Positions 1 to 64,000 of a stretch of 64,000 bases of DNA are shown one piece after another. This stretch comes from an uncultured Phycisphaeraceae bacterium. GTDB lineage: Bacteria > Planctomycetota > Phycisphaerae > Phycisphaerales > UBA1924. Made by a program: the position numbers and the translations under genes. The notes beneath the pieces are model-generated. The model saw only the letters and a program-made list of their open reading frames with translations, was not told the DNA's origin and did not search any database. The first letter of the stretch is position 1, and every line of letters starts with the position of its first letter. The stretch spans positions 57,678 through 121,677 of the forward strand of contig CAZCBN010000001.1 in assembly GCA_964496975.1 (NCBI GenBank). Direction: 5' to 3'.

Positions 1-674
<674 letters not shown>

Positions 675-692
675 GGGCGACGGGGCATGTAG

Positions 693-743
693 GGCGGCCC
701 GCTCTACGGGCCGCCGCAATCGCGGCCGGAAGCCCCGGCCGCG
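693..743 (+). terminator. Two tandem GC-rich hairpins downstream of clpB (putative intrinsic terminator, no U-tract)
   Basis: Two perfect 9-bp stems: GGCGGCCCG-ctcta-CGGGCCGCC (693-715) and CGCGGCCGG-aagcc-CCGGCCGCG (721-743). Confidence 0.45.
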
Positions 744-766
744 CTACGGATGGCGTCGGCCTATTC

Positions 767-802
767 TGGACTGAATCCAATATTTGAATTAGTATCATCC
801 GG
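767..802 (+). promoter_or_regulatory. Putative promoter/operator of the fur-like gene; geometry suggests a leaderless mRNA
   Basis: TGGACT (767-772), 17-nt spacer, TAGTAT (790-795), then 7 nt to ATG 803 with no Shine-Dalgarno. The only AT-rich stretch in the area. An imperfect inverted repeat ACTGAATCC / TGAATTAGT (770-793) overlaps it. Confidence 0.35.
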
Positions 803-3417
<2,615 letters not shown>

Positions 3418-3425
3418 CACACGGG

Positions 3426-3452
3426 GCGCCGGGCCTTCGGGCCCGGCGCTTT
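3426..3452. terminator. Bidirectional hairpin terminator between convergent katG and the S9 peptidase gene
   Basis: Perfect 10-bp stem GCGCCGGGCC-ttcg-GGCCCGGCGC (3426-3449) followed by TTT. Confidence 0.55.
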
Positions 3453-3465
3453 CCCTGAGGCCGGC

Positions 3466-5610
3466 TCAGCGTCCGATCTTGTACTCCTGCGGCGGTTCGG
3501 CGCCCAGCAGGTGTTTGACGAAGTAGTCCCAGCGCCGGCGCATCATGTAGTTGTTGTCCACGCCGAACCCGTGCCGCTGGTGCGGGTACACGATCAGGTC
3601 GAAGTCCTTGTTCGCCTTGATCAACGCATCCACCACCAGATACGTGTTGTAGATGGGCACGTTGTTGTCCATCGCGCCATGCGCCAGCAGCAACTTGCCT
3701 CGCAGGTTGGCCGCCACCAGCTGATTGGCCTGTGACTCGTAGCTGTCCGCGCCGGCCTGGCGCGTCAACAGTCCCTGAAAGCGCTCGCCCCAGTCGTCCT
3801 CGTAATTGCGGTTGTCATGGTTGCCGGCCTGCGACACGCCAACCTTGAAGAACTCCGGATGCCGGAACATCCCAGCCGCCGTCGCAAACCCGCCGCCCGA
3901 GTGTCCCCAGATCCCCGCCCGCTCGATGTCGATGTAGGCGTGACGTTTCGCCAGTTCCCGCATGCCCGCGATCTGGTCGGGCAGCGTGTTGTCGCCCATG
4001 TCGCCGTAATACGCGTCGGCAAACGACTTCGACCGCCACTCCGTCCCCATGCCGTCGATGGCCACGACGACAAACCCCAGCTCGGCCAGGGCCTGATGAT
4101 CGCTGCGCGCCGCCGAGAAGTTGCGGCTGCCCACGCTGCTGCCCCACGGCCCCGGATAGATGTAGTTGACGATCGGATACTTCCGCGCCGGGTCCAGCGT
4201 CGTCGGGGTGAACATCAGACCATACAGGTCCGTCTGCCCGTCGCGCGCCTTCACCACAATCGGCGTCGGTGGCTTCCAGCCGGTAGCCGTCAGGCGCGAA
4301 ATGTCGGCGCGCTCCAGCTCCAGCACCTGTTCGCCGGTGATGCGCCGCAACACGGAGACCGGGGGCATGACGGGCGTCGAGTAGGTGTCGACGAAGAAGC
4401 GCCCATCCGGCGACAGTGACACGGTGTGATTCGCCGTCTCCGGCGTAAGCAACGTCACCGCGCCATCGTCCATGCCGACGCGATAGAAATGCTGAAAGTA
4501 CGGGTCGCGGCCGGGCTCGCGGCCCACGCCGGTCACGTACAACGCGCGGGCCTGCTCGTCGACCTTGATGAGGCTGGCGACGTTCCACGCGCCGCTTGTG
4601 ATCTGGCGTTTCAGCGCACCGGTTTCGAGGTCGTACAGATACAGATGGCCCCAGTTGTCGCGCTGTGACCACCACAACGCCTCGCGCGAGGCCGGCAACA
4701 CACGCCAGTTGGCCTGCCCAACGGCCGACAAGCCCGACTGAAACTGCGTCTTGACGCGTTCGTCGAACAACGTGCGCACTTCCCCGCTCGTCGTGTCGGC
4801 GACGCGGAACACGGCTTCCTTGTGATCGCGCGAGGACGACACGAACGCGATGCGCGCGCTGTCGGGATACCACTCGACGTCCAGGAGCGTCGTGCCGTCG
4901 GCGATGTGGTCGTTGATCGTCGACCGATGCTGGTCCGCCGGCATCAGCAGCCGCGTGACCTTGGCCGTTTCCACGTCGATGATCACGCGGTGAATCCGGA
5001 AGATCTCCTTGTCCTCCGGCAACGGGTACTTCCAGGCCTCCAGCCTCGGCGCGCCGACGTTGGTCGAGACCAGGTACATCTCACTGACACCCCGGCCGTC
5101 GTGCTGAAACGTCGCGACTTTCTTCGAGTCGGGCGACCACAGCAGCACCGGCGCGTCACTCTTGATCCAGCCGGCGTTGTTGGTGGCGTAGCCGAAGTCC
5201 TTGACGCCGTCGGTCGTCAACTGGCGGTCCTGGCCGGTGCCCAGGTCGCGTACCCACAGATTGAAGTCGCGGATGAACGCCGCGAAGCGGCGATCGGGCG
5301 ACGCCACTGAGTTGGGCGGCAACGCCGGCCCGGCCGTGGGGCCAGCAGGCGCCGGCGGGACGGGCCCCACACTGCGCGTGGCCGACGCCGGATCCACGGT
5401 GACCAGACGCGGCCCCTCCGCGGTGGTGGTCCGATAGGTCAGTCGCCCTTCGGCGGTCCAGGTGAGACCGGTGGCGACGCCAGTGACCAGCGGGTTCACC
5501 GCCGGCGCCAGAAATCGCTCGGCGCGCGCGTAGTCATCGGCGGTCAGCCTGGCCGGCGGTTGTGCCGCAAGCGGCGTGGCGGCCAGCAGGAGAAATATGA
5601 CGAATCTCAT
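3466..5610 (-). CDS. Secreted S9-family serine peptidase (dipeptidyl-peptidase IV-like: beta-propeller + alpha/beta hydrolase)
   Basis: Signal peptide MRFVIFLLLAATPLAAQP. C-terminal hydrolase domain with nucleophile motif GIWGHSGGG and LLLAHGAMDNNV. The 1078-aa track ORF (to 6702) is an artefactual 5' extension antisense to the adjacent kinase gene. Confidence 0.85.
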   Translation of the reverse strand: MRFVIFLLLAATPLAAQPPARLTADDYARAERFLAPAVNPLVTGVATGLTWTAEGRLTYRTTTAEGPRLVTVDPASATRSVGPVPPAPAGPTAGPALPPNSVASPDRRFAAFIRDFNLWVRDLGTGQDRQLTTDGVKDFGYATNNAGWIKSDAPVLLWSPDSKKVATFQHDGRGVSEMYLVSTNVGAPRLEAWKYPLPEDKEIFRIHRVIIDVETAKVTRLLMPADQHRSTINDHIADGTTLLDVEWYPDSARIAFVSSSRDHKEAVFRVADTTSGEVRTLFDERVKTQFQSGLSAVGQANWRVLPASREALWWSQRDNWGHLYLYDLETGALKRQITSGAWNVASLIKVDEQARALYVTGVGREPGRDPYFQHFYRVGMDDGAVTLLTPETANHTVSLSPDGRFFVDTYSTPVMPPVSVLRRITGEQVLELERADISRLTATGWKPPTPIVVKARDGQTDLYGLMFTPTTLDPARKYPIVNYIYPGPWGSSVGSRNFSAARSDHQALAELGFVVVAIDGMGTEWRSKSFADAYYGDMGDNTLPDQIAGMRELAKRHAYIDIERAGIWGHSGGGFATAAGMFRHPEFFKVGVSQAGNHDNRNYEDDWGERFQGLLTRQAGADSYESQANQLVAANLRGKLLLAHGAMDNNVPIYNTYLVVDALIKANKDFDLIVYPHQRHGFGVDNNYMMRRRWDYFVKHLLGAEPPQEYKIGR

Positions 5611-5617
5611 GGCGATT

Positions 5618-5640
5618 ACCCTATCGCATGACCGTAGAAT
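5618..5640. promoter_or_regulatory. Back-to-back -10-like hexamers for divergent, probably leaderless, transcripts
   Basis: TAGAAT (5635-5640) lies 6 nt before ATG 5647 on the + strand. TAGGGT (complement of 5618-5623) lies 7 nt before the ATG at 5610 on the - strand. The intergenic region is only 36 nt and no SD is present for either gene. Confidence 0.3.
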
Positions 5641-5646
5641 GGCGCC

Positions 5647-7176
5647 ATGCCGGCGGCCCCCGGCCCGTCGCCCGACCTCGAGCGGCTTCTGCGCGACCTG
5701 CGCGAGGCGCAGGCCGTGGCGCGCATGGGCTCGTGGACGACCGACTTGACGACCATGGCCGTGACCTGGTCGGAAGAAACCCACCGCATCTTCGAAACGG
5801 ATCCGGTGACATTTGCGCCGACCCACGCGGCATTCCTCGCCTTGGTGCACTCCGACGATCGCGCGGCCGTGGACGCCGCGTTCGTGGAGTCGCTCACGAG
5901 GCCCGATCCGCAGGAAATCGAACATCGGCTCGTCGTGCACGGCCGGGTCAAGACCGTGCGGGAACGATGGCAGGTCATCCGCGATGACGCTGGCCAGCCG
6001 CAGCGCGCGATCGGCACGTGCCAGGACATCACCGAGCGCAAGGCGCGTGAAGCGGAACGGCTGCGCAACCAGCGGCTGGAGAGCATCGGCAACCTCGCCG
6101 GCGGCATCGCACACGACCTGAACAACCTGCTGGCGCCCATCCTCATGTCCGTCGCGCTGCTCAAGGAAGACGAGCGCGACCCCGAACGCGCGGAGATGCT
6201 GGCCACGATTGACACCAACGCCCGGCGTGGCGCCGACCTGGTCCGCCAGGTGCTCACCTACGCCCGTGGTCAGGAGACCTCCAGGCAGGTCGTGGATCTG
6301 GAGGGGCTGGTCCAGGACGTCGCCCACGTGGTGCGCGAAACGTTCCCCCGCAGCATCGCGCTCGACGTGCACATTGCCTCCGGGGTGCCGCTCGTGGTGG
6401 GTGACATCACGCAGTTGCTTCAGGTGCTGATGAACCTGGTGGTCAACGCCAGGGATGCGATGCGCGACGGCGGGCAGTTGACGATCGCGCTCGCCCCTGG
6501 CAGCCGGGCCGATCGTCCCGGGGTGTGGCTGGACGTCGCCGACTCGGGCGTGGGCATGACGCCGGATGTGCTCGACCAGATTTTCGACCCGTTCTTCACG
6601 ACCAAGGACATCGGGCACGGCACGGGCCTGGGTCTGTCCACCGTCCAGGCGATCGTCAGCACCCACGGCGGCCACATCGACGTGACCTCCGCCCCCGGAC
6701 ACGGGTCACGGTTCCGCATCTGGTGGCCTGCGGCCCCGTCCACCTCGACCGTCACACCCTCAGCACCACCCCGCACCCTGCCGACCCGTGGCGCCGGTCA
6801 GGTGGTGCTCATCGTCGACGATGAAGACAGCATTCGTCAGCTGGCACGCCAGCCCCTCGAACATCACGGGTACACGGTGCGGACGGCCACCAACGGGCGG
6901 GACGCCGTCGAGATCGTGGCGGCCAATCCCGACGGCATCGCGCTGGTGCTGACCGACATGTCGATGCCGGTGATGGACGGCCTGACCGCGGTGCACGCGA
7001 TGCGCCGCCTCAATCCGTCGCTGCGGATCCTGACGTCGAGCGGCCTGCCGGCCGCCGCCGGTCCGGCCCAGGCGCGTGACGTCGACGGGCTCCCCTTCCT
7101 GGCGAAGCCCTACGCCGCCGACGACCTGCTGCACGCGGTCGCCCAGGCGCTGGCGTCGCCTACCTCCCCACCGTGA
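5647..7176 (+). CDS. Hybrid sensor histidine kinase (PAS - HisKA - HATPase_c - receiver)
   Basis: PAS-like MGSWTTDL..WSEETHRIFE, H-box GGIAHDLNNLLAPI, ATPase G-box DIGHGTGLGLS, and a C-terminal receiver VVLIVDDEDSIRQL..LTDMSMPVMDG..AKP. Confidence 0.85.
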   Translation: MPAAPGPSPDLERLLRDLREAQAVARMGSWTTDLTTMAVTWSEETHRIFETDPVTFAPTHAAFLALVHSDDRAAVDAAFVESLTRPDPQEIEHRLVVHGRVKTVRERWQVIRDDAGQPQRAIGTCQDITERKAREAERLRNQRLESIGNLAGGIAHDLNNLLAPILMSVALLKEDERDPERAEMLATIDTNARRGADLVRQVLTYARGQETSRQVVDLEGLVQDVAHVVRETFPRSIALDVHIASGVPLVVGDITQLLQVLMNLVVNARDAMRDGGQLTIALAPGSRADRPGVWLDVADSGVGMTPDVLDQIFDPFFTTKDIGHGTGLGLSTVQAIVSTHGGHIDVTSAPGHGSRFRIWWPAAPSTSTVTPSAPPRTLPTRGAGQVVLIVDDEDSIRQLARQPLEHHGYTVRTATNGRDAVEIVAANPDGIALVLTDMSMPVMDGLTAVHAMRRLNPSLRILTSSGLPAAAGPAQARDVDGLPFLAKPYAADDLLHAVAQALASPTSPP

Positions 7177-8920
7177 AGTTCACCGCCACGACCATCGTCA
7201 CTTCGATCGGCTGACCATTCAACTGCGTCGGCGTGAACTCCCACTGCCGCACGGCGTCGAGCGCAGCCCCGGCCAATGTCTCGGGTCCCTTCAGGATGCT
7301 GGCGTCGGTCACGGTGCCGTCTGGTCCAATCGTGCTTTGGACGATGACGACCGTATCCTGGGTGACGACACCGGCCGGGCACACCGGCGCGACGTGCCGG
7401 GTCTTCTTCGGTGGACGAATGTGGCCGCCGACGCGAATCGGCTGCATCGGCGCCTGCGCCTGCAGCGACGGAACGAACAGCTGCCACAGCGAACGCGCAT
7501 GTGAACTCGAGCAGACGACACTGACGGCCTCAGTGAGCTCGCCAACCGCAAGTGTCACCGGCGTGTCGACCGTCTGCCCGGCGGGCACGCGCAGCGCGGC
7601 GCGTGTGGTGCGGAAGCCCGACAGCTGCACCCTCAGCTCGTAGTCGCCCGCCGGCAGATCACCAATCGTGTACCGACCGTTCGCCGCGCTGATCGCCGTG
7701 CGATCCGCGCGCGTCGCCACATCGGTGATCGTAATCCGGGCCCCGGGGATGACGCCGCCGGTCTGGTCCGTAACCAACCCGGTGGCGGCGCCTGCTTGCA
7801 CTGGCGCGGCAGGCTCCGGCGCGGGTGTGGGCCGGGGTGCGGGCGTGGGCGCAGGCGCCGAAGTCGAGGCTGGCGCCGAAGCCGGCGCCGGCGCAGGCGC
7901 CTGCGCGAGGTCAGGTCCGCCCGACGGCGCGGGCACGACCGGGAAGGCGTCGGGTTCCAGACTGAGCGCGGCGAGCGGCAGACTGCAGGCCAGCGCGATG
8001 AGCATCACGACGGTCCAGCCGCCGACGGTGAGGGGCGTACGACGACGATGATCGAGCATGGCAACAACTCTCCTCTCGAGCGTGGAAGGGTGGGCAATGG
8101 CCGGGGCCGACGCCCACGCGGCGCGACGTCCCTTCAGCGAGGTGGCAAGGTCCAGCAGGTGCGCGCCGTAGGTGGACGGCTTGACGCCGGCCTGCAGCAC
8201 GGCGTCGTCACACGCATGTTCACTTTCCTGGCGCAGGCGGCGGCAGGCGACCCAGACCAGGGGATTCAGCGGCAGCAGACAGCGCACCAATTCGGCCGCG
8301 ACCTGCACGGCCGCATCGTTCCGCTTGATGTGCGCCAGTTCATGGGTCAGGACGATGCGACGGCGATCGTCCGGCCAGTCGTCAGCGCCGTCCGGCAGGA
8401 TGATGCCTGGCCGCAGGGTGCCGAACGCCACAAGGATGGCGGGGTCAGTGCTTTGGAGCACCTGGATCCGGCGCGTGATGCCCATGCTGCTCGCCAGCGC
8501 GTCCGTCAACGCACGCCACGCGTCAGCGGCCGGCACACATCGTCGTCTGAGGCGGATGAGCCGGACGATGTCGACGAGCAGCGCGGTCAGCAGGACGACG
8601 GAGGCCGCGAGCCACATCCAGCCGACCACCGCGACCCATGAGACGGGTTCAGCAGCGGCGGTCGGCGTCGTGCCCCCGGCCGGTCCGCTGACGGCCACGG
8701 TCGCGGCCCCTGAAGGGAGTCCGTCGGCGGTCCATCCGGCGATGGAGATTTCGGGCACCGCGGCGTCGAGCAACGGCATCATCGCGACCACGGCGAGAGC
8801 CGAGGCGAGGATGGCGTGGCGCAGCGCCGCGGACCTGGTGCGCAGCAGGGCAACGATAAACAGCGCGCCGGCCAGCAGCGCCGCACCGGCGAAAAGACTT
8901 GTCAGCAGCAGGGGCATCAT
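7160..8920 (-). CDS. BlaR1/M56-family membrane sensor-peptidase fused to a CarboxypepD_reg-like domain and a TonB C-terminal domain
   Basis: HELAHIKRND zinc motif in a multi-TM N-domain, then a Pro/Ala-rich linker. Next comes GLVTDQTGGVIPGARITI..GDYELRV (beta-sandwich) and a C-terminal LDAVRQWEFTPTQLNGQPIEVTMVV (TonB_C-like). The start overlaps the blaI-like stop (ATGA, 8917-8920). Confidence 0.8.
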   Translation of the reverse strand: MMPLLLTSLFAGAALLAGALFIVALLRTRSAALRHAILASALAVVAMMPLLDAAVPEISIAGWTADGLPSGAATVAVSGPAGGTTPTAAAEPVSWVAVVGWMWLAASVVLLTALLVDIVRLIRLRRRCVPAADAWRALTDALASSMGITRRIQVLQSTDPAILVAFGTLRPGIILPDGADDWPDDRRRIVLTHELAHIKRNDAAVQVAAELVRCLLPLNPLVWVACRRLRQESEHACDDAVLQAGVKPSTYGAHLLDLATSLKGRRAAWASAPAIAHPSTLERRVVAMLDHRRRTPLTVGGWTVVMLIALACSLPLAALSLEPDAFPVVPAPSGGPDLAQAPAPAPASAPASTSAPAPTPAPRPTPAPEPAAPVQAGAATGLVTDQTGGVIPGARITITDVATRADRTAISAANGRYTIGDLPAGDYELRVQLSGFRTTRAALRVPAGQTVDTPVTLAVGELTEAVSVVCSSSHARSLWQLFVPSLQAQAPMQPIRVGGHIRPPKKTRHVAPVCPAGVVTQDTVVIVQSTIGPDGTVTDASILKGPETLAGAALDAVRQWEFTPTQLNGQPIEVTMVVAVNFTVGR

Positions 8921-9306
8921 CGCTGCTCCTTCCGCGCCTTCTGAATCAGCGCGGCGATGCGTTCCAGTTCCTCGTCGGAGAGCCGGGTCGCTTCGCCGCC
9001 CAGCAGCGCCGACACGGCTTTTTCGGGTGAGCCGTCAAAAAACGTCTCGATGACGTGGCGCAGCGCCGAGCGGCGTGCCGCGTGACGCGCCACGACCGGC
9101 GCGTACACGAACCGGGCGCCGTCCTTGTCGTGCCGGACGTGGCCCTTCTGCTCCAGCACGCGCAGCTGGGTGCGCACCGTGGAGTACGTGGTGTCGGCGG
9201 GCAGGTCGTCCATGACCTCGGCCGCCGTGGCACGGCCACGGCGGAAGAGGATGTCCATGATCTGCCGTTCGCGGCGGGACAGGCTGAGGTGCAGGGTTCG
9301 GGGCAT
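8917..9306 (-). CDS. BlaI/MecI/CopY-family transcriptional repressor
   Basis: 129 aa with the winged helix LSRRERQIMDILFRRGRATAAEVMDDL..YSTVRTQLRVLEQKGHVRH. Translationally coupled to the downstream M56 gene. Confidence 0.85.
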   Translation of the reverse strand: MPRTLHLSLSRRERQIMDILFRRGRATAAEVMDDLPADTTYSTVRTQLRVLEQKGHVRHDKDGARFVYAPVVARHAARRSALRHVIETFFDGSPEKAVSALLGGEATRLSDEELERIAALIQKARKEQR

Positions 9307-9346
9307 GTGTTATTTCTCTCGCACTTATGTGCGAAAGAAATAACAC
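9307..9346. promoter_or_regulatory. 40-bp near-perfect palindrome abutting the blaI-like start codon (putative BlaI-type operator)
   Basis: GTGTTATTTCT-c-TCGCAC-ttat-GTGCGA-a-AGAAATAACAC. The arms are 11+6 bp with one mismatch, and the palindrome starts 1 nt upstream of the ATG (9306). Confidence 0.55.
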
Positions 9347-9375
9347 CTCACGGCGGGGCTGTCAAGCCGGCGGGA

Positions 9376-11172
9376 TCAACGGCGGGCCACGCAGGACACG
9401 AGGCGGCCCACGTCGCGGCCGGCCATCCAGCCGCGCCGCGACCAGTCGCCAGCCAATCCGGCAATGGCGCTGACCAGGTCCCCGTGTCGGCGCGCGGCCG
9501 CGTGCGCCGCGGCCACCACGTCATTGAGCGTCACACCGCCAGGCAGGAGCCGATTCTCCACGCGCGTGGTGCAGGCGCCGATACTCACCGTGGCCGCCAT
9601 GTTCGAGTGCGGCACGCGATCCTCCGCGTCGGGCACGCCGTCGCCATCGCTGTCGGAGGGCGGTGGAGGCGGCGGTGGCGCGAGCACCGTCACCAGAAAA
9701 CTCGTCTGGCTGGCGTTGCCGCTGGTGTCGGTGGCGGTGCAGGTCACCCGGGTCTCACCGATCGCAAACCACGTGCCGCTCATCGGCGCGCAGCCGGCCG
9801 GCAGGGCGCCGTCCACCAGGTCAACCGCGGCGACCGCAGCCCACGTCACCGTCGCACCGTGGTCGGCCGCCGCCGTCACGGTGACATCCGCAAGGGCCGG
9901 CCACGCCGGCGCCGTCGTGTCAGCCACGCGCACCAGGAAGCTCGTGCGGCCGACATTGCCGGCGTCGTCGATGCCGGTGCAGGTCACCGGCGTGTTGCCC
10001 ACCGCGAACGCGGATCCGCTCGCGGGCTGGCACTCCACGACGGGGTTCTCGGTGACGGCATCGGTGGCTGATGGCGGATTCCACTCCACCACCGTGACCG
10101 CGCCGACGGCTTCCACGTACACGTCCGCCATGAACCCCAACGTCGGCGCCACGGTGTCAGCGACCGTCACCACCGACTCGAAGGTCGTCTGGTTGCCCCA
10201 TCCATCGACGGCCGCACAATGGAACGTGTGCGAGCCCACGGGATACCACCCGAACGGCTCGGCGCACACCGTGTCCGTCGGGCGCGGGATGCCGGCGCTC
10301 GACAGCGCATCGACCGCCCCGAGCGTGGCGGCCTGCACTTCTGCCCCGGCCGGTGCACTGGCTTCCATCGTCAGCGCGCTGTGACCAGGCGCCGGCGGCC
10401 AGTCATCACGCCACGCCGCGTAGAACCCCAGATTGGTCGTGAGTTCCAGCGACGCGGCCGTCCCTGATCGATCGGCGTAGAAGATGTTGAACGCGTACAC
10501 GTCGTGGTTCTGCAGACCGAGGGTGGACAGGTCCACCTGCCGGCAGGCGTGCGCCCGCACGCCGCCCATGTCGACGACCAGGGTGTCGTTGATGAAGATC
10601 CAGAGCGAATCGTCCGCGCAGACGCGCAGGGTTGGCTGCACGACGGTTTGATGACGGAAGTACCACTGCCCCTGCAGGGTGAAGTGCCCGTTGCGGGTGG
10701 TCTCCGGTAGATTCCCGAAGCCGCGGCCGTGCAGCGGATCAAACGCGTCACTTCTGAACCGGTAGACCCCGCCGCCCAGGTGTCTGAAGGTCAGGGAGTC
10801 GTTGAGGGTGTGGACGGTGGGCGCATCGCCCTCGAACGACGCGTTGTAGGCCGTGCTGGCAAACCAACTGCCGAACGTCTCAGGGCCGAAGGTCGTCGCC
10901 GACGACGATGGTTGCATCACGCCCAACCCGGTCGAGGGGTGGGGCGTCAGCGTCGACAGCACTTCACCGGTCACCAGGCCCGTGGGGGCCCCGCCGAAGT
11001 CGGGATGGCTCACCGTTCCGGGAGGCGGCACCTGTGGACTGGCGACGACATCGCGCAGGATGACCGGCACCGAGTACGAGGCCGGCCACTGCGCCGAGGC
11101 GGCGGTGGGTGCGGCCAGGCTGATGGCGCCGGTGATGACCACAGACACGATGAGGAGCGCTACGCGAGTCAT
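9376..11172 (-). CDS. Secreted surface protein: fibro-slime/PA14-like domain + three HYR-like repeats + TSP3-type acidic Ca-binding motif
   Basis: Signal peptide MTRVALLIVSVVITGAISLAAPTAASA. Fibro-slime-like HFTLQGQWYF..DDSLWIFINDTLVVDMGG..FNIFYADR. Three repeats of the form G.H.F.C.A.D..GN...F.V.V.D...P. Also a PPPPPPP stretch and DSDGDGVPDAED. The track ORF (to 11508) is 5'-extended. Confidence 0.7.
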   Translation of the reverse strand: MTRVALLIVSVVITGAISLAAPTAASAQWPASYSVPVILRDVVASPQVPPPGTVSHPDFGGAPTGLVTGEVLSTLTPHPSTGLGVMQPSSSATTFGPETFGSWFASTAYNASFEGDAPTVHTLNDSLTFRHLGGGVYRFRSDAFDPLHGRGFGNLPETTRNGHFTLQGQWYFRHQTVVQPTLRVCADDSLWIFINDTLVVDMGGVRAHACRQVDLSTLGLQNHDVYAFNIFYADRSGTAASLELTTNLGFYAAWRDDWPPAPGHSALTMEASAPAGAEVQAATLGAVDALSSAGIPRPTDTVCAEPFGWYPVGSHTFHCAAVDGWGNQTTFESVVTVADTVAPTLGFMADVYVEAVGAVTVVEWNPPSATDAVTENPVVECQPASGSAFAVGNTPVTCTGIDDAGNVGRTSFLVRVADTTAPAWPALADVTVTAAADHGATVTWAAVAAVDLVDGALPAGCAPMSGTWFAIGETRVTCTATDTSGNASQTSFLVTVLAPPPPPPPSDSDGDGVPDAEDRVPHSNMAATVSIGACTTRVENRLLPGGVTLNDVVAAAHAAARRHGDLVSAIAGLAGDWSRRGWMAGRDVGRLVSCVARR

Positions 11173-11230
11173 GGCCCAAGGATGGCCGGCGGCGCCGCGC
11201 GGCGGAATAGGTAGACCTACGTATTTCAAG

Positions 11231-14200
11231 GTGGGTAGACTTGCCCAATTGACGAAACGGCGTCCGGCCCTCTGGCCCCTGGTCGTGTGCGAGCTCCTGC
11301 TGTGCGCCGGCCTCGCGGCCCCGCCGGCCGAGGCGCAATACCGGATCGACACGTGGACGACCGAACAGGGTCTGCCCACCAACTCGGTGACATCGGTCCT
11401 GCAGACCCGCGATGGTTTTCTCTGGATGACCACGTATGGCGGACTCGTCCGCTTTGATGGCGCCACGCTGAAGACCTTCACCACCGAGAACACGCCGGGC
11501 CTGCGCACAGGCCGGCTGATTGCGCTCTACGAGAGCCGGGACGGCGCCTTGTGGATCACAACGGAAGGCCTGGGTGTGACGCGGCTGGCCGGCGGGGTCT
11601 TCGAGTCGTTCTCCACCGCGGAGGGCCTGCCGGACAACGAAGTCGGCGATGTCTTTGAAATGCCCGACGGCACCCTCATCGTCGATACCCGCCTCGGTGC
11701 GGTGCGCTGGGACGACGGCCGTTTCGTCGCCGAGACGGCCCTGCCCCATCGAGGCGATCGCGCCCGCACCGTGCTGGGCCGCGCGGCCGACGGCGCGATC
11801 TGGTTTCGCGATGCGGCAGGTGTGCACCGCTTTGCCGGCCACGCGAGCGCGCGCACGCTGTCGATCGATGGCGATGTCGTCAGCGCCTATGAAGACCGCC
11901 GCGGCCGGCTCTGGCTGCAGTTGCGCGGGGGCGCGGGCGACCATCCGCGCACGCTGGCCTGCGTCTGCGACGGCCGGCTGGTGCGCTTCGGCGCGAAGGA
12001 CGGGGTGCCGCGGTTCGAGACCATCGCCTGGTCCGAGGATCGCGACGGCCACGTGTGGTTCGGCCTGCGCGGCAATGCCGGGCTGCTGCGGTACGACGGC
12101 CGGCGTTTCCTGCATCTGACGCTCGCCGACGGGCTGCCGGGCGCCAACGTCGAACGCCTGTTTCAGGATCGCGAAGGCACGTTGTGGGCGCCCACCGACG
12201 GCGGACTGGCGCGTCTCACGGCACGTCCGATGACGACGTTCTCGTCAGTCGACGGACTCGAGGCGGACAACACCTATGTCGTGTACGAAGATCGACAGGG
12301 CACGATCTGGATTGGCGGCTGGTCCGGCCTGACGCGGTATCGTGCCGGCCGGTTCGAGCCGGTGTCGCGGGCCTCCGGCGTGGCCCGCGCCAACATCACG
12401 TCCATCCTTGAAGACCAGGCGGGCACCCTGTGGCTGGGCGTCTGGGACGGCGGACTTCGCCTGATCCGCGACGGCCGCGTGCGCGCGGTGGCCAGCCCCG
12501 TCGGCATCGTCACGCGAGCGATCTATCAGGGCCGCGGCCCCGAGGTCTGGCTGGGCGGGCGGGACGGACTCGCGCAGTACCGGGACGGCGTGTTCACGCG
12601 GCTCACCGACGGGTATCCCGGAGGCGAGGTGCAGGTGTTGTTCGAGGGTCGCGATGGCGCCCTCTGGATCGGCACCGACTCGGGTATCATCCGCCTGCGC
12701 GACGGCCGGTTCACGGCCTTCGGCGACGCCGACGGCCTGACCGGGCACCCCATCGTGCGGGCCATCCATGAGGACGCCGACGGAACCCTGTGGTTCGGCA
12801 CGTATGACAGCGGCCTGTTGCGGTTCCGCGACGGCCGGTTCACCCGCATCACCACCGGCGCAGGTTTATGGTCGAGCGGCGCCTTTCAGATCCTCGAGGA
12901 TGCGCAGCAGCGCTTCTGGATCACGTCAAACACCGGCATCTATCGCGTCGCGCGGCGCGAACTCGACGAGGTCGCCACGGGCCGTCGTGACCGGGTCACG
13001 TCGGTCGCCTACGGGGTTCGGGACGGCATGCGGCACGCCGAAGCAAACGGCGGCACCCAACCCGCCGGCCTCATCAGCCGCGACGGACGCATCTGGTTCC
13101 CGACTCAACAGGGGGTGGTGGTGTTCGATCCGGCCGCCATCCCCGTGAACCCGCTGCCGCCGCCGGTGGTCATCACGCATGCCGCCGTCGCCAACCGGCC
13201 GGTGCCCGTCGGCCCGCTGATCGAGATCCCCTCCGGGCCCACGGCGCTCGAGCTGCAGTTTGCCGCGCTCACGTTCGTCCGGCCCGAACACTCGCGGTTC
13301 CGCTTCATCATGGAGGGGCTCGATCAGGACTGGATCGAGGCCGGCGGTGAGCGCGCGGCGCGATATGCGCAGCTGCCGTACGGACGTTTCGTCTTCCGGG
13401 TCGTGGCCGCCAACCGCGACGGCGTCTGGAATACCGACGGCGCGCGCCTGACCGTGGTGGTGGTCCCGCCCTTCTACCGGACCCGCTGGTTCTTCGCGCT
13501 GCTGATGGGGACGGCCGTCGCCGCCGGGATCGCGGTGCACACCTGGCGGCTCCGGCTGCTGCGCCGGGAGCAGGACCTGCAGCAGGCGTTTTCCCGCCAG
13601 TTGATCGCGTCCCAGGAAGCCGAACGCAGGCGAATCGCCGCGGGCCTGCACGACGGGCTGCAGCAACACCTGCTCGTCATCAGAAACTGGGCGCTGCTGG
13701 GGCAGGCCCCCCCCGCCGGTGACGCGGCCGCGGCCCAGCGCTGGCGCGACGTGGATCAGGCGGCGGCGCACGCGCTGGGCGACGTGCGCGCCATCGTGCA
13801 CGACCTGACGCCGTATCAGCTTGGCCGCGTCGGACTCGCCCGTTCCGTCAAGGACATGGTGCACACGGTGGCCGCGTCTTCGTCCATCACGTTCAGCTGC
13901 GAGGTCGCCGACGTCGACGGACGCCTGTCAAAGGAAGCGGAGCTGACACTCTTCCGGGTGATCCAGGAGGCACTCAGCAACATCGTGAAACACTCCCAGG
14001 CCCGCCGCGCCTCGGTCCGCCTCGAGACCGACGGCCCGCGCGTCCGCGTCCGGATCACCGATGACGGCCGCGGCTTTGCGGCCGACCCCGGCGTGTGGCG
14101 CCGCGAAGGTGGGACGGGAGGATTCGGCATCTTCGGCATGACCGAACGGGTCGGCATGCTGGGTGGCCGGTTCGAGGTCTCGTCGGCTCCCGGACAGGGC

Positions 14201-14245
14201 GCGGAGATTACGATCACCTTGCCCACGCAGGAGGGAGAACGGTGA
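11231..14245 (+). CDS. Sensor histidine kinase with two-component-regulator propeller repeats, Y_Y_Y domain, TM segment, HisKA_3 and HATPase_c
   Basis: Repeated DG.LW.GT..GL propeller units. Y_Y_Y region LELQFAALTFVRPEHSRFRF..RVVAANRDGVWN. H-box RRIAAGLHDGLQQHL and ATPase end GFGIFGMTERV. The start is uncertain (GTG 11231 or TTG 11249), and the ATGs further upstream collide with the divergent gene. Confidence 0.8.
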   Translation: MGRLAQLTKRRPALWPLVVCELLLCAGLAAPPAEAQYRIDTWTTEQGLPTNSVTSVLQTRDGFLWMTTYGGLVRFDGATLKTFTTENTPGLRTGRLIALYESRDGALWITTEGLGVTRLAGGVFESFSTAEGLPDNEVGDVFEMPDGTLIVDTRLGAVRWDDGRFVAETALPHRGDRARTVLGRAADGAIWFRDAAGVHRFAGHASARTLSIDGDVVSAYEDRRGRLWLQLRGGAGDHPRTLACVCDGRLVRFGAKDGVPRFETIAWSEDRDGHVWFGLRGNAGLLRYDGRRFLHLTLADGLPGANVERLFQDREGTLWAPTDGGLARLTARPMTTFSSVDGLEADNTYVVYEDRQGTIWIGGWSGLTRYRAGRFEPVSRASGVARANITSILEDQAGTLWLGVWDGGLRLIRDGRVRAVASPVGIVTRAIYQGRGPEVWLGGRDGLAQYRDGVFTRLTDGYPGGEVQVLFEGRDGALWIGTDSGIIRLRDGRFTAFGDADGLTGHPIVRAIHEDADGTLWFGTYDSGLLRFRDGRFTRITTGAGLWSSGAFQILEDAQQRFWITSNTGIYRVARRELDEVATGRRDRVTSVAYGVRDGMRHAEANGGTQPAGLISRDGRIWFPTQQGVVVFDPAAIPVNPLPPPVVITHAAVANRPVPVGPLIEIPSGPTALELQFAALTFVRPEHSRFRFIMEGLDQDWIEAGGERAARYAQLPYGRFVFRVVAANRDGVWNTDGARLTVVVVPPFYRTRWFFALLMGTAVAAGIAVHTWRLRLLRREQDLQQAFSRQLIASQEAERRRIAAGLHDGLQQHLLVIRNWALLGQAPPAGDAAAAQRWRDVDQAAAHALGDVRAIVHDLTPYQLGRVGLARSVKDMVHTVAASSSITFSCEVADVDGRLSKEAELTLFRVIQEALSNIVKHSQARRASVRLETDGPRVRVRITDDGRGFAADPGVWRREGGTGGFGIFGMTERVGMLGGRFEVSSAPGQGAEITITLPTQEGER

Positions 14246-14904
14246 CTGACACGGCACGGGTGCGGATCGTGTTGGCCGACGACCATCCGGTCTTTCGGCT
14301 GGGCCTGCGGGCCGTGCTCGACGCGGCCGCGGACTTGACCGTCGTGGCCGAGGCCGATCGCGGCGACGACGCGCTGGCCCGCATCCGGGAGACGCAGCCC
14401 GATGTGGCGGTGCTGGATCTGGAGATGCCCGGCCTGGATGGCATCGCGGTGGCGCTGGCCCTGCAACAGGCGCGGCTGCCGGTGAAAACCGTGTTGTTGA
14501 CCGCGCACACCGACCCGAGTCTGGTCGACAAGGCGCTGGACTCAGGCCTCGACGGCTACGTCCTCAAGGACGCCGCCGTGACGCAGATCGTCGAAGGCGT
14601 CCGGGCGGTGTCCCGCGGCCAGCCCTACGTCAGTCCGGCGTTGTCCCAGGTCCTTCTGGCGCGGCGGCGCAGCGGCCAGGCGCTGGCGGCGGCGACCCCG
14701 GGGCTGGCGGCGCTGTCGCCCGCTGAACGCCAGGTGCTCAAGTTGGTGGCTCAGGGGAAGACCAGCCGGGAAATCGGGGACGTGCTCTGCATCAGCCCAC
14801 GCACGGTGGAGCACCATCGCGCCAACATCAGCCAGAAACTGGACTTGCGCGGCGCCCACGCCCTGCTGACGTTTGCCATTGCCCACCGATCCGCGCTGTC
14901 CTGA
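14242..14904 (+). CDS. NarL/LuxR-family response regulator
   Basis: The GTG start overlaps the kinase stop (GTGA at 14242-14245). Receiver RIVLADDHPVFRLGL..VAVLDLEMPGLDG and C-terminal LuxR HTH LSPAERQVLKLVAQGKTSREIGDVLCISPRTVEHHRANI. Confidence 0.9.
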   Translation: MTDTARVRIVLADDHPVFRLGLRAVLDAAADLTVVAEADRGDDALARIRETQPDVAVLDLEMPGLDGIAVALALQQARLPVKTVLLTAHTDPSLVDKALDSGLDGYVLKDAAVTQIVEGVRAVSRGQPYVSPALSQVLLARRRSGQALAAATPGLAALSPAERQVLKLVAQGKTSREIGDVLCISPRTVEHHRANISQKLDLRGAHALLTFAIAHRSALS

Positions 14905-14963
14905 CCCGGCGGCCCTGAGTACCGTCACGGCTCGAGCCGATAGTCCGGTACCACGGACTGATC

Positions 14964-15845
14964 ATGAGAACACCTGCCCTCCTCCTGCTCTGCAGCCTCG
15001 GCCTGGCTCCCGCGTGTGCGTTCGAGCGCACCAGTTCCTCGACGGCCCCGACCTCCCCGGGTGCCCCCGCATTTGCGGCCAGTCCCCTGCTCGGCCGGTG
15101 GACTGAAGCCGGCGCCGCCACCGTGGCCTCGAGCACAGCGTCGGCGCAGCCCCAGGACCTCGGCCGGCTCGTCTGCACCAACATCGTGTGGAACGCGCTC
15201 GACCAGCAGAACGACGGCGTGGTGCAGGGCCCCTTCGCCGCGCAATGCACCAACGGCATCGCCCTGTCCGGCACCGCGGCGGGATCACTGAACGGGTCGC
15301 AGGCCTCGATCACGGCCACCGGGACCGGGCAGTACAGCGGCGCGCCCTGCGCGTTCACCATCACGAGCCAGGGCACGGTTGAGGGCGACGTGATTCGGTT
15401 TCCGTACACGGCGACGACCTGCGTGGGCACCTACTCGGGCACGTCGTTTCTGGCCAAGTCCGCGCTGCTGCCTCCACCCATGCCGTCATCGGCCGCGTGC
15501 GGCCGCAGCGACGGCGACTCGGTGGTCGAGTGCGTCGCCGCGCGATACCCGGATCGACTCCGCGCCGGAGTCAGTCACGACGAACGCGTGGCGCACATGT
15601 CGTTTCTGCGCGATCGCATCATCGAACAGTCGCGTTGCCGCGGCTTGGATACGGCGTGGAATCTCAAGCGCGGCGTCGGCCCGCATTCCATCGACGCCCT
15701 CGCCTGGCGTGTGGACGGCCGGGTCGAGGTGGTGGACATCGGCATCGGGTATGACGACACGTCGCAACCGCTGCGGCTGCAGTGGCTGATCGTCGCAGGT
15801 CCTCCGGGGTACGATCGCTACACGCCCGCGTTCACCTGCCAGTAG
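14964..15845 (+). CDS. Hypothetical lipoprotein
   Basis: Lipobox-like MRTPALLLLCSLGLAPAC. 293-aa ORF with coding-like composition and no recognisable catalytic motif. Confidence 0.55.
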   Translation: MRTPALLLLCSLGLAPACAFERTSSSTAPTSPGAPAFAASPLLGRWTEAGAATVASSTASAQPQDLGRLVCTNIVWNALDQQNDGVVQGPFAAQCTNGIALSGTAAGSLNGSQASITATGTGQYSGAPCAFTITSQGTVEGDVIRFPYTATTCVGTYSGTSFLAKSALLPPPMPSSAACGRSDGDSVVECVAARYPDRLRAGVSHDERVAHMSFLRDRIIEQSRCRGLDTAWNLKRGVGPHSIDALAWRVDGRVEVVDIGIGYDDTSQPLRLQWLIVAGPPGYDRYTPAFTCQ

Positions 15846-15884
15846 CGGAGATACTCCTCCCGTGTTCGAACGGGCACGGGGCCA

Positions 15885-16352
15885 TTGACGATGCGTCGCG
15901 GCGCACCATACGCTGTCGCCATGTTGATTCCTCGTCTCCCCAGACTCGCTCCCGCTGCACTCGTTCTCACACTCCTGTCGACCGGCTCCGTCTCCGCCCA
16001 GCAAGCCGTCACGTTCACCCTGCGCAACGGCGACACCGTCGGTGTCACCCTTGTCGACCTCAAGGCCTCCGGCTTCGAAGTCGAAGTGCGGGGCGCGGCG
16101 CGCATGATCCCGAAGGATCAGGTGGCCATGGTCAACTTCGGCGGCAACGTGCAAGTCCGTCAGTCCTGGTTCACCGACATGACGTCGCTCGACCATCTCG
16201 TCGTCTTCCGGAACGGCGACACGCTGCTCACCGAGTGGGTCGACGTGGGCGGCCAGTCGCCGCTGGTCCTGCGCGTCAAGACCAATCGCGGCGAGCGGGA
16301 GATTTCGTCGGCCGACGTGGCCCGGATCTACCTGGTCAAGCCCGGGCGCTGA
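15885..16352 (+). CDS. Hypothetical secreted protein
   Basis: Signal-like LPRLAPAALVLTLLSTGSVSAQQ. 155 aa, with an alternative start at ATG 15921. Confidence 0.5.
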   Translation: MTMRRGAPYAVAMLIPRLPRLAPAALVLTLLSTGSVSAQQAVTFTLRNGDTVGVTLVDLKASGFEVEVRGAARMIPKDQVAMVNFGGNVQVRQSWFTDMTSLDHLVVFRNGDTLLTEWVDVGGQSPLVLRVKTNRGEREISSADVARIYLVKPGR

Positions 16353-16623
16353 GCCGCGACGCGTAGAGCCACGCCGCGGCCGCCGCTGCGGCGCCGGCGC
16401 CGAGGCCGGCCACGAGCACAACCGCCGGGAATCCCTGCAGCAGCCACGCGCTGAGCACGAGGCTGGCGGCGCCGTAGCCGCCCAGCACGGCCTTCACCGG
16501 TCGTGACATCCGCTGTTGCGCCACCCGCCGCATGACCGTCGCCTGAAAGACCGGCGACGGCTGCGGCGGCGCGGCGCTCATCGCCGTCCGCAGCAGGTCG
16601 TCCATCGCGTTGTCGTCACTCAT
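16336..16623 (-). CDS. Putative anti-sigma factor (small single-pass membrane protein)
   Basis: 95 aa. Overlaps the 3' end of the ECF sigma gene by 8 nt. Hydrophobic C-terminal half (AVLGGYGAASLVLSAWLLQGFPAVVLVAGLGAGAAAAAAAW). The call rests on position only. Confidence 0.45.
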   Translation of the reverse strand: MSDDNAMDDLLRTAMSAAPPQPSPVFQATVMRRVAQQRMSRPVKAVLGGYGAASLVLSAWLLQGFPAVVLVAGLGAGAAAAAAAWLYASRLSARA

Positions 16624-17191
16624 GGAACCCCCGTTCGGCCAACCGTGCCCGCAGCAGCTTCCGCGCGCGGTGCAGGTAGGACTTGATCGTATTCTCCGGC
16701 GTCTCGAGCATCTCGGCCATCTCGCTCATGCCGGCTCCGAGCCAGTAGTGGAGCCGCAGCGCTGATTGATACACGTCCGGCAGGTCGTGCAGGCACGCCA
16801 GGACCGCGGCGGCCCGCCGTTGCTGGTGGAGCTGCGCATCGGGCGCCGGCGCGGACGACGCCTGCCCCGCCAGCGCCGTGTCCGGCTCATGCGGCGCCCG
16901 GAAGCGCATGCGCGCTTTCACGTTCAGCGCGTGGTTGAACGCCAGCCGGTACACCCAGGTCCCAAACGCCGCGTCTCCGCGAAACGTCGCCAGTCCGTGG
17001 TGCACCCGCAGAAACACCTCCTGGGCCACGTCTTCGGCGTCGGCGGCGAACTCCTGCCCCAGCACAGAGACGACGAGGCGGAAGACCCGGTCCTGGTAGC
17101 GGGTCACCAACTGGCCAAACGCCTCATCGTTACCGTGCGCGCGGCATTGCTCCACCAGCCACGCGTCGGTCTGGTCCGACACGACGACCAC
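16616..17191 (-). CDS. ECF-type RNA polymerase sigma-70 factor
   Basis: Region 2 (FGQLVTRYQDRVFRLVVSVL..AEDVAQEVFLRVHHGLATFRGDAAFGTWVYRLAFNHALN) and region 4 (LPDVYQSALRLHYWLGAGMSEMAEMLETPENTIKSYLHRARKLL). Confidence 0.85.
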   Translation of the reverse strand: MVVVSDQTDAWLVEQCRAHGNDEAFGQLVTRYQDRVFRLVVSVLGQEFAADAEDVAQEVFLRVHHGLATFRGDAAFGTWVYRLAFNHALNVKARMRFRAPHEPDTALAGQASSAPAPDAQLHQQRRAAAVLACLHDLPDVYQSALRLHYWLGAGMSEMAEMLETPENTIKSYLHRARKLLRARLAERGFHE

Positions 17192-17192
17192 G

Positions 17193-17567
17193 TCAGCGCT
17201 TCCGGTAGGCGAGGACGTACGTCAGGATCAGGCCCACCCCCAGCAGCAGCAGCGGAATGGTCAGCGGCCAGAGGTCGACGCCGTTGGCGTTGAGGCGCGT
17301 CACGCGCAGCGCGATGGCGCCCCCACCCGCCAGCGCCGCCCAGACGACACCGTGAATCAGCAGTTCCCGGTGATCGGGAGGCGCCTTCGTGGGCTCGGCG
17401 GGTAATTCCGGCAGGGGGACGCCCTTGTCCATCGCGGCCAGGCGCTCCTGGTGGACGATCTCCAGCCGGCGCTGGCGTTCCTTGTGCCGCATCCAGAGGA
17501 AGAACCCGAAGAGCGCGGCCAGGGCCATGACGATCAACGCATCAGGGAACGTGTTCGGCGTGTTCAT
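17193..17567 (-). CDS. Hypothetical membrane protein (3 predicted TM segments)
   Basis: 124 aa with hydrophobic segments ALIVMALAALFGFFLW, LLIHGVVWAALAGGGAIAL and LTIPLLLLGVGLILTYVLA. Ends 1 nt before the sigma gene start. Confidence 0.5.
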   Translation of the reverse strand: MNTPNTFPDALIVMALAALFGFFLWMRHKERQRRLEIVHQERLAAMDKGVPLPELPAEPTKAPPDHRELLIHGVVWAALAGGGAIALRVTRLNANGVDLWPLTIPLLLLGVGLILTYVLAYRKR

Positions 17568-17582
17568 GTCCTTCAGACAGGG

Positions 17583-19067
17583 TCAGGAGCCGGCCGGTTG
17601 CACGACCGCCGGCCGGGCCCGTTCGAACTGGTAGTCCCCGGGATGGAAGCGGGCCGCGCGCCGGAACCCGGAGACCCACCCGGGCCAGAGAGTCGGATTG
17701 CGGCCGGTGGCGTCCAGATACCAGCTGGCACACCCGCCCGTGGCCCACACCGTTCGCGACAGCGCCGCGTCGACACGCCGCACGTAACGCGCCTGGACCT
17801 CTGCGCGTGGTTCGAGCGTCGCCAGCCCCTGCCGATCGAGGTGCCGCAGCGCCTGCAGCACCAGGTCGATCTGACGCTCCACCATCAGCACCACCGACGA
17901 GTGCCCCAGATAGGTGTTCGGGCCGAGCAGCAGAAAGAGATTGGGGAACCCGGCCACGGTGGTGCCCCGCAGGGCCTGCGGGCTTCCCGCCCACACGTCG
18001 CGCAGCGTGCGCCCCTGCCGGCCGCGGATGCGACGGGCCAGCGGCGGATCGGCCGCCTGAAACCCGGTGCTGAAGATCAGGACGTCGACGGGATGCTCGA
18101 CGCCATCGGCGGTGACGACGCCACGCGGCCGCACCTCTTGCACCGGGCTCGTGATGACCTGCACGTTGGGACACGTCAGTGTGCGCAGATACCGCGTGGA
18201 CATCAGAATCCGTTTGCAGCCCAGGCGGAAGTCCGGCGTCAGCCTCCGGCGCAGGCCAGGGTCGGGCACTTGCCTGGTCAGGTAGTGCCGCGCGAACCGC
18301 TCGAGCAGCGCCATCAGCGCGGGGTGCCGCAGTCCGGGGACGAGCAGTTCGCGGCGGGCGTACAGCGCGGCGCGATACAGCTGGCGCGCGCCGGGAACCC
18401 TTCGCATGATCCACCGGGTGGCGCCACTGAGGGCGCGGTCACGGCCCGGGAGCACCCAAGCCGGCGTGCGCTGGATCAGCGTGAGCGACGCCACGTGCGG
18501 CTGAATCTCCGGGACGAACTGGACGGCGCTGGCGCCCGTACCGACGACCCCCACGCGTTTGCCGCGAAGGTCGACGCCGTGATCCCACCGCGCCGAGTGG
18601 AACACGGGGCCCGCGAATGAGCCGGCCCCCGGCAGGTCGGGCACCATCGGCTCGCTGAGGACGCCCGCCGCGCCGATCACGACATCCGCCGTCCAGTCCC
18701 CACCCGCGGTGCGCAGCCGCCACCGTTGCCGGTGTTCGTCGTAGACGGCGTCCTCCAGATCGTGGCCGAACTTCACATGCGGGAGCACGCCGAATCGCGC
18801 GGCACAGTCGCGCAGGTACGCGAGGATCTCCAGCTGCCGCGCATAGGTGCGTGACCAACCCGGGTTGGGCGCAAACGAGAACGCGTAGAGGTGTGATTCC
18901 ACGTCACACGCGCACCCGGGATACGTGTTGTCGCGCCACACGCCCCCGACGTCGCCGGCGCGTTCGAACACGACGAAATCGGTGTAGCCCGCCTGCCGGA
19001 GGCGAATGGCGGCCCCAAGGCCGGAGAAGCCGGTGCCGACGATGGCGACCCGGACATGGGGAGGCAC
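17583..19067 (-). CDS. Flavin-containing / Baeyer-Villiger-type monooxygenase
   Basis: N-terminal FAD fingerprint VAIVGTGFSGLGAA, followed by DVGGVWRDNTYPGCACD, and a second dinucleotide motif VGVVGTGASAVQ. Confidence 0.85.
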   Translation of the reverse strand: MPPHVRVAIVGTGFSGLGAAIRLRQAGYTDFVVFERAGDVGGVWRDNTYPGCACDVESHLYAFSFAPNPGWSRTYARQLEILAYLRDCAARFGVLPHVKFGHDLEDAVYDEHRQRWRLRTAGGDWTADVVIGAAGVLSEPMVPDLPGAGSFAGPVFHSARWDHGVDLRGKRVGVVGTGASAVQFVPEIQPHVASLTLIQRTPAWVLPGRDRALSGATRWIMRRVPGARQLYRAALYARRELLVPGLRHPALMALLERFARHYLTRQVPDPGLRRRLTPDFRLGCKRILMSTRYLRTLTCPNVQVITSPVQEVRPRGVVTADGVEHPVDVLIFSTGFQAADPPLARRIRGRQGRTLRDVWAGSPQALRGTTVAGFPNLFLLLGPNTYLGHSSVVLMVERQIDLVLQALRHLDRQGLATLEPRAEVQARYVRRVDAALSRTVWATGGCASWYLDATGRNPTLWPGWVSGFRRAARFHPGDYQFERARPAVVQPAGS

Positions 19068-19075
19068 GGCCGGGG

Positions 19076-20707
19076 TCAGCGGCCCGTGGCCTTGAGCCGT
19101 TGCGCGATCTGGCCCGCGCGCTGGCGCTGGGCCTCGGTCAGCGTGTCCGTGCCCAGATCCAGCGACTCCGGATGTTGTCCCGCGAACGTGTAGGCCGGAT
19201 CGGTGCCGGTCTTCTGCTGCAGCAGCATCTTGTACACACTGGGGCCGGCGAAACTCTGTGCCCAGTTGCGGAATTCCTCGGCGTTGCCTTCCTGCTCGCG
19301 CTCCACCGGCACCCGGTCGAGTGTCACGCCGGTGCCGGCCTGCAGCGCGCGCTGCGCGCCGTAGTAGACCGGACGGAGGCCGACCAGCTCCCCTTCGGCG
19401 GCGAGCAGGCTGAAGTTGGCGTCGGTCGTGAAGTCGTTGAGCGTCGGGCCGACGTACGGCGCGAAGGTGTCAATCTGATTCGGCGCCAGGTACGCGCCGG
19501 TCTGCTGCGACGGCCCGTACGTGCGAAACCGCGGGTAGGTGTGCTGCGCCAGCATCTCCTCCCAGTTCCCGCCGTAGTCGATCGTCAGGACGTAGCCCGC
19601 GCTGAGCACTTCCGAGGCGCCGCGAATGAAGGACTCGGCGCCGGGATTGACGTAGCTGACCAGCCCGCGCGGGTCGCGGGCCAGCACCGCCGCGTACGTG
19701 TCGGCGTACCGCCGCAGGTGTTCGGCCACCACCGGCACGTTGACGGCCGGCACGTACAGCTCGCGGAACTGCATCGCGTTGGCCGTGCCTTCGTAGGCCT
19801 CCGACGTGCGCAACCCTTCGAGCAGCGCGACAAAGGTCGCGCGCGTCAGGTACACGTCGCCGTCGCGCCGCCGCTCGAAGAAGCGATCCTCAATCGCGCG
19901 ATCGGCGTCTTCGATGGGGCCCGTCACCGACGCCGGCAGCAACGGCTTGACGGCCGTCCACGTCGCCGCCGCCAGTGACGGCACGACGAAGGCCACGTCG
20001 GCCGCGCCGTCGGGCGACAGGATGATCTTGTGCACGCTGAAGGCGTCGGGCAGTTCGTTGGACAACACGACGCCCTTCAGCCGGCCCTTGCCGATCGCGG
20101 CGGTCATGTTGGTGGCGTCGGCCACGCGCGCTTCGAACCGCTTGCCGAACCGCGCATTCCGATCCTGCTGGACCTTGCTCAGCGCGGGCGATCGGTCGTA
20201 ACAGACATACAGCACCTGATCGGCAAACACGCGCCAGTTCGCGTCCGTCCCGGCCTTCTGCACGATGTAGTCGAGGATGGCCTCGGCCAGCGCCCCATCA
20301 CCGGGGCCGAACTCGGCAATCGTGAATCGATCACCCTGCCCCAGCGTCCCGGCGCGCCGCATGCCGTTCCACATGGCGAACACCTGCTCGGCCACCATGT
20401 GCCCGAACAGGGGCGCCAGCACCACGGGGTACGTCCGGTAGTGGCCCACGAAGTCGACACGGCCGCTCGCGTAATACCCCACCGTGGGATGGAACATCAC
20501 GATGTCGTGATAGTCGAAGAAACTCAGAAAGTGCTTGGGCACCTCGGCGTGGGTCTGCGGCGCCACGACCAGTTCGCGATGCACCTCCCAGCCGTTGCGC
20601 AGGTCGCGCGGCGGCGCCTGTGCCGTCAGCAGCGCGGCGGCGATGACGAGCAGGACGAGACAGAGAGCGGCGGCAGGTACAGCACGGGCACGATCAAACA
20701 GACGCAT
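19076..20707 (-). CDS. MidA/NDUFAF7-like class I SAM-dependent methyltransferase with N-terminal hydrophobic anchor
   Basis: HPTVGYYASGRV..FTIAEFGPGDGALAEAILDYI (SAM motif I context). The N-terminus MRLFDRARAVPAAALCLVLLVIAAALLTAQA looks like a signal or anchor. Confidence 0.65.
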   Translation of the reverse strand: MRLFDRARAVPAAALCLVLLVIAAALLTAQAPPRDLRNGWEVHRELVVAPQTHAEVPKHFLSFFDYHDIVMFHPTVGYYASGRVDFVGHYRTYPVVLAPLFGHMVAEQVFAMWNGMRRAGTLGQGDRFTIAEFGPGDGALAEAILDYIVQKAGTDANWRVFADQVLYVCYDRSPALSKVQQDRNARFGKRFEARVADATNMTAAIGKGRLKGVVLSNELPDAFSVHKIILSPDGAADVAFVVPSLAAATWTAVKPLLPASVTGPIEDADRAIEDRFFERRRDGDVYLTRATFVALLEGLRTSEAYEGTANAMQFRELYVPAVNVPVVAEHLRRYADTYAAVLARDPRGLVSYVNPGAESFIRGASEVLSAGYVLTIDYGGNWEEMLAQHTYPRFRTYGPSQQTGAYLAPNQIDTFAPYVGPTLNDFTTDANFSLLAAEGELVGLRPVYYGAQRALQAGTGVTLDRVPVEREQEGNAEEFRNWAQSFAGPSVYKMLLQQKTGTDPAYTFAGQHPESLDLGTDTLTEAQRQRAGQIAQRLKATGR

Positions 20708-20759
20708 CCTGCAAGTGTAACGTGACCGGGGGGCCCATCCACGCCGGCGCCGTGGACGT

Positions 20760-21159
20760 TCATTGGCGCCCCGTCATTCGTTGAATGCGTTCCGCCTCGG
20801 CCGGGTACTGGGCGGCGAGGTCATGGTCACCGGCCAGCTCGAAGTCCGCGACCTCGAATCCCGGCGCCACCGTGCAGCCGATCAGGCAATACGCGACGCC
20901 GGCGGGCAGCAACGTGCCGAACCAGGTGCCCGCCGGGATGACAAGTTGCGGACGCTCGCCCGCGGCCAGGTCCAGGCCCAGCCGCGAGACGACCGTGCGG
21001 CCGTCGGGGAACAGCTGCAGGACCTCCAGCGGCCCGCGCGCCGCCATGCGACGCGGCCGGCACCGTCATCGGGGCGCGGTAGGTCTCGGCGAAGTATCCG
21101 CGCTCCGGATGCGGCGCCAGACGCAGCGCCTCGATCAATTCCCGCACACGTGGGGTCAT
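20760..21159 (-). pseudogene. Cupin_5 (DUF985)-family gene, frameshifted and internally shortened
   Basis: The N-terminal 37 codons from ATG 21159 (MTPRVRELIEALRLAPHPERGYFAETYRAP..) and the C-terminal 95 codons (..PLEVLQLFPDGR..PQLVIPAGTWFGTLL..CLIGCTVAPGFEVADFEL) are in different frames. The junction is near 21045-21070. About 30 residues expected between the two parts are missing. Confidence 0.55.
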
Positions 21160-21195
21160 GGGGTGATTGTCACCCGGCCCCACGTGGATGTGCGC

Positions 21196-21585
21196 CTACT
21201 TCGCGCGCTCGGCGTCGACCGTGACTTCCGCCGTCTGGCCCTGGAAGGAGAGCACCTGGTTGCCCTGCAGGCGGCCCTTGACGAGCTTGAGCGTGAAGCT
21301 CCGCAGCGGCCCGTCGGGCTGCTGCACCTGGAAGGTCACCGACTCACCGTCGACCACGCCCTTCTCCACCGTCCACTGGCGCGCGGGCTCCGGGCCGACC
21401 GTGCCGGTCAGCGTCTTGCCCTTCTGGACGAAGTGGAAGGTGAAGGTAATCGACTGGCTCCGGCCGTCGGGCAGCGACCGGGTGAAGGTCGCGTTCCAGT
21501 CACCGGAGACGTCGGCGGTCTGGGCGGCAACGCCCGCTGGGACCAGGGCCAGGGCGACGAGCAACAGCACACGAAGAGTTTTCAT
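21196..21585 (-). CDS. Hypothetical secreted protein
   Basis: Signal peptide MKTLRVLLLVALALVPAGVAAQ. 129 aa, beta-rich composition. Confidence 0.5.
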   Translation of the reverse strand: MKTLRVLLLVALALVPAGVAAQTADVSGDWNATFTRSLPDGRSQSITFTFHFVQKGKTLTGTVGPEPARQWTVEKGVVDGESVTFQVQQPDGPLRSFTLKLVKGRLQGNQVLSFQGQTAEVTVDAERAK

Positions 21586-21687
21586 GCTCCGTCGAAACGG
21601 CCGTCGCCCACCGTTGGTTCCCACGCCTCCGTCCGATTGCGCCCGTTTCACCGACATCTCACGCGTCGCTCACCGTTCGGTGACGCC

Positions 21688-24417
21688 CTACTCCATCCGT
21701 AACGCCATGGTTGGTTCGACGCGCAGGGCCCGCCGGGTGGGCACGATACACGCCAGCAGGCAGACGCCCAACATCACCACGCCGTAGGCCGCGATGATCG
21801 CCATCTGGCCGGCCGTCAGTGAGCCGGTCAGCCCCGGCATCTCGGTCTCGATGCTGCCGCCCAGCGCCAGCAGACCGTTGCCGATCAAGACGCCCAGGCC
21901 GACCTGCAGGAGGGGGCGCCGGAAGATCGCGGTGACGATTCGGGTCCGGTCCGCGCCGAGCGCCACACGCACGCCGATCTCGCGCGTCCGGCGGGCGACG
22001 ATGAACGACAGGACGGCGTAGATGCCCGACAAGGAGAGCACCAGGGCCACGACCGTCATGACCACCGTGACCCGCAGCCAGAGCCGCAGCACCCACGTGA
22101 TGTCGTCGGTCACCTGGTCCACCCGCTGCACCTCGGACAGGCGCAGCATCGGGTCGATCGCGGTGGCCATCTCGCGCAGGTCCGGCGCAAACGCCAGCGG
22201 GTCCCCGCGCAGATGCGCCAGCAGATACGTCCTCGAGAGGGCGTCGGGCGGTGACGGCAGGTACAGCCCCGCCGCGCGCTCCACTCGGGTCGGCGCTCCC
22301 ATCCCGAGGTCATCGACGACCCCGACGATCTCCATCCAGGGGCCGGGCACGCTGGCGGGATCGCTCCGTCGCGGACCGAATCGCACCTGCTGGCCGACGG
22401 GATTCTGTCCTTCGAGCACCTGGTCGACAAACCCCTGATCGACAATGGCCACCCTCGGCACCGGGGCGAAGTCTGCTGCGGTAAACGCCCGGCCGGCTCG
22501 CACCTGGGTCTGCAGCGCGTCGAAGTACGACGGATCGATGCGGGCCAGGGTGGCGATGCGCATCGGCGCGTCCGCGCCCGCCGCGGCGGCCTGCGCCTGG
22601 CGTTCCGCGTCGCCGGGCAGTTCGATGCGCGCCTCCGGACGCGGGGTGCGCGGCAGCCGATCGACAAACGTGACACTCACCACGCCAGGCTGCGCGGCCA
22701 CACGGCGGCGCAAATCCTCAAGCCGCGCCGCGAACGCGTGGCGGTGCGCGTCCCGCTGCGCGTCATCATCCGCCACCGCCGGGTCGTCCAGCTGCACCTG
22801 CGCCGCGAGGTACTCCTCGGTGGGAAAGCCCGTCTCGAACGTCTCGGTGTGCCGCAGCAGCCACTGCTCCTGATACACGATGCCCGGAAACGCCACCGTG
22901 ACGGCCACCTGCAGGACGATGACCGCGGTCCAGATGCCGCCGAACTGCAATCCGCCGGCGCCGGCCGTGGTCTGTTTGAGGCGCGCGCCCATGCCGCGCG
23001 TCACCTTCATCGCGGGCAAGACGCCGGCAATCGCCGACCCCAGGATCGCCAGGCCCAGCGCAAACAGCACCGTCGCCGGCGACAACGTGACGTCGTACCA
23101 GAACGGCAGGCGGCCGAGATTGGCTTCGAGGAATGGCCGCCCCCACGCCGCGAGCGCCAGGTGGGCGGCGATGAGCCCGACCACCGCGGCGACGCCGCCC
23201 AGCACGAGCGCCTCGGCGAACAACTGCGCGACGATCCGGCGACGGTTGGCGCCCAGCGCCGTGCGCACGGTGAACTCACTCTCGCGCGTCGCGGCCCGCG
23301 CAAACAGCAGCAGGGCGATGTTGCTGCACACCAGCACGAGCAGCAGCACGGCGAAGCCGTAGATCGACGCGAAGATGGGGAACTCATCGTCGCCGGGTCC
23401 GGCGTTGAGCTCCGCGTACGGCGCCACGACCGGCTGCAGTTGCGCGTGGGTCGCCGGCTGTTCCCCGGCGAGCCACCGGCCCACCGTCGCCACTTCCGCC
23501 TGGGCGGTGTCGATCGTCGCTCCGTCCGCCAGCACACCGAACACCGAGATCGCCGGTCCGGACCGCGGCGCATGCGCCTCGGGAATCAGACGAAGCGGCG
23601 TCCACACATCGTGCGCGACGGGAAACTCGAAGCCCTCGCGCATCACCCCCACCACGGTGACGTGGTCCTGCCCCAGTTGGACACGGCGGCCGAGCACGCC
23701 CGGGTCGGCTCCGAAGCGGGTCTGCCACACGTCGTACCCGATGACCGCCACCGCCGGCGCGTCAGGCCGCTGATCGTCCCCGGTCAGGACCCGCCCCATC
23801 AGCGGCGTGCCGTCCGAGACGACAAAGGCGACCGGATCAATCTCGGCGACCTGCACCGGACGCGCCTCCCCCCCGGCGACGATCAGGTTGCGTGACACGT
23901 CCTGCCACGCCCCGACATTGGCCACCGACCTCAGGGTGCGGCGCCACACGCCGAAGTCGAACAGCGCGCGCGGCTCCCCCGTCATCGCCGTCGTGTCCCA
24001 GTTCCGGATCTGCACCAGCCGGTCGCCCTGAGGCAGCGGCACGGTCGGAGACATGACGATCGAGAGCACCTGGAAGATGACCGTGCCGACACAGATGGCA
24101 AACGCCATCGCCAGGCCGCCGACGATGGTCAGTCCCGGGTACTTGATGAGCATGCGGCCGCCCAGCCGCATGTCGAACACCAGCGCGTCGAGGCCGGGCA
24201 GCCCGCGCCGCTCGCGCTGGGCCTGCTGCACGCTGGTCACGCTGCCCATGCGCGCCAAGGCCTGCCGGCGCGCCTCGTCCGGGGACAGGCCGGCGCGGAT
24301 GTTGTCGTCGGTCTGCAGGTCGATGTGACTCTGCAGTTCGTCAGCGAATTCCTGTTCGGCGGCCCCGGGGCGCACGAAGCCCCGCAGTCGCAGCCACCAC
24401 GCGCGCCACACTCTCAT
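21688..24417 (-). CDS. Duplicated FtsX/MacB-type ABC transporter permease (ADOP-type)
   Basis: 909 aa. Characteristic N-terminus MRVWRAWWLRLRGFVRPGAAEQEFADELQSHIDLQTDDNIRAGLSPDEARRQALARMG. Two MacB_PCD + FtsX halves, with REIGVRVALGA in the C-terminal half. Confidence 0.85.
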   Translation of the reverse strand: MRVWRAWWLRLRGFVRPGAAEQEFADELQSHIDLQTDDNIRAGLSPDEARRQALARMGSVTSVQQAQRERRGLPGLDALVFDMRLGGRMLIKYPGLTIVGGLAMAFAICVGTVIFQVLSIVMSPTVPLPQGDRLVQIRNWDTTAMTGEPRALFDFGVWRRTLRSVANVGAWQDVSRNLIVAGGEARPVQVAEIDPVAFVVSDGTPLMGRVLTGDDQRPDAPAVAVIGYDVWQTRFGADPGVLGRRVQLGQDHVTVVGVMREGFEFPVAHDVWTPLRLIPEAHAPRSGPAISVFGVLADGATIDTAQAEVATVGRWLAGEQPATHAQLQPVVAPYAELNAGPGDDEFPIFASIYGFAVLLLVLVCSNIALLLFARAATRESEFTVRTALGANRRRIVAQLFAEALVLGGVAAVVGLIAAHLALAAWGRPFLEANLGRLPFWYDVTLSPATVLFALGLAILGSAIAGVLPAMKVTRGMGARLKQTTAGAGGLQFGGIWTAVIVLQVAVTVAFPGIVYQEQWLLRHTETFETGFPTEEYLAAQVQLDDPAVADDDAQRDAHRHAFAARLEDLRRRVAAQPGVVSVTFVDRLPRTPRPEARIELPGDAERQAQAAAAGADAPMRIATLARIDPSYFDALQTQVRAGRAFTAADFAPVPRVAIVDQGFVDQVLEGQNPVGQQVRFGPRRSDPASVPGPWMEIVGVVDDLGMGAPTRVERAAGLYLPSPPDALSRTYLLAHLRGDPLAFAPDLREMATAIDPMLRLSEVQRVDQVTDDITWVLRLWLRVTVVMTVVALVLSLSGIYAVLSFIVARRTREIGVRVALGADRTRIVTAIFRRPLLQVGLGVLIGNGLLALGGSIETEMPGLTGSLTAGQMAIIAAYGVVMLGVCLLACIVPTRRALRVEPTMALRME

Positions 24418-24426
24418 GCGTCGTCC

Positions 24427-24777
24427 TCACCCCTGCTCTTCGCCCGGCGAGAGGAAGCGCGTCATGAGGGCCGCCGTTTCCTCCCACTGCCGGGTATCCC
24501 GTTCGATCTGCTTCCGCCCGGCTCGCGTGAGCGCGTAGAACTTGGCCTTGCGGTTGTTGTCGGAGACGCCCCACGCCGCGGTGATCAGTCCCTCCTGCTC
24601 GAGCTTGAGCAGCGCCGGATACAACGTGCCGTAATTGATCGACAGCTTCCCGTCACTGATCTGTTCGATGCGCCGGGCGATGCCATACCCGTGCTGCTCG
24701 CCCATCGTCAACAGCGTGCGCAGGATCATCAGCGACAGGGTGCCTTGCCAGACCACATGTTTGTCGGGTGCCGTCAT
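24427..24777 (-). CDS. PadR-family transcriptional regulator
   Basis: GTLSLMILRTLLTMGEQHGYGIARRIEQISDGKLSINYGTLYPALLKLEQEGLI. Ends 9 nt before the permease gene. ATG 24777 was chosen as the start, with an alternative at ATG 24825. Confidence 0.85.
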   Translation of the reverse strand: MTAPDKHVVWQGTLSLMILRTLLTMGEQHGYGIARRIEQISDGKLSINYGTLYPALLKLEQEGLITAAWGVSDNNRKAKFYALTRAGRKQIERDTRQWEETAALMTRFLSPGEEQG

Positions 24778-24799
24778 ACCTATGGCTTTCCCATACGAA
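24777..24799. promoter_or_regulatory. 9-N5-9 imperfect inverted repeat overlapping the PadR start codon (putative operator)
   Basis: TACCTATGG-ctttc-CCATACGAA, with 7 of 9 positions complementary. It has the same geometry and position as the perfect repeat at the second PadR gene (36725-36747). Confidence 0.35.
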
Positions 24800-25018
24800 T
24801 ACTCCCTGGAGGTGGTTCCCGCCATTTTTCGTCGTGGGGCGCGGCGCCGATCCTGAGTCACTGGTGCGCCCTGCCGCGCGACTGAGTTCCTTCAGTGCCT
24901 GCGCCCCGCGCACCGCCCCGATGCCACTGACAGAATCGTGCGCCCGTACACAGTTGACGTCGTTGACGACGTGTCAGTCCCGGCGGTAGATTCACGGTCC
25001 CGCTCCCCGGGGAGACGG

Positions 25019-25969
25019 ATGATGATCAGGACTCGGATGACCGCGACGCTCGTTCTGATGCTGGTGGCCGCGCCCTCCACGGTCGCCGCGCAAGGCCGCA
25101 GCGCCGCCACGCAGAACCAGACGCAGCAAGGCACGCCCTTCCAGCAGATGCAGACGCAGCTGGCCGCGCTCGAGGCGCAGGTGCTGGCGATGCGCCAGCA
25201 GATCGAGGCGTTACAGGCGCAGATCAGCCAGGTGGAGACCTCACTGCAGGCGCAACTCACGACGATCAACGCGACCTTGTCGACCCTGCAGGCACAGATT
25301 GCCGAGCAGGCCGAGACCACGGCGTCGCTGGCCGCCCGCATCGCGGCCAACGAATCGGCGATGGCCGCGCTGACCAGCGCGGTCAGCGCGCTGAGCGACC
25401 AGCTCGCCGCCACCGAGGCGTTGATCGCCGCCAACGCGGGCGACCTGGCGGCGCTCCGGAGTCACGCCACCAGTCTGCAGGCACTCATCGACGCGCACAC
25501 CTCGCAGATCACCGTCCTGCAGCAGCAGACGGCCGGCCTCGCGGCGTTCCAGGCCAACCTGGCGAACGGCGCGTGTGTCACCGGCGCGGCCATCCAGGAC
25601 ATCGCGTCCAGTGGCTTTGTCGTGTGTACGCAGACCGGCGGCGGCGCGTTGCAGACCGTGACGCGGACGGTCGGCACCACGCTGTTCACGGGCACCAACT
25701 TCCTGACGGTGGGCTGCCCCGCTGGGTACGTCGCCACCGGGTCAGGCTTCAGCGTCCCGGCCATCGTCGAGGCCCATCACTACGTGGCGAGCCTCAATCC
25801 CCTCACGCTGACGGTCACCAACGGCGTCCGGAACGTGGTGCCGATCACGGTGTCGCAGAGCACGACAGGCGCGACCACCGCCACGGTGCAGGTGCAGTAC
25901 CACCCGCAGAGCTTCTACGGCGGCTACTTCTTCCAGGCCCAGGTCACGTGCGCGCGGTCGCTGCCCTGA
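25019..25969 (+). CDS. Secreted coiled-coil protein with Cys-containing beta-rich C-terminal domain (hypothetical)
   Basis: Signal MMIRTRMTATLVLMLVAAPSTVAAQ. About 170 aa of Q/A/L heptad-like sequence (LAALEAQVLAMRQQIEALQAQISQVETSLQAQL...) followed by about 130 aa with 4 Cys. Confidence 0.55.
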   Translation: MMIRTRMTATLVLMLVAAPSTVAAQGRSAATQNQTQQGTPFQQMQTQLAALEAQVLAMRQQIEALQAQISQVETSLQAQLTTINATLSTLQAQIAEQAETTASLAARIAANESAMAALTSAVSALSDQLAATEALIAANAGDLAALRSHATSLQALIDAHTSQITVLQQQTAGLAAFQANLANGACVTGAAIQDIASSGFVVCTQTGGGALQTVTRTVGTTLFTGTNFLTVGCPAGYVATGSGFSVPAIVEAHHYVASLNPLTLTVTNGVRNVVPITVSQSTTGATTATVQVQYHPQSFYGGYFFQAQVTCARSLP

Positions 25970-25994
25970 TCGGGCCGCCGGACCGGGGTCGCGG

Positions 25995-26807
25995 CTACGG
26001 TGTCGCCGGCGCCGTCCACTGCAGCATCGCCACGACGCGCCAGGTGCCGTCCAGCCGGGCGAGGTGGAGATGGGCGGTGGTCTGGCCCAGCTGGAATCGC
26101 GCGGCAGCGATGTCGTGGTCGATGCCTTCGACCACGATCTGCGCCTGGGCCGCATCCCCCGGCACCGTGCCGAATCCACGCGCCAGACCGGCGACGAAGC
26201 GCTCGGCATTCTGATCCATCAGGACCCGGGGCCGCCCTTGCCGGCCCGGCGCGAGGACGCGCAGATGCGCCAGCGGGTGCAGAACGGCGCCGGCGTCGGC
26301 CCCGGTGGCCCCGGTCATCAGTGTCGCAAACGCGCGCACGGCGCGCGACACGGCCTCGGTGTGGTCCTCCGACGCGCCTGTGGGCGGCGCGTGCCAGAGC
26401 ACACTGACGATCTGCCACGCGCCCTGGCGTTTCGCGAGCAGGACGTAGTCGTTGAAGCGTGCCGAGAAAACGCGGCCGGAGGCCGTCTCGGGACCGGCCA
26501 TCAGCACCTCGGCCGTCAACCGGCGGTCGGCCGGAGCGAGCTTGGCGCCATGGGCCGCATCGACCAGGGTCTCGGCGTTCATCTCGGCCAGCAACGCACT
26601 GGCGCCCGGGCGCGGCATGACCTGGCGTTTGGACAACGCCGGCGACACGGCCCGTGCGACACGGTCCGGTTCACCGCCATAAAATCCGTCGGCGTAATCA
26701 TGCAGCGCCTGCAGGATCGCGGTCCGATCGTCGACGGGCGCGGCTCCCGGCGACACCGCGGACACACACAGGCACAGCGGAAGGAGGACGGCGAGTCTGT
26801 GGGACAT
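25995..26807 (-). CDS. Secreted protein with two NTF2/SnoaL-like (putative lumazine-binding-type) repeats
   Basis: Signal MSHRLAVLLPLCLCVSAVSPGAA. Two similar halves, each ending in ..W.IV..LW or ..WRVVAMLQW. The first half starts ILQALHDYADGFYGGEPDRVA. Confidence 0.45.
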   Translation of the reverse strand: MSHRLAVLLPLCLCVSAVSPGAAPVDDRTAILQALHDYADGFYGGEPDRVARAVSPALSKRQVMPRPGASALLAEMNAETLVDAAHGAKLAPADRRLTAEVLMAGPETASGRVFSARFNDYVLLAKRQGAWQIVSVLWHAPPTGASEDHTEAVSRAVRAFATLMTGATGADAGAVLHPLAHLRVLAPGRQGRPRVLMDQNAERFVAGLARGFGTVPGDAAQAQIVVEGIDHDIAAARFQLGQTTAHLHLARLDGTWRVVAMLQWTAPATP

Positions 26808-26824
26808 GGCCCGGGACTATACCA

Positions 26825-27160
26825 CTAATTCGTCACTTGGCTAATTACCAATATAAGAAGGCACACGTCCCGCAACAGCCGCCGCAGTTCGGCGATGCGT
26901 TTTTCGTCCCGCCGGTAAAACGTCCATTGTTTGATGCGGGTCGTCTTGAGGAAGCCCGCCTGGGTCAACACCCGCAGGTGTTCACTGGCGGTCGGCTGAC
27001 TGACGCCCAGTTTGTCGGCGATGAACAACCCGCACACGCCATCTTTCACCAGGTCACCGTACACCTGGGGCGGGAAGTGGGCCCGGGGATCCTTCAGCCA
27101 GGCCAACACCTGAAGCCGACGATCGTTGGCCAGCGCCTTGAGCAGGAGTGCCGCGTGCAT
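26825..27160 (-). CDS. ArsR/SmtB-family transcriptional regulator
   Basis: LKALANDRRLQVLAWL..ADKLGVSQPTASEHLRVLTQAGFLKTTRIKQWTFYR. Confidence 0.8.
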   Translation of the reverse strand: MHAALLLKALANDRRLQVLAWLKDPRAHFPPQVYGDLVKDGVCGLFIADKLGVSQPTASEHLRVLTQAGFLKTTRIKQWTFYRRDEKRIAELRRLLRDVCLLILVISQVTN

Positions 27161-27261
27161 CGTGGTTACGGTGCCACGGCGGCCGCCGTCGTGGCAACCA
27201 GGGGCTTCGAGACGACGGCGGACACGGTTCGCTGTCTCGCAGGATTAGAATCGTTGCCCTG

Positions 27262-28368
27262 ATGCCCGACGAGCACCGGAACCGCCGCCTCCTGCTGGAG
27301 ACGTCGCTCATCTTCGCGGCCTGGGCGATCTTCGGACTGCTCCTCGCCCACCAGAGCTACATCCAGGCGTCGATGGGCGGACGGCAGATGCCCATGTACG
27401 TGGCGCTGCGCCCCGCCATGTTGGAAGCGGCGTTGTGGGCCCTCACCACCCTGGTCATTTTCTGGCTGGCCCGGCGCTTCCCCCTCGATCGCGGACGCGT
27501 GCTCACCGGCCTCGCGGTGCACCTGGCGGCCGCCGTCGGCATTGCGCTCGCGCGCAGCGGCGTCATGGTCGTACTGAGCTGGTACCTGCCGTGGGTGCGT
27601 CCGCGAACGTTCAGCCTGCAGTTCTGGAGCACATCCAGCCAGAACGTCCTCTTCTACGCGCTCCTGCTCGGCATCGGACACCTGCTGCTCTACTACCGCC
27701 GCTATCGCGAGCGCGAACGGGCGGCCGAACAACTGGAGAAGGGGTTGACCGAGGCCCGGCTGCAGGCGCTCAAGATGCAGCTGCAACCCCACTTCCTCTT
27801 CAACACGCTCAACGCGATCTCGGCGCTCATCCCCGCCGACGCGCAGCCCGCCAGGCGCATGGTGGCCCGGCTCGGCGACCTGCTGCGCGCCACCCTCGAG
27901 CACGAGGCCACCCAGGAAGTGACGCTGCGCGAGGAAATGGCGTTTCTCGAGCCCTACCTCGAAATCGAACAAGCGCGCCTGGAAGATCGGCTGACAGTGG
28001 TCATCGACGTCGCCCCCGACACGCTGGACGCCCGAGTGCCCCATCTGCTGCTGCAGCCGCTGGTCGAGAACGCCATTCGTCATGGCATCGCCTCACGCAT
28101 CGAACCGGGCCGGGTCGTGATCTCCGCGTCCCGCGGTGCGGACGAGGTGCTGCTGCTCGAGATCCGCGACGATGGCCGCGGCCTGGATCGCGATCATGGC
28201 GCCAGAGCGCGCCGGGGCGTCGGACTCACGAACATCCGGGCCCGGCTCGAGCAGCTGTACGGCCCCGGACACCGGTTCACGCTTGAAAACCACGCCGAGG
28301 GCGGCCTGCTCGTCCGCATCCGCCTCCCCTACCGCCGAGCCGTGACGGGTGGAGAGGCCGGCCGATGA
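27262..28368 (+). CDS. LytS/YehU-type sensor histidine kinase
   Basis: Multi-TM N-terminus. His_kinase box LQALKMQLQPHFLFNTLNAISALI, and ATPase LLLQPLVENAIRHGI..GVGLTNIRARLEQLYG. Confidence 0.85.
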   Translation: MPDEHRNRRLLLETSLIFAAWAIFGLLLAHQSYIQASMGGRQMPMYVALRPAMLEAALWALTTLVIFWLARRFPLDRGRVLTGLAVHLAAAVGIALARSGVMVVLSWYLPWVRPRTFSLQFWSTSSQNVLFYALLLGIGHLLLYYRRYRERERAAEQLEKGLTEARLQALKMQLQPHFLFNTLNAISALIPADAQPARRMVARLGDLLRATLEHEATQEVTLREEMAFLEPYLEIEQARLEDRLTVVIDVAPDTLDARVPHLLLQPLVENAIRHGIASRIEPGRVVISASRGADEVLLLEIRDDGRGLDRDHGARARRGVGLTNIRARLEQLYGPGHRFTLENHAEGGLLVRIRLPYRRAVTGGEAGR

Positions 28369-29132
28369 CGATTCGCACTGCGATTGTCGACGACGAGCCG
28401 CTGGCGCGGCGGCGCATCCGCCACCTGCTCGCCGACCAGGCCGACGTCGACGTCATCGCCGAATGCACCAACGGCAAGGAGGCCATCGAGTCGCTCGACG
28501 CGGCCCCGCCGGACCTGCTGTTCCTGGACATTCAGATGCCGGAGGTCGATGGCTTCGACGTGTTGCAGGCGATCGGCGCCGGCCGGGTCCCGGCCGTGAT
28601 CTTCGTGACGGCGTTCGACCAGTTCGCCCTGCGCGCCTTCGAGGCGCAGGCGCTGGACTACCTGCTCAAACCGTTCGACGATGAGCGCTTCGGCGCCGCG
28701 CTGCAGCGCGCACGCGAGCGGATTCGCCAGCAGCAGCGCGGCGATCTGGACCATCGTCTGCAGGCGCTCCTCGACACGGTGCGTGGCGAGCGCGGGTACC
28801 TGCGGCGGCTGGTGGTGCCGTCGGGGCACCGCAGCCTCTTCGTCCGCACCGAACACATCGACTGGATCGAGGCCGAGCGCAATTACGTCCGCCTTCACGT
28901 GGGGGGCAAGACCTACCTGCTGCGTGAGAACCTGACCCACATCGCGTCCTCGCTGGATCCGGCCATGTTCTGCCGGATCCACCGCTCCACGATCGTGAAC
29001 ATCGACCGGATCCAGAGCGTCGAGACCCTCTTCCACGGGGAGTACGTCGTGGTGCTGCACGACGGCACCAAGCTGACCTCGGGCCGCAGCTACCGGCGTC
29101 AGCTCCATGCCCTCATGGGCAAGGCCGACTGA
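28365..29132 (+). CDS. LytR/AlgR-family response regulator (receiver + LytTR)
   Basis: The start overlaps the kinase stop (ATGA). Receiver IVDDEPLARRRI..LLFLDIQMPEVDGF and LytTR domain IDWIEAERNYVRLHVGGKTYLLRENL..FCRIHRSTIVNIDRI. Confidence 0.9.
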   Translation: MTIRTAIVDDEPLARRRIRHLLADQADVDVIAECTNGKEAIESLDAAPPDLLFLDIQMPEVDGFDVLQAIGAGRVPAVIFVTAFDQFALRAFEAQALDYLLKPFDDERFGAALQRARERIRQQQRGDLDHRLQALLDTVRGERGYLRRLVVPSGHRSLFVRTEHIDWIEAERNYVRLHVGGKTYLLRENLTHIASSLDPAMFCRIHRSTIVNIDRIQSVETLFHGEYVVVLHDGTKLTSGRSYRRQLHALMGKAD

Positions 29133-29234
29133 GCCGCGACGTTCGTACCGCGCCGGCGTCGTTCGTACGCGGGATCGGGCGGTTGAGGCCAAACTCGTTG
29201 GGCCGGGTCCAGGCCGACCGGTACGGTCAGTTCC

Positions 29235-30515
29235 ATGATCAACCGCCGCGATTTCCTTGGAACCCTGGGCGCCGGCGCGGCCCTCGCACTGACACCCGAC
29301 CTGCTCCGCGCGTTCGAGCAGGCGAACACGCTGCTGCAGCGGGCGCACCCGTCATCGGGCGAACGGTTCCCCGTCGTCAGCCTTGGGGCGCGCCCCACCG
29401 ATGATGCCGCCATGAGGGCGGTCCTGCGGACACTGCTCGATACCCGCGGCCGGGTCGTGGACGTGCTGCACGGCGGGCCCGCGGGGGAAGACGGCGCGCG
29501 GAGCGCGGCCGCCGGGCTCGGCATCCAGGATCAGTTCTTCTGGACGACGCCGGTGACCGCCACGCAACCGCCCCAGCCGGGGCAACGCGGCGGGCCGGCA
29601 CCGCTTGACGCCGCCGCCGTCAAGGCCCAGGTCGAGGAGAAGCTGGCACGATTCAAGGTGTCCCGGATCGACCTCGTGATGGCGCCGGCCAACGCCGACC
29701 CGGCGCACCTGGCGGCCCTCAGGGACCTGAAGAAAGAGGGCCGCATCCGGTACGTCGGTGTGCACTGGCTCCTCTTCCCGCCGAATGCCCCCGCGCCCGA
29801 GCCGCCGACGGCCCGGCTGGAAGCCGTCATGCGCAGCCAGGAGATCGACTTCATCGGCACGGACTACTCGGTGGGCGATCGCCGCCTCGAGGACCTGATC
29901 CTGCCGCTCGCCCTGGAGCGGAAGATCGGCGTGCTGGCGTACTTTCCGTTCGACCGCGGCCGCCTCTTCCAGCGCGCCGGCCAGACACCGCTGCCGGCGT
30001 GGGCGGCGGAATTTGGCGCGACGACCTGGGCGCAGTTCTTCCTGAAGTACGTCATCAGCCATCCGGCCGTCGTCATGGCGCGGACGGGCACGACCAAGGC
30101 CGCGCACCTGCTCGAGAACCTCAACGCCGGGATGGGCCGTCTGCCCGACGAGGCGATGCGGAAACGGATGGCTCAGCTCGTGGACGGGCTGCCACCGACA
30201 CCGCCGCCCGGGCCGCCGAAGCCGCCGCCTGGGCCAACCGTCACGTTGTCGGCGGCCGTCCTGGATCGCTACGTCGGTCAGTACAGCTCGGCGTCCGGAT
30301 TCACCGCGACCTTCCGCCGCGAGGGCGACCGGTTGATCGTAAAGCCGGGCAACAATCCGGAGGCTCCGCTCACCGCGCGCTCGGAGACCGTCTTCCAGGA
30401 TCCGCGCGGGCCGTTCTTCGAATTCCAGGTGGACGCCCAGGGCGTCGTCACCGGTGCGGTGCTGGAGCAGCAGACGGCGCAGGGGCCGCAACGAATCCCG
30501 CTGGTGCGGAAATGA
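29235..30515 (+). CDS. Tat-signal aldo/keto-reductase-like protein with C-terminal ~90-aa beta domain (DUF3471-like)
   Basis: MINRRDFLGTLGAGAALALTP (twin-arginine motif). AKR-like GRIRYVGV, ILPLALERKIGVLAYFPF, TWAQFFLKYVISHPAVV..TGTTKAAHLLENL. Pro-rich linker, then LDRYVGQYSS..FRREGDRLIV. Confidence 0.75.
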   Translation: MINRRDFLGTLGAGAALALTPDLLRAFEQANTLLQRAHPSSGERFPVVSLGARPTDDAAMRAVLRTLLDTRGRVVDVLHGGPAGEDGARSAAAGLGIQDQFFWTTPVTATQPPQPGQRGGPAPLDAAAVKAQVEEKLARFKVSRIDLVMAPANADPAHLAALRDLKKEGRIRYVGVHWLLFPPNAPAPEPPTARLEAVMRSQEIDFIGTDYSVGDRRLEDLILPLALERKIGVLAYFPFDRGRLFQRAGQTPLPAWAAEFGATTWAQFFLKYVISHPAVVMARTGTTKAAHLLENLNAGMGRLPDEAMRKRMAQLVDGLPPTPPPGPPKPPPGPTVTLSAAVLDRYVGQYSSASGFTATFRREGDRLIVKPGNNPEAPLTARSETVFQDPRGPFFEFQVDAQGVVTGAVLEQQTAQGPQRIPLVRK

Positions 30516-31777
30516 ACCGTCGCGACTTTCTTGGCATCGCCGCCGGCGCCGGCGCGCTGGCCCTCACGCCGGAATGGCTGCGCGCCGTCCAACCGGCCGG
30601 CCGTTCACTGCTCGAGCGGGCGATTCCCTCCTCCGGCGAGCGGTTGCCGGTGATCGGCCTGTCATTCTCCAACCACCCGTCATGCGCGGATCACGCGGCG
30701 CTGAGGGAGGTGCTGCGGACCATGGTCGACAACGGCGGCCGGGTGTTCGACGCGATGCACGGCAACGCGGCGGCCGAACAGTTCCACGCACGCGTGGCCA
30801 CCGAACTCGGCGTGCAGCACAAGGTGTTCTGGTCGACGCGGGGACTCCCCGGCGGCCCGCTGCCCTCGGGCGACGCGCCGGTGAAGGCGCACATCGACAC
30901 GTGGCTGGCGAGAATCACGGCGCCCAGACTCGACCTGGTGATGCTGCCGCCGCAGAACCCGGCGTGGCTCGCCGCGCTGAAGGCGGAGAAACAGGCGGGG
31001 CGCGTCCGCTACATCGGCGTGCAGGTGATCGTCGACAACCGCTTCCCCGAGCTCGAGTCGGTGATGCGCAACGAGCCCATCGACTTCATCGGCGTCAACT
31101 ACGACATCGGCAGCCGTGGCGCCGAGGAGAAGATCCTGCCGCTCGCGCTGGAGCGCAAGATCGCCGTGATGGCATTTTTCCCGTTCAGCAACAATGGCGG
31201 CGTGAGCTGCGGCAGCGGCGCCAACCTGTTTGCGCGCGTCGGGACGCGCCCCCTTCCGGAGTGGGCCGCCGAGTTCGACGCAAAGACGTGGGCGCAGTTC
31301 TTCCTCAAGTACGTCATCAGCCACCCGGCCATCACCGTGGCGCGGGTCGGGACGACCAAGCCGGCCCACATGCTCGACAACATCGGCGGCGGCATCGGCC
31401 GGTTGCCGGACCAGGCGACACGGGCGCGCATGGCGGCGCTCATCGACGCGTTGCCGCCGGTCACCATCAAGGGCGTGGCGCCGACACAGTCGGCCCACGG
31501 CCCGGCGGGGTCGCTGCTGCTGGCGCCGGCCATCCTCGATCGCTACGTCGGCGAGTACAGGACCGCGAGCGGCGGTGTCCTCACCTTCCGTCGCTACGGC
31601 ACGATGCTGGTGGCGAAAGTGGGGCCCAATCCGGACACGGTGATCTACGGACGCACGGAAACCCGCTTTCAATTCGGCCCGAACCTGATCGACTTTCAGC
31701 TCGACAGCAGCGGCCAGGCGAGTGGACTCATCTATGAGCAGGGCGGCCGGCAGATCACGGCCACGCGCGTCCGCTGA
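30512..31777 (+). CDS. Paralogous Tat-signal aldo/keto-reductase-like protein with the same C-terminal domain
   Basis: The start overlaps the upstream stop (ATGA). MNRRDFLGIAAGAGALALTP, and collinear similarity to the preceding gene (GRVRYIGV, ILPLALERKIAVMAFFPF, TWAQFFLKYVISHPAI). C-terminal LDRYVGEYRT..FRRYGTMLV. Confidence 0.75.
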   Translation: MNRRDFLGIAAGAGALALTPEWLRAVQPAGRSLLERAIPSSGERLPVIGLSFSNHPSCADHAALREVLRTMVDNGGRVFDAMHGNAAAEQFHARVATELGVQHKVFWSTRGLPGGPLPSGDAPVKAHIDTWLARITAPRLDLVMLPPQNPAWLAALKAEKQAGRVRYIGVQVIVDNRFPELESVMRNEPIDFIGVNYDIGSRGAEEKILPLALERKIAVMAFFPFSNNGGVSCGSGANLFARVGTRPLPEWAAEFDAKTWAQFFLKYVISHPAITVARVGTTKPAHMLDNIGGGIGRLPDQATRARMAALIDALPPVTIKGVAPTQSAHGPAGSLLLAPAILDRYVGEYRTASGGVLTFRRYGTMLVAKVGPNPDTVIYGRTETRFQFGPNLIDFQLDSSGQASGLIYEQGGRQITATRVR

Positions 31778-31791
31778 GGAAAGGACCTCAC

Positions 31792-32433
31792 ATGATCAGC
31801 GCCCTCCTCTTCGCTCTCGCCGCCGGGGCTCCTGCCGCGCCTCCACAGGCGCCAGTGCAGGTGCCCAGGCCGGTGCTCGAGCGGTATACGGGTGAGTACG
31901 ACCAGAATGGGGAGACCATCCGGATCGTGCTGCGCGACGACACGTTGTACCGGGAGACGGCGGGACAGCGGGCGGCCCTGGTGCCCATCTCCGCGACCCT
32001 GTTTCACCTGGGGCCGGTCTTCACGGCGGAGTTCGTGACCGACCAGGCCGGTGCCACGACGCTCATCCTGAGCGACGGCGTCGACATCGAATACCGACTC
32101 CCCCGCAAAGGCACCCGCACCGCGCCCCCGCCGCCCCTGCCGGCCGCCGCCGTGCAGGTGCCACGGTCGGTGCTCGAGCGGTACGTCGGCACGTACGAGT
32201 TCCTCCCGGGGCAGATGGGCCGGACCGACCTCAGGGTCAGGGTCCGCCTCAAGGGCAACACGTTGATCCGGGAGATGGGACACGAGGCCGTCCTCACGCC
32301 GATCTCCGAGACCCAGTTCAGAGTGGGCCACACGCGACTGCTGGTGGAGTTCGTGGTCGACGACGCGGGCGTCACCCAGGTCATGGGCTCCGGCTTCCAG
32401 CAGATGCTCGCCCGCCTCACGCCGAAGCGCTGA
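31792..32433 (+). CDS. Secreted protein made of two copies of the DUF3471-like domain
   Basis: Two repeats start VQVPRPVLERYTGEYD and VQVPRSVLERYVGTYE. This is the same module as the C-termini of the two preceding genes. Confidence 0.6.
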   Translation: MISALLFALAAGAPAAPPQAPVQVPRPVLERYTGEYDQNGETIRIVLRDDTLYRETAGQRAALVPISATLFHLGPVFTAEFVTDQAGATTLILSDGVDIEYRLPRKGTRTAPPPPLPAAAVQVPRSVLERYVGTYEFLPGQMGRTDLRVRVRLKGNTLIREMGHEAVLTPISETQFRVGHTRLLVEFVVDDAGVTQVMGSGFQQMLARLTPKR

Positions 32434-32451
32434 GGGTCAGGCTCCCGCGCG

Positions 32452-33702
32452 ATGCGACTGCGCCCCACCGTCCTCCTCGTCGTCACGGCCATCGGCGCGG
32501 TCGCCGCCGCCTCCGGCGTGCGGGCGCAGACAGCAACGGCCGCATCCGGCACCGACTGGCCGCAGTGGCGCGGGCCGACCCGTGATGGCATGACGCCCTC
32601 CGCCCTGCCGGCTGAGTGGCCCGTGGCGCTGAAGAAACGCTGGGCCGTCCAGGTCGGCGCCGGGCATTCGGCGCCGGTGGTGTCGGGTGACCGCGTCGTC
32701 GTCATCGCGCGTGAGAGCGATGAGGAAATCGTTCGCGCCCTCGATCTGGCGACAGGGCACGAGCACTGGCGCGCGGCGTATCCCGCGCCATACACCGTCA
32801 ATTCGGCGGCGTCGCTGCACGGTCCGGGCCCGAAGTCGACGCCGGCGATCGCCAACGGCCGCGTGTTCACCCTCGGTGTGAGAGGCATCCTCTCGGCGTT
32901 CGATCTTGCGAGCGGACGGCTGCTCTGGCGCATCCCGGCGCCCGGCGTGTTGCCCGAGTACGGAACGGCCACCTCCCCCCTGGTGGACGGCGACACCGTC
33001 ATCGCCCACGTCGGCGGCTATCACGCCGGCGCGCTCACGTCATTCGACGCGGCGACCGGGACCCCGCGCTGGCAGTGGACCGGCGACGGCCCTGCGTACG
33101 GCTCACCGATCATCACGACGTTTGGCGGCGTCCGCCAGGTAATCGCCCAGACGCAGCAGTTCGTGGTGGGACTGGATTCATCCACGGGCGCGTTGTTGTG
33201 GCAGATTCCGTTCACGACAGACTTCGACCAGAACGCATTCACGCCGGTGGTCCATCAGGACCTGCTGATCGTCTCCGGCATCGACTGGCCCCTCACCGCC
33301 CTTCGCCCCACTTCCACCGGCGGCACCTGGGTCGTCGAGACGGCCTGGTCCAATCCGCCGGCCTCGATGTTCATGAGTTCGCCGGTGGTCATCGGCGGGA
33401 CGATCTACGGGCTGACGACGCGGAACAAGGGACAGTTCGCGGCCATCGACGCGCGCAGCGGCCAGACACGCTGGACCACCCAGGGCCGCGAGGGCGAGAA
33501 CGCGTCGATGCTGGGCAGCCCGTCGTGGCTGATGGCCTCGACCACGGACGGCGCGTTCGTCGTCGCGCGCGCGAATCCTCTGAAGTACGAGGAGGTCCGT
33601 CGTTATCAGATTGCCGATTCCGCGCTCTGGGCGCATCCGGCCATCAGCGGCCGCCGGCTCCTGGTCAAGGACGTCGACACGCTGATCTGCTGGGAGTTCT
33701 GA
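32452..33702 (+). CDS. Secreted PQQ-like/BamB-like beta-propeller repeat protein
   Basis: Signal MRLRPTVLLVVTAIGAVAAASGVRAQ, then DWPQWRGPTRDGM and repeated propeller blades (..G.LLW.., ..GTPRWQW.., ..GQTRWTT..). Confidence 0.75.
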   Translation: MRLRPTVLLVVTAIGAVAAASGVRAQTATAASGTDWPQWRGPTRDGMTPSALPAEWPVALKKRWAVQVGAGHSAPVVSGDRVVVIARESDEEIVRALDLATGHEHWRAAYPAPYTVNSAASLHGPGPKSTPAIANGRVFTLGVRGILSAFDLASGRLLWRIPAPGVLPEYGTATSPLVDGDTVIAHVGGYHAGALTSFDAATGTPRWQWTGDGPAYGSPIITTFGGVRQVIAQTQQFVVGLDSSTGALLWQIPFTTDFDQNAFTPVVHQDLLIVSGIDWPLTALRPTSTGGTWVVETAWSNPPASMFMSSPVVIGGTIYGLTTRNKGQFAAIDARSGQTRWTTQGREGENASMLGSPSWLMASTTDGAFVVARANPLKYEEVRRYQIADSALWAHPAISGRRLLVKDVDTLICWEF

Positions 33703-33721
33703 CCCGCGGCTCACCCCTCCG

Positions 33722-36388
33722 TCAGTCGCGGCGCAGCGCCTGCATCGGATCCACGACGGCCGCGCGTCGCGCGGGGATCCACGCCGCCAGCGCGCAGGCG
33801 ACCACAATCAGCCCGACGCTGGCGAGATACGCGACCGGGTCGGCGACCTGGACGATGCCGGCGATCAGCGCGCCGGCCTCGGTCGCCAGCACGAGGCTCG
33901 CCAACGCGGCCGCCAGGCCCGCTCCACCCACCAGCCCCAGCGCCACCGGCCAGCCGGTTTGCCCCACCATCAACCCCGTGACGTTCCGGGTGGAGGCCCC
34001 CAGGGCGATTCGCACCGCGACCTCACGCGTGCGCTGCTCCACCAAGTACGACAACACACTGAAGAGCCCCGACACGGTGAGCAGCAAGGCGAGTCCACCC
34101 AGGACGACCGACACCGAGAAGGCCACGTTCAGGAAGAAGGTCTCGAGCCGCGCGACCGTCCTCATGGTGAGGATCTGTCCCATGTTCGGATCGACTTGCG
34201 TCAGTGTCTCGAGCAGCGACTGCCGCGCCTGGTCGACCTCGCCCCTGACGCGCGCCACCAGGAACGTGTCGGGCTGCCCGTGCGGCGGTGGCAGGAAGAC
34301 GCCGGCCTCTTTCACGTCGGTGACGCGGAACCCGGCCACGTCCTTCGCGATCCCGACCACGCGGACGGTGCGGGGCGTCAGGGCCGGCTGACCGTCACCC
34401 GCGCCGGGGTTGATCGTGAGAAACGCCGACCGCTGTTCCGCGACGGCATCGGGTTCGATTGTGAACGTCTGTCCGACGCCGTCCCGCCCGGGCCACAACG
34501 CCTGCGCCGTCGACTCGGACACGATCGCCACCGCCGACTCTTCACGCTCCGACGCCGTGAACGCCCGCCCCCGCACGATTGGCACACCAAGCACATCGAA
34601 GTACTGCGCGGACACGTGCCGATACGACACCGGCACTTTCCCCGCGCCGGCATCGCCGAGGGCGCGCGGCGGCATGGCCAGCAGCGGCGGCTGCATCGCG
34701 GCGAACCCGGACACCGCCGGATCACGTTCAATCGCCCGCAACACCGCGTCACGGGTATGGTCATTGGTGACGTCGATCAGCAGCGTATCCGCCGTGCGAA
34801 AGCCGGGATCAAACTGCGACGACGCCAGGGCGCTGCGCAGGAAGATGGCGGAACAGATCAGCAGCAGCGCCGACGCGAAGACCTGCAGGCCAATCAGCAG
34901 ATTGCGCGCCCGTCCCGGTCGCGCATCGCGCACCACTTCGCCGCGGAGGGTGCGCACCGGTTCGATGCGCGTCGCTTGCAGCGCAGGCACGAGGGCGAAC
35001 AACGCGGTCGCCACCACAGCCCCGACCACCAGAAACACGACCACACGCCAGTCGGCTGCGGGCACACTCAGGTTGACATTCCCGAGGTCGCGCGGCACGG
35101 TGCGCAGGGCCCACGCCACCATGCCCGTGAGGGCGAGGCGCGAGACCACATACCCTCCGGCCGCCGCGGCAAGCGCCAGCACCATGCTCTCGGTCAGCAG
35201 CTGCCGCACGATGCGGCGACGCGAGGCGCCAATCGACAGGCGGATCCCGAGTTCGCGCTGCCGCGCGACGCCGCGGGCCAGCAGCAGGTTCGCCACGTTG
35301 GCGCAGCCAATCAGCAGAATCAGCCCGAACGCGACGAACAACGGCGCTGACACGGCGAGCGCTTCCAACTGCTCGGGCATCGTGCCCTGGTGCGGTAACA
35401 GGGTCACACGGACGGGCGGGCCGGACGCCGCGGACGTGTGCGCGTGCCACGCCGCCAGTTGCGCCTCGGCCTGCTCCCTCGTGACGCCTGGCGCCACGCG
35501 CCCGACGACGGTGACGCCCACGCGCTCCTCGGCGCCGCGCGCCGCCGGTTCGAAATCGGCGACCCGCGCCAGCGGCGCCCAGAGGTCCGGCGCGCTGACC
35601 TCGAGTCCCCGGAACCCTTCCGGCATGATGCCGACAATCGTGTACGGCTCGCCCCCGACGAGGACCGTCCGGCCAAGGGCCGCCGGTTCACGATTGAAGT
35701 GGCGCTGCCATCCCTGGTCGCTCAAGACCACCACACGATTCCCGCCACCGCGCTCATCGTCGGCCCCGGTGAAGCCGCGGCCGACGCGGGGGTGGACGTC
35801 GACCACATGGAAGAAGTCCGCGGATACGAGACTGACGGCCATGATTCGTCCGTCGATCCGGAGGTCGATCCCGGTCACCGTCGCATAGGCCCCGGCAAAC
35901 ACCGTGGTCTCCGCGCGCAGGGCCTCGACGTATCGGCGCGTGAACGCCGCAGGCGCCCCGGGGGCCTGACCGGTTCGTGCCACGGCATACATGTCGGTCA
36001 CGCGCGGCACACGGTCGGCGCTCCACAGGAGGGCGTTGAGGCCCGTGAAGACGACCGCCACGGCGCCCAGACCCAGCGCCACCGTGCCGACCACCGTCAG
36101 GGCCGGCAGCGGCGCCCGTCTGAACGTGCGGAAGGCGTACCGCAGGTCGGCCAGGGTGCCGTCGATGAACGCCGTCCCGCGTTCGTCGCGGCAGGCATCG
36201 GCCGCCACGGTCGCAGAGCCGAAGTTGGCGCGCGCCTTCGCCCAGGCGTCCTTGGGTGACAGCCCTTGAGTAATCAGATGCGAGGCCTCACGCTCGATGT
36301 GAAAGGACAGTTCCTCCGCCAGATCCCGTTCGGTGCGGCGAGGTCTGACGAGGGCCCGGAGACGCAGCATCCAGTCGCGAAGATTCAT
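33722..36388 (-). CDS. Duplicated FtsX/MacB-type ABC transporter permease (ADOP-type), second copy
   Basis: 888 aa. N-terminus MNLRDWMLRLRALVRPRRTERDLAEELSFHIEREASHLITQGLSPKDAWAKARANFG. RELGIRLSIGA and REVAVRIALGA occur in the two FtsX halves. Confidence 0.85.
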   Translation of the reverse strand: MNLRDWMLRLRALVRPRRTERDLAEELSFHIEREASHLITQGLSPKDAWAKARANFGSATVAADACRDERGTAFIDGTLADLRYAFRTFRRAPLPALTVVGTVALGLGAVAVVFTGLNALLWSADRVPRVTDMYAVARTGQAPGAPAAFTRRYVEALRAETTVFAGAYATVTGIDLRIDGRIMAVSLVSADFFHVVDVHPRVGRGFTGADDERGGGNRVVVLSDQGWQRHFNREPAALGRTVLVGGEPYTIVGIMPEGFRGLEVSAPDLWAPLARVADFEPAARGAEERVGVTVVGRVAPGVTREQAEAQLAAWHAHTSAASGPPVRVTLLPHQGTMPEQLEALAVSAPLFVAFGLILLIGCANVANLLLARGVARQRELGIRLSIGASRRRIVRQLLTESMVLALAAAAGGYVVSRLALTGMVAWALRTVPRDLGNVNLSVPAADWRVVVFLVVGAVVATALFALVPALQATRIEPVRTLRGEVVRDARPGRARNLLIGLQVFASALLLICSAIFLRSALASSQFDPGFRTADTLLIDVTNDHTRDAVLRAIERDPAVSGFAAMQPPLLAMPPRALGDAGAGKVPVSYRHVSAQYFDVLGVPIVRGRAFTASEREESAVAIVSESTAQALWPGRDGVGQTFTIEPDAVAEQRSAFLTINPGAGDGQPALTPRTVRVVGIAKDVAGFRVTDVKEAGVFLPPPHGQPDTFLVARVRGEVDQARQSLLETLTQVDPNMGQILTMRTVARLETFFLNVAFSVSVVLGGLALLLTVSGLFSVLSYLVEQRTREVAVRIALGASTRNVTGLMVGQTGWPVALGLVGGAGLAAALASLVLATEAGALIAGIVQVADPVAYLASVGLIVVACALAAWIPARRAAVVDPMQALRRD

Positions 36389-36392
36389 GGCG

Positions 36393-36725
36393 TCAGGCCA
36401 GCGTCAATACACGCCCGATGGCGTGCTGCATCCGATCCCATTCGCGGGTTTCAATCGCCAGTTGCTTGCGCCCTGACGCCGTGAGGCGGTAATACTTCGC
36501 CCGCCGCCCCAACTCCGAGACTTTCCATTCGGCCTCCACCCAGCCCTGATGCTCCAGGCGATGCAGGGCGGGATAGAGCGACCCCTGGTTGATCTGGAGC
36601 ACGTCTTCGGACACCTGCTGGATGCGCGCCGAGATGGCCCAGCCGTGCAGCGGGTCGTTCTGCAGGGCGCGCAGGATGAGCAGATGCAGGGTGCCGGGCA
36701 GCAGGTCTGGGACGCGTGGGGCCAT
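36393..36725 (-). CDS. PadR-family transcriptional regulator, second copy
   Basis: GTLHLLILRALQNDPLHGWAISARIQQVSEDVLQINQGSLYPALHRLEHQGWV. Ends 4 nt before the permease start. Confidence 0.85.
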   Translation of the reverse strand: MAPRVPDLLPGTLHLLILRALQNDPLHGWAISARIQQVSEDVLQINQGSLYPALHRLEHQGWVEAEWKVSELGRRAKYYRLTASGRKQLAIETREWDRMQHAIGRVLTLA

Positions 36726-36747
36726 TGGTGTCGGTAGACGACACCAA
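36725..36747. promoter_or_regulatory. Perfect 9-N5-9 inverted repeat overlapping the PadR start codon (putative operator)
   Basis: TTGGTGTCG-gtaga-CGACACCAA. The first T is the complement of the A of the ATG at 36725. Confidence 0.5.
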
Positions 36748-36793
36748 CGCGGGAATGGTTCGCTGACGCCTGACACGCGATAATGTCGACCGC

Positions 36794-37723
36794 GTGCCGG
36801 TGGCCTTCCGACGTCTCTTCGTCCTGCTGGTGTCCGCGGCGGTCGCCGCGTGTGGTGGATCTTCCCCGCCGACGGCACCGGCGGCACCGACGGCGCCCAC
36901 TCCGGCCGCGTGCGCGGGCACGGCGGGGATCGCCTGCTTCGGCACGTTTAATTACGTCGAGTACGTGCCGGGTGACTATCCCCTGGTCGTGTCGGTGCCA
37001 CACGGGGGCGCCCTCACACCCGCCACGATTCCCGACCGGACGGTGGGCGTCACCGCGACCGACACGAACACGATTGAGCTGGGCCGCGCGGTATCGCAGG
37101 CGTTCGCCACCCGAACCGGGCGCGCGCCTCACCTGGTGATCGTGCACCTGAGGCGCACCAAGCTTGACGCCAATCGCGAGGTGGTGGAGGCGGCGCAGGG
37201 CAACGCCGACGCCATCCGCGCGTGGCAGGAATACCACGGGTTCATCGAGCAGGCGATCGCGGCGGTGCGTCAGCGCAGCGGCACCGGGCTGTACGTCGAC
37301 CTGCACGGTCACGGTCACGCCAAGGCGCGCCTGGAACTGGGCTACCTGCTGTCGGCCGACACGCTGAATGGGTCGGACGCCCAGTTGAACGCGGCCGGCG
37401 CGGCCGCCGCCAGCAGCCTCCGGCTGATCGCGCTGCAGTCTCCCCTGTCAGCCGCGGCGCTCATTCGCGGCCCCTCGAGCCTGGGCGGCCTGCTCGAAGC
37501 CCGCGTCCCCGCGGTCCCGAGCCCGTCCGACCCGGCCCCCGGCAACGACCCCTACTTCAACGGCGGGTACAGCACGAGCCGGCACACCGCGGCGTTGCCA
37601 GGCCTGCAGATCGAGAGCCACTTTGCCGGCGTGCGCGACACCGCGTCGAGCCGCGCGGCGTTCGCCGATGCGCTCGTCACGGCGGTCGTCACGTTCCTGC
37701 AAACCCACACGGGGATCCAGTAG
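36794..37723 (+). CDS. N-formylglutamate amidohydrolase-family lipoprotein
   Basis: Lipobox LLVSAAVAAC. Motifs LVVSVPHGG, TDTNT, KLDANRE and YVDLHGHGH are typical of the FGase fold. Confidence 0.6.
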   Translation: MPVAFRRLFVLLVSAAVAACGGSSPPTAPAAPTAPTPAACAGTAGIACFGTFNYVEYVPGDYPLVVSVPHGGALTPATIPDRTVGVTATDTNTIELGRAVSQAFATRTGRAPHLVIVHLRRTKLDANREVVEAAQGNADAIRAWQEYHGFIEQAIAAVRQRSGTGLYVDLHGHGHAKARLELGYLLSADTLNGSDAQLNAAGAAAASSLRLIALQSPLSAAALIRGPSSLGGLLEARVPAVPSPSDPAPGNDPYFNGGYSTSRHTAALPGLQIESHFAGVRDTASSRAAFADALVTAVVTFLQTHTGIQ

Positions 37724-37798
37724 CGCCCGGGCCGTCACGGTTCGGATAACATGGCGCGTCCGGGCCGGCGCGGCACGCGCGGCTCACAGCAATGGGAG

Positions 37799-38236
37799 AT
37801 GGCAATGGACCGACGACTGGCGTGGATGGCAACCGTGGGCGTGGCGGTGGTGGTGAGTGCAGGCGTGATCAGAGCGGCCGAGAAGCCGTCGCCTGAACAT
37901 GTCGCGGCGATGAAGGTGTTTAATTCCTCGAACGGCAAGCTGCGCCCGCTGCTCGCGGCCGAGACGAAGGATTTTGCCGCCATCGGGACCGTGGCCGCCG
38001 AGTGGAAGGCGTCGGCCGAGTGGATTGCCAAGTTCTGGGGCGCGCGCAACGCCGAGGTCGGGACGAAAGTCTCGGCGGAGGTGAACAAGGCCCTCACCGA
38101 TCTGGCCGCTGCGGCCAAGGCGAACGATGCCGCCGCAGTGACGGCCGCCGGCGCCGTATTGTCGGGCAGCTGCCGCACCTGCCATACGGCACACCGCACC
38201 GACCGGCTGCCTGACGGCACCTACGAAATCAAGTAA
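37799..38236 (+). CDS. Cytochrome c' (class II c-type cytochrome)-like protein
   Basis: Signal or anchor MAMDRRLAWMATVGVAVVVSAGVIRA. Helical ~120-aa body with a single C-terminal haem motif CRTCH. Confidence 0.65.
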   Translation: MAMDRRLAWMATVGVAVVVSAGVIRAAEKPSPEHVAAMKVFNSSNGKLRPLLAAETKDFAAIGTVAAEWKASAEWIAKFWGARNAEVGTKVSAEVNKALTDLAAAAKANDAAAVTAAGAVLSGSCRTCHTAHRTDRLPDGTYEIK

Positions 38237-38298
38237 CGCGCGTCGTCGCGCGCTCGCCTGGTGCGCGATGCCGTCCCGGTCTACACTGCTCAGTCGAA

Positions 38299-38868
38299 AT
38301 GCAGGCGCCTGCGGTCGTCAAACCCCACACGCTCCGAGACCTCTGCCCGGTTGACGTCAGCCAGCTCACCCGGCAGGTGGCGCAGCTGTCGGATGCCGTC
38401 TGGACGGCGCTCGATGCGGCCAAAGAAAACAAGTTCGCGGTGCTGGGCCACACCCGGCACATCATCTTCCGGTTCTTCCACCCCGCCGAGGATCCCCGGC
38501 GCTTTGTGTCCCACTCCATCTGGCACGCCTGGCGGGAGTCGCTGATGGCCGTGATGGCGCCGGTCGGGGCCACCTACGGTTACGCCCAGCCGGAATTTCC
38601 CAAGGTCATGCTCGCCAGCCTGCCCCCTGGGGGCGTGATTCACCCGCACACCGATGGTGCGGGCGGCAACCTGCTCACGCACAAGATTCACGTGCCACTC
38701 ACCACCAATCCCGGCGTCACGTTCACGATTCGTGACGAAGTGTTCCACCTGGACGTCGGTCGGGCGTACGAGGTGAACAACATCGCGAGACATGGCGGCG
38801 CCAACCACGGCACCGAGGCGCGGGTGCACCTGATCTTCGAGGTGTTCGATCGCGCAGGTCTGGACTGA
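38299..38868 (+). CDS. Aspartyl/asparaginyl beta-hydroxylase-family (2OG-Fe(II) cupin) protein
   Basis: VIHPHTDGAGGNLLTHKIHVPLTTNPGVTF..YEVNNIARHGGANHG..RVHLIFEV (HxD...H facial-triad arrangement). Confidence 0.7.
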   Translation: MQAPAVVKPHTLRDLCPVDVSQLTRQVAQLSDAVWTALDAAKENKFAVLGHTRHIIFRFFHPAEDPRRFVSHSIWHAWRESLMAVMAPVGATYGYAQPEFPKVMLASLPPGGVIHPHTDGAGGNLLTHKIHVPLTTNPGVTFTIRDEVFHLDVGRAYEVNNIARHGGANHGTEARVHLIFEVFDRAGLD

Positions 38869-38891
38869 CGCGCCTGTTCGTCGTTCACCGA

Positions 38892-41084
38892 TCACCGGCG
38901 TCGCTCCATCTCGCGCAGGAGGCTGTAGTAGATCTGCGCCTCACGCGCCCGGCCAATCGTGGACCAGTCGATCTCCGGCGGCGCCGCCGCTTCGATTCGC
39001 CGCAGTCCCTGTTCGAGGGCTGCGACAGGCTGCCGCGGCTGGCGCGCCACGAAGGCCGCTCCGGGAATCAGGGCGAGTGCGGTGACCACGAGGGCGATCA
39101 CCCAGGCCCCGCGTGGCCCTCGCAAGCGTTCCGCTCGGCCGATGGCGGTGATGACGCCGTGCGCGCAGGCCAGCACGAGGGCCGGCCGGAGCATGGCCAG
39201 CAGACGGCCGTGGAGCGGACGCCAGAAATTGAGGCTCTGCACCGGGGACGCGTACGCGTTGAGCGCAGCCGCCGCCACAAACGATCCCGCCCACAACACC
39301 CCGAGCACCGTCAGGTCCGCGCCGACGGGGCCGAGCGAGAGCAGGCTCGAACGCAGGCGCGCGATCCACTCGCGCACCGGCGCCGCGGCGCCAGCCTTGG
39401 CCACGATGACAACGACTGCGGCCGCGCCCGCGGCGACCGCCAGGAGCGGCAGCCCGCCTGTCTCCCCCACGCCGATCAGTCCACCCATCGTCTCGCGGGT
39501 GCCCCACAGCAGAACCGCAGCGGCCCCAATGCCGCCCGCCCATGACCGCAGCGCACGCGGCCGCAGGATCCCATCGGTGGCGAGCAACACGGTCGCCAGC
39601 AAGCCGACGTGGCTCTGGTGCACCAGCGAGAGGCACAGCAGCCACGCGTACGACGCGCCCAGCCGGCCCCGCCAGCGCAGGACGAACACGCCAAGTGCGA
39701 GCAGGTTGAAGTGGTGACGCGGGGTGTCGCCAAAGATGGTGGATGGGGGTCCGGGATTGAGCAGCATCCCGACGAGGTTGCGCCACGAGACGTCCCACGC
39801 GGCCGCGCCCGACGACACGTCCGGCAGCAGCAACAAGCCGCCGCCGACGGCCATCCCGAAGAGCGACAACACATGAAACAGACTGTGCAGCCCGGCGATG
39901 CCCCCCACCGCCGCCGCCAGTGACACCAGCCACCCGGTGTCGCGCAGGGACCAGGCCAGCAGCACCAGGCTGGCGGCCATCAACACCCACGTCGCGGAAT
40001 ACCCCCAGAACATGGCGCGGGCCAGATACGCCGGATAGTCGTGCAGGGGATCCCGGCCCAGCGCCGCCCGGGTGGCGTCGCCCGCCGCCCGGTAGATGAG
40101 CGTCGGGACCAGATAGTTGCCGGCATAGTCCTGTCGCGTGTGGAACCGCCACTGCGTGTTCTCCGAGGCCCCGGCCGCCCGCAACGCGTCGGCCACGCGC
40201 GCATGCGCATCGGCGCTTTCGGCCGCGCGGCCCATCTGAGCGCCGAGGTAATGCAGATACAGCCGGTCATCGTCGGGCCGCAGGCCCGACTCATGCGCGT
40301 ACCCAAGGGCGAGGTGCGCGACCAGCACCACCAGCGCGGCAGTCACGAAGCGACGGTCCGCCGGCGCCGCGGCGACGGCGGGGCGAAGGCGTTCGCTCAC
40401 CAGCACCTGCAGCGCCTGTACACCGTCGCGCCAGCCAATCTTCTTTCCGGCGACACGCGACCGCGGCGCATACGACACCGGCCGTTCGACGATGTGGTGG
40501 CCCGCCCGGAGCAGCCGGGCCGCGATTTGGGGCTCAATGTCGAACCGGTTGGCGGTCAGCGACAGGCCCCGCGCGACCTCGATGCGCATCACCTTGTAAC
40601 ACGTCTCCTGATCAGTCAACGACGCCCCGAACAACACGTTCGTCACCATCGTCAGCACGCGGTTCGCCCAGGCGGTCATCCGCGGCACGCCCGCCGGTGG
40701 CTGGAGGAACCGGGACCCGAACACGACGGCGGACTCTCCGCGCAGAATGGGTTCGACGAGACGGCTGAGGTCCTGGGGGTCCAGTTCGAGGTCGGCGTCC
40801 TGAATGGCGACGACCGATCCGGTCGCCCGTGCCAGTCCCAGGCGAACGGCGGCGCCCTTGCCGCGGTTGCGCGGGGACCTGATGACGATGACTCCCGGCA
40901 CCTCGGCTTCCATCTGGTCCAGAATGTGGCGGGTCTCGTCGGTCGAGCCATCGTCGACGATCAGCACCTCCCGGGGAATCGGGAGGTCGATGGTGAGGAC
41001 CCGATCGATCACGCGCCGGACCGTCCGCGCTTCGTTGTAGACGGGGACGATGATCGACAGGCACTCGTGGCCGGGAGACCGCAC
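38892..41084 (-). CDS. GT2-family glycosyltransferase fused to a large polytopic membrane domain
   Basis: N-terminus LSIIVPVYNEARTVRRVIDRVL..VLIVDDGSTDET..RNRGKGAAVRLGL..VAIQDADLELDP. This is followed by about 480 aa of multiple hydrophobic segments. Confidence 0.8.
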   Translation of the reverse strand: MRSPGHECLSIIVPVYNEARTVRRVIDRVLTIDLPIPREVLIVDDGSTDETRHILDQMEAEVPGVIVIRSPRNRGKGAAVRLGLARATGSVVAIQDADLELDPQDLSRLVEPILRGESAVVFGSRFLQPPAGVPRMTAWANRVLTMVTNVLFGASLTDQETCYKVMRIEVARGLSLTANRFDIEPQIAARLLRAGHHIVERPVSYAPRSRVAGKKIGWRDGVQALQVLVSERLRPAVAAAPADRRFVTAALVVLVAHLALGYAHESGLRPDDDRLYLHYLGAQMGRAAESADAHARVADALRAAGASENTQWRFHTRQDYAGNYLVPTLIYRAAGDATRAALGRDPLHDYPAYLARAMFWGYSATWVLMAASLVLLAWSLRDTGWLVSLAAAVGGIAGLHSLFHVLSLFGMAVGGGLLLLPDVSSGAAAWDVSWRNLVGMLLNPGPPSTIFGDTPRHHFNLLALGVFVLRWRGRLGASYAWLLCLSLVHQSHVGLLATVLLATDGILRPRALRSWAGGIGAAAVLLWGTRETMGGLIGVGETGGLPLLAVAAGAAAVVVIVAKAGAAAPVREWIARLRSSLLSLGPVGADLTVLGVLWAGSFVAAAALNAYASPVQSLNFWRPLHGRLLAMLRPALVLACAHGVITAIGRAERLRGPRGAWVIALVVTALALIPGAAFVARQPRQPVAALEQGLRRIEAAAPPEIDWSTIGRAREAQIYYSLLREMERRR

Positions 41085-41143
41085 GCCGGAGAGCCTATCG
41101 CAAAGTCCTGGACCACAGGCGGCGCGACGCCCGATGGCGTGAC

Positions 41144-41977
41144 ATGATGCGAGGTGACGCCATGAGCGGATTTAATCGCTGCACCTGGGCTCGCGCCGGG
41201 TACGTCGTCTACAACGCCCACGACGTGTACATCGGACAGGCGTTCGAGCGGTACGGCGAGTACTCCGAGATCGAGGCGAGATTGTTGCGGCGGCTTTGCC
41301 CTGCTGGGGGCATCGCCGTGGACCTGGGCGCCAACATCGGCGCACACACGCTGGCGCTCTCGAGCGCCGTCGGGCCGGACGGATTCGTCTATGCGTACGA
41401 ACCGCAGCGCGTGGTGTTCCAGACCCTGTGCGCCAATCTCGCGCTCAACAACATCACGAATGTCGACGCGCGCCAGGCCGCCGCGGGCGCGTCCAGCGGC
41501 ACGGTCCTGATTCCCGATCTGGACTACCGCCGACGTGGCAACTTTGGCGGCGTGGACGTGAGCCGGTTCACGAGCGGCCGGCCGGTCCGGCGGGTGGCGC
41601 TCGACGACGACCTCGATGTGCCGGGCCTGAACCTGCTGAAGGTTGACGTGGAAGGCATGGAGCGGGAAGCGCTGCAGGGCGCCCGGCGGCTGATCGCGCG
41701 GTGCCGGCCCTACCTCTACGTCGAAAACGATCGCCTCGACCGTTCAGAGGCGTTGCTGCGCTGTCTGCTCGAGTGGGACTACCGGCTCTACTGGCACCAG
41801 CCGCCGCTGTTTAATCCCGGCAACTTCCTCGGCGCCACTGAGAACGTCTACCCGGGGATTGTCTCGGTGAACGTCCTGGCCGTGCCCCGCGAGTCGCCGC
41901 AGCCGCTGCTGGGGCTTCCCGAGGTGCGCGATCCTGCCGAACATCCCCTTCGCGCCCGGCCCGAGGCCCCTCGCTGA
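41144..41977 (+). CDS. FkbM-family methyltransferase
   Basis: VDLGANIGAHTLALSSAV..VYAYEPQRVVFQTLCANLALNNITNV..LNLLKVDVEGMEREALQGA. Alternative start at ATG 41162. Confidence 0.8.
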   Translation: MMRGDAMSGFNRCTWARAGYVVYNAHDVYIGQAFERYGEYSEIEARLLRRLCPAGGIAVDLGANIGAHTLALSSAVGPDGFVYAYEPQRVVFQTLCANLALNNITNVDARQAAAGASSGTVLIPDLDYRRRGNFGGVDVSRFTSGRPVRRVALDDDLDVPGLNLLKVDVEGMEREALQGARRLIARCRPYLYVENDRLDRSEALLRCLLEWDYRLYWHQPPLFNPGNFLGATENVYPGIVSVNVLAVPRESPQPLLGLPEVRDPAEHPLRARPEAPR

Positions 41978-43931
41978 ACCACGCGTCAAACAGCGGCCGC
42001 AGTTGCTCGGCGCCGTGGACCGACAGGTGGTCCTGATCCCGGTACAACATGCGCCAGCCATCCCGGTGCCGGCACTCCGATTCGTCGCACAGGTACGGCG
42101 CCGGGTCGAACAGACGCGCGCCGGGCAGGCCGCTGAATGCTTCTGCCAGCGCCGCTCGCGTGGAGGCGGCCCGGACCTCGTGCGCCTCCGTCGCGTACAT
42201 CGGACGCGGCCGCAGGCGCAGGCCGTAGTAGTCAACGATCGCCGCCTTGGCGGGGACAAACGGCATCATCGGCACCTGCAGGAGCACCCCGATGGGCGCC
42301 TGTGTCGCGCGCAGCCCGCCGACCGCACGCGCCAGTGACGACGTGAACGCCGACAATGCCGCAGCGTCCCGTGCTTCGTCCGGCGCGACTTCGTCCACCA
42401 GACGCTGTCGGCGCGCGCCCGAACCGGACGACGGGGCGCCCGACGCGTGGAGGATCCAACGCATCGCGAACATCGTCCCGCGGTAACCGTCGGATTGGCT
42501 GACGGACTGCAAAAACCGGGCGATTGAGTCCGGATCGCCGCCCACGCCGGTCCAGGTACGCGACAGGCACAGCACCTGGAGCCCGCGGTCCCGCGCGGCG
42601 CGTCCGAACGTTTCCCGCAGGCTCTGCGCGTGACTGTCACCGAACAACACCACGAACGGGCCAGAGATGGCCTCCAGCCGGCGCTCGCATGGCCGTGGCA
42701 GCTGCGTCGCCGACGTCATGATCGTCTGGACGTCGGCCGGCAGGGTGGACCCGTCGCGTACGAGTCTCGTGATCGCCAACGACCCGGCGACAAACGCCGC
42801 CAGGACCACCAGACTCATGGCCGGTGAAATGGCGAACCGCCGCCGTTCCACCAGATGATGCGTCGGCATCACGAAGACCGCGAGGACCGCCCCATACCGC
42901 AGGTAGTCGCCGGGCGCCGCGCCAAAATCGGGGTTGGCGTACGTGAACACGCCCAGCACCGGCCAATGCCAGAGGTACGCGGCATAACTGACTCCGCCCA
43001 GGTATTCACCGGTGCGGGGCACCACGCCGTCGCCGCGCCGCCGGGCGGGGTCGGCCGCCAGCAGGCAGACCGCCGTCAGGAGACACACCATCACCGTCTG
43101 CGCATTGGGCCATGTCGTGGCGTCCAGCGTCGCGGTGGCGATCACCGCGAGCCCCAGCGCGCCCGCCGTGAACCACACGTGCCGCGAGCGCTGCAGCCAC
43201 CCGACTCGGGCCCACAGCGGCGCGGCCTGGGCCGCGAGCATGAAGCTGCTGGCGCCCACGAGCAGCTCCCACGCCCGAAACGGTCCGAGATAAAACCGCA
43301 GGGCCTCGTCGGGTGCGTTCAGACCACCCCACGCGGCCACCTGACGCGCGAGCGGCACCAGCGGGCTGGCGTTCGACAGGGCCGGCAGGGTCGCGGCGCC
43401 GGTCACCACCAGGAACAGCCAGACTCCGGACGCTCCGCGCAGAGCCCGCCCCTTCCACAGTCCCGCGAGCAGAAGCGGATAGATCAGATAGAACTGTTCT
43501 TCGACTGCCAGCGACCAGGTGTGCAGCAGCACCTGTGCCGACGGCAGCCCCTGAAAATAGTCAGGATTCCCCTCGGCGAAGAGCAGATTCTGCTGGAGGC
43601 CCCCCTGCCACGCGACGGCGCGCTGCAGCCGGCGCAGATCGGCATCGAGATACAGCCACCAGCCCACCAGCAGGGTGCCCGCCGTCACCACCGCCAGCGG
43701 CGGAACGAGGCGGATGATCCGCCGGTAATAGAACTGCCTGAGGAATCCGGTGACCGACGCCGCGTCGGACTCGAGCAGCGCCTTCGTGATGACGAAGCCT
43801 GAGATGACGAAGAAGATGTCGACGCCGACGAACCCGCCCGCGATGAGGTCGAGGTGTCCGGCGATCACCAGGAGCACCGCCGTCGCGCGGAGGTATTCGA
43901 CCTGATGCATCCGGGGCGAAGCGGCGTTCAT
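41811..43931 (-). CDS. Acyltransferase_3 (OafA-type) membrane O-acyltransferase with C-terminal SGNH-like domain
   Basis: Start MNAASPRMHQVEYLRATAVLLVIAGHL..GVDIFFVISGFVITK. Multi-TM core, then the soluble domain ..FVVLFGDSHAQSL..YRDQDHLSVHGA. The last ~50 codons are an Arg-rich tail antisense to the FkbM gene. Confidence 0.8.
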   Translation of the reverse strand: MNAASPRMHQVEYLRATAVLLVIAGHLDLIAGGFVGVDIFFVISGFVITKALLESDAASVTGFLRQFYYRRIIRLVPPLAVVTAGTLLVGWWLYLDADLRRLQRAVAWQGGLQQNLLFAEGNPDYFQGLPSAQVLLHTWSLAVEEQFYLIYPLLLAGLWKGRALRGASGVWLFLVVTGAATLPALSNASPLVPLARQVAAWGGLNAPDEALRFYLGPFRAWELLVGASSFMLAAQAAPLWARVGWLQRSRHVWFTAGALGLAVIATATLDATTWPNAQTVMVCLLTAVCLLAADPARRRGDGVVPRTGEYLGGVSYAAYLWHWPVLGVFTYANPDFGAAPGDYLRYGAVLAVFVMPTHHLVERRRFAISPAMSLVVLAAFVAGSLAITRLVRDGSTLPADVQTIMTSATQLPRPCERRLEAISGPFVVLFGDSHAQSLRETFGRAARDRGLQVLCLSRTWTGVGGDPDSIARFLQSVSQSDGYRGTMFAMRWILHASGAPSSGSGARRQRLVDEVAPDEARDAAALSAFTSSLARAVGGLRATQAPIGVLLQVPMMPFVPAKAAIVDYYGLRLRPRPMYATEAHEVRAASTRAALAEAFSGLPGARLFDPAPYLCDESECRHRDGWRMLYRDQDHLSVHGAEQLRPLFDAWFSEGPRAGREGDVRQDRAPREAPAAAAATRGARPGRSPRQSPGRRSQWRRGSCRD

Positions 43932-43989
43932 CGCAGACGCGCATTCTACCCGCCGCCGGGGGCGTGAGGCCCTGTGATATGGTCCGGCC

Positions 43990-44796
43990 GTGTCGTCGAC
44001 GCCGACCGATCCGCCCGATCTCTCCGGCAGCATCGTCGTCCTGGCTCACGCGCGAACCGGATCGTCACTGGTGATGCAGACGCTGCGCCTGCTCGGGGCG
44101 CAGGTGCTGGGCGACTTCGCGCGGCCCGACCTGCCGCAGTCGGCGAATCCGAAGGGCTACTTCGAGGATTTGGATCTGCTGCGCGACGGCCTGTCGGCGC
44201 GGGCCCTGGCCGACGCCCCGCGCCTGCTGCGCGGGCGCGCCGTGAAACTGGCGCTGCACCCGCTGGTCCACCGTCGATCGCGCGGCGAGTGGACGGCGTT
44301 GGCGCAGCCCGAGGTCCGGCTCCTGCTGCCGATCCGGACGCCGGCCGAATCGCTGACCTCGCGCCAGGTCTTCCTGCGATCGGATGACCCGCGCGCGCGG
44401 CACGACCTGTTCCACATGTCCGCGCGCAACCGGCTGCTGGATTTCGGGTTTCTCGCCGAGTGGGTTGGCGCGGCGGGGCGCCATCGCCCGGCCCCGGCCG
44501 TCATCGACTACGAACTCGCCATCGCCGATCCCGCGCGGTATGTGGCGCAGGTGGCGGACGCCGCGGCCCTGCAGCCGACCGGCGCGCAGCGGTCCGCGGC
44601 GCTCGACAACATCGATCGGGATCTCTACCGGTTCCGCCTGGCCGGCGACACCGCCACTCGCGCGGCGGCCGGCGTTCGGCCCCTCGAGCGCGTGTATGAC
44701 CTGCTGCGCGCCAATGATCCCGACCGGTGGGCGCGGCTTCGTGACTCGTTGCCGCCCTGGGTGTCCGAGGCGGCACGCGCGCCGCTGACCGACTGA
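43990..44796 (+). CDS. Sulfotransferase-like P-loop protein
   Basis: GTG start. IVVLAHARTGSSLVMQTL resembles the 5'-phosphosulfate-binding loop of Stf0-type sulfotransferases. Confidence 0.5.
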   Translation: MSSTPTDPPDLSGSIVVLAHARTGSSLVMQTLRLLGAQVLGDFARPDLPQSANPKGYFEDLDLLRDGLSARALADAPRLLRGRAVKLALHPLVHRRSRGEWTALAQPEVRLLLPIRTPAESLTSRQVFLRSDDPRARHDLFHMSARNRLLDFGFLAEWVGAAGRHRPAPAVIDYELAIADPARYVAQVADAAALQPTGAQRSAALDNIDRDLYRFRLAGDTATRAAAGVRPLERVYDLLRANDPDRWARLRDSLPPWVSEAARAPLTD

Positions 44797-45663
44797 CTAC
44801 GGCGCCGACGCCCAGTCCGCCCGCGCGGCCTGCCACTGCAGGAACGGCCCGCGGCGGTCTTCCTCCATGGCGTGCAGCGCGGCGGCCGTCACGTTCCACG
44901 GCTTGGGTGGCCCGAGAAAGTGCACGAGTGCGGCGTCGGCCACCGGGACCCGCGGCCGGGTATACCGCGCCATGTGGCCCGCGATGAAATAGTTGTAGTG
45001 TTCGCGAGCCCTCGTCCAGCGCCCCCGGAAGTACCGGTTGAGGATCACGCTGTCGGTGTGCCCTGTCCGCACCCCGGCCCAGGTCTCCGGACGCACCAGG
45101 TCCACCAGATCGCGGAAGGTCGATTCCCCGAGCCGGCCCGGCGCGATCGAGAGCACCCCCGCGTTGAACATCAGGTCGCCGGCACGCGCCTCGAGCGCCT
45201 CCGGTCCGACCTCGGCCGCGACGTACGTCACCGGGTCGCGAATCTGTCCGCGGTAATAACTCTGATCGGGACACGCGAGCAGCGGGGCGTCGGTGGCCGC
45301 CAGCGCGGCGACGGTGCCGGTACAGAGCACGTCGCTGTCGATTTTCAGCACCCGCGCGTACTCGGTAAGGCTGAAGGCGTCGAGCGCAAACAGGATGCGG
45401 GCTTTACGCGCGACCGCGGGCACCTGGTCGGCCGTGGCCGTCACGCGCGCCTTCAGCCGCGCGTCCACCGCGCGGAAGGTCACGTTCGGAAACCGGCGGA
45501 GCGCCTCCACCGCCGCAGGCGGCAGCCCATCGTGGATGATGACAATGCGGCCGGTGAACCACGGGTTGTGGCGCAGGAACGACCACAGCAGCACCAGCGT
45601 CCCCGGCAGGTACGCCTCATCGGTCACCGTGGCCAGGCAGGTTGAATCGGGCGCGGTAATCAA
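44797..45663 (-). CDS. GT8-family glycosyltransferase
   Basis: CLATVTDEAYLPGTLVLLWSFLRHNP.., DxD-type KIDSDVLCTG, and C-terminal HFLGPPKPW. There is no in-frame ATG near the domain start, so TTG 45663 was chosen. The 536-aa track ORF is 5'-extended. Confidence 0.7.
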   Translation of the reverse strand: MITAPDSTCLATVTDEAYLPGTLVLLWSFLRHNPWFTGRIVIIHDGLPPAAVEALRRFPNVTFRAVDARLKARVTATADQVPAVARKARILFALDAFSLTEYARVLKIDSDVLCTGTVAALAATDAPLLACPDQSYYRGQIRDPVTYVAAEVGPEALEARAGDLMFNAGVLSIAPGRLGESTFRDLVDLVRPETWAGVRTGHTDSVILNRYFRGRWTRAREHYNYFIAGHMARYTRPRVPVADAALVHFLGPPKPWNVTAAALHAMEEDRRGPFLQWQAARADWASAP

Positions 45664-45681
45664 TTGAAATTCCCAGTGGGC

Positions 45682-46251
45682 ATGCGCAGAGTCTTCGGCA
45701 TCGGATTCCACAAGACGGGGACGTCGAGCCTCGCGGCCGCGCTGGCGCTGCTCGGCTACCGGGTGTGCCAGGGCGCACGGCCGATTCGCCAGGCGCTCGG
45801 CGTCACCGAAGCCCTCGACCTGCTGCGCCGCCACGAGCTGGACCCGATCCTGCGGGTGGCCGAGCGCTTCGACGCCTGCACCGACAATCCCTGGTTTCTC
45901 CTGTACCGCGAGCTCGACGAGCGCTTTCCGGGGAGCCAGTTTATCCTGACTCATCGGCCGCCGGCCGCGTGGCTCGCGAGCGCGCTGCGGTACTACGGCC
46001 GCAGTGAGACCCCGATGCGGCACTGGATCTACGGGGTCGGCACGCCCACCGGTCACGAGGCCGTTTGGCTTGCGCGGTACGAGCGGCACCTGGCCGACGT
46101 GCGCCGGCACTTCGCCGGCCGGCCGGATGACCTGCTCGAGGCGGACTGGACGCAGGGCGACGGCTGGTCCACGTTGGGCCGCTTTCTCGGGCGGAAGACA
46201 CCATCCCAGCCGTTTCCCCACGTCCGACCGGTTCGCTCCCCGCGCCCCTAG
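45682..46251 (+). CDS. Sulfotransferase-family protein
   Basis: MRRVFGIGFHKTGTSSLAAAL (PAPS 5'-PSB loop-like) and ..FILTHRPPAAWLAS. Same orientation as the PqqD gene and 46 nt upstream of it. Confidence 0.65.
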   Translation: MRRVFGIGFHKTGTSSLAAALALLGYRVCQGARPIRQALGVTEALDLLRRHELDPILRVAERFDACTDNPWFLLYRELDERFPGSQFILTHRPPAAWLASALRYYGRSETPMRHWIYGVGTPTGHEAVWLARYERHLADVRRHFAGRPDDLLEADWTQGDGWSTLGRFLGRKTPSQPFPHVRPVRSPRP

Positions 46252-46297
46252 CACCCCGCGCGGCGGTATGGGATACTTCTGCCCGGGAGCGAGAGGC

Positions 46298-46588
46298 ATG
46301 TCACGCGAACACACCGTGCATCTGGAGTCCGTCATTTCGCGGTCGGAGGAGATCATCTTCACCGACCTGAACGATGACGTGACGATGATGGACGCCAGAA
46401 CGGGCAAGTACTATGCCCTGCCGAAAGTCGGCGGGCGGATCTGGACGCTCCTCGCCCAGCCCATGTCGGTCGCCGCCCTCTGCGATCGTCTCCTCTCCGA
46501 ATACCGCGTCGACCGCAAGCGGTGCGAGGAGGAAGTCTGCGCCCTGTTGGCAGACATGCACACTGCGGGCATCGTCAATCGATCCTGA
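46298..46588 (+). CDS. PqqD-family protein (RiPP recognition element)
   Basis: 96 aa: SEEIIFTDLNDDVTMMDARTGKYYALPKVGGRIWTLLAQPMSVAALCDRLLSEYRVDRKRCEEEVCALLADMHTAGIV, the canonical PqqD pattern. GGGAGCGAGAGG lies upstream of ATG 46298. Confidence 0.8.
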   Translation: MSREHTVHLESVISRSEEIIFTDLNDDVTMMDARTGKYYALPKVGGRIWTLLAQPMSVAALCDRLLSEYRVDRKRCEEEVCALLADMHTAGIVNRS

Positions 46589-46612
46589 ACCGAGTCAGAA
46601 AGGACACCACAC

Positions 46613-46771
46613 GTGGACACCAACGAGCCCCCCGAACGTTTCGCCGAGCCGACGCCTGCGTTGAAGGAGTGGGAAACGCCGACGCTGATCACGGAAGACA
46701 TCGTCGAAGTGACCAAGGGAGGTTCGTTGACCCTGGCCAGCCCGGGGGATGACACCTGGTATCGGTCCTAG
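46613..46771 (+). CDS. Candidate RiPP precursor peptide (52 codons, not in the ORF track)
   Basis: GTG 46613 to TAG 46769-46771, with AAAGGA about 9 nt upstream, 24 nt after the PqqD stop. Peptide: VDTNEPPERFAEPTPALKEWETPTLITEDIVEVTKGGSLTLASPGDDTWYRS. It has a W-x-x-P-x-L leader motif, a T-K-G junction and a C-terminal Ser. Confidence 0.5.
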   Translation: MDTNEPPERFAEPTPALKEWETPTLITEDIVEVTKGGSLTLASPGDDTWYRS

Positions 46772-46786
46772 TCGGCGGCCGCGCCC

Positions 46787-47722
46787 TCAGGCGCCGGCGG
46801 CCGGCGCCACCGCCAGCTCGGCGCGCACCAGCTGCACAAGCTGCGGCAAGTCCGCCAGACGCGTCGTCCGCCTCAACGCCACCACGGGGACACGCGTCCC
46901 GACCGCGACGCACAACCCGAAGTGCGTACGCGATTGGCCAAGCGCCAGAGAGATCGGCCGCCGGTAGGTGCCGGCGGCGACTGCGGGCACCCGCGCCGCG
47001 CCGGTGATGCGCCGCAGTGCCGGAACCTCGCCCGGCGGTCCTTCGAAGACAAAAATCCGATCGATCGGCACCGGTGCGGGCGACGCGGGCTCGAACTCGA
47101 CGTGGTGCTTGCCGCGGACGGCGGCACTGCCGCGTCCCGCGGCCACCCAGGCCAGTGAGTCGGCCTGCAGCCGGAACTGACGCGCGCCGGGGTGGACCTG
47201 CGGGCGGCCGGCCGCGTCGAGCGACACGACCGCGAGATCCTCGGCGATGACGCGATGCGCCCCCGCATGAAACGCGGCGGCCAGCGTCGACTTGCCGGCG
47301 CCCGGCCGACCGGCGAACAACACACAGTGGCCATCCACCTCCACGGCGCTGGCGTGCATCGGCAGCGCCCCTCGCTGGTGGACCAGCGCCGCCATGACTG
47401 AGGACAGCAGGAACAGGCGGACATCCTCGAGCGAGGCGCCCGGCAGCGGCGCGACGACTACCTCGCGTCCCTCCCGAACCCAGTACCTCGCAATCCGCGG
47501 CAGGTCCAGCAGATACTCACCGGCGGCCGCGGCGTATCGCCGGCGCCGGGTCGGCTGCCCCGCGAGATCGAGCGGGGTGTCGCCGTACCGGATGACGACA
47601 TCCGGCTCCGCCTCCGTCGGCATCAGGGCGGGCAGTTCGAGGTCCGACGCGATCGTGACCCCGTGCGCGCGGTAACGGTAGCCGACGACTGGTGCGCCGG
47701 TCGGCTTATCATCGGTCACCAC
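46787..47722 (-). CDS. HprK C-terminal-domain-like serine kinase (HprK-related kinase)
   Basis: PMHASAVEVDGHCVLFAGRPGAGKSTLAAAFHAGAHRVIAEDL is the P-loop context of HPr kinase-like proteins. The N-terminus YRYRAHGVTIASDLELPAL..PDVVIRYG matches the family. A GTG start at 47722 (or 47719) was chosen; the 415-aa track ORF is 5'-extended. Confidence 0.75.
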   Translation of the reverse strand: MVTDDKPTGAPVVGYRYRAHGVTIASDLELPALMPTEAEPDVVIRYGDTPLDLAGQPTRRRRYAAAAGEYLLDLPRIARYWVREGREVVVAPLPGASLEDVRLFLLSSVMAALVHQRGALPMHASAVEVDGHCVLFAGRPGAGKSTLAAAFHAGAHRVIAEDLAVVSLDAAGRPQVHPGARQFRLQADSLAWVAAGRGSAAVRGKHHVEFEPASPAPVPIDRIFVFEGPPGEVPALRRITGAARVPAVAAGTYRRPISLALGQSRTHFGLCVAVGTRVPVVALRRTTRLADLPQLVQLVRAELAVAPAAGA

Positions 47723-47724
47723 GC

Positions 47725-49506
47725 ATGCTGCTCCTGGACGCTGAGCTTGACACACTTCTCGCGGCCATCGCCACCGGCGACGCGCGCGTGGTATCGCCGC
47801 TGTTTGCCGCCTACCTCGCGGCCGAGCCGCGCGCCGGACGAAAGCGGCATCTGGCCGGCCTGCAGTTGCTGGCGCGCGGCCACCGCGGCGAGGCCAGCGC
47901 GAGACTGGAGGCGGCGGCACTCGAGGCGCCGGACGCCGGCGCAATCCGCAACAACCACGGCCATGTGCTGATGCTCCGGGAACAATGGGACGCGGCGGCG
48001 GCGCAGCTGCGCGCCGCGCATGCGCTGCTCCCATCGGCCATCGAACCGCTGGTCAATCTGGCGGACATCCTGGCGCTCTGTGACCTGCCGTCGGAAGCGC
48101 GCCGCGTCCTCGACCGCGCGCTGGCGATCGCGCCCGATCATCCCGACACCGCCCTCCGTCTGCTCCGGCTCAGCCTCCGCCTCTCCGATCAGGCCGGCGC
48201 GGCGCACGCCGCGTCCATCCTGGCGCGCGCGCCGGCGCCGTCGGCCGCCGCCTCGTACGGCCTCGGCCGGTACTGCGAACACATCGGCGATCTGGACGCC
48301 GCCGCGCGCCACTTCTCAGCCGCGGCGGCGATGGGCAGCGGCGCAGCGCACAGCCGCCTGGCCCGGCAGGCGCTCGATCGTCACGACCTGGATGCGCTCA
48401 CCCGCCATGCGGCGCTGGCGACGACGCTGGCACCCGATGACAGTGACGCCTGGCGCGTGCGCGCGCTTTCGCATCAGCTGGACGGCGACCTCGCCGGGGC
48501 GCGGCGCGCGGCCCACCTGGCGTTTGCCTGCAGCCGCCAGACCGCCCGTGACGTCGCCAACTACATCGAGACCCTGGCGTTCGACCTCGGGACCGAGGTG
48601 TCGCTGGCCGGGTACGAGTCGCGCTGGAGCACGCGGACTCCGCAGCCGGAGGCGGCCCGGTCGCGGTTCTCCGGCCGGCGATGGCTGGGCCAGCCTGCCG
48701 GCAGCGACCACGACCTCCTGATCCACACGGAACAGGGACTCGGCGACGCGCTGCAGTACATCCGTTGCGTCAGCGCCGTGCAGGCGCTCGGATGGCGCGT
48801 ACACCTGGCCACTCATCCCGCCCTTCTCCGGTTGCTGGCACGCGTGCCTGGCGTCGCCTCCGTCACCACCCTCGAGGAGGCCGCGGCGCTGCCGTGGCAC
48901 TGCCCGACGGCGAGCCTGCCCTTTGCGGTTGAGCCGCAGCTGGGTGATCCGGCCGCCAGTGTCCCGTACGTGTCGGCCGACCCCGCCGACATCGAGACCT
49001 GGCGGCGCCGGCTCGCGGGCGGCCCGGGGCCCACGGTCGGACTCGTCACCAGCTGCAATCCCCGGCACCCGCGACACGCCCAGCGATCGATCCCGTGGGC
49101 CCTGATCGCGCCGCTCGCGCGGGTCGCAGGCGTGACGTTCGTCCTGATTCAGCCCGACGAGGCGGGCGGCCCCCCGCGGTTTCGCCGCGCGCCCTCGACG
49201 TGGCCGGGCCCGGCGCGACTCCTCGATGTCAGCGATCATGGCGGCGACCTGCTCGAGACCGCCGCCGCAATCGCCGCGCTCGACCTGCTGGTCACCGTCG
49301 ATACCGCCCTGCTCCACCTCGGCGGGGCGCTGGGCCAGCCGGTCTGGGCGTTGCTGTCCGCGTATCCGCAGGCGCGGTGGCTGCCGCGTCCCGGCCGGAC
49401 GTGGTACCCCACGGTGCGACTCTTTCAGCAATCAGTGCCGGGCGACTGGACCGCAGTCATTGAGTCGGTGCGGGCCGAGCTGAGTGCGGCTTACGCCCGC
49501 AAGTGA
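47725..49506 (+). CDS. TPR-repeat protein fused to a GT9 (heptosyltransferase-like) glycosyltransferase domain
   Basis: About 300 aa of TPR-like helices (..ARRVLDRALAIAPDHPDTALRLL..). GT9 part: LLIHTEQGLGDALQYIRCV..VGLVTSCNPRHPRHAQRSIPW..LLVTVDTALLHLGGALGQPVWALL. The ATG 47725 start is uncertain. Confidence 0.75.
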   Translation: MLLLDAELDTLLAAIATGDARVVSPLFAAYLAAEPRAGRKRHLAGLQLLARGHRGEASARLEAAALEAPDAGAIRNNHGHVLMLREQWDAAAAQLRAAHALLPSAIEPLVNLADILALCDLPSEARRVLDRALAIAPDHPDTALRLLRLSLRLSDQAGAAHAASILARAPAPSAAASYGLGRYCEHIGDLDAAARHFSAAAAMGSGAAHSRLARQALDRHDLDALTRHAALATTLAPDDSDAWRVRALSHQLDGDLAGARRAAHLAFACSRQTARDVANYIETLAFDLGTEVSLAGYESRWSTRTPQPEAARSRFSGRRWLGQPAGSDHDLLIHTEQGLGDALQYIRCVSAVQALGWRVHLATHPALLRLLARVPGVASVTTLEEAAALPWHCPTASLPFAVEPQLGDPAASVPYVSADPADIETWRRRLAGGPGPTVGLVTSCNPRHPRHAQRSIPWALIAPLARVAGVTFVLIQPDEAGGPPRFRRAPSTWPGPARLLDVSDHGGDLLETAAAIAALDLLVTVDTALLHLGGALGQPVWALLSAYPQARWLPRPGRTWYPTVRLFQQSVPGDWTAVIESVRAELSAAYARK

Positions 49507-50153
49507 GTCGGGCCGCGACCCGGCTCGTGCCCGGCATACCCAAACGCCTCGATATCTTCGCGATAAGTCACGGCCACCTTCGCTGCCAGGTCGTCGGTGT
49601 AATAACTCGCCGCCGCCTCGTGGGTGGAGGCGTTCAGCTGCGGCAGCGGGCCTGACGGCAGGCCAAGGCGACGGCAGACATGGTCGAAGTCGTCCTGCAG
49701 ACGCTCGAAGCGGCCGATGAAGTCCAGGGACAGGCGGCCGACGGCATCAATCAGAAATGACTGTTGCGCCGCGAACCACGTGTCTGCCCGCGTCCGTTCG
49801 CTCTCGAGCAACAGCGGCAGGTACCGCTGGGGATACGCCTGGAACAGCGGCCGGTGGGCGTTCCGGAAGAACGCGCACGAAATGAACCGATCCCACGGGT
49901 TCCGGACGAATGCAAATTTGAAATAGCCGGACCACGCCTCGGCAGGCAGCCACGGCTGGGCCTCAACCGCGCGAATGTGCCCGTGTCCGATTCGCGCCAG
50001 CGCGTCGATGGGCAGGCGCCGCGACGCTTGCCAGTCGGACTGTTCCCAATCGCGCACCGGATCCAGATGGGGCCGCAGCGCGGCCCGGATGGACTGAGTG
50101 CCGGTCTTCGGGACCGCGAGAAAGATGAACCTCCTGGAGTGGCAGACGATCAT
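49491..50153 (-). CDS. Sulfotransferase family 2-like protein
   Basis: MIVCHSRRFIFLAVPKTGTQSIRAAL (PKxGT-type PAPS loop) and ..FAFVRNPWDRFISCAF. Confidence 0.7.
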   Translation of the reverse strand: MIVCHSRRFIFLAVPKTGTQSIRAALRPHLDPVRDWEQSDWQASRRLPIDALARIGHGHIRAVEAQPWLPAEAWSGYFKFAFVRNPWDRFISCAFFRNAHRPLFQAYPQRYLPLLLESERTRADTWFAAQQSFLIDAVGRLSLDFIGRFERLQDDFDHVCRRLGLPSGPLPQLNASTHEAAASYYTDDLAAKVAVTYREDIEAFGYAGHEPGRGPTHLRA

Positions 50154-50251
50154 GGCACGTCAGACCGACTATACTCCTGCCACACCGTTCAGTCGTGTGT
50201 GTGGAGCCGTTGTTCAGACGGCGCGGTCGTCACTGCGTAGAGGAGATGTCG

Positions 50252-50899
50252 ATGGAAGCATTTATCGGAACGATTCAGGCCTTCGGATTCAACTTTCCAC
50301 CGCGCGGCTGGGCGCCGTGTGACGGACGCCAGCTCTCGATCGCGCAGTGGAGCGCCGTCTTCTCGCTGCTGGGCACCCAGTTTGGCGGCAACGGGCAGAC
50401 CACGTTCGCGCTGCCTGACCTGCGCGGGCGCCACATGGTCAACCAGGGACAGGGCCCTGGCCTGCAGATGTACACGATCGGGCAGACTGGCGGCGCGGAA
50501 AGCACCACGCTGACCCAGGGCCAGATGCCGATGCACACGCACATCGCGGTGGCGCAGCCGCACACCCACTCGACCCAGGCGCACACCCACACCAACACCG
50601 CGACGTCGGCGCTGTTTGCCGAGCGTCTCGCCGGGAATCTGGCCAACCCGAACGGCAACATGATGGCGTCGGCGGCCAACATGTACCTCGCGCCGGCGGC
50701 CCAGAACAACGTGCAGCTCGCGGCCGACTCGATCACCACCGCGGTCACGATTGATCAGGCGGCGGTCACACTCGACCCCGCCACCGTCACCGTCACCAAC
50801 AGCGCGGCCGGCGGCTCCCAGCCGTTCGACAACCGTCCGCCGTACCTCTGCGTGAACATCTGCATCTGCCTCGAAGGCATCTTCCCGTCGCGGAACTGA
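50252..50899 (+). CDS. Phage tail collar domain (MdpB-like) protein
   Basis: MEAFIGTIQAFGFNFPPRGWAPCDGRQLSIAQWSAVFSLLGTQFGGNGQTTFALPDLRGR, an HTH-rich middle (MPMHTHIAVAQPHTHSTQAHTHT), and the C-terminus GGSQPFDNRPPYLCVNICICLEGIFPSRN. Confidence 0.8.
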   Translation: MEAFIGTIQAFGFNFPPRGWAPCDGRQLSIAQWSAVFSLLGTQFGGNGQTTFALPDLRGRHMVNQGQGPGLQMYTIGQTGGAESTTLTQGQMPMHTHIAVAQPHTHSTQAHTHTNTATSALFAERLAGNLANPNGNMMASAANMYLAPAAQNNVQLAADSITTAVTIDQAAVTLDPATVTVTNSAAGGSQPFDNRPPYLCVNICICLEGIFPSRN

Positions 50900-50906
50900 C
50901 GCGCCG

Positions 50907-52040
50907 ATGTCCCTGGGCCGTTCCGGCCCGCTCCGCGTGGGCGTGTTGCCGCCAGGTTCGAGTTTCGTGCCGCTGCTGGCAGAGGATCTGCTTGCGGCCT
51001 TGGAACTCGGCCTGGCGGACGCGGGCGTGCCGGCTGAACTCGTGGCCGAGTTCGCCGACCACAATGCCGACCCGAAGGTGGTCGCGCCGAAAGCGCAACA
51101 ACTGCTCGTCGGTCAACGATGCGCGTGCGTGGTCGCGCCCCTGAACGTCTCGTTGATGGAGCGGCTGGCGCCGAACTTCCAGTTCCGGAACAGCCCGCTG
51201 CTGGCCCTGACCCTCGGCGAAGACCCACTGTTCGACACCGCGCGCAATCCCTGCCTGTTCGTGCACAGTCACCAGCTGTGGCGCGCAGCCTGGATGTGCG
51301 GGTACCTCGGCGTCCGTCGCTTCGGCCCCCGCGCGGCGATGCTGCTGGGCCTGCACGACGGCGGCTACGGGCTGGCGTTTGCGTTCCAGCTGGGCCTGGA
51401 GGCCGCGGGCGGAGAGGTGGCCCACGTGGCCGTGACGCACCGGCACTCGCGCCGTGACGATCCGAGCGACGACATCGCGGCGGCGTTGCGCGCGACCCCC
51501 GACTTCGTGTGGGCGGCCTACTCCGGTCTCGAAGCCATCTCGTTCCTGCAGGCCTACGCGCGACGGCCCGGCCTGGCCGCGCTGCCCATCATCGGGCTGT
51601 CACCGCTGGTCGAGGATCACGTCCGTGCCGGAGTGGGCGCCGCCGCGGCCGGCCTGCACATCGTCACCCCCGGTCCGTCGTCGGCCGACCAGCATGCCCT
51701 CACGCTCGCGCTGACGAAGGCGCTGACGCGCCGGCCGCATCCGTATGTGGTGCTGGCGTACGAATCCGCGCGACTCCTCGGTCTGGCGGCCGGACGTGTG
51801 GCCGGCGGCCAGGCCGATCTGCCGGCCGCGCTCCGCGACGTTGCGTTTGACAGCGCCCGCGGCGCGGTGCGGTTTGACGATGGCGTCGAACGTCCAATCC
51901 CGTTCTGCCTGCGACGGATGACCGCTGACGGCGAAACCGTCGACGATGTCGACGGGGTGCCCGCCCTCGACGAGCAATGCGGCGCGGCCCGCCGCAATCT
52001 CGTCAAGCAGGGTTGGGTCAATCCCTACCTCTGCGCGTGA
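50907..52040 (+). CDS. Type I periplasmic-binding-protein-fold (LivK/AmiC-like) protein without signal peptide
   Basis: 377 aa. LRVGVLPPGSSFVP.. and an alternating alpha/beta pattern. No hydrophobic N-terminus. Fold assignment is tentative. Confidence 0.45.
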   Translation: MSLGRSGPLRVGVLPPGSSFVPLLAEDLLAALELGLADAGVPAELVAEFADHNADPKVVAPKAQQLLVGQRCACVVAPLNVSLMERLAPNFQFRNSPLLALTLGEDPLFDTARNPCLFVHSHQLWRAAWMCGYLGVRRFGPRAAMLLGLHDGGYGLAFAFQLGLEAAGGEVAHVAVTHRHSRRDDPSDDIAAALRATPDFVWAAYSGLEAISFLQAYARRPGLAALPIIGLSPLVEDHVRAGVGAAAAGLHIVTPGPSSADQHALTLALTKALTRRPHPYVVLAYESARLLGLAAGRVAGGQADLPAALRDVAFDSARGAVRFDDGVERPIPFCLRRMTADGETVDDVDGVPALDEQCGAARRNLVKQGWVNPYLCA

Positions 52041-53050
52041 TGACCGTCCACGCGTCACCGCCTCGCACGGTCCTGTTTGCCGACGGCCTGGTGGCGCAGC
52101 CGACGATGGAGGCCCTGCTCGGCGCCGGGTGGGTGGCCGGACTGGTCACGCCGCGTGCGTCAGTCGAGGCCTCGCCACTGCGCCTGCTGGCGCGTCACCA
52201 GTCGGTCCCCGTGCTCGACGTCACCCGCGCGGATCTTGCGGCCGGCATCGACACCTGGCTGCAGACCTGCCGGCCGGATCTGGTGTTGTCGATCGCGTTT
52301 CCCTATCGCATCCCCGCGTCGCTGATCGCGATGCCGCCCCTGGGCGCGTTCAACGTACACGGCGGACGTTTGCCCAGGTATCGCGGGCCGCAGCCGGTGT
52401 TCTGGCAACTCGTCAATCAGGAGTCCGAGGGCGCCGTCGCCGTACACCTCATGGACGAGGCGTTCGATCGCGGCCCGGTGGCGGTGTCGCACCCGATCCC
52501 GATTGATCCGGACGACACCCATGGCCTCCACACCGTCCGCGTGGCCTTCGCCGCGGTGGCCGCGGTCCGGGCCCTGTGCGCGGCCCTCCTCCAGTTCGGC
52601 CGCCGCCTCCCCCTCGAGCCGCAGGAGGAAGCCGCCGCCGGCTTTCAGCGGCGGCCGGCCTACGACGACCTGGTCATTCGATGGGACCAGCACACGGGGC
52701 GTGACATTCGCGCACGCGTCAAGGCGGGAAACCCGTGGAACCACGGCGCGTTCACCTCGCTCAAGGGCGTGGACCTTCGACTGACCGACGTGACGCTGAT
52801 CGAAGGCGCCGGCCGGCCGTCGGCCGCCCCCGGTGAGGTGCTGGCCGTTCACGCCGCTGACGGCGTGTTGATCAACTGCCGGGACGGGTCGGCGCTGCGC
52901 GCCGACGTGATCTCCCTGCGCGAAGGACTGCTGCCGGGACGCGCGCTGGCGGCCTTCGGGGTGACGGCGGGTGATTGCTTCACGCCTCCGGTGTCGACCG
53001 GACCGGACGCCGGCGCTCGAGGTCCTGCCACACCGCCTCGAGCGTCGTAA
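52040..53050 (+). CDS. Fmt/ArnA-like formyltransferase (N- and C-terminal domains)
   Basis: The start overlaps the upstream stop (TGATG). PDLVLSIAFPYRIPASL..GAFNVHGGRLPRYRGPQPVFWQL..HLMDEAFDRGPV (N..H..D catalytic pattern), plus a Formyl_trans_C-like end. Confidence 0.8.
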   Translation: MTVHASPPRTVLFADGLVAQPTMEALLGAGWVAGLVTPRASVEASPLRLLARHQSVPVLDVTRADLAAGIDTWLQTCRPDLVLSIAFPYRIPASLIAMPPLGAFNVHGGRLPRYRGPQPVFWQLVNQESEGAVAVHLMDEAFDRGPVAVSHPIPIDPDDTHGLHTVRVAFAAVAAVRALCAALLQFGRRLPLEPQEEAAAGFQRRPAYDDLVIRWDQHTGRDIRARVKAGNPWNHGAFTSLKGVDLRLTDVTLIEGAGRPSAAPGEVLAVHAADGVLINCRDGSALRADVISLREGLLPGRALAAFGVTAGDCFTPPVSTGPDAGARGPATPPRAS

Positions 53051-53903
53051 GGTCCACGCCAGGAATGCCGGCAGCGGGGTCGCCCTGAAACGGTTCAAAC
53101 GGCCGCTTGGCGTGTGTGGCGCAGCGCAGGGCGATCTGCGCCCGTGAGGGCGCGTCATCCGGCAGGCCCATCCAGCGGGCGGCGCGCAGAAACGCCGCCG
53201 GGAACCCTTCGTCGTAGCTCACCAGCAGGCTGCGGGCATCGGACGCCGACAGCGACGACAACGCGCGATAGTGATGCTCGAGCACCGCCGCCGCGTACTG
53301 GTCCAGACTCACCCGTTCCGGATCGTACGCCACGGTGAACGGCGCCGGGTCGAGCAGACCGGGCACCATGTGCATCCCGCGCATCCTCCGCTGTGACGCC
53401 AGCACGGCGGCCGGGGCGCGATACAGCAGGATGAATGGGACACCGGGGAACCACTGGCGGAGTTCCGAGGCATGAAATACGTGCCAGCAGTCCGCCTTCA
53501 CGAAGAGCCGGCCGCCGGGGGCCAGTTGTCCCAGCAGCGACAGCGCCCTGGTGAAGTACTCCTCGCGATTCACGCGACTCGACCGGAGCAGCTGATCGAG
53601 CACGGGGGCCTCGGACACGACCACGTTGCGCGCGTCGAGCGCGAGGAGTTGCGCGAACAGGGTCGACCCGCATCGGGACACGTGAAAGATGAACGCGCCC
53701 GGAGCGGCGGCGCGCGGGACCGGCGCCTCGAGAATCGCCTCGACCGGCGTGAACCGGCGCCCGCCGCCTTCACGGATCACACGCGCGACGGACGCTTCGA
53801 ACAACGGCTCGATGAAGCGGACCCCGGCCACGTCAATCCACTCGCAGCGCTCGACGCCATCCACGGTGACGAGACGTGCCGGCACCCAGCAGGGCTCGCT
53901 CAC
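52980..53903 (-). CDS. Sulfotransferase-like protein
   Basis: The GTG start overlaps the stop of the upstream hydroxylase gene (GTGA, 53900-53903). AFIFHVSRCGSTLFAQLL (PAPS loop-like). The 495-aa track ORF is 5'-extended. Confidence 0.55.
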   Translation of the reverse strand: MSEPCWVPARLVTVDGVERCEWIDVAGVRFIEPLFEASVARVIREGGGRRFTPVEAILEAPVPRAAAPGAFIFHVSRCGSTLFAQLLALDARNVVVSEAPVLDQLLRSSRVNREEYFTRALSLLGQLAPGGRLFVKADCWHVFHASELRQWFPGVPFILLYRAPAAVLASQRRMRGMHMVPGLLDPAPFTVAYDPERVSLDQYAAAVLEHHYRALSSLSASDARSLLVSYDEGFPAAFLRAARWMGLPDDAPSRAQIALRCATHAKRPFEPFQGDPAAGIPGVDLTTLEAVWQDLERRRPVRSTPEA

Positions 53904-54583
53904 CCGTCGGCCTCGAGCGCGTCGGCCAGCCGCCGGTCCGTCTCGGTGCCCCGGCTGCGCAGTTCCTCGACCACGCGGCGACGCACCTCCGGCCTCATCC
54001 GGCGCGCGTCGGCATCGGCGGCGAAGTCGTACCCCGCGGCCGCAAACACGGCGTCCGACCACTCGTTCCGGCGGCCATCGATGATCAGGTGCACGCGGTC
54101 GCTGGCGCCCTCGTTGCTGACGCTGTGCGGCCGCGTGAAATCCGCATACCAGCATTCGCCGGGCTGCATCACGAGCCGATGGCCGGCGACGACGAACCGG
54201 GTCTCGGCATTGGTGGTGATGGGCACGTGCAGGCGGAAGAACCCTTCCGCGTAGGACGCGCCGCGATCGGTGTGTTCGGCGATCACGCTGCCCGGCGTGA
54301 GCCGCAGCAGCCGGACGGTCTCCAGCGGGCACGCAAAGGTGTCGAGCACCTCGCGGAAGTAGGCGCACGCCTGCAGCAGGGACGCCTCGCGATACCCCTC
54401 GAGCCCCGGAATCGACAGCAGGTCGTCCTCGGCCCCGGAGGCCGAACGCAGCGCCACGCCGCCCCATTCGCCGGCGTAATCACGGCGATTGGCGTGTGGC
54501 TGCCAGGCCTGGCGGCAGTGCTCCAGGTCGCCGGCCAGCCGGACCGGGTCGAACCTGAACGGCAGTTGCAGAACGACGGTCAA
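53900..54583 (-). CDS. Aspartyl/asparaginyl beta-hydroxylase-family protein (second copy)
   Basis: [55 protein letters not shown] 54583 was chosen as the start ([16 protein letters not shown]..). The ORF region upstream of it is not protein-like. Confidence 0.65.
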
Positions 54584-54919
54584 TGTAGGTGCGCCTTGTA
54601 GTGCTCTCTCAGCAGGTCGCGTCCGAAGTCGCCGTCGAAGTCCCGCCACACGGAGTGGATGTGGTTGCTGCCCCGGACGCCTCCGTCGGCGTCTGGGCAG
54701 CGCGCGTCCCGGCGACGGCGCGTCGTTCCAGCCTGCTTCCTCGCCGCGGCCTGGAAGATGACGCGGCAAGTATACACGCGTCGCGCACAGTGCGCCGCGG
54801 CCGCCGGCGCGCGGTGAGCCCGTGTATCGCCGGGTGGTTACACACCGTCTCGACCTGGTCCTCGGTGGGACACTCGCGATCGCAACTCTGCCGCTGGCGG
54901 CAGCGGTGACCTGGCGGTC

Positions 54920-55160
54920 ATGGCCTGCCTGGGGCGGCCGCTCTTCTTCCATCAATGGCGGCCGGGCCAACACGGCCGGTTGTTCGGGTTGACGACCGCT
55001 GCTGCCGGATTACCTGCCTCACTACTCCGCTCGTCAGGCCCGGCGCCACGACGTGCGCCCAGAGCTGACGGGGCTGTCGCAGGTGTCGGGTCGCAATGCC
55101 CTTGACTGGCACACTCGGCTCGAACTGGATGTGGCCTACTGGCAATCCCGCCCGAGTCAT
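54920..55160 (+). pseudogene. Remnant of a Bac_transf-type polyprenyl-phosphate sugar-phosphotransferase (priming glycosyltransferase)
   Basis: Frame A gives ..GRPLFFHQWRPGQHGRLF (compare SPGPVFFRQERxGxxGxxF). After a frame change near 54985-54993, frame B gives RPLLPDYLPHYSARQARRHDVRPELTGLSQVSGRNALDWHTRLELDVAYWQSRPS (the conserved C-terminal block). The central catalytic segment, the N-terminal TM region and the extreme C-terminus are missing. Confidence 0.55.
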
Positions 55161-56413
55161 TGCGGGGCAAATTCTCGCGTTGGTCCCCTGTCTGGTGCCG
55201 ACGCCCGAACGGCGGCCACAATCAGTCCGCAGGCCCACCACTGCAACAAGCCGACGCGCGCGCCGAGCGCCACGGCATCAACGATGCCGAACACATGGAC
55301 GCCGACCAGCGCCAGGGCCGCACCGGTCACGATCCCGCCACCGTCGCTGGCCGGGAGCGACCGCAGCCGAACCGCCCCCACGAGCACCCACAGCAGCAAC
55401 GCCAGGTAGGCCCCGGCACCGATGATCCCGATGTCGAGCACTGTCTGCAAGAGGATGTTGTGGGCGTGGGGCGCCAGCGCCCACGCAGATGCGGGCGGGG
55501 GCTGATAGACGTGTCTGAACTCGTTCAGACCGATGCCCAGCCAGGGGTCTGTCCGTACCGCAGCAATGGCCTGGCTGACGATGCGCCCGCGCTCCCCCAC
55601 ACTCACCAACGCGGTGCGAGCCACCGACGGCAGGTCAACGCGCCCCGACAACTGAAGCGCCAAGACTCCCGCGAGGCTGACCGCCCCGAGCAGCCCGGCG
55701 GCCGTGGCCCGGCGTCGCCATCCGGCGCCTGGTCTCAGCACCCACAGTCCGAGCAACAGCCCTGCGCTCAACCACACCGACCGTGACTGGCTGGCCACGA
55801 TGCTATAGAGGGCCAACACCGCGCCAGCCGCAGCCAACGCGAGCAGCGCAGGCCGGCGACGCCACGCGCTGATTGCCAGGCCAAGCGTGACCGGCAACGC
55901 CAGTAACGCGACCGCGCCTATCGCGTTACGGTTGATCCACCCGGTCGAGTCCAAGCCGGGCAAGAGCAGCGGTCGCCGCGGAAGCGCGCGCGTCACCACG
56001 TCGGGCTCAAACAGCTTCGCGTCCGGCGGGCTGGCGCCAACGGCGCCGAGGACCAGGGCCAGGCACGCGACCGCCACATACAGCGCTGCCGCGGCCTGGA
56101 ATCGGCGAGGCGCCTGTGCCCAGGCTCCGACCAGGCTCATCGTCATCAGGCCCGCACAGATCCCCGTGAAGTGGGACAACGTCGCAGGCGACGGCGTGGC
56201 TCGCCACGCAGCCTGCAGCACCAGGAGGCCGAGCACCACCAGGAGCCCCTGCATCGGCCCGCGAGGGGCCAGGGCGACGGCGACCGCCAGGGCCGTCACA
56301 CCGCCGGTCCACGCCCAGAGCGCGCGCCACGACCGAGGCACCAGCTCAGGAAACAGCAACAGCCCCATCACGATCGCGACCGCGACCAACACGATCCGGA
56401 ACGACCAGCTCAT
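55157..56413 (-). CDS. O-antigen ligase/Wzy_C-family polytopic membrane protein
   Basis: 418 aa with about 10 hydrophobic segments. Periplasmic-loop motif ..APHAHNILLQTVLDIGIIGAGAYLALLLW. The start overlaps the stop of the upstream GT (ATGA). Confidence 0.7.
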   Translation of the reverse strand: MSWSFRIVLVAVAIVMGLLLFPELVPRSWRALWAWTGGVTALAVAVALAPRGPMQGLLVVLGLLVLQAAWRATPSPATLSHFTGICAGLMTMSLVGAWAQAPRRFQAAAALYVAVACLALVLGAVGASPPDAKLFEPDVVTRALPRRPLLLPGLDSTGWINRNAIGAVALLALPVTLGLAISAWRRRPALLALAAAGAVLALYSIVASQSRSVWLSAGLLLGLWVLRPGAGWRRRATAAGLLGAVSLAGVLALQLSGRVDLPSVARTALVSVGERGRIVSQAIAAVRTDPWLGIGLNEFRHVYQPPPASAWALAPHAHNILLQTVLDIGIIGAGAYLALLLWVLVGAVRLRSLPASDGGGIVTGAALALVGVHVFGIVDAVALGARVGLLQWWACGLIVAAVRASAPDRGPTREFAPQ

Positions 56414-57630
56414 GCGAGGAGGCTCCGACCGGCGGCCGACGCGAGGAACGCAGCGGAATCCAGGCCTGCTGGGCGGCCCCGGCTCGGATCACGCAAGAAG
56501 GTGTAGACCTGCCACACTTCGCGAGCTGTCCGCTGGACGTCGAACATCACCCGCGCCAGCGCCCGTCCGCGCGCGGCGAGGGCACGCGCCGACGGCAGGT
56601 CGTCGAGGACCTCGTTGATCGCGTCAGCCACCTGCGCGGGGGCGTGGCTGTCGACCGTGCGACCCGTCACACCATCGATGACCAGCTCGCCCAAGGCGCC
56701 GACACGTCCGGCGATGGTCGGCACCCCTGCCAGCAGGGGCTCGAGCACCCCCCCCATGTTCTCACTGAGCGGCACGTGCACGGCGCAGTCGAAGTCGGCC
56801 CACGCCGCCACGACGTCTTCGTGCGGCAGGTACCCCGGCATGAGGATGCGGCCGTGCCCAACGCGAGCGGCCATCCGCCTGAGCTTTCGTTCGTAGGCGT
56901 CGGCGCCATTCCAAGGCCCGCCGGCCAGCACTCCAACGACGTCCTGACGTCGGGCGAGGACCATCGCCAGGGCTTCAATCACCCCTTCGTGGTTCTTGAT
57001 GCCGCGGGTCTGACCAAGCAGCCTCTTCGGCGCATACAAGTAGTTGATGTTGCCAACGATTCGCAGCCCGTCGCCCACCCCAAGCCGTCGGCGCAGCACG
57101 CCGGGGCCCTCCGCGCCTGCTACCGGCAGGTCCATGCCGGGATAACTCAGGAACACCCGACCGATTGGTGCCCCGGCCTGCACGAGACGATCCCACACGC
57201 AGCGGCTGGCGGCGATCCACGCATCACCCGGGCCGGCTGACGCGAGTTCAAGCCGACGATAGAAGGCGTATTCGAGATGCAACGGCCCCAGCACCTGGAA
57301 GACACGCGGCACCGGGTGGGCCCGTCCAAGCGCATGACGCAACACCAGGGTGGTGCCCAGCGCATACGAGTGGATGATGTCGGGGCGCACTCGCTCGACG
57401 AGACGGCGTGCCGCGTCCAGGGCGGCGGGCACCTGCCACGGTGCGGCGGTCGGCAGGTCGAGTGACGCCTCGTGCAACGTCGCGCCGGAGGCCCGCCACC
57501 GTCCAAGCGCCTGACCAGATTCCGGCGGAAGCGCGACGTGCACATCAGCGCCCAGGTGGACGAGCGCCCGCGCCTGGGCGGCCGCCCACAAGCCCCCTTC
57601 GGTGGTCTTGACCACCAGCAGGACCCTCAT
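56410..57630 (-). CDS. GT4-type (GT-B fold) glycosyltransferase
   Basis: MRVLLVVKTTEGGLWAA.. and C-terminal VHVPLSENMGGVLEPLLAGVPTIAGRVGALGELVIDGVTG (EX7E-like). The start overlaps the stop of the upstream gene (ATGA, 57627-57630). Confidence 0.8.
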   Translation of the reverse strand: MRVLLVVKTTEGGLWAAAQARALVHLGADVHVALPPESGQALGRWRASGATLHEASLDLPTAAPWQVPAALDAARRLVERVRPDIIHSYALGTTLVLRHALGRAHPVPRVFQVLGPLHLEYAFYRRLELASAGPGDAWIAASRCVWDRLVQAGAPIGRVFLSYPGMDLPVAGAEGPGVLRRRLGVGDGLRIVGNINYLYAPKRLLGQTRGIKNHEGVIEALAMVLARRQDVVGVLAGGPWNGADAYERKLRRMAARVGHGRILMPGYLPHEDVVAAWADFDCAVHVPLSENMGGVLEPLLAGVPTIAGRVGALGELVIDGVTGRTVDSHAPAQVADAINEVLDDLPSARALAARGRALARVMFDVQRTAREVWQVYTFLRDPSRGRPAGLDSAAFLASAAGRSLLA

Positions 57631-59075
57631 GCGCCAGTTCCTGCACGTGCCGGCTGAAGGCGAGTGCTGATGAGGGTGACCGCAAGCCACGGCACCGCAC
57701 CCGCCTTCACGAAGAGAAAGACCAGATTGTCCGAGTCCAACGGAAGCGCCAACAGGCAGATCGTCACCAGATGCGGCACCAGCAGCCGCCGGGCATCGCC
57801 TGTCTCCGTCCATCGCAGTTGGCAACGCCGCACTGTCCCCACAAGGATGCCGAACGCGCCGTACATCACCGGCACAAACAGCGGGCCGAAATTCAAGATC
57901 GCCTCTCCACTGAGACCATACACGCGGCTCGTCCGGCGACCGCGCGCGAAGGCCCCGACGTGGTCCTCGAGGTCGGTGGTCCAGCGAATCTTCCCCGGAG
58001 GCCGCGACGGCCAAATCCGCGCTGGCACGAGCAGCGCCAACGACCCGAGATAGGTCTGGCCCCACGCCGGTGTCCAGTGACGTCGCTCATCCATGACCCG
58101 CCACAGGGCCAACGCCTGAACGTCACTGCGGGACAAGTCACTCAAGAGCAGGACCGACCAGTCGCGCTGTACACCAATGGCCGCCGTCGTCTCGCCGGCG
58201 ATCAGGCGGGTGGTCCGCAACCCGGCGTCCTTGTACCAGCCCCAGACAAACGCCAGAATCAACACCAGCGGAATGCCGGCCAGGAGCAGCCGCTTCGTAA
58301 AGGGCCGGATCGTGGTGTGTGCAATGCCGGCGGCCCAAAAGAGCCCCCAGATGATCGTCGCCCGGCTGCCCCGCAATCCGCCAAACAGCACGAACACCGG
58401 AATCATTGCGGTCAGCAACACGCCAACCACTGCCAGCCGGCGCGTCCACGCCCACCGGCTCGCCGCCAGTCCAATCCCGAACATGAGCAGGATCGGGAAG
58501 CTCTCCGAAATCATCAGGATCCAGCCGGTGCCTTTGAAGGCGTCGTACAGAAGGGTGTTGCGCTCGAATGCCTCGACGTACCCGCGGACACCGCCGAAGC
58601 GAGCGAAGACCCACACCTGGGTCAGCGCCGTCACCACGAGCAGGACCGGCAGGACCCATCGCGCCCGGGCGCTCTCCAGATACCATCGCGCCGCAGCGGG
58701 GCGTGCGGGACGGGCCAGCGTCCACTGCCGAACCATCCGATAGACGCCGAGCGACACGACATGCAGCATCGCCATACCGCCGATCCAGGGGCGATAGTCG
58801 GACGGCTGCTGGTCGATGAATCGCAGTGCGTGACCAGACGCCACCGTGAGCAGGGGGGCCACCTGGAAGAAGTAGATGCCCACCACCCCCACCAATCCCA
58901 CCGGGTCGAACGGCTCGGTGGCGCCCGCCCACCAGTCGAGCGCATCCAACAGACACAACACTCCACACACCGTGACCGGCACAACCAGCCAATGCCAGCC
59001 CGCGCTCCCCAGCCAAAGGATCGCGGCGGAGATCACGGAGGCGATCGCTACGGCCATCGGGAGACGCTCAGGCAT
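57627..59075 (-). CDS. Polytopic membrane protein, candidate Wzy-type repeat-unit polymerase
   Basis: 482 aa with more than 10 hydrophobic segments, located between Wzx-like and GT genes. No diagnostic motif was recognised. Confidence 0.5.
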   Translation of the reverse strand: MPERLPMAVAIASVISAAILWLGSAGWHWLVVPVTVCGVLCLLDALDWWAGATEPFDPVGLVGVVGIYFFQVAPLLTVASGHALRFIDQQPSDYRPWIGGMAMLHVVSLGVYRMVRQWTLARPARPAAARWYLESARARWVLPVLLVVTALTQVWVFARFGGVRGYVEAFERNTLLYDAFKGTGWILMISESFPILLMFGIGLAASRWAWTRRLAVVGVLLTAMIPVFVLFGGLRGSRATIIWGLFWAAGIAHTTIRPFTKRLLLAGIPLVLILAFVWGWYKDAGLRTTRLIAGETTAAIGVQRDWSVLLLSDLSRSDVQALALWRVMDERRHWTPAWGQTYLGSLALLVPARIWPSRPPGKIRWTTDLEDHVGAFARGRRTSRVYGLSGEAILNFGPLFVPVMYGAFGILVGTVRRCQLRWTETGDARRLLVPHLVTICLLALPLDSDNLVFLFVKAGAVPWLAVTLISTRLQPARAGTGA

Positions 59076-60372
59076 CGGCCCTCCCGTGTCGAGTCATCAG
59101 CATGAGCGCCGCGAGGCTGCCCAGCGTCTGCACCGTCGCGGTCGCCAGCAGCGTCCACGCCGCGCCCCACAGGCCGGCGTCGGGAATCCACGCGAGACCA
59201 GCCGCAAGACCCGTCAACACGGCGGCCGACAGGACCAGGGTCTGCACCCGAAACGCACGGCCGGCCAGCAGTCCGTACCCCAGGAATGACGCCACCTGGA
59301 GCAAGGCGGCGGCCCCCATCACCGGCACAAGCAACGCGGCGTACGGCACCAACGCGTCGCCGTAGACGACCTGAAGGATCACGGCCCCCCACACCGAGGC
59401 CGCGACGATGCCGGCGGTTCCGACCACGGCCGCCAAACCGAGGAGTCGACGGAGGACCACCGCGAAGTCCCGATGCCGCCCTTCAACCACGCTCCGTGCC
59501 ATGCGATTCATCGCCGCTTCTCCGAACGAGTTCAACACGACGCCGCCCGCCAGGGCGACCGTCGTGATCGAGGCGAACACACCCAGTTCATCAAGACCTC
59601 TCGTCCGCTCGATGACATACCGCGGGATCATCACGACGAGCACACCGAGCGCCGCCGTCACCCCGAGCGGCAGCGACCGCCAGACGAGCGCACGACAGCC
59701 GCCGACAGGCCAGATCAGCGCGAACCCTGACGCCGAGAGGCCGTTGGCGATCTGCGTCCGCCGCGCGTGTGGCAGGTCAAAGAGCAGCAACACGCCCACC
59801 CAGGCGAAGAGGAGGCCGAGCAGTCCCGCCGATAGGTCCGCAGAGCGCAGGCCCGCGACAAACCCCAGCGTGCCGCCGACGCTGCGGGCGATCAGTGACC
59901 ACCCGACCACGCGCAGTTCTCCGGCCTTCTGCCACAGTCCATAACAGAGGTCGCTGGCGCCCTCGACCGCCTTCGCGGCCGAAACGAGCCCGATGGCCAG
60001 GACGGTCTGGCCGGGGTACCCGCTCCACACGCTGACCGCGCCGACCACCAGCAGGGCCGCAAGTGTGCTCAGGTGTCGGACGACCCAGTAGGTCTCAAGC
60101 GCGGTGCGGTTGTCGGCGTCCGTGGCAAGGACCCCTCTGAGCCGCATCGCGAAGAAGAGGAACACCGGGGCTGAGACCGCGAATGCCAGGGCAAACTGCC
60201 CGGCCACCGCTTCCCCGCCCCACCGCAGACAGGCAACCAGCATGAGCCACTGCGCGCCGACGTAGGCGGACTGGCCGCACACGAGCCACGCGGTTCCGCG
60301 ATCGGCCGTACCTGGCAGCCTCCTCACGAAGCGAGCCGCCCAGTCGGCTGGCAGCCACGAGCAGTCGAACAC
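59068..60372 (-). CDS. MOP-superfamily polysaccharide flippase (Wzx-like)
   Basis: 434 aa with about 12 TM segments of Wzx-like organisation. 8-nt overlap with the downstream gene. Confidence 0.6.
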   Translation of the reverse strand: MFDCSWLPADWAARFVRRLPGTADRGTAWLVCGQSAYVGAQWLMLVACLRWGGEAVAGQFALAFAVSAPVFLFFAMRLRGVLATDADNRTALETYWVVRHLSTLAALLVVGAVSVWSGYPGQTVLAIGLVSAAKAVEGASDLCYGLWQKAGELRVVGWSLIARSVGGTLGFVAGLRSADLSAGLLGLLFAWVGVLLLFDLPHARRTQIANGLSASGFALIWPVGGCRALVWRSLPLGVTAALGVLVVMIPRYVIERTRGLDELGVFASITTVALAGGVVLNSFGEAAMNRMARSVVEGRHRDFAVVLRRLLGLAAVVGTAGIVAASVWGAVILQVVYGDALVPYAALLVPVMGAAALLQVASFLGYGLLAGRAFRVQTLVLSAAVLTGLAAGLAWIPDAGLWGAAWTLLATATVQTLGSLAALMLMTRHGRADA

Positions 60373-60385
60373 CCCGGCAGCAGGT

Positions 60386-61570
60386 TCATGGCGAGGTCGC
60401 CGGCGCCGGCGACTGGCTCAGCGCGTCACGCACGGATTCGTACCAGCCACGGCGCCGCGTCCACAACGCGCCTTCGGCATAGGTCCGCGCGATCTCCAGA
60501 TTCCTTCGCGACATCTCGTCCAATCGAGCGGGATCGGCCAATGCGGTCCGCAGCGCGACGGCAAGCCGACCGGCGTCACGCGGGGGCACGGTGTCTTCTG
60601 GCCGCAGCAACTCCGCGATGCCCTCCACGTCGCTGCCGATACAAGGCAGCCCGCGTGCCATGGCCTCGACGAGCGCCCGCGACAGGCCTTCGGTGAAGGA
60701 TGGCAGCACAAAGATCGAGGCCCGGTCGAGTTGCTCGCGCACGGCCGTCCCGGCTGGGATCGCCCCAAGAAACGTCACACACTCGCCGACACCGAGCTCC
60801 CGAGCCATCCGCTCGAGCTTCGATCGCAGCCGTCCCTCGCCAACAATGGTCACCCGCAGCGGCAGGCCGGCCCGATGACAGGCCGCGCAGGCGTTGATGA
60901 GCACCGCCGTTCCCTTCATCGGCTGTTCAAGCGACCCGATGGTGATGACGGTGGGCGCCGGTGGTGAGGGATGCCGACGGGCCGAAGCGGCAAACGCACC
61001 TTCAGGCAAGACGACGTCGGAGCCCACCGTGACAATCGCTCCGGCCGACGGCGGGTACAACCGCTTGAGTCCGTGTGAAACATAGTGCACGGCCACGGCT
61101 CCACGCACAATCGATCGCAGCCCCCTGATGAAGACCTGGCGGAACACGCCGTGGAGCGGATGACTCGTGGCCCCCGTCGCGAGGGACTGCGCGGGATCTC
61201 CGACGACCATCGCCGCCCACCGTTGCCCCCGGGAGGCCAGCACCCCGGCCATGACCGCCGCGAGTTGGCCAGGCGCGCGCAGCAAAATCGTCTCACCCGG
61301 AAGGACGGCGGCGGCCAACGCGCGCCGGACGGCCCGACGACGCCGGACGTACGCCACCGGCCCAATGTAGTGGGGAACCGCACTGACGGTCACGAACGGG
61401 TCATCGACCCGGGCCCACGCAGGATCAGCGGCGGGAACATCCTTGACGCGCGCCACAAGGCGCACGCGACTGAACACTTCGAGGTACCGATCCCAGTGCG
61501 ATGTTTCATAGACGGTGTCGGTCCACACCGAGCCATCCGGCGTCCGCAGAAACCGGAATTCCATCACCAT
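60386..61570 (-). CDS. GT4-type (GT-B fold) glycosyltransferase
   Basis: C-terminal IFVLPSFTEGLSRALVEAMARGLPCIGSDVEGIAELL (EX7E motif). The start is uncertain (ATG 61570 or 61564). The 522-aa track ORF is 5'-extended. Confidence 0.75.
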   Translation of the reverse strand: MVMEFRFLRTPDGSVWTDTVYETSHWDRYLEVFSRVRLVARVKDVPAADPAWARVDDPFVTVSAVPHYIGPVAYVRRRRAVRRALAAAVLPGETILLRAPGQLAAVMAGVLASRGQRWAAMVVGDPAQSLATGATSHPLHGVFRQVFIRGLRSIVRGAVAVHYVSHGLKRLYPPSAGAIVTVGSDVVLPEGAFAASARRHPSPPAPTVITIGSLEQPMKGTAVLINACAACHRAGLPLRVTIVGEGRLRSKLERMARELGVGECVTFLGAIPAGTAVREQLDRASIFVLPSFTEGLSRALVEAMARGLPCIGSDVEGIAELLRPEDTVPPRDAGRLAVALRTALADPARLDEMSRRNLEIARTYAEGALWTRRRGWYESVRDALSQSPAPATSP

Positions 61571-61722
61571 GACCAACGTGCCCGCCACATTCCGGACAGG
61601 GCGATTCTCGGACGACACGGGCACGCGCACTATCGTATCGCGCCCCGGCGGTGTCAGAGCATCGGACCGGCGCCTGGAACGTGCCGCGGCATCGGCCTGC
61701 AACGGGTGCAGTAAGATTCCGG

Positions 61723-63528
61723 ATGAATCCAGTGTCCGCACGTCCGCCCTCATTGTCTCTCGTCGTCGTGGCCTACAACATCCCGCGGGAGGCGCCGCGG
61801 ACGTTGCACTCGCTCTCGGCGGCCTATCAACGGGAGATTGCCAGCGATGCGTACGAGGTCCTCGTGGTCGACAACGGCTCGACGCCCCCGCTGGATCCGG
61901 ACCTGATCTGTCGGCTCGAGGGCAACTTCCGTCTGATTCGCATCGACGATGCACACCCGTCGCCGGTGGCGGCGGTCAACCGGGGGCTGGCGGCCGCCCG
62001 CGGTGACGTGATCGGCGTGATGATCGACGGGGCCCGCATTGCCACGCCGGGCTTGTTGCACTTCGCCTCTCGCGCGGCGACCCTGGACTCCGAAGCCGTC
62101 GTCGCCGCTCCTGGCTGGTATCTGGGCCCAACCTACCAGCGACGGGCAGTGAAGCGCGGTTATTCGCAGGATCGTGAAGATGCCCTGCTCGACTCGATCG
62201 GCTGGCCCAACGACGGATACCGACTGTTCGAGATCGGCGTGCTGGATGAATCGTCGGGATACGGCTGGGGAGGGTCGATCGTCGAATCCAATGCGATCTT
62301 CATGCGACGCCATCGTTGGACCGCGATCGGCGGCATGGAAGAGGCGTTTCGTGCACCCGGCGGAGGCCTGGCCAATCTGGACCTTTTCAAGCGCGCCGTG
62401 GAGGCGCCACAGGCACGGCTGATTCTGCTCATCGGTGAGGGGACGTTCCACCAGCTGCACGGCGGCGTGGCCACCAACGAACCCTTGAAGTCGCATCGCC
62501 GGCACATCGCGCAGTGGTCGCTCGAATACGAACGGATTCGCGGCACGCCGTACGCCGTGCCGCAACTGCCGCAGCCGCCCATCTGCTTCGGGCCGTTGTC
62601 CCCTGCGGCGGCGCGCCGGTACGCGCGAACGGCGGTGATTCCCACCTGGGGAGCCCTCGTGCGACGCGCCTGGTCCGCGGTGCCGACGGCCTGGCGGGTC
62701 GGCGCGCTTCTGCGAGTCGCGCGCGCGTCGGCACGTGCGGGCCGGCGGGCACACGCCATGCAGGCGCTCCAGCGAGCGTTGGCGCTCGATCCGACATCCG
62801 CGAAAGCCGCGCTGCATCTGGCGAGGTTACGGATGCCTGGCGACTCCTACGTGGTCTGGCTGTCACGTTTCTACCGCGCGCTGGCACCAGCCACCGCCAT
62901 CGAGATCGGCGTCTTCCAAGGCCAGACGCTCGCCCTGTTCCAGCCGCCGACGGTCGCGATCGGCGTCGACCCCAGGCCGGACCTCCGTGTCACGCTCGGA
63001 GCCACGACACGGATCGCGCGCATGACGAGCGACGAGTTCTTCCAGGGCACGGCCGCCCACGACGCCCTTGGAAGACAACCCTTGTCCGTCGGATTCATTG
63101 ATGGGCTGCACACCTTCGAGCAGGCCCTGCGCGATTTCCGGCACCTCGAGGCGCTCAGTGGGCCCCGATCACTCATCCTCATCCACGACACGATTCCGCT
63201 CAGCGAACTGACTCAGCGAGCCGAGTCGGCGACGCCGTTTCACACCGGCGACGTCTGGAAGCTGGTGTTGTGCCTCAAGCACTACCGGCCGGATCTCGAC
63301 GTCTTCACAATTCCCGCGCCGCCCACGGGCCTGACCGTCGTCGCGGGACTCGACCCCTCATCACGGATTCTGACCGATCGGTACGACGAGGCCGTCGACC
63401 GGTTCGGCACGGCGTCATACGCGGACCTGGTCACGCGCCAGGACACGGCGTTGAATGTCATCGAGCACGACTGGGACGTCGTGCGGTCCCGGCTGGCCGC
63501 GCGCGGCATTCAGCTGCCGCCGTTGTAG
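61723..63528 (+). CDS. Three-module protein: GT2-like glycosyltransferase + TPR-like linker + class I SAM methyltransferase (Methyltransf_24-like)
   Basis: LSLVVVAYNIPREAPRTLHSL..EVLVVDNGSTP..GVMIDGARI (GT-A). HAMQALQRALALDPTSAKAALHLARL (TPR-like). ATAIEIGVFQGQTLALF..VGFIDGLHTFEQALRDF..LILIHDT (methyltransferase). Confidence 0.7.
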   Translation: MNPVSARPPSLSLVVVAYNIPREAPRTLHSLSAAYQREIASDAYEVLVVDNGSTPPLDPDLICRLEGNFRLIRIDDAHPSPVAAVNRGLAAARGDVIGVMIDGARIATPGLLHFASRAATLDSEAVVAAPGWYLGPTYQRRAVKRGYSQDREDALLDSIGWPNDGYRLFEIGVLDESSGYGWGGSIVESNAIFMRRHRWTAIGGMEEAFRAPGGGLANLDLFKRAVEAPQARLILLIGEGTFHQLHGGVATNEPLKSHRRHIAQWSLEYERIRGTPYAVPQLPQPPICFGPLSPAAARRYARTAVIPTWGALVRRAWSAVPTAWRVGALLRVARASARAGRRAHAMQALQRALALDPTSAKAALHLARLRMPGDSYVVWLSRFYRALAPATAIEIGVFQGQTLALFQPPTVAIGVDPRPDLRVTLGATTRIARMTSDEFFQGTAAHDALGRQPLSVGFIDGLHTFEQALRDFRHLEALSGPRSLILIHDTIPLSELTQRAESATPFHTGDVWKLVLCLKHYRPDLDVFTIPAPPTGLTVVAGLDPSSRILTDRYDEAVDRFGTASYADLVTRQDTALNVIEHDWDVVRSRLAARGIQLPPL

Positions 63529-63539
63529 AATTTGCGCAG

Positions 63540-64000
63540 GTGCCACCCTCCGTTCTCCCGAGCGTCTCGACCGGCCGGCCCGATCTGAGCGTCTGCATCG
63601 TCAACGACAACAACATCGACTTGCTGCGGTGCTGCCTGCGCGCCGTGTTCGAGCAGACTTCCGGCATGCATCGGGAGGTCATCGTCGTCGACAACGCCTC
63701 CGAAGACAACAGCGCGGACCTGATCGAGCGAGAATTCCCGGCCGTGCACCTGCTTCGCGGCTCGGTGCGCCAGGGGTATACGCCCAACATGAATCGGGCC
63801 ATCCGCGCCTCGCGTGGCCGGTTCATCGCCCTGCTCAATGACGACGCCGAACCGGTCGGCGAGGCCCTCGTCCGCCTCTCGGCGTTCCTCGAGCAACACC
63901 CGGCGTATGGCGCCGTCGGGCCGCGACTCGTGAACGTGGATGGCACGTTCCAGAGCGGACCGCGAGGTGAAGCGACGCCGCTGGCGCTGCTGTGCCATCT
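63540..64000 (+). CDS. GT2-family glycosyltransferase (3' end outside window)
   Basis: Frame-0 reading from GTG 63540: ..LSVCIVNDNNIDLLRCCLRAVFEQT..EVIVVDNASEDNSADLI..QGYTPNMNRAIRASRGRFIALLNDDAEP. It is open to the window end and so is absent from the ORF track. Confidence 0.75.
   Translation, partial: MPPSVLPSVSTGRPDLSVCIVNDNNIDLLRCCLRAVFEQTSGMHREVIVVDNASEDNSADLIEREFPAVHLLRGSVRQGYTPNMNRAIRASRGRFIALLNDDAEPVGEALVRLSAFLEQHPAYGAVGPRLVNVDGTFQSGPRGEATPLALLCH

Follow-up and report, generated by a model that had tools for sequence, protein, structure and literature searches.

The last 26 kb of a 64,000-nucleotide stretch of DNA from an uncultured Phycisphaeraceae bacterium (hereafter the window) combine a PqqD-family protein, a short peptide and an HprK-like kinase with numerous genes for the synthesis and decoration of glycans. 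This raises the question whether the three genes (the triad) are part of a Wzx/Wzy-type glycan island, in which a preliminary description of the sequence had placed them, or belong to a pathway of their own. We consider it likely (about 72%) that the 26 kb consist of two separable units, a peptide-tailoring unit (Unit A; 38.3–54.6 kb) and an adjacent, ordinary Wzx/Wzy polysaccharide unit (Unit B; 55.1 kb to the window end).

Gene content and division of the locus

Since the high G + C content (about 0.69) makes raw lists of open reading frames useless, gene calls were based on GC3 frame analysis, and the genes were then scanned against Pfam and NCBIfam. Nearly every function listed previously was borne out by Pfam, including three GT2, two GT4, one GT8 and one TPR-GT9 glycosyltransferase (the GT9 match is weak), a Wzy_C ligase-like protein, an AT3-SGNH acyltransferase, FkbM, a second methyltransferase domain, a formyltransferase and two Asp_Arg_Hydrox proteins. 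Three of the four sulfotransferase-like genes were Pfam-positive, and the fourth was recognised via a fused sulfotransferase in relatives. Almost every gene had been described as having a glycan function; this does not apply to a Collar and a Peripla_BP_6 gene.

The homology matrix falls cleanly into two blocks, in favour of two neighbouring modules over a single glycan island with an embedded triad. Mere co-location, the null hypothesis, is rejected for the left block, whose genes travel with the triad, but holds for the Wzx/Wzy genes; to place the triad inside a Wzx/Wzy island thus misdescribes adjacent modules. In the relatives, co-occurrence with the triad was found for the sulfotransferases, both hydroxylases and GT8, but not, within up to 10 kb on each side, for the Wzx/Wzy genes. 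The triad is central only in the sense that it lies midway along the left 16-kb block, and not along the Wzx/Wzy unit, whose Wzx/Wzy genes all lie in the right 9 kb.

The triad and its conserved neighbours

All three genes of the triad are real. The PqqD-family RRE, a lasso B1-type peptide chaperone (46316–46588, + strand; PF05402, E = 4e-16), scored 79.2 bits against NF033536 (lasso_PqqD_Bac; cutoff 80). It is followed by the precursor peptide of 52 aa, read from the sequence as VDTNEPPERFAEPTPALKEWETPTLITEDIVEVTKGGSLTLASPGDDTWYRS (46613–46771, +), which starts with GTG a few bases downstream of a Shine-Dalgarno-like GAAAGGA motif and is recorded in the protein database as a called gene (P0241). 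An alignment of 15 precursors (the window and 14 relatives) has the pattern W..P.L...T-x-G-G and an acidic pair; W, P, T-x-G-G and a Tyr are invariant, and all 15 end in Ser. The window precursor keeps every invariant position and shares its full SPGDD-x-WY-x-S core with eight relatives. The HprK-like (ScmC-family) peptide kinase of 311 aa (46787–47722, −; TIGR04352, E = 7e-12; PF07475, E = 1.5e-4; precomputed annotation PF27840 ScmC) had 327 homologues in the database search and retains H123, G138, G141, G143, K144, S145, D161 and D162 with the spacing of the BsfK catalytic motif (PMC10368454). At the cyclase slot between kinase and peptide, only 15 nt separate the stop of the peptide (46771) from that of the kinase (46787).

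The Unit A gene set recurs around kinase homologues of 41–55% identity in seven metagenomic loci (L002, L007, L088, L089, L090, L091 and L095), one of them from an Acidobacteriota MAG. These loci, which carry a lasso-cyclase-like Asn synthase, repeatedly hold one or two AspH genes, ST4, STn_268, GT8, ST3, PqqD and a peptide of 50–60 aa, and several additionally have Collar and Peripla_BP_6. Wherever the sequence of a close relative extends far enough, sulfotransferases, both hydroxylases and GT8 accompany the triad; less often, so do the formyltransferase, an enzyme of SGNH type, a TPR-GT9 remnant, Collar and the binding protein. L088 additionally has ST2, AT3/SGNH fragments and the TPR-GT9 remnant, arranged as in the window. 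A further locus, L043, from an organism of 33% GC, combines the formyltransferase, two Collar genes, AspH, JmjC, the kinase, three sulfotransferases, PqqD, a peptide ending in FYTS, an Asn synthase, two GDSL genes and NTP_transf_5, and no polysaccharide genes were found near this kinase cluster. Of the more distant kinase loci (about 39), most represent canonical lasso clusters that include B2, C and NTP_transf_5. The relatives are phylogenetically non-independent. Recurrence of Unit A with both triad and cyclase, together with the shared precursor motifs, points to a kinase-type, lasso-related peptide cluster; on these sequence grounds Unit A belongs to a conserved family of RiPP clusters that are kinase-associated and lasso-related, and the "glycan-decorating" enzymes of the left block are probably peptide-tailoring enzymes.

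On its left side the conserved module is bounded by AspH_a, an Asp/Asn beta-hydroxylase-like protein (38299–38868, +; PF05118, E = 7e-11), homologues of which adjoin the kinase in L002, L088, L091 and L043 (38–41% identity over most of the protein), with partial matches in L007 and L090. For the FGase-like, cytochrome c'-like, PadR and MacB genes to its left, no counterparts were found in the relatives. The following GT2 fused to an 8-TM domain (38892–41084, −; PF00535, E = 5e-35) resembles a polyprenyl-phosphate-sugar synthase in sequence (best NCBIfam matches AglJ, PpgS and ArnC, all below cutoff); it had no homologue in any relative examined and is lineage-specific within the module. The FkbM-family methyltransferase (41144–41977, +; PF05050, E = 1.5e-14; TIGR01444, 80.8 bits, above cutoff) had no detectable direct homology to the FkbM-type gene beside the kinase in L002, which is a different gene. 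For the AT3 acyltransferase fused to an SGNH domain (41811–44033, −; PF01757 and PF19040), fragments of 45–54% identity occupy the same relative position in L088, and the two GDSL genes of L043 are of the GDSL/SGNH type. STn_268 (43990–44796, +) has no Pfam match, and 55–68% identity to proteins in L002, L088, L089 and L095, with split matches in L007. Its L002 counterpart is half of a 459-aa ST4 fusion with PF17784 and a faint PF13469 match, and STn_268 is recognisable as a sulfotransferase solely through its match to such a fusion protein. GT8 (44797–45627, −; PF01501, E = 1e-16) has homologues of 40–53% identity in L002, L007, L088, L089 and L091, each time with ST4 adjacent, and ST4 itself (Sulfotransfer_4; 45664–46251, +; PF17784, E = 2e-33) has homologues of 55–59% in six close relatives.

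Divergent from the kinase gene lies a protein with TPR repeats and a GT9-like domain (47725–49506, +; TPR families and PF01075, E = 8e-5), of which a 41-aa remnant (56% identity) is found at the same position in L088. It is followed by ST2 (Sulfotransfer_2; 49491–50153, −; PF03567, E = 3e-14), with homologues in L088 (47%, partial), L095 (32%) and L043 (27%). Collar, a phage-tail-collar-domain protein (50195–50899, +; PF07484, E = 9e-26; true start probably the ATG at about 50246), has homologues of 37–43% by the kinase clusters of L002 (two), L090, L091, L043 (two), L005 (three) and L028; those of the Peripla_BP_6 binding-protein homologue (50907–52040, +; PF13458, E = 4e-22) adjoin Collar in L002 and L091 (29–31%). 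The Fmt/ArnA-like formyltransferase (51977–53050, +; PF00551, E = 2e-15; TIGR00460, 97.8 bits, below cutoff) has a near full-length homologue in the L043 cluster (25%, E = 3e-38). The block ends with ST3 (Sulfotransfer_3-like; 52980–53864, −; PF13469, E = 2.5e-5), with homologues of 35–52% in L002, L090, L091 and L005, and a second Asp/Asn beta-hydroxylase-like protein, AspH_b (53900–54583, −; PF05118, E = 1e-17), which marks the right edge of the conserved module and is 60% identical to an L002 homologue that likewise adjoins an ST3 homologue.

Among known systems, the paeninodin/pseudomycoidin-type lasso clusters (PadeK, PsmK; ThcoK/SyanK type) share with the window the catalytic motif of the kinase, a separate PqqD-type B1 protein, a W/Y..P.L leader, a Thr near the cleavage site and the obligatory C-terminal Ser, and the window kinase has distant homologues within canonical clusters of this kind. 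The presence of sulfotransferase genes in such clusters is on record, although they have never been characterised (PMC8498205, PMC4289311). Unlike them, the window has neither cyclase, B2 protease, NTP_transf_5 nor ABC exporter, but four sulfotransferases, two AspH-like oxygenases, GT8, TPR-GT9, a formyltransferase and Collar; its acidic acceptor lies 11 residues after T(-2) instead of 7–9, and its close clade usually lacks B2 even when a cyclase is present. The pairing of PqqD with an HprK-like protein is also found in HPr-rel-A (HprK-related kinase A, TIGR04352, with the PqqD protein TIGR04353) and SynChlorMet (ScmC/ScmD), whereas the window proteins score far below all cutoffs (TIGR04352, 45 bits, cutoff 200; TIGR04353, 30.7, cutoff 35; TIGR04249, 35.7, cutoff 125) and the window lacks the radical SAM genes that belong to the SCM cassette. 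RaxX, to which the window peptide is likened by description, is a tyrosine-sulfated RiPP with a conserved Tyr, whose gene adjoins the PAPS-type sulfotransferase RaxST. The RaxX system is not known to include PqqD, a kinase or hydroxylases, and its precursors are, by description, of a family unrelated to that of the window.

The polysaccharide module and the seam

Between the modules, a decayed remnant of a Bac_transf initiating phosphoglycosyl-transferase (54830–55160, +) marks the seam. Positions 54987–55145 match the C-terminus of Bac_transf domains in the EPS loci L093 (53%, E = 2e-11) and L092 (45%, E = 1e-8); there is a stop within the GPRP motif, an N-terminal-like piece lies in a different frame, and the middle is missing. 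Unit B starts with a Wzy_C (O-antigen ligase/polymerase family) membrane protein with nine TM-like segments (55157–56413, −; PF04932, E = 1.5e-15), which has no homologue in any kinase locus, and a GT4 (56410–57600, −; PF00534, PF13692, PF13439; EPS_EpsE-like, below cutoff). The adjoining Wzy-like (57627–59075, −) and Wzx-like flippase (59068–60372, −) proteins, each 11-TM-like, had no Pfam match even at E ≤ 10; both assignments are supported by homologues in EPS loci. The Wzy-like protein has 266 homologues (about 40% identity) in many phyla. One homologue bears the UniRef name O-antigen polymerase Wzy, and those in L092 and L093 sit within canonical EPS loci. Its Wzx-like neighbour is 32–35% identical to genes located just upstream of the Wzy-like gene (L092) or one GT4 gene away from it (L093), the latter carrying PF01943 (Polysacc_synt). 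The module continues with a second GT4 (60386–61954, −; PF13692, E = 6e-29; true start probably near 61600), 39–42% identical to GT4 genes of L092 and L093, a GT2-TPR-Methyltransf_24 fusion that holds the second methyltransferase domain (61651–63528, +; Pfam), and a GT2 that is cut by the window end (63540–64000, +; PF00535, E = 4e-21).

Wzx-like, Wzy-like, Wzy_C, GT4 and GT2 proteins are common to Unit B and Wzx/Wzy-dependent EPS/O-antigen loci; Unit B differs in that its initiating transferase is a pseudogene and the Wza/Wzc export genes are absent within the window. The EPS loci in which the Wzx-Wzy-GT4 trio was found also carry Wza, Wzc, Bac_transf, PglD and DegT, but lack the triad. Conversely, no homologues of the Wzx-like, Wzy-like and Wzy_C proteins were found around the kinases of the relatives in the DNA covered, up to 10 kb on each side, beyond which Wzx/Wzy genes may exist. 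Unit B is a Wzx/Wzy-type polysaccharide module that happens to lie beside Unit A. ST3 and AspH_b share the strand of the EPS genes and lie downstream of them, and terminator prediction found nothing in the 573-nt seam; with this co-orientation, the two units may be co-transcribed across it. At the edge of the L002 locus lie two GT4 genes, so the adjacency of such clusters to sugar genes may recur.

Nature of the product and alternative explanations

The Asn synthases of the relatives score 378–417 bits on the lasso cyclase model NF033535 versus 184–206 on the asparagine synthase model, and seven of nine close relatives have the cyclase gene directly after the kinase. Here that slot is empty. 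A tblastn search with three cyclases found none in the 64-kb window, with no cyclase-like sequence across 38 kb upstream or 17 kb downstream; B2 protease (HMM built from 30 B2 sequences), JmjC, NTP_transf_5 and an ABC exporter are likewise absent from the window. The product would thus be a linear tailored peptide or rely on a cyclase encoded outside the window. That the relatives make true lassos is itself not certain, since most of the close ones also lack B2 and the acidic acceptor falls at core position 9 only with leader cleavage after GG (by the usual T(-2) rule it would be at 11).

A complete lasso pathway, with the cyclase and perhaps the protease elsewhere in the genome and a threaded, phosphorylated and sulfated lasso as its product, appears unlikely in view of the empty slot and the cyclase-free flanks. 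However, the window is only part of a 145.9-kb source contig, and gene order is fluid: in L089 the cyclase lies beyond the peptide, with only a cyclase fragment by the kinase; the L090 kinase homologue closest to that of the window is not adjacent to a cyclase; and B2 is non-adjacent in most relatives. The missing genes could also mean that Unit A is a decaying, non-functional remnant that has lost its cyclase and whose other genes persist only owing to the recency of that loss; the three interspersed lineage-specific genes (the GT2 fusion, FkbM and the full TPR-GT9) and the visibly decayed gene next door point the same way. We regard this as distinctly improbable, because alignments to relatives cover 90–100% of each conserved gene and show neither frameshifts nor stops, coding GC3 is high throughout, the catalytic residues of the kinase are intact and the precursor retains all invariant positions and the full core.

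Highly improbable is the explanation that the whole 26 kb form one glycan island in which the phosphopeptide is the primer, scaffold or regulator of a sulfated, phosphodiester-linked Wzx/Wzy polysaccharide. The phosphoserine of pseudomycoidin can indeed bear hexoses, as correctly cited before (PMC6993621), three glycosyltransferases lie within the conserved block, GT8 is conserved with the triad, and the strand and terminator data for the seam are compatible with a single island. Moreover, the window holds only one initiating phosphoglycosyl-transferase, a pseudogene, which would allow for a different acceptor; however, the EPS module exits the window, and an intact transferase may lie beyond the 64 kb. 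Pseudomycoidin is glycosylated by an NTP_transf_5 nucleotidyltransferase (PMC6993621), a type of enzyme absent here. Sulfotransferases occur in L043 and L005 in the absence of any glycosyltransferase gene, complete EPS loci hold the trio without the triad, and the DNA covered around the triad relatives is free of Wzx, Wzy and Wzy_C homologues. The proposed role of the peptide as a polysaccharide primer finds no support.

For the two-unit reading, we infer each chemical step, including the residues phosphorylated, sulfated, hydroxylated and glycosylated, as follows. PqqD would bind the W..P.L leader of the precursor, and the kinase would phosphorylate the C-terminal Ser of the linear precursor like PadeK, PsmK and the proteobacterial lasso kinases, an activity established for such kinases (PMC8498205, PMC6993621). 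The hydroxylases may act on the conserved acidic pair (DD), and the sulfotransferases and GT8 may decorate hydroxyls of the invariant Tyr, of Ser/Thr, of the new beta-hydroxyl or of an attached sugar. GT8, TPR-GT9 and the GT2-membrane fusion could even build a glycan on the peptide, which would be nearer to the idea of the preliminary description. The product of this pathway would be a small, strongly anionic peptide, and a peptide carrying sulfate, phosphate and sugar is plausible.

Gene content of the glycan-rich region

The G + C content of the window is about 69% throughout, which makes a mechanical list of open reading frames mostly noise; genes were therefore called from third-position GC and frame plots, and their products were scanned against Pfam and NCBIfam. 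The genes upstream of 38.3 kb are unrelated and include ClpB, KatG, a peptidase, two-component systems, an ECF sigma factor, MacB-type permeases and PadR. For two large MacB/FtsX-type permease genes (21688-24411 and 33722-36388), the second of them directly adjoined by a PadR regulator gene (36393-36887), the related peptide loci offer no equivalent.

From 38.3 kb to the end of the window, the scans recovered almost every gene listed in the preliminary description. The glycosyltransferases comprise three GT2, two GT4 and one GT8 proteins and a TPR protein whose GT9 match is weak, and are accompanied by a Wzy_C protein, an AT3-SGNH acyltransferase, an FkbM methyltransferase, a second methyltransferase domain, a formyltransferase, two Asp/Asn beta-hydroxylase-like (AspH-like) proteins, and sulfotransferases, three of which are Pfam-positive and a fourth (43990-44796) identifiable via its relatives only. 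Two genes of this region, encoding a phage-tail-collar-domain (Collar) protein and a Peripla_BP_6 homologue, are not sugar-related. NCBIfam named no tailoring enzyme above cutoff, and the Wzx-like, the Wzy-like and the fourth sulfotransferase-like protein had no Pfam match even at E ≤ 10.

The FkbM and AT3-SGNH reading frames converge and share 167 nt (41811-41977). The C-terminal ~57 residues of the acyltransferase lie past the SGNH domain, are Arg/Pro-rich, and appear to be an artefactual extension of the frame in high-GC sequence, not genuine protein. One GT2 protein (38892-41084) is polyprenyl-phosphate-sugar-synthase-like (AglJ/PpgS/ArnC-like) and fused to an 8-TM domain, and the same block encodes an Fmt/ArnA-like formyltransferase (51977-53050); the two are reminiscent of an Arn-type lipid-carrier amino-sugar route. 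A related locus, L002, has a PMT_2 (GT-C) gene instead.

The peptide triad and its relatives

The triad consists of a PqqD gene (46316-46588, + strand), a 52-aa precursor ORF (VDTNEPPERFAEPTPALKEWETPTLITEDIVEVTKGGSLTLASPGDDTWYRS; 46613-46771, + strand) with a GAAAGGA motif upstream, and a gene for a 311-aa HprK-like kinase (46787-47722, - strand), which is convergent on the other two, the stop codons of peptide and kinase being 15 nt apart. The PqqD protein matches PF05402 (E 4e-16) and reaches 79.2 bits on NF033536 (lasso_PqqD_Bac), slightly below the cutoff of 80 bits. The kinase retains H123, G138, G141, G143, K144, S145, D161 and D162, i.e. the H...GxxGxGKS...DD motif, with the spacing of H148-G163-G166-G168-K169-S170-D186-D187 in BsfK, a lasso kinase whose catalytic motif has been established by experiment (PMC10368454). 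The precursor leader carries W20..P23.L25 and T34-K-G-G, at positions that are invariant or nearly so across 15 precursors; leaders recognised by an RRE have a Y/W..P.L motif and a Thr near the cleavage site (PMC10368454).

A word-indexed search with the 52-aa peptide returned only the query itself, and an exhaustive HMMER search yielded 10 further small peptides. When these were aligned with the peptides from the fetched loci (n = 15), the leader W and P, a T-x-G-G motif and a Tyr were invariant. All 15 also have an acidic pair and end in Ser, the residue that is phosphorylated in paeninodin and pseudomycoidin (PMC8498205; PMC6993621). The core x6-PGDD-x-WY-x-S is found in 8 precursors, matching that of the window, and 10 of the 15 keep the same GG-to-DD distance. 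The first core Asp is at position 9 if cleavage occurs after GG; a leader ending in T(-2)K(-1), in line with the usual T(-2) rule, would put it at position 11. The lasso acceptor is an Asp or Glu at positions 7-9. The closest precursor homologue (P0242; 62% identity; L094, 378-542) lies on a contig of 3.8 kb with phage-lysozyme and DUF1353 genes as neighbours and neither PqqD nor kinase detectable; it was set aside as uninformative.

The window kinase has 327 detectable homologues. Their neighbourhoods were retrieved by exact-protein look-up, one genome scan and one metagenome scan, and each window protein was compared with each locus by tblastn to give a homology matrix. The genome scan, made with a narrower kinase alignment, returned a single genome locus (L007), from an Acidobacteriota MAG. 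Distant homologues (27-39% identity) are found in ~39 loci of at least 7 kb, most of which are canonical lasso clusters with PqqD, a Transglut_core3 leader peptidase (B2), a cyclase of the Asn-synthase type and often NTP_transf_5; these clusters belong to the paeninodin/pseudomycoidin type. Close homologues (41-55%) occur in L002, L007, L088, L089, L090, L091 and L095 and in the short L008 and L009, with a gene set markedly similar to that of the left block of the window (38.3-54.6 kb): one or two AspH-like genes, Sulfotransfer_4-type (ST4), GT8 and Sulfotransfer_3-type genes, homologues of the fourth sulfotransferase, and PqqD with a 50-60-aa peptide. Collar and Peripla_BP_6 genes are present in L002 and L091, and L088 has, in the same order as the window, also a Sulfotransfer_2-type gene, AT3/SGNH fragments and a 41-aa remnant of the TPR-GT9 protein.

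A compact cluster lies beside mutS in a 33%-GC organism (L043; contig Ga0209344_10000189, 3791-20865). It contains a formyltransferase, two Collar proteins, an ABC transporter, AspH, JmjC, kinase, sulfotransferase, PqqD, the peptide (ending in ...ITEGGTLIADDQEDGFYTS), sulfotransferase, Asn synthase, sulfotransferase, two GDSL proteins and NTP_transf_5, with no glycosyltransferase, polysaccharide gene or B2 in the cluster. That the set has been kept over such distance despite shuffled gene order argues for the left block being one functional cluster rather than a group of chance neighbours.

The sulfotransferase genes flanking GT8 in the window (43990-44796 and 45664-46251) correspond to two halves of one 459-aa protein of L002 (14137-15516), and both match a 901-aa protein with PF17784 in L095 (2263-4968) at 57-59%; the split and joined forms represent gene fission or fusion within the family. 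Locus L090 encodes two paralogous HprK-like kinases at opposite cluster ends (3704-4651 and 13678-14604), with 43% and 32% identity to the window kinase. Small Collar-domain proteins, often in tandem, recur by the kinase/PqqD peptide clusters of unrelated organisms (70% and 33% GC): they are located at 50195-50899 in the window, and at 16382-18042 in L005, 4870-6119 in L043, 17641-18817 in L002, 4657-5232 in L090 and 15252-15857 in L091. Nothing on Collar proteins in RiPP clusters was found in the literature searched.

A lasso-cyclase-like Asn synthase is present in every kinase locus of the homology matrix; it directly follows the kinase in 7 of 9 close relatives, with a 4-nt overlap in L002. 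The Asn synthases concerned might have been true asparagine synthases or EPS amidotransferases, a reading we reject since their scores on NF033535 (lasso isopeptide cyclase), 378-417 bits, are about twice those on the asparagine synthase model. No cyclase was found by tblastn in the 64 kb of the window (E ≤ 1e-3 with the L002 and L005 queries, E ≤ 0.1 with those of L043 and L088), and it may be encoded outside this stretch. B2 was likewise undetected among window ORFs of at least 50 aa at E ≤ 10 with an HMM trained on 30 B2 proteins from related loci, which is positive in L007, L005 and L028; tblastn found none either. Because this HMM finds nothing in L002, L088, L089, L090, L091 and L043, the close clade is mostly B2-less, at least locally; L007 carries a bona fide B2. 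NTP_transf_5, present in L007, L089, L043 and many distant loci, had no match in the window at E ≤ 0.1 (tblastn with queries from L003, L043 and L089), and JmjC and an ABC exporter were not detectable anywhere in the 64 kb. The genes that are retained align with their relatives over 90-100% of their length and have normal coding signals; judged from sequence, the cluster is not obviously dead.

The Wzx/Wzy module and the seam

The right block (55.1 kb to the window end) includes the Wzy_C protein (55157-56413) and two 11-TM-like membrane proteins. The Wzx-like protein (59068-60372) shares 35% identity with a protein of the EPS locus L093 that carries PF01943. For the Wzy-like protein (57627-59075), 266 homologues at ~40% identity were found, one of them named Wzy, from Acidobacteriota, Gemmatimonadota-like, Chloroflexota, cyanobacterial and archaeal sources. 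Both neighbourhoods of these homologues that were looked at (L092 and L093) are textbook EPS loci, in which the Wzy-like homologue lies beside, or one gene from, a Wzx-like homologue (PF01943 in L093). The same loci carry a homologue of the GT4 gene at 60386-61954 together with GT4-Bac_transf, PglD, DegT and Polysacc_synt_2, and L092 additionally Wza and Wzc; PqqD and the kinase are absent from both.

According to the homology matrix, left-block genes match kinase loci only and right-block genes EPS loci only, with a weak partial GT4 match in L002 as the sole exception. This block structure rejects the view of the left block as a random mix of sugar genes. It also divides the proposed linkage of the triad to the glycan island: the linkage stands for the tailoring genes, which recur around the kinase in relatives, and is not supported for the Wzx/Wzy machinery, whose matches are in EPS loci only.

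Exactly between the second AspH-like gene and Wzy_C lies a decayed Bac_transf gene for an initiating phosphoglycosyl transferase (54830-55160, + strand). At its C-terminal end the remnant shares 53% identity with L093 but is interrupted by an in-frame stop within the GPRP motif; the middle section is lost, and a stretch resembling the N-terminus lies in a different frame. The window has no intact initiating transferase of the Bac_transf/WecA type, and its right block runs past the window end. Matches to Wza/Wzc were at chance level (tblastn, L092 queries), and Pfam found none among the upstream genes; an intact initiating transferase and Wza/Wzc may lie beyond the window end. A scan for promoters and terminators gave no more sites than shuffled sequences, with no site predicted at the seam.

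Known systems, proposed chemistry and meaning

The window shares with lasso clusters a precursor leader of the RRE-recognised type and a PqqD-family B1, but two defining parts, B2 and the cyclase, were not found in the 64 kb. With kinase-type lasso peptides, an already known family (PMC8498205; PMC6993621; PMC10368454), it shares the HprK-like kinase motif and the C-terminal Ser of the precursor. The defining enzyme of pseudomycoidin-type phospho-glycosylation, a PsmN-type nucleotidyltransferase (NTP_transf_5) that adds hexose to phosphoserine (PMC6993621), was not found in the window. The right block shares Wzx and Wzy with Wzx/Wzy loci, but its initiating transferase is decayed and Wza/Wzc were not found in the window. 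The left block is best read as a member of a sulfotransferase- and hydroxylase-rich, B2-less, lasso-related family, here cyclase-less, beside an ordinary EPS module.

By analogy with characterized systems (PMC8498205; PMC6993621; PMC10368454), PqqD would bind the leader, and the kinase would phosphorylate the C-terminal Ser on the linear precursor. The conserved acidic pair would be the obvious substrate of the AspH-like enzymes, and the invariant Tyr, Ser/Thr or a new beta-hydroxyl those of the sulfotransferases and GT8. Direct sulfation of the peptide is more likely than sulfation of a sugar, because sulfotransferases occur in L043 and L005, where no glycosyltransferase is present. Unless the genome encodes a cyclase at another site, the peptide made here would be linear and anionic. 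The presence of sulfotransferase genes in kinase-type lasso clusters has been noted since 2014-2016, but these genes have never been characterized (PMC4289311; PMC8498205), and no sulfated lasso peptide was found in the literature searched.

We consider it possible, with a probability of roughly 0.35, that these loci form an undescribed RiPP family with sulfated, phosphorylated and hydroxylated lasso-type products, the first of this kind, and that the window holds a natural cyclase-less derivative making a linear poly-anionic, possibly glycosylated peptide. Such a family would be defined by the precursor W..P.L...T-x-G-G-x6-PGDD-x-WY-x-S, PqqD, an HprK-like kinase and a lasso-cyclase-like enzyme, usually without B2, and further by several sulfotransferases, Asp/Asn beta-hydroxylases, often GT8, and Collar-domain proteins.

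For polysaccharide biology the outcome is deflationary, as the EPS module is ordinary-looking. The four sulfotransferases, two hydroxylases, GT8, formyltransferase and acyltransferase would by default be annotated as polysaccharide-decorating; it is more fitting to regard them as tailoring enzymes for the peptide of a conserved RiPP cluster. Because the precursor core is very regular and its Tyr invariant, the family offers a concrete substrate-enzyme set. The work on pseudomycoidin raised the question of whether tailoring can be separated from cyclisation (PMC6993621); the B2-less relatives and the cyclase-less copy in the window are natural experiments on this point.

What the first reader, a model, noticed from the sequence alone, without database searches (positions are those of the whole stretch)
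45682..46771. Sulfotransferase - PqqD - peptide are co-oriented and tightly spaced: possible sulfated RiPP
Seen: a sulfotransferase-like gene (PAPS-loop GFHKTGTSSL) ends 46 nt before the PqqD gene on the same strand. The peptide ORF follows 24 nt after PqqD, a plausible three-gene operon. The peptide has a single Tyr in an acidic context (GDDTWY).

Established: bacterial tyrosine sulfation of a ribosomal peptide has a precedent (RaxX/RaxST in Xanthomonas), and Tyr sulfation favours nearby acidic residues.

Inference: the peptide may be sulfated on Tyr or on Ser/Thr as well as phosphorylated. This combination has not, to my knowledge, been described for a bacterial RiPP.
Basis: partly seen in the sequence, partly recalled or inferred. 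Interest (0 to 1): 0.7.

Follow-up and report, generated by a model that had tools for sequence, protein, structure and literature searches.

The report
Sulfotransferase operon of lasso-type peptide
A sulfotransferase, a peptide-binding chaperone and a small precursor peptide form a three-gene unit whose order recurs in at least six other loci, and whose gene set recurs in three bacterial phyla; it belongs to an uncharacterised branch of the kinase-containing lasso-peptide gene clusters, so a sulfated and phosphorylated ribosomal peptide is a reasonable, directly testable prediction.

Summary
A Sulfotransfer_4 gene (45682-46251), a PqqD/B1 gene (46298-46588) and a 52-aa peptide gene (46613-46771) lie on one strand with 46- and 24-nt gaps and no terminator-like site in either gap. 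An HPr-kinase-like gene converges 16 nt downstream.

It is not a chance juxtaposition:
- The sulfotransferase belongs to a monophyletic clade marked by a 9-residue segment.
- In an unbiased sample, 8 of 8 loci with that segment sit beside PqqD, lasso B2 or lasso-cyclase genes; 0 of 74 without it do (p = 3e-11).
- The order sulfotransferase(-second ST domain)-PqqD-peptide recurs in at least six other loci.

The precursors share a lasso-type leader (W-x-T/S-P-x-L...T-x-GG) and a C-terminal [DE][DN]...Tyr-x-Ser/Thr motif. Tyr and the terminal Ser/Thr are the only invariant hydroxyl residues.

The enzyme groups with natural-product and small-molecule O-sulfotransferases (SgdX2, Cpz8, schistosome oxamniquine ST). 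It does not group with TPST/RaxST or with carbohydrate sulfotransferases.

The acceptor (Tyr, beta-hydroxy-Asp/Asn or a sugar) remains unresolved. Sulfotransferase plus HPr-kinase genes in lasso clusters were noted in 2014 and 2016 but never characterised. The window lacks a lasso cyclase and a B2 protease. The core's acidic residue sits at position 11, outside the 7-9 ring rule.

The parts
45682..46251 (+). Sulfotransfer_4 (PF17784) O-sulfotransferase, 189 aa, here called 'ST4'. It carries a 5'-PSB loop GFHKTGTSS, an invariant D68-N-P-W and an R92...S100 3'-phosphate motif. It contains the clade-specific segment at about residues 40-50.
   Evidence: Pfam 116.8 bits. PDB profile hits to SgdX2, Cpz8 and schistosome ST at E 1e-22 to 1e-16. 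AF2 model pLDDT 93.8. Foldseek TM 0.72-0.78 to SgdX2/Cpz8. Invariant residues from alignment A1. Clade and context analysis.
46298..46588 (+). PqqD-family RiPP recognition element (lasso B1-type chaperone), 96 aa.
   Evidence: PF05402 59.3 bits. NCBIfam lasso_PqqD_Bac 78.9 bits against cutoff 80, the top hit. Homologues at 29-48% identity in lasso-type loci.
46613..46771 (+). Precursor peptide, 52 aa. Leader ...KEWETPTLITEDIVEVTK; predicted core GGSLTLASPGDDTWYRS. It has one Tyr and a C-terminal Ser.
   Evidence: Sequence. Homologous precursors in L007, L009, L018, L086, L110, L112, L113 and P0122-P0131 share W-x-[TS]-P-x-L, T-x-G-G and [DE][DN]..Y-x-[ST].
46787..47722 (-). HPr-kinase-related kinase with Walker A GRPGAGKST, convergent on the peptide gene. 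The likely start is GTG 47722, preceded by AGGAG; the start is inferred.
   Evidence: Weak hits to Hpr_kinase_C and to HprK_rel_A/ScmC. 48% identity over 299 aa to the L112 kinase, which is annotated PF27840 ScmC / Hpr_kinase_C. Homologues in L006, L007, L009, L010, L018, L027 and L110. Start read.
44797..45663 (-). Family-8 glycosyltransferase, divergently transcribed from ST4.
   Evidence: PF01501 64.3 bits. A GT8 directly flanks ST4 in L004, L005, L006, L010, L091, L112, L113 and the P0130 contig.
43990..44796 (+). Pfam-less sulfotransferase-fold protein ('W_268') with RTGSS 5'-PSB-like and R-x7-S 3'-PB-like motifs. It is fused C-terminally to ST4 in many homologues.
   Evidence: No Pfam or NCBIfam hit. 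19 of 30 homologue clusters also carry PF17784, and 18 of them are 440-469 aa, long enough to be full two-domain fusions. Alignment. AF2 pLDDT 85.8. All top Foldseek hits are sulfotransferases, with TPSTs first at E 3e-4 and TM 0.44.
38299..38868 (+). Asp/Asn beta-hydroxylase-family protein (first copy).
   Evidence: PF05118 42.7 bits. Homologues in 9 lasso-type loci, plus L112.
53900..54973 (-). Asp/Asn beta-hydroxylase-family protein (second copy; start uncertain).
   Evidence: PF05118 64.5 bits. Homologues in the same loci.
49491..50153 (-). Sulfotransfer_2-family sulfotransferase.
   Evidence: PF03567 54.2 bits. Homologues in L010, L018 and L110.
52980..53900 (-). Sulfotransfer_3-like protein (SRCGST loop). 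The 5' end is uncertain because the ORF overlaps the hydroxylase gene.
   Evidence: PF13469 25.1 bits, below the cutoff of 27. Homologue in L007. Sulfotransfer_3 genes sit at the equivalent place in L112 and L113.
50195..52040 (+). Phage-tail-collar-domain protein (50195-50899) and a Peripla_BP_6 protein (50907-52040). They co-occur with the cluster in Gemmatimonadota/Acidobacteriota-like loci; their role is unknown.
   Evidence: Pfam. Homologues in L004, L005, L007, L112 and L113.

Best explanation
The sulfotransferase gene is a tailoring enzyme of a kinase-type, lasso-related RiPP pathway.

Shown:
- It is a well-formed PF17784 sulfotransferase with intact PAPS-binding motifs.
- It sits in a tight co-oriented unit with a lasso-type PqqD/B1 recognition protein and a precursor peptide.
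- It belongs to a clade that occurs only beside such genes.

Inferred mechanism:
1. The leader (W-x-T-P-x-L ... T-x-GG) is bound by the PqqD protein.
2. On the linear precursor, the HPr-kinase-like enzyme phosphorylates the C-terminal Ser, as PadeK, ThcoK, PsmK and SyanK do.
3. The sulfotransferase transfers sulfate from PAPS to a hydroxyl of the core.
4. The most likely acceptor is the invariant Tyr of the C-terminal [DE][DN]-x-[WFY]-Y-x-S motif.
5. Failing that, the acceptor is the beta-hydroxyl that the two conserved Asp/Asn hydroxylases would put on the [DE][DN] pair.

Expected product: a small, strongly anionic peptide carrying sulfate, phosphate, beta-hydroxyl and possibly sugar. In sister loci a lasso cyclase is present, with or without B2, and would cyclise the peptide. 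In this window neither is present, so cyclisation here is either done in trans or does not happen.
For: - Gene geometry is as described, and no terminator-like site lies in either intergenic gap.
- ST4 is structurally sound and has conserved PAPS-binding motifs.
- Clade specificity: 8 of 8 unbiased loci with the 9-residue segment have PqqD, B2 or cyclase neighbours, against 0 of 74 without it (Fisher p = 2.8e-11). All 12 associated sequences form one exact NJ clade out of 86.
- The order ST4(-W_268)-PqqD-peptide is conserved in the P0130 contig, L006, L086, L091, L112 and L113. In L007 the peptide gene ends 50 nt upstream of ST4.
- The association spans MAGs labelled Gemmatimonadales, Acidobacteriota, Flavobacteriales, Saprospiraceae and Roseivirga.
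- Sister loci encode proteins whose best NCBIfam hit is the lasso isopeptide cyclase (330-416 bits). Their B2 proteins score above cutoff (82-86 bits against 33). The L110 PqqD scores above the lasso cutoff (94.8 bits against 80).
- Tyr and the C-terminal Ser/Thr are the only hydroxyl residues invariant in all 13 distinct precursor sequences.
- Long PqqD loci without ST4 have precursors that end in Ser but lack the Tyr motif.
- Kinase precedent from the literature: PMC8498205 and PMC6993621.
- The closest solved relative, Cpz8, belongs to the caprazamycin pathway. From my own memory, it sulfates a phenol/enol-type hydroxyl.
Against: - There are no experimental data of any kind.
- The acceptor is not identified.
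- ST4's invariant neighbours differ by lineage: GT8 in some loci and two overlapping Asp/Asn hydroxylase genes in L110. Each points to a different acceptor.
- A second sulfotransferase domain (W_268), often fused to ST4, has TPSTs as its top fold hits. Two more sulfotransferase genes lie in the cluster. Any of them could be the Tyr enzyme.
- The precursors are one homologous family, so invariance of Tyr may reflect kinase recognition or a lasso plug rather than sulfation.
- The window lacks a cyclase and B2, so the local cluster could be decaying.
- The surrounding genes are polysaccharide-type: GT2, GT4, Wzy, acyltransferase.
Confidence: 0.6

Rival explanations
1. ST4 does tailor the peptide, but the acceptor is the beta-hydroxyl of a hydroxylated Asp/Asn in the conserved [DE][DN] pair, not Tyr. 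The sulfate may stay, or it may act as a leaving group ('activating' sulfation as in SgdX2).
For: - Asp_Arg_Hydrox genes are present in every adequately covered locus of the family, often in two copies.
- In L110 the order is hydroxylase-ST4-hydroxylase with overlapping stop and start codons.
- In L018, L010 and L027 a hydroxylase gene lies 95-650 nt from ST4, with no other detected gene between them.
- The [DE][DN] pair is invariant in the precursors.
- The top structural hit, SgdX2, is described as a 'bacterial activating sulfotransferase'.
Against: - In the window and in L112/L113 the hydroxylase genes lie 7-8 kb from ST4, while PqqD and the peptide gene lie within about 0.4 kb of it.
- No O-sulfated beta-hydroxy-Asp is known in peptides, to my knowledge.
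- The target of the hydroxylase is itself only inferred.
Confidence: 0.2
2. ST4 sulfates a sugar that the adjacent GT8 attaches to the peptide, giving a sulfated glycopeptide. It does not sulfate an amino-acid side chain.
For: - The GT8-ST4 pair is adjacent in the window and in 8 other loci.
- Glycosylated lasso peptides exist: pseudomycoidin carries a hexose on the phosphate (PMC6993621), and davasins are glycosylated on Ser (PMC11912497).
Against: - ST4's relatives are small-molecule O-sulfotransferases, not carbohydrate sulfotransferases. Foldseek to heparan 3-OST gives only E 1e-3 and TM 0.5.
- A Sulfotransfer_2 gene, from a family I recall (own knowledge, not tested here) as carbohydrate sulfotransferases, is separately present in the cluster.
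- L009 has ST4 but no detectable GT8 in the 11 kb held.
Confidence: 0.12
3. The Tyr is sulfated, but by the second sulfotransferase-fold protein (W_268, 43990-44796) or by the Sulfotransfer_3-like protein. ST4 does something else.
For: - W_268's three best Foldseek hits are tyrosylprotein sulfotransferases.
- W_268 has an RTGSS loop and an R-x7-S motif. From memory, these resemble the TPST PAPS-binding motifs.
- From memory, Sulfotransfer_3 is the Pfam family that holds TPST.
- Fusion of ST4 with W_268 implies two distinct sulfations on one substrate.
Against: - W_268's TPST hits are weak (E 3e-4, TM 0.44) and hardly better than its hits to 3-OST and SULTs.
- W_268 is absent from L007, L009, L018 and L110, whose precursors keep the Tyr. 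ST4 is present in all of them.
Confidence: 0.15
4. The adjacency is incidental here. ST4 and its glycosyltransferase neighbours serve a sulfated polysaccharide or LPS pathway. The PqqD-peptide-kinase genes are a decayed remnant of a lasso cluster that has lost its cyclase and protease.
For: - No Asn_synthase-type cyclase or Transglut_core3 B2 occurs anywhere in the 64 kb. L112/L113 have the cyclase between the peptide and kinase genes.
- The surrounding genes are GT2, FkbM methyltransferase, acyltransferase_3, TPR-GT9, formyltransferase, Wzy and GT4.
Against: - The ST4 clade is never seen away from PqqD/lasso genes in the sample.
- All retained genes are intact ORFs. The same sequence was assembled from four sequencing runs.
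- The precursor keeps every family motif.
- Pseudomycoidin can be made without B1/B2 (PMC6993621), and the cyclase may lie elsewhere in the genome.
Confidence: 0.1

Closest known systems
Kinase-type (phosphorylated) lasso peptide clusters: paeninodin (Paenibacillus dendritiformis), pseudomycoidin (Bacillus pseudomycoides), ThcoK/SyanK systems
   Same: - A split-B architecture with a PqqD-like B1.
- An HPr-kinase homologue.
- Precursors that end in Ser and have a Thr two residues before the predicted core.
- Extra tailoring genes. A 'putative sulfotransferase gene at the start of the cluster' was noted in some Firmicutes clusters and in anaerobes, function unknown (PMC8498205; PMC4289311).
   Different: - The window has no cyclase, no B2 and no ABC exporter.
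- Other phyla are involved (Gemmatimonadota/Acidobacteriota-like and Bacteroidota relatives).
- The conserved accessory set is different: GT8, two Asp/Asn hydroxylases, up to four sulfotransferase genes, and Collar and Peripla_BP_6 proteins.
- The first acidic core residue is at position 10-14 rather than 7-9.
- Whether the Firmicutes sulfotransferases are PF17784 could not be checked, because Zhu 2016 is not held.
RaxX/RaxST of Xanthomonas (Tyr-sulfated ribosomal peptide)
   Same: A bacterial ribosomal peptide predicted or known to be O-sulfated from PAPS, with a Tyr that has acidic residues nearby.
   Different: - ST4 is not TPST/RaxST-like.
- RaxX uses no PqqD/RRE and no kinase.
- RaxX maturation is by a peptidase-containing transporter (own knowledge).
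SgdX2, Cpz8 and the schistosome oxamniquine sulfotransferase (PF17784 structures 8y9p, 9kf1/9kf2, 4mua)
   Same: The same Pfam family and fold: HMM E 1e-22 to 1e-16 and Foldseek TM 0.67-0.78, with aligned PSB loop and D-x-P motif.
   Different: Those enzymes act on small molecules in enediyne-derived, caprazamycin or drug-activation chemistry. None is known to act on a peptide. Identity is only 19-28%.
Canucin A / CanE (beta-hydroxy-Asp in a lasso peptide)
   Same: A lasso-type precursor is hydroxylated on Asp by a cluster-encoded iron/2-oxoglutarate hydroxylase acting on the linear precursor (PMC8498205).
   Different: Here the hydroxylases are PF05118 (AspH-like) and present in two copies. 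Their target is inferred only. Whether CanE belongs to the same family was not tested.

Membership tests
Sulfotransfer_4 (PF17784; SgdX2 / Cpz8 / SmSULT-OR family) | Profile match above the curated cutoff | tested here: met
   116.8 bits against a cutoff of 22.8. PDB profile E 1e-22 to SgdX2.
Sulfotransfer_4 (PF17784; SgdX2 / Cpz8 / SmSULT-OR family) | Sulfotransferase fold with a 5'-PSB loop (K-T-G-T) and a 3'-phosphate-binding R...S | tested here: met
   AF2 pLDDT 93.8. Foldseek TM 0.72-0.78 to 8y9p and 9kf1. K11, T12, G13, T14, R92 and S100 are invariant in 19 homologues. The mapping to PAPS contacts is by analogy.
Sulfotransfer_4 (PF17784; SgdX2 / Cpz8 / SmSULT-OR family) | PAPS-dependent O-sulfation activity | not testable with these tools
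   Needs an enzyme assay.
Tyrosylprotein sulfotransferase / RaxST family | Sequence or fold membership of ST4 | tested here: not met
   Sulfotransfer_3 scores 22.2 bits, below the cutoff of 27. Foldseek to TPST1/2 gives E about 1e-3 and TM 0.47-0.58, far behind the PF17784 structures.
Carbohydrate sulfotransferases (Sulfotransfer_2; heparan 3-OST) | Sequence or fold membership of ST4 | tested here: not met
   No PF03567 hit. 3-OST gives Foldseek E 1e-3 and TM 0.5. A separate PF03567 gene exists at 49491-50153.
Lasso peptide biosynthetic gene cluster | Precursor with a leader recognition motif and Thr at -2 before the core | tested here: met
   W-E-T-P-T-L ... T-K|GG. The same motif occurs in canonical PqqD/B2/cyclase loci L092 and L096-L103.
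Lasso peptide biosynthetic gene cluster | B1 / PqqD-type RRE | tested here: inconclusive
   lasso_PqqD_Bac is the top hit at 78.9 bits, 1.1 bits under the cutoff of 80. The L110 orthologue passes at 94.8 bits.
Lasso peptide biosynthetic gene cluster | B2 transglutaminase-like leader peptidase in the cluster | tested here: not met
   None in the 64-kb window. Present in L004, L005, L007, L010 and L027.
Lasso peptide biosynthetic gene cluster | Asn-synthetase-like macrolactam cyclase (C) in the cluster | tested here: not met
   None in the window. Present in L004, L006, L007, L009, L010, L018, L110, L112 and L113, with the best NCBIfam hit being the lasso cyclase at 330-416 bits, below the cutoff of 525.
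Lasso peptide biosynthetic gene cluster | Asp/Glu at core position 7-9 for the ring | tested here: not met
   The first acidic residue after T-K|G is D11. It is at position 10-14 across the ST4-associated family. The rule is as stated in PMC8498205.
Kinase-type phosphorylated lasso subfamily | HPr-kinase homologue next to the precursor, and a C-terminal Ser | tested here: met
   The kinase gene is 16 nt downstream and convergent, has a Walker A motif, and gives weak Hpr_kinase_C and HprK_rel_A hits. The peptide ends in Ser. Kinase activity was not tested.

The most novel reading that the evidence does not exclude
The window exemplifies an undescribed, cross-phylum family of lasso-related RiPPs.

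The precursors have an invariant T-x-GG junction, an acidic residue at core position 10-14, and a C-terminal [DE][DN]..Y-x-S motif. They would be matured into poly-anionic peptides carrying O-sulfate (from a dedicated PF17784 clade, often fused to a second, new sulfotransferase domain), phosphate, beta-hydroxyl and sugar.

The ring would be either a macrolactam larger than any known lasso ring or, as in this cyclase-less locus, absent altogether. Peptide O-sulfation would then be a new lasso/RiPP tailoring reaction, carried out by an enzyme family so far known only from small-molecule chemistry.
Probability: 0.3. Interest if true: 0.8.

Novelty: new variant of a known kind. Interest (0 to 1): 0.62.

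Why it matters
Sulfation is not among the documented lasso-peptide modifications. A 2022 review of unusual lasso modifications does not contain the string 'sulf', and my literature searches found no sulfated lasso peptide. Bacterial sulfated ribosomal peptides are, to my knowledge, essentially limited to RaxX.

This work links a specific, recognisable sulfotransferase clade, marked by a 9-residue segment and by frequent fusion to a second ST domain, to a specific precursor family. That turns a ten-year-old side remark ('some lasso clusters contain a sulfotransferase') into a defined experiment with a named substrate, candidate sites and complete sister clusters (L007, L112, L113) suitable for expression.

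If confirmed, it would add:
- a peptide O-sulfotransferase to the RiPP toolbox;
- possibly a lasso-like scaffold outside the 7-9 ring rule, which rule-based mining that assumes a 7-9-residue ring might miss (not tested).

Tried and rejected
- Lasso cyclase and B2 search: I looked in the whole window with Pfam on all substantial ORFs and with tblastn using L004, L005 and L112 proteins. None was found.
- Source contig: I tried to reach the 145,870-bp source contig through exact-protein look-ups. Only short Logan contigs were returned, so sequence beyond the window could not be checked.
- TPST/RaxST-like and carbohydrate-ST identities for ST4 are rejected.
- A seven-sequence PqqD alignment was too divergent for the locus finder. 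A three-sequence alignment returned only 24, mostly short, metagenome loci.
- The profile search for precursors returned only 11 clusters. The L112/L113 peptides show that it missed members, so the family is larger than that count.
- W_268 has no sequence-level match in Pfam, NCBIfam or PDB. Only the fold search identified it.
- Zhu et al. 2016 (PMC4919450) is not held. The family of the Firmicutes sulfotransferases and the paeninodin cluster details therefore rest on the review.
- A literature search for SgdX2 returned only noise.
- One Pfam call failed on bad coordinates.
- L004 and L006 precursor genes appear frameshifted or extended in their assemblies and were not used for motif statistics.
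Full report
**1. Observation**

- An ORF starting at ATG 45682 and ending at 46251 encodes a 189-aa protein, MRRVFGIGFHKTGTSSL....
- After 46 nt, an ORF at 46298-46588 encodes a 96-aa protein.
- After 24 nt, a GTG-initiated ORF at 46613-46771 encodes MDTNEPPERFAEPTPALKEWETPTLITEDIVEVTKGGSLTLASPGDDTWYRS. It has one Tyr and a C-terminal Ser.

Family assignments:
- Pfam places the first protein in Sulfotransfer_4 (PF17784, 116.8 bits against 22.8) and the second in PqqD (59.3 bits against 23.4).
- The best NCBIfam model for the PqqD protein is the lasso-peptide B1 chaperone, lasso_PqqD_Bac, at 78.9 bits against a cutoff of 80.

A consensus scan finds no terminator-like site in either gap. Three independent metagenome assemblies carry the identical genes, called in the same way.

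Sixteen nucleotides after the peptide stop, a convergent gene (46787 to about 47722; start read) encodes an HPr-kinase-related P-loop protein.

**2. Wider anatomy**

GC3-guided ORF calling and Pfam/NCBIfam scans show the following genes around the trio:
- a divergent GT8 glycosyltransferase (44797-45663);
- a Pfam-less 268-aa gene (43990-44796, 'W_268');
- a Sulfotransfer_2 gene (49491-50153);
- a tail-collar-domain gene and a Peripla_BP_6 gene (50195-52040);
- a Sulfotransfer_3-like gene (about 52980-53900);
- two Asp/Asn beta-hydroxylase-family genes (38299-38868 and 53900-54973).

These are interspersed with, and followed by, polysaccharide-type genes: GT2, FkbM methyltransferase, acyltransferase_3, TPR-GT9, formyltransferase, Wzy and GT4.

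No Asn-synthetase-like lasso cyclase and no Transglut_core3 (B2) protease occur anywhere in the 64 kb. Pfam and tblastn with orthologues from sister loci agree on this.

**3. Comparative evidence that the sulfotransferase belongs with the peptide**

The sulfotransferase family is large and widespread: 410 protein clusters and 324 genome loci.

I fetched 80 genome loci, plus two contigs of close homologues. I searched them for relatives of the neighbouring genes and aligned the sulfotransferases.
- A 9-residue segment (window residues about 40-50, ALGxxxMMxLLxxxxLEP) splits the family.
- All 8 loci with the segment have PqqD, lasso B2 or cyclase-like Asn synthetase neighbours (the criterion used for the count). 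Most also have an Asp/Asn hydroxylase and a GT8.
- None of the 74 loci without the segment does (Fisher p = 2.8e-11).
- In a neighbour-joining tree of 86 sequences, the 12 associated sulfotransferases form one exact clade. These include the window and four loci reached through PqqD, the peptide or W_268.

The associated loci come from MAGs labelled Acidobacteriota, Gemmatimonadales, Flavobacteriales, Saprospiraceae and Roseivirga.

The local order sulfotransferase(-W_268)-PqqD-peptide recurs in the P0130 contig, in L006, L086 and L091 and in L112 and L113. In L007 the peptide gene ends 50 nt upstream of the sulfotransferase gene.

In the sister loci:
- the Asn-synthetase homologues score best against the lasso isopeptide cyclase model (330-416 bits, below its cutoff of 525);
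- the B2 proteins pass the lasso B2 cutoff;
- the L110 PqqD passes the lasso B1 cutoff.

This is therefore a lasso-related gene-cluster family, and the sulfotransferase clade is specific to it.

**4. The precursor family**

Homologous precursors were recovered from L007, L009, L018, L086, L110, L112 and L113 and from protein clusters P0122-P0131. All share:
- a leader W-x-[TS]-P-x-L-x-x-E-[DN];
- an invariant T-x-G-G junction;
- a C-terminal [DE][DN]-x(1-5)-Y-x(0-1)-[ST], with the residue before Tyr usually aromatic (W, F or Y; Thr in L009).

The C-terminal endings are DDTWYRS (window), DNPWYAS, DDSTTYDS, ENPFYHT, EDKVTTYYHS, ENKVTSFYHS and DDTWYS.

Tyr and the terminal Ser/Thr are the only hydroxyl-bearing residues invariant in all members.

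PqqD loci of 10-20 kb that lack the sulfotransferase (L092, L097-L100, L103) have a canonical B2, cyclase and ABC set. Their precursors also end in Ser, but they lack the Tyr motif and have Asp/Glu at core position 7-9.

In the sulfotransferase-associated family, the first acidic residue after T-x|G is at position 10-14 (D11 in the window). That lies outside the 7-9-residue ring stated for lasso peptides (PMC8498205). If cleavage followed the GG pair instead, rings of 8-12 residues would result. I cannot resolve this, and I flag it as unexplained.

**5. What kind of sulfotransferase it is**

A profile of 19 homologues hits only PF17784 structures in the PDB:
- SgdX2 (8y9p), E 1e-22;
- Cpz8 of caprazamycin biosynthesis (9kf1/9kf2), E 6e-22;
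- the schistosome oxamniquine-activating sulfotransferases, E about 1e-16.

The AlphaFold model is confident (pLDDT 93.8). Foldseek ranks the same proteins first (TM 0.67-0.78). TPSTs and heparan 3-O-sulfotransferases appear only at E about 1e-3 and TM at or below 0.58.

The PSB-loop residues (K11, T12, G13, T14), D68-N-P-W, R92 and S100 are invariant.

It is neither. It belongs to a family so far characterised only on small molecules.

**6. A second sulfotransferase domain**

W_268 has no Pfam, NCBIfam or PDB sequence match. Its family conserves an RTGSS loop and an R-x7-S motif, and its model is reasonably confident (pLDDT 85.8). All of its top Foldseek hits are sulfotransferases. The first three are tyrosylprotein sulfotransferases, but they are weak (E 3e-4, TM 0.44) and barely ahead of 3-OST and SULTs.

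Nineteen of its 30 homologue clusters also carry the Sulfotransfer_4 domain. Eighteen of these are 440-469 aa, long enough for both full domains. In L112 and L113 this fusion protein directly precedes PqqD and the peptide gene. The fusion is independent evidence that both domains act in one pathway. It also makes W_268 a rival candidate for a Tyr sulfotransferase.

**7. Mechanism**

Shown:
- the gene order;
- the family memberships;
- the clade-specific association;
- the precursor motifs.

Inferred:
- The PqqD protein binds the leader.
- The kinase takes the C-terminal Ser.
- The sulfotransferase uses PAPS to sulfate a core hydroxyl.

By parsimony, the invariant sulfotransferase should pair with an invariant acceptor. 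The candidates and my estimates are:

| Acceptor | Probability |
|---|---|
| Tyr | about 0.35 |
| beta-hydroxyl on the [DE][DN] pair, made by the invariant hydroxylases | about 0.2-0.25 |
| Sugar added by GT8 | about 0.1-0.15 |

- The beta-hydroxyl option is supported by the overlapping hydroxylase-ST-hydroxylase genes in L110.
- The sugar option is supported by the recurrent GT8-ST pair.

That the enzyme tailors this peptide at all I put at about 0.75-0.8.

**8. Comparison with what is known, and novelty**

[quoted passage not shown] It was noted again for Firmicutes clusters in 2016, as summarised in PMC8498205, without any functional work.

A 2022 review of unusual lasso modifications contains no occurrence of 'sulf'. 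My searches found no sulfated lasso peptide.

The general idea is therefore not new. What appears to be undescribed is:
- the specific sulfotransferase clade;
- its fusion partner W_268;
- its precursor family with an off-rule acidic position;
- the cross-phylum accessory gene set.

I rate it a new variant of a known kind.

**9. Caveats**

- Everything is in silico.
- The precursors are one homologous family, so motif invariance is not independent evidence.
- The loci reached through PqqD, the peptide or W_268 are ascertainment-biased and were kept out of the 8-versus-74 test.
- The window's own cluster lacks the ring-forming enzymes and may be incomplete or served in trans.
- I could not read beyond the window.

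Noticed in passing
window 43990-44796 (+): This Pfam-less 268-aa protein is a divergent sulfotransferase fold with RTGSS and R-x7-S motifs. In 19 of 30 homologue clusters it shares a protein with the Sulfotransfer_4 domain, 18 of them long enough (440-469 aa) to be full two-domain fusions. It looks like an undescribed sulfotransferase family.
   Followed up: yes
window 46771-46787, compared with L112 11916-15516 and L113 4085-7695: Sister loci carry a Sulfotransfer_3 gene and the lasso-cyclase-like Asn synthetase between the peptide gene and the kinase gene. In the window the peptide and kinase stops are 16 nt apart, and no cyclase or B2 exists in the 64 kb. This looks like a clean loss or relocation.
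   Followed up: partly
window 46718-46771 (core GGSLTLASPGDDTWYRS); L007 9775-9954; L112 11755-11916: In the whole sulfotransferase-associated precursor family, the first Asp/Glu after the T-x-GG junction is at core position 10-14. Neighbouring canonical lasso loci keep it at 7-9. Either the ring is unusually large, the cleavage site differs (after GG), or there is no lasso.
   Followed up: partly
window 50195-52040; L004 5036-7381; L007 5037-7368; L112 6700-9115: One or two phage-tail-collar-domain proteins followed by a Peripla_BP_6 protein are conserved members of the cluster in the Gemmatimonadota/Acidobacteriota-like loci. No role in RiPP biosynthesis is known for either.
   Followed up: no
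L004 281-1816 and L007 8243-9685: A Trp-halogenase-family gene sits in two sister clusters. In L007 it lies between PqqD and a precursor ending NPWYAS. This suggests halogenated Trp in some family members. The window has the Trp but no halogenase.
   Followed up: no
L110 494-2332: The hydroxylase, Sulfotransfer_4 and hydroxylase genes overlap by 4-8 nt, which suggests translational coupling. They are followed by the kinase and a Sulfotransfer_1 gene. The locus carries four sulfotransferase genes of four Pfam families.
   Followed up: partly
window 38892-44033 and 55157-63528: Polysaccharide-type genes (GT2, FkbM methyltransferase, acyltransferase_3, Wzy-like O-antigen ligase, two GT4 genes, GT2-TPR-methyltransferase) interrupt and flank the RiPP-type genes. 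They are not conserved in sister loci.
   Followed up: partly
window 21688-24417 and 33722-36388 (-); 7160-9306 (-): Two large MacB_PCD/FtsX permease genes and a BlaR1-M56/CarboxypepD_reg/TonB_C gene with a BlaI-type repressor are present. From my own recollection this gene content is typical of Acidobacteriota and Gemmatimonadota. That fits the closest sulfotransferase relatives and the 69% GC content.
   Followed up: no
L006 11400-11900 and L004 7688-8266: The PqqD and precursor genes of L006 (a MAG) contain frameshifts. The L004 precursor ORF lacks the expected stop. These are probably assembly errors rather than pseudogenes.
   Followed up: partly

Follow-up and report, generated by a model that had tools for sequence, protein, structure and literature searches.

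The 64-kb window (the whole stretch of DNA analysed) most likely carries, judging from sequence comparisons, the front, leader-dependent part of a lasso-derived RiPP pathway that is associated with a kinase and occurs mainly in Acidobacteriota-like genomes. This front end comprises a precursor peptide gene (A), a PqqD-type RiPP recognition element (RRE; B1) and a peptide kinase (K). In the best explanation, to which a probability of about 0.5 is assigned, the window represents half of a lasso-like cluster, split and multiply tailored; macrolactam formation and leader removal would be supplied elsewhere in the genome, the protein P0151 being the candidate cyclase. Within the lasso-peptide family, the branch to which these genes belong is heavily decorated and little studied.

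Precursor peptide, recognition element and kinase

An earlier note on this DNA had recognized a PqqD-family gene at 46298..46588 on the plus strand and proposed a PF05402 search, which bore out the assignment (E=4.7e-16) and was refined by further comparisons to an RRE of the lasso B1 type. The ORF extends from ATG 46298 to TGA 46588 and encodes 96 aa, scoring 78.9 bits against the NCBIfam model lasso_PqqD_Bac (NF033536; cutoff 80). Its nearest solved structures were lasso B1 proteins, namely 9x90_B (3e-13), TbiB1 (5v1u, 2e-9) and TfuB1 (6jx3), and it was 40-50% identical to the PqqD proteins of syntenic loci. The B1/PqqD-type RRE expected of lasso clusters is thus present in the window.

The short ORF pointed out by the same note downstream of PqqD was verified in its coordinates and features. 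It runs on the plus strand from GTG 46613 to TAG 46771 (52 codons; translation MDTNEPPERFAEPTPALKEWETPTLITEDIVEVTKGGSLTLASPGDDTWYRS), 24 nt past the PqqD stop, with an AAGGA Shine-Dalgarno-like motif 8 nt upstream of the GTG, and is already annotated as a gene in a public collection. As a precursor gene (A; 46613..46771, +), it is divided into a leader of 35 aa (46613-46717), a core of 17 aa, GGSLTLASPGDDTWYRS (46718-46768), and the stop codon (46769-46771). The leader bears W-E-T-P-T-L and a Thr at position -2, in agreement with the aromatic-x-x-P-x-L plus Thr -2 pattern of lasso precursors; 14 residues separate the motif from Thr-2, the spacing being 13-15 in 26 related precursors. These elements and the terminal Ser, all named previously, belong to a conserved family pattern.

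A word-indexed homologue search with the 52-aa peptide returned only the peptide itself; an exhaustive HMMER search among 1.84 billion representative proteins revealed nine further short relatives with the common core GG-x6-PGDD-x-WY-x-S, to whose subfamily consensus the window core is a perfect match. Three RCC1-repeat proteins among the HMMER matches were discarded as chance leader resemblances (TPxxIMEDVxxVSAG). The C-terminal Ser was invariant in near-clade precursors (15/15). Conservation and codon-level selection, which had been put forward as a check on the small ORF, gave homologues adjoining PqqD in syntenic loci and, in the closest pairs, dN/dS values of about 0.2 (0.21 for L002-L010; 0.20 for L011-L155); for the pair formed by the window and L009, pN was 0.31 vs a pS of 0.75, with dS saturated. 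Since syntenic homologues beside PqqD, nine short relatives and dN/dS of about 0.2 all point the same way, the small ORF is, on comparative grounds, a genuine precursor gene under purifying selection.

The convergent P-loop kinase noticed beyond the peptide gene was present at 46787..47722 (minus strand; 311 aa), its stop lying 15 nt past that of the small ORF. Of the HPr-kinase signature claimed for it, the motif HASAVEVDGHCVLFAGRPGAGKSTLAAAF was found, but the model matches were weak and below threshold, both to PF07475 (22.4 bits; gathering score 33.3) and to TIGR04352. TIGR00679 gave 22.8 bits (cutoff 240), so that the protein fails the PF07475 and TIGR00679 thresholds for HPr kinase/phosphorylase proper. 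It carries the PF27840 'ScmC' family tag in the protein database, and its AF2 model (pLDDT 90.6) has a PEPCK-like fold; by this prediction, the fold assignment is to the PEPCK/HprK superfamily only. H123, the P-loop G138-x2-G141-x-G143-K144-S145 and Lys205 are intact. The catalytic Asp pair is E161-D162 in the window kinase and D-D in 118 of 120 relatives (D161E: 2/120). Overall, it deviates at 5 of 32 near-invariant columns (family median 1.5), the second-highest count among 20 close relatives, G155A being unique and all substitutions at near-invariant sites being conservative. By sequence, D161E and the other deviations may have weakened the enzyme.

The kinase locus search was built on an 8-sequence alignment. 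The 327 kinase homologues lay mostly in kinase-B1-B2-C clusters, and identity to the kinases of canonical clusters (L005, cyanobacterial and Sphingomonas loci) was 30-36%; homology to kinases of B1-B2-C clusters and a putative substrate ending in Ser are therefore both found in the window, in line with a lasso-type K. The eight closest kinase relatives examined (L002, L009-L013, L154 and L155) showed 41-54% identity to the window kinase, and the best match among GTDB species representatives had 50% identity.

Cyclase and protease genes in the window and in related loci

The earlier note had seen no lasso cyclase or leader protease between 38 and 64 kb, an observation that holds for the full 64 kb. 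Neither a cyclase of the Asn-synthase type nor a protease of the transglutaminase type was detected by Pfam scans of large ORFs over the whole window; seven lasso-cyclase homologues and one B2 used as tblastn queries produced only matches of E>0.01 in the window, and local HMMs for C and for B2, applied without filters (the B2 model built from 40 sequences), had no match there. The cyclase C (Asn_synthase, PF00733/NF033535) and the protease B2 (Transglut_core3, PF13471) of lasso clusters are thus missing within the 64-kb window, that is, over 46 kb upstream and 17 kb downstream, and a near-clade cyclase was likewise absent from the remainder of the 145.9-kb source contig. The window also had no counterparts of the NTP_transf_5, JmjC, MBOAT and radical-SAM accessory genes seen in the relatives.

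All eight close relatives presented a lasso-cyclase-like Asn synthase at most 3 kb from the kinase or peptide gene, and two of them (L013 and L155) a Transglut_core3 B2. NF033535 was the best NCBIfam model for the near-clade Asn synthases (378-417 bits). Their GATase-domain matches raised the possibility of true AsnB enzymes, which was rejected because the canonical cyclase of L005 has the same matches and NF033535 was best for all. In L009, the closest relative, the order is kinase > cyclase > < peptide < PqqD, and the window has 15 nt at the position of the L009 cyclase, without pseudogene debris in this slot between peptide and kinase. Among 53 kinase loci flanked on each side by 6 kb or more, C occurred within 10 kb in 43 and B1+B2+C in 29, and B1 plus A without C in 3. 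Distant loci with kinase and peptide, with or without PqqD, that lack C were paired with NTP_transf_5 (L051, L058 and L065). Near-clade loci long enough to be useful were almost lacking in a metagenome scan.

P0151 groups inside the near-clade cyclases, and its ranking of identities to the relatives mirrors that of the window kinase. It was found in runs ERR3494947 and ERR3494954, and the window kinase in ERR3494959, a different run of the same series. The tetranucleotide correlation between the P0151 contig and the window was 0.988, compared with 0.974-0.991 for the window's own chunks and at most 0.976 for other loci. The two loci are complementary, the P0151 locus having C without K and the window K without C. 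From these sequence data, P0151 is a candidate cyclase partner encoded on another contig, putatively of the same genome. A B2/C pair outside the window, which the earlier note regarded as turning this locus into an ordinary split lasso cluster, is accordingly plausible for C, given the same run series and window-like composition of P0151.

Acidic residues of the core and ring size

A canonical lasso core starts with Gly, Ala, Ser or Cys and closes its macrolactam on an Asp or Glu at positions 7-9, an acidic residue that, to our knowledge, every known lasso ring requires. The window core has acidic residues at positions 11 and 12 only. This departure is shared by the near clade, where 13 of 15 cores are without Asp/Glu at 7-9; in the 11 control cores, taken from other loci, such a residue occurs at position 8 or 9 throughout. 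The near-clade family instead conserves acidic residues at positions 10-12, which is unusual vs the lasso family. Without Asp/Glu at 7-9, the window product would not be a canonical lasso even if a cyclase were supplied. Cleavage after the GG pair, in double-glycine style, would move the Asp to position 9 in the PGDD subfamily; it was dropped because Pro, Met or Asn N-termini result and because it fails for L002, L010 and L007.

A tentative and rather doubtful extension is that the acidobacterial near clade forms a new RiPP structural class, making an 11- or 12-residue macrolactam, or a linear product where the cyclase is missing, with multiple decorations and with an A-B1-K-sulfotransferase module that is cyclase-free in this genome. 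The decorations would then be a C-terminal phospho-Ser, a sulfated Tyr and beta-hydroxy-Asp/Asn. The proposal draws on the invariant Gly1 and the conserved Asp/Glu at 10-12 (PGDD, fixed spacing); we know of no lasso ring as large as 11 or 12 residues.

A conserved island of tailoring genes

A, B1 and K are embedded in an island of conserved genes, which includes four for sulfotransferase-like proteins, one for a GT8 and two for Asp/Asn hydroxylases, and synteny with the relatives spans the sulfotransferases, GT8, Collar, PBP6 and hydroxylases at 40-68% identity. Directly upstream of PqqD, a Sulfotransfer_4 sulfotransferase gene (45682..46251, +; PF17784, E=1.9e-33) was 55-59% identical to genes upstream of PqqD in L002, L009, L010, L012, L013 and L154. 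This gene, PqqD and the peptide gene probably share one operon, as they run in the same direction with gaps of 46 and 24 nt. The GT8 glycosyltransferase gene (44797..45663, -; PF01501, E=2e-17; 42-54% identity to syntenic GT8) diverges from it across an 18-nt gap. Further upstream, a sulfotransferase-like protein with an ARTGSS PAPS-loop motif (43990..44796, +) had no Pfam or NCBIfam match, was 55-68% identical to syntenic ORFs and aligned with residues 192-442 of a fused sulfotransferase of L002, in which its homologue is joined to Sulfotransfer_4.

On the other side, a gene for a TPR plus GT9 glycosyltransferase (47725..49506, +; TPR and PF01075 matches) starts back to back with the kinase; relatives have other genes at that kinase flank, and TPR-GT9 may have a role in the module. 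It is followed by a Sulfotransfer_2 sulfotransferase gene (49491..50153, -; PF03567, E=3e-14) with homologues in L009 and L154. A phage-tail-collar-domain gene (50252..50899, +; PF07484, E=1e-25) is conserved with the island, at 42-45% identity to the Collar genes of L002, L011, L012 and L155, and beside it lies a periplasmic-binding-protein-like gene (Peripla_BP_6, PF13458; 50910..52040, start approximate, +), 29-32% identical to neighbours in L002 and L012. The Sulfotransfer_3-like sulfotransferase gene (52980..53912, start approximate, -; FHVSRCGSTL motif) matched the L002 gene at 3247-4191 with 52% identity (299 aa aligned). An Asp/Asn beta-hydroxylase-family 2OG oxygenase gene (53900..54598, start approximate, -; PF05118, E=1.4e-17) has its counterpart in L002 at 2552-3250 (60% identity), both lying directly upstream of the sulfotransferase gene. 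A plus-strand ORF at 53397-54254 was rejected as a conserved gene, being an antisense shadow of the 52980-53912 (-) sulfotransferase. The second gene of the Asp/Asn beta-hydroxylase family (38215..38868, +; PF05118, E=8e-11) was 38-41% identical to hydroxylases of L002, L009 and L012.

Proposed pathway and alternative explanations

The substrates of lasso kinases are linear precursors that still carry the leader, the threaded lasso not being phosphorylated (PMC8498205); B1 speeds up this phosphorylation (PMC10368454), and lasso peptides can form without B1/B2, B-less C+A+K clusters being known (PMC6993621). By analogy with paeninodin, Sphingobium kinases and BsfK/BsfB1, B1 would bind the leader and present the linear precursor to the kinase, which, ahead of any ring closure, would phosphorylate a residue bearing a hydroxyl group, with the invariant Ser at the C-terminus as the most likely site. 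Conserved residues and synteny further suggest the conserved [D/E]-[D/N] pair as the target of the Asp/Asn hydroxylases, and the invariant Tyr or another hydroxyl as that of at least one of the four sulfotransferase-like enzymes. For ring closure, the candidate enzyme is the near-clade cyclase P0151, which would be encoded elsewhere in the genome. Because C stands beside these genes in 8/8 relatives and the window core agrees perfectly with the subfamily consensus, the cyclase and leader removal are most likely provided from elsewhere. The same 8/8 proximity makes a split arrangement unprecedented within the clade and counts against it, as do the contig without a near-clade cyclase, the finding of P0151 in other runs, the kinase deviations and the core without Asp/Glu at 7-9.

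The earlier note had favoured a linear phosphopeptide or an undefined RiPP route, of which the ingredients hold (a lasso-type A, a B1 RRE, an HprK-like K, and no C or B2) but the stand-alone route is not leading, because of the cyclases in 8/8 relatives, P0151, the failed TIGR models and the known B-less kinase clusters (PMC6993621). Under such a route, the cyclase would have been lost and A, B1, K and the tailoring enzymes would make a linear phospho-, sulfo- or hydroxy-peptide whose leader is cut by a housekeeping protease or retained. As phosphorylation needs the linear precursor and B1 alone (PMC8498205, PMC10368454), the retained genes would be biochemically self-sufficient; A, B1, K and about ten syntenic tailoring genes are intact, the slot is cleanly closed at 15 nt without debris, and C-less loci with kinase and peptide do exist at a distance. 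Those loci, however, have the NTP_transf_5 partner that the window lacks, none of the close relatives shows the arrangement, and a candidate trans-encoded cyclase is available. Moreover, the peptide keeps every residue conserved in the cyclase-bearing relatives, among them the GG N-terminus, Thr-2 and the DD pair at its fixed spacing, which is hard to explain for a peptide left uncleaved or uncyclised, and this route is considered unlikely.

Decay after a fairly recent cyclase loss, leaving PqqD, peptide and kinase as open frames without a useful product, would account for the high count of kinase deviations (including D161E and G155A) and for the rarity of B1 and A without C (3/53 loci), in a clade in flux, as seen in a 51-codon remnant of a GT9 C-terminus beside the L009 kinase, Asn-synthase fragments in L059 and frameshifted peptide and PqqD genes in L013. 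It seems improbable, since none of the approximately 13 island genes has a frameshift or premature stop, the peptide matches the subfamily consensus perfectly, and the kinase changes are conservative, with P-loop, His and Lys intact and a confident AF2 model; the divergence of the window genes from the relatives (41-68% identity) is no greater than that among the relatives themselves. The surroundings of the island, rich in polysaccharide genes (GT2, AT3-SGNH, FkbM and Wzy), would allow PqqD and the kinase to serve a glycan cluster, with the sulfotransferases and glycosyltransferases modifying the glycan and the small ORF incidental. The flanking GT2, FkbM, Wzy and GT2-MT genes are absent from syntenic loci, which do share the peptide, PqqD, kinase, sulfotransferases and hydroxylases with the window; the small ORF is conserved under purifying selection and PqqD belongs to the lasso B1 type, all of which render this role very improbable.

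Implications

If the family behaves as its sequences suggest, lasso-type chemistry would be extended in three uncharacterised directions: an acceptor Asp/Glu outside positions 7-9, which bears on the ring sizes and threading of lasso cyclases; clusters that routinely have no adjacent B2 protease; and sulfotransferases and Asp/Asn hydroxylases in unusual density alongside RRE and precursor. No sulfated lasso peptide was found in the literature searched. The cyclase-less copy in the window constitutes a natural experiment on whether an RRE-kinase front end can work alone, and A, B1 and K, with or without P0151 and the sulfotransferases, form a compact gene set for heterologous reconstitution. 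Were the cyclase merely elsewhere in the genome, the locus would be a cautionary example for cluster-based genome mining and not a new pathway.

Comparison with known systems

Haft's HPr-rel-A (TIGR04352/TIGR04353) and SynChlorMet (ScmC/ScmD) systems likewise combine a PqqD-family protein and a P-loop kinase related to HprK. The former partner models, proposed in the earlier note for the window pair, did not recognize it (TIGR04352, 45.7 vs 200 bits; TIGR04353, 30.4 vs 35 bits), and the SynChlorMet cutoffs were also failed (ScmC, 36.5 vs 125 bits; ScmD, 17 vs 100), the window having no radical-SAM gene. For the window PqqD, the highest score comes from the lasso B1 model and not from those of HPr-rel-A or SynChlorMet; the kinase falls in the ScmC-named Pfam PF27840. 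Nothing relevant on ScmC, SynChlorMet or HPr-rel-A came out of a literature search.

Among phosphorylated lasso clusters, those of the paeninodin type (padeK-A-B1-B2-C-D) and of Sphingobium yanoikuyae (Zhu et al. 2016, in PMC8498205) resemble the window in the YxxPxL-type leader, Thr -2, C-terminal Ser and discrete PqqD/B1 RRE, and K-sulfotransferase-B1-B2-C-D clusters such as L005 have a homologous kinase and include a sulfotransferase too. Compared with the paeninodin type, the window lacks B2, C and D, places the core DD at 11-12 with no Asp/Glu at 7-9, and adds four sulfotransferase-like genes, two Asp/Asn hydroxylases, GT8, TPR-GT9 and Collar/PBP6.

BsfK/BsfB1 of Bradymonas sediminis offers a parallel for the dual role of the RRE, which strongly accelerates the kinase on the leader-bearing precursor (PMC10368454). 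Of the BsfK motif H...GxxGxGKS...DD, the window kinase has the His and the P-loop, and it reads ...ED at the Asp pair (D161E). In addition, BsfK phosphorylates core Ser3 of a precursor ending in Asp, and B2, C, D and N are present in the bsf cluster (PMC10368454). A further comparison is with pseudomycoidin and a B-less cluster of Stanieria, kinase-type lasso systems whose B proteins are dispensable or absent (Zyubko et al. 2019, PMC6993621); their C-terminal Ser is phosphorylated and then further decorated, and a glycosyltransferase is found in the cluster (PMC6993621). These systems keep the cyclase and lose B1/B2, whereas the window keeps B1 and the cyclase is missing. A closer analogue is provided by the near-clade relatives themselves, which combine A, B1, K and C, mostly without a nearby B2.

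Precursor, RRE and kinase genes

The window locus is best viewed as an A-B1-K front end (lasso-type precursor, PqqD-type RRE and HprK-like kinase). It belongs to a heavily tailored, lasso-derived RiPP family in which the other members keep the Asn-synthase-type cyclase (C). The three ORFs lie where the earlier note had placed them, and its identification of the parts was correct. The PqqD gene (46298-46588; PF05402, E=4.7e-16) reached 78.9 bits on the NCBIfam lasso B1 model, whose cutoff is 80, and its best solved relatives were the lasso B1 proteins 9x90_B, TbiB1 and TfuB1. The 52-codon precursor peptide ORF starts 24 nt downstream (GTG 46613 to TAG 46771), with an AAGGA motif 8 nt before the GTG. 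Convergent with it, a 311-aa P-loop kinase is encoded on the minus strand (46787-47722), its stop 15 nt past the peptide ORF. It carries HASAVEVDG...GAGKST, and its AF2 model (pLDDT 90.6, confident) revealed a PEPCK/HprK-superfamily fold. Its Hpr_kinase_C and PEPCK matches were weak, and its HprK_rel_A and ScmC scores fell well under the cutoffs; its 327 detectable relatives are tagged PF27840 'ScmC'.

PqqD and the peptide ORF share one reading frame, separated by a TGA and 8 codons (46298-46771). Since the corresponding gap is 14 nt in the related locus L002, where the window's spacing is not kept, this shared frame is probably a coincidence and not a read-through fusion. On the other side, the kinase start (GTG 47722, minus) and that of a TPR-GT9 gene (ATG 47725, plus) are back to back (47719-47727), and therefore each promoter must sit within the neighbour's coding sequence. 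A 51-codon remnant of a GT9 C-terminus occupies the equivalent position in L009 (867-1022).

Close relatives and the shared tailoring island

Kinases 41-54% identical to that of the window were found in eight loci, hereafter the near clade (L002, L009-L013, L154 and L155; L013 comes from an Acidobacteriota MAG), and in 8/8 an Asn synthase gene lay no more than 3 kb from the kinase or peptide. The best NCBIfam model of these synthases was 'lasso peptide isopeptide bond-forming cyclase' (378-417 bits, cutoff 525), on which the canonical cyclase of L005 scored lower, at 305 bits. The closest relative, L009, presents the order kinase > cyclase > < peptide < PqqD, which the window preserves, but with merely 15 nt in the cyclase slot. 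The absence of a cyclase and of a Transglut_core3 leader protease (B2), which the earlier note put forward for 38-64 kb, was confirmed over the entire window. Neither Asn_synthase nor Transglut_core3 came up when the large ORFs of its 64 kb were scanned with Pfam. Seven cyclase homologues and one B2, used as tblastn queries, produced no match below E=0.01, and unfiltered searches with local HMMs (62 cyclase and 40 B2 sequences) were likewise negative. Moreover, none of the ~35 near-clade cyclases retrieved with the L009 cyclase lay on the 145,870-bp source contig, and therefore the rest of that contig is also without one. L002 has a second Asn-synthase-family gene (1-1794, minus), ~9 kb away from its cyclase. 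With only 22% identity to the near-clade cyclase P0151 and a position outside the cyclase clade, this gene probably encodes an AsnB-like amidotransferase and not a second cyclase.

The near-clade loci and the window have a larger island in common. It includes the Sulfotransfer_4 gene directly upstream of PqqD (55-59% identity), a second sulfotransferase-like domain (55-68%), a GT8 (42-54%) and a hydroxylase/sulfotransferase pair (Asp/Asn hydroxylase up to 60%, Sulfotransfer_3-like gene 52%). In the window, four sulfotransferase-like genes (43990-44796; 45682-46251; 49491-50153, minus; 52980-53912, minus) fall in a stretch of ~10 kb (43990-54598), accompanied by two Asp/Asn beta-hydroxylase-family genes, and all six had homologues in at least two syntenic near-clade loci. 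Collar (phage-tail-collar-domain) and Peripla_BP_6 genes (50252-52040) accompany the island in L002, L011, L012 and L155, and the window's flanking glycan genes GT2, FkbM and Wzy were not found in the relatives' loci. A plus-strand ORF (53397-54254) with coding-like GC3 and 43% 'identity' to L002 was rejected because it is the antisense shadow of the sulfotransferase gene on the minus strand, a pitfall where GC content is high.

Elsewhere, the window carries a BlaR1-M56/CarboxypepD_reg/TonB_C fusion (7160-9034) and two MacB-FtsX duplicated permeases of ~900 aa each (21688-24426 and 33722-36403), gene content typical of Acidobacteriota and in line with the Acidobacteriota MAG that is the source of the related locus L013. 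Two consecutive large minus-strand ORFs (57627-60417; 488 and 449 aa) resemble coding sequence in composition and have no Pfam match at E<=1e-3.

Conservation of the precursor and its acidic residue

The small ORF is a real gene, conserved in the manner of a RiPP precursor. The identical 52-aa product had already been predicted in a public protein collection, from the 145,870-bp contig. Homologues occur beside PqqD in syntenic loci: 50-60-codon ORFs after PqqD align with the peptide in L002, L009, L010, L012, L011 and L155, the L013 copy being frameshifted. A further 9 short relatives were obtained by searching 1.84 billion representative proteins exhaustively with HMMER. The closest peptide-gene pairs gave dN/dS of 0.21 and 0.20, and the window and L009 genes pN 0.31 and pS 0.75. 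The N-terminus is variable and the GG junction invariant, between a conserved leader, [K/x]-x-W-x-T-P-x-L-I-x-E-D-(I/V)-x-x-x-T-x, and a subfamily core, G-G-x6-P-G-D-D-x-W-Y-x-S, which the window matches at each position. RCC1-repeat proteins (P0245, P0247, P0252; E ~1e-6) were discarded as relatives, their repeat motif TPxxIMEDVxxVSAG having a chance likeness to the leader that could contaminate profile searches for the family.

Canonical lasso rings comprise 7-9 residues and hence need Asp/Glu there. With the core start set by the Thr(-2) rule in all precursors, controls from other loci had Asp/Glu at core position 8 or 9 in 11/11 cases, and 13 of the 15 near-clade cores lacked one at positions 7-9; the acidic residue that they conserve is at 11/12 (PGDD type, to which the window belongs), 12 (GGEN type) or 10. 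Ring closure by the near-clade cyclases may give rings of 10-12 members, the N-terminus may arise at another site, or the cyclase may do something different. B2, C and an acidic residue at the ring position were all sought in the window and all found absent, and the locus is therefore not classed as a lasso cluster. Going by the pairing of conserved residues with enzymes, the invariant terminal Ser would be the kinase target, the [D/E]-[D/N] pair would fit the two Asp/Asn hydroxylases, and one of the four sulfotransferase-like gene products may modify the invariant Tyr.

Fate of the cyclase

Around the kinase relatives, 150-odd loci were retrieved and annotated with local HMMs, and counts were made on the 53 that have 6 kb or more to each side. 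An Asn-synthase-type gene was present within 10 kb in 43/53 and the complete B1+B2+C set in 29/53, as in L005 (kinase, sulfotransferase, PqqD, Transglut_core3, Asn_synthase and ABC exporter). B1+C without B2 was found in 10 loci, no C in 10, and B1 without C in only 3, the window included. In L059, from a Bryobacterales MAG (8659-12153), two Asn_synthase fragments precede a precursor-like ORF, the kinase and an NTP_transf_5 gene; the fragments are apparently a decayed cyclase, so that cyclase loss would occur in this kinase family. L051, L058 and L003 (kinase at ~10000 in each) pair the kinase with an NTP_transf_5 nucleotidyltransferase and have no C or B2 within 10 kb, L051 with an additional precursor-like ORF and L058 with a PqqD. 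Such loci may form a distinct, cyclase-free module for phospho-glycosyl peptides.

It is about an even chance (roughly 0.5) that the window's cyclase is supplied from elsewhere in the genome. The candidate partner, P0151, lies on a 5.6-kb contig (71% GC; locus L156) that contains the cyclase and no kinase. Its identity to the L009 cyclase was 48%. Like the genes of the window it comes from NCBI and Logan, and it branches inside the near-clade cyclases, with an identity ranking (L009 > L154 > L002 > L010 > L012 >> L011/L155) parallel to that of the window kinase. The tetranucleotide correlation of its contig with the window was 0.988, within the window's own range (0.974-0.991) and higher than for all other loci. 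P0151 occurs in runs ERR3494947 and ERR3494954, and the window kinase in ERR3494959. These data are suggestive of a split cluster, short of proof. P0151 itself overlaps an upstream FkbM-type methyltransferase by 4 nt and converges on a radical-SAM/SPASM gene (L156, 1377-5578).

The linear phosphopeptide route of the earlier note, in which the cyclase-free copy yields a linear product, started from correctly identified parts, but it is improbable given the cyclase kept by all eight close relatives. Equally doubtful is that the window copy is a relic. In favour of a relic, the kinase departs from 5 of 32 near-invariant columns (family median 1.5), including D161E, which alters the catalytic Asp pair (Asp in 118/120 sequences), and G155A, unique among the 120; against it, all five changes are conservative, the P-loop, His123 and Lys205 are retained, and no gene disruption was found in the island.

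Comparison with known systems

In its mode of action, the module most probably resembles the opening steps of phosphorylated lasso peptide biosynthesis. Characterised HprK-like kinases act on the linear precursor with its leader attached, phosphorylating the C-terminal Ser in the paeninodin, pseudomycoidin and Sphingobium systems, and do not accept the threaded lasso (PMC8498205). Strong acceleration of the kinase by B1 is known from the Bradymonas system, in which a core lacking its leader is no substrate (PMC10368454). Among the eight close relatives, a nearby B2 was found only in L013 and L155, in agreement with the existence of C+A+K clusters without B proteins, to which Zyubko et al. drew attention (PMC6993621).
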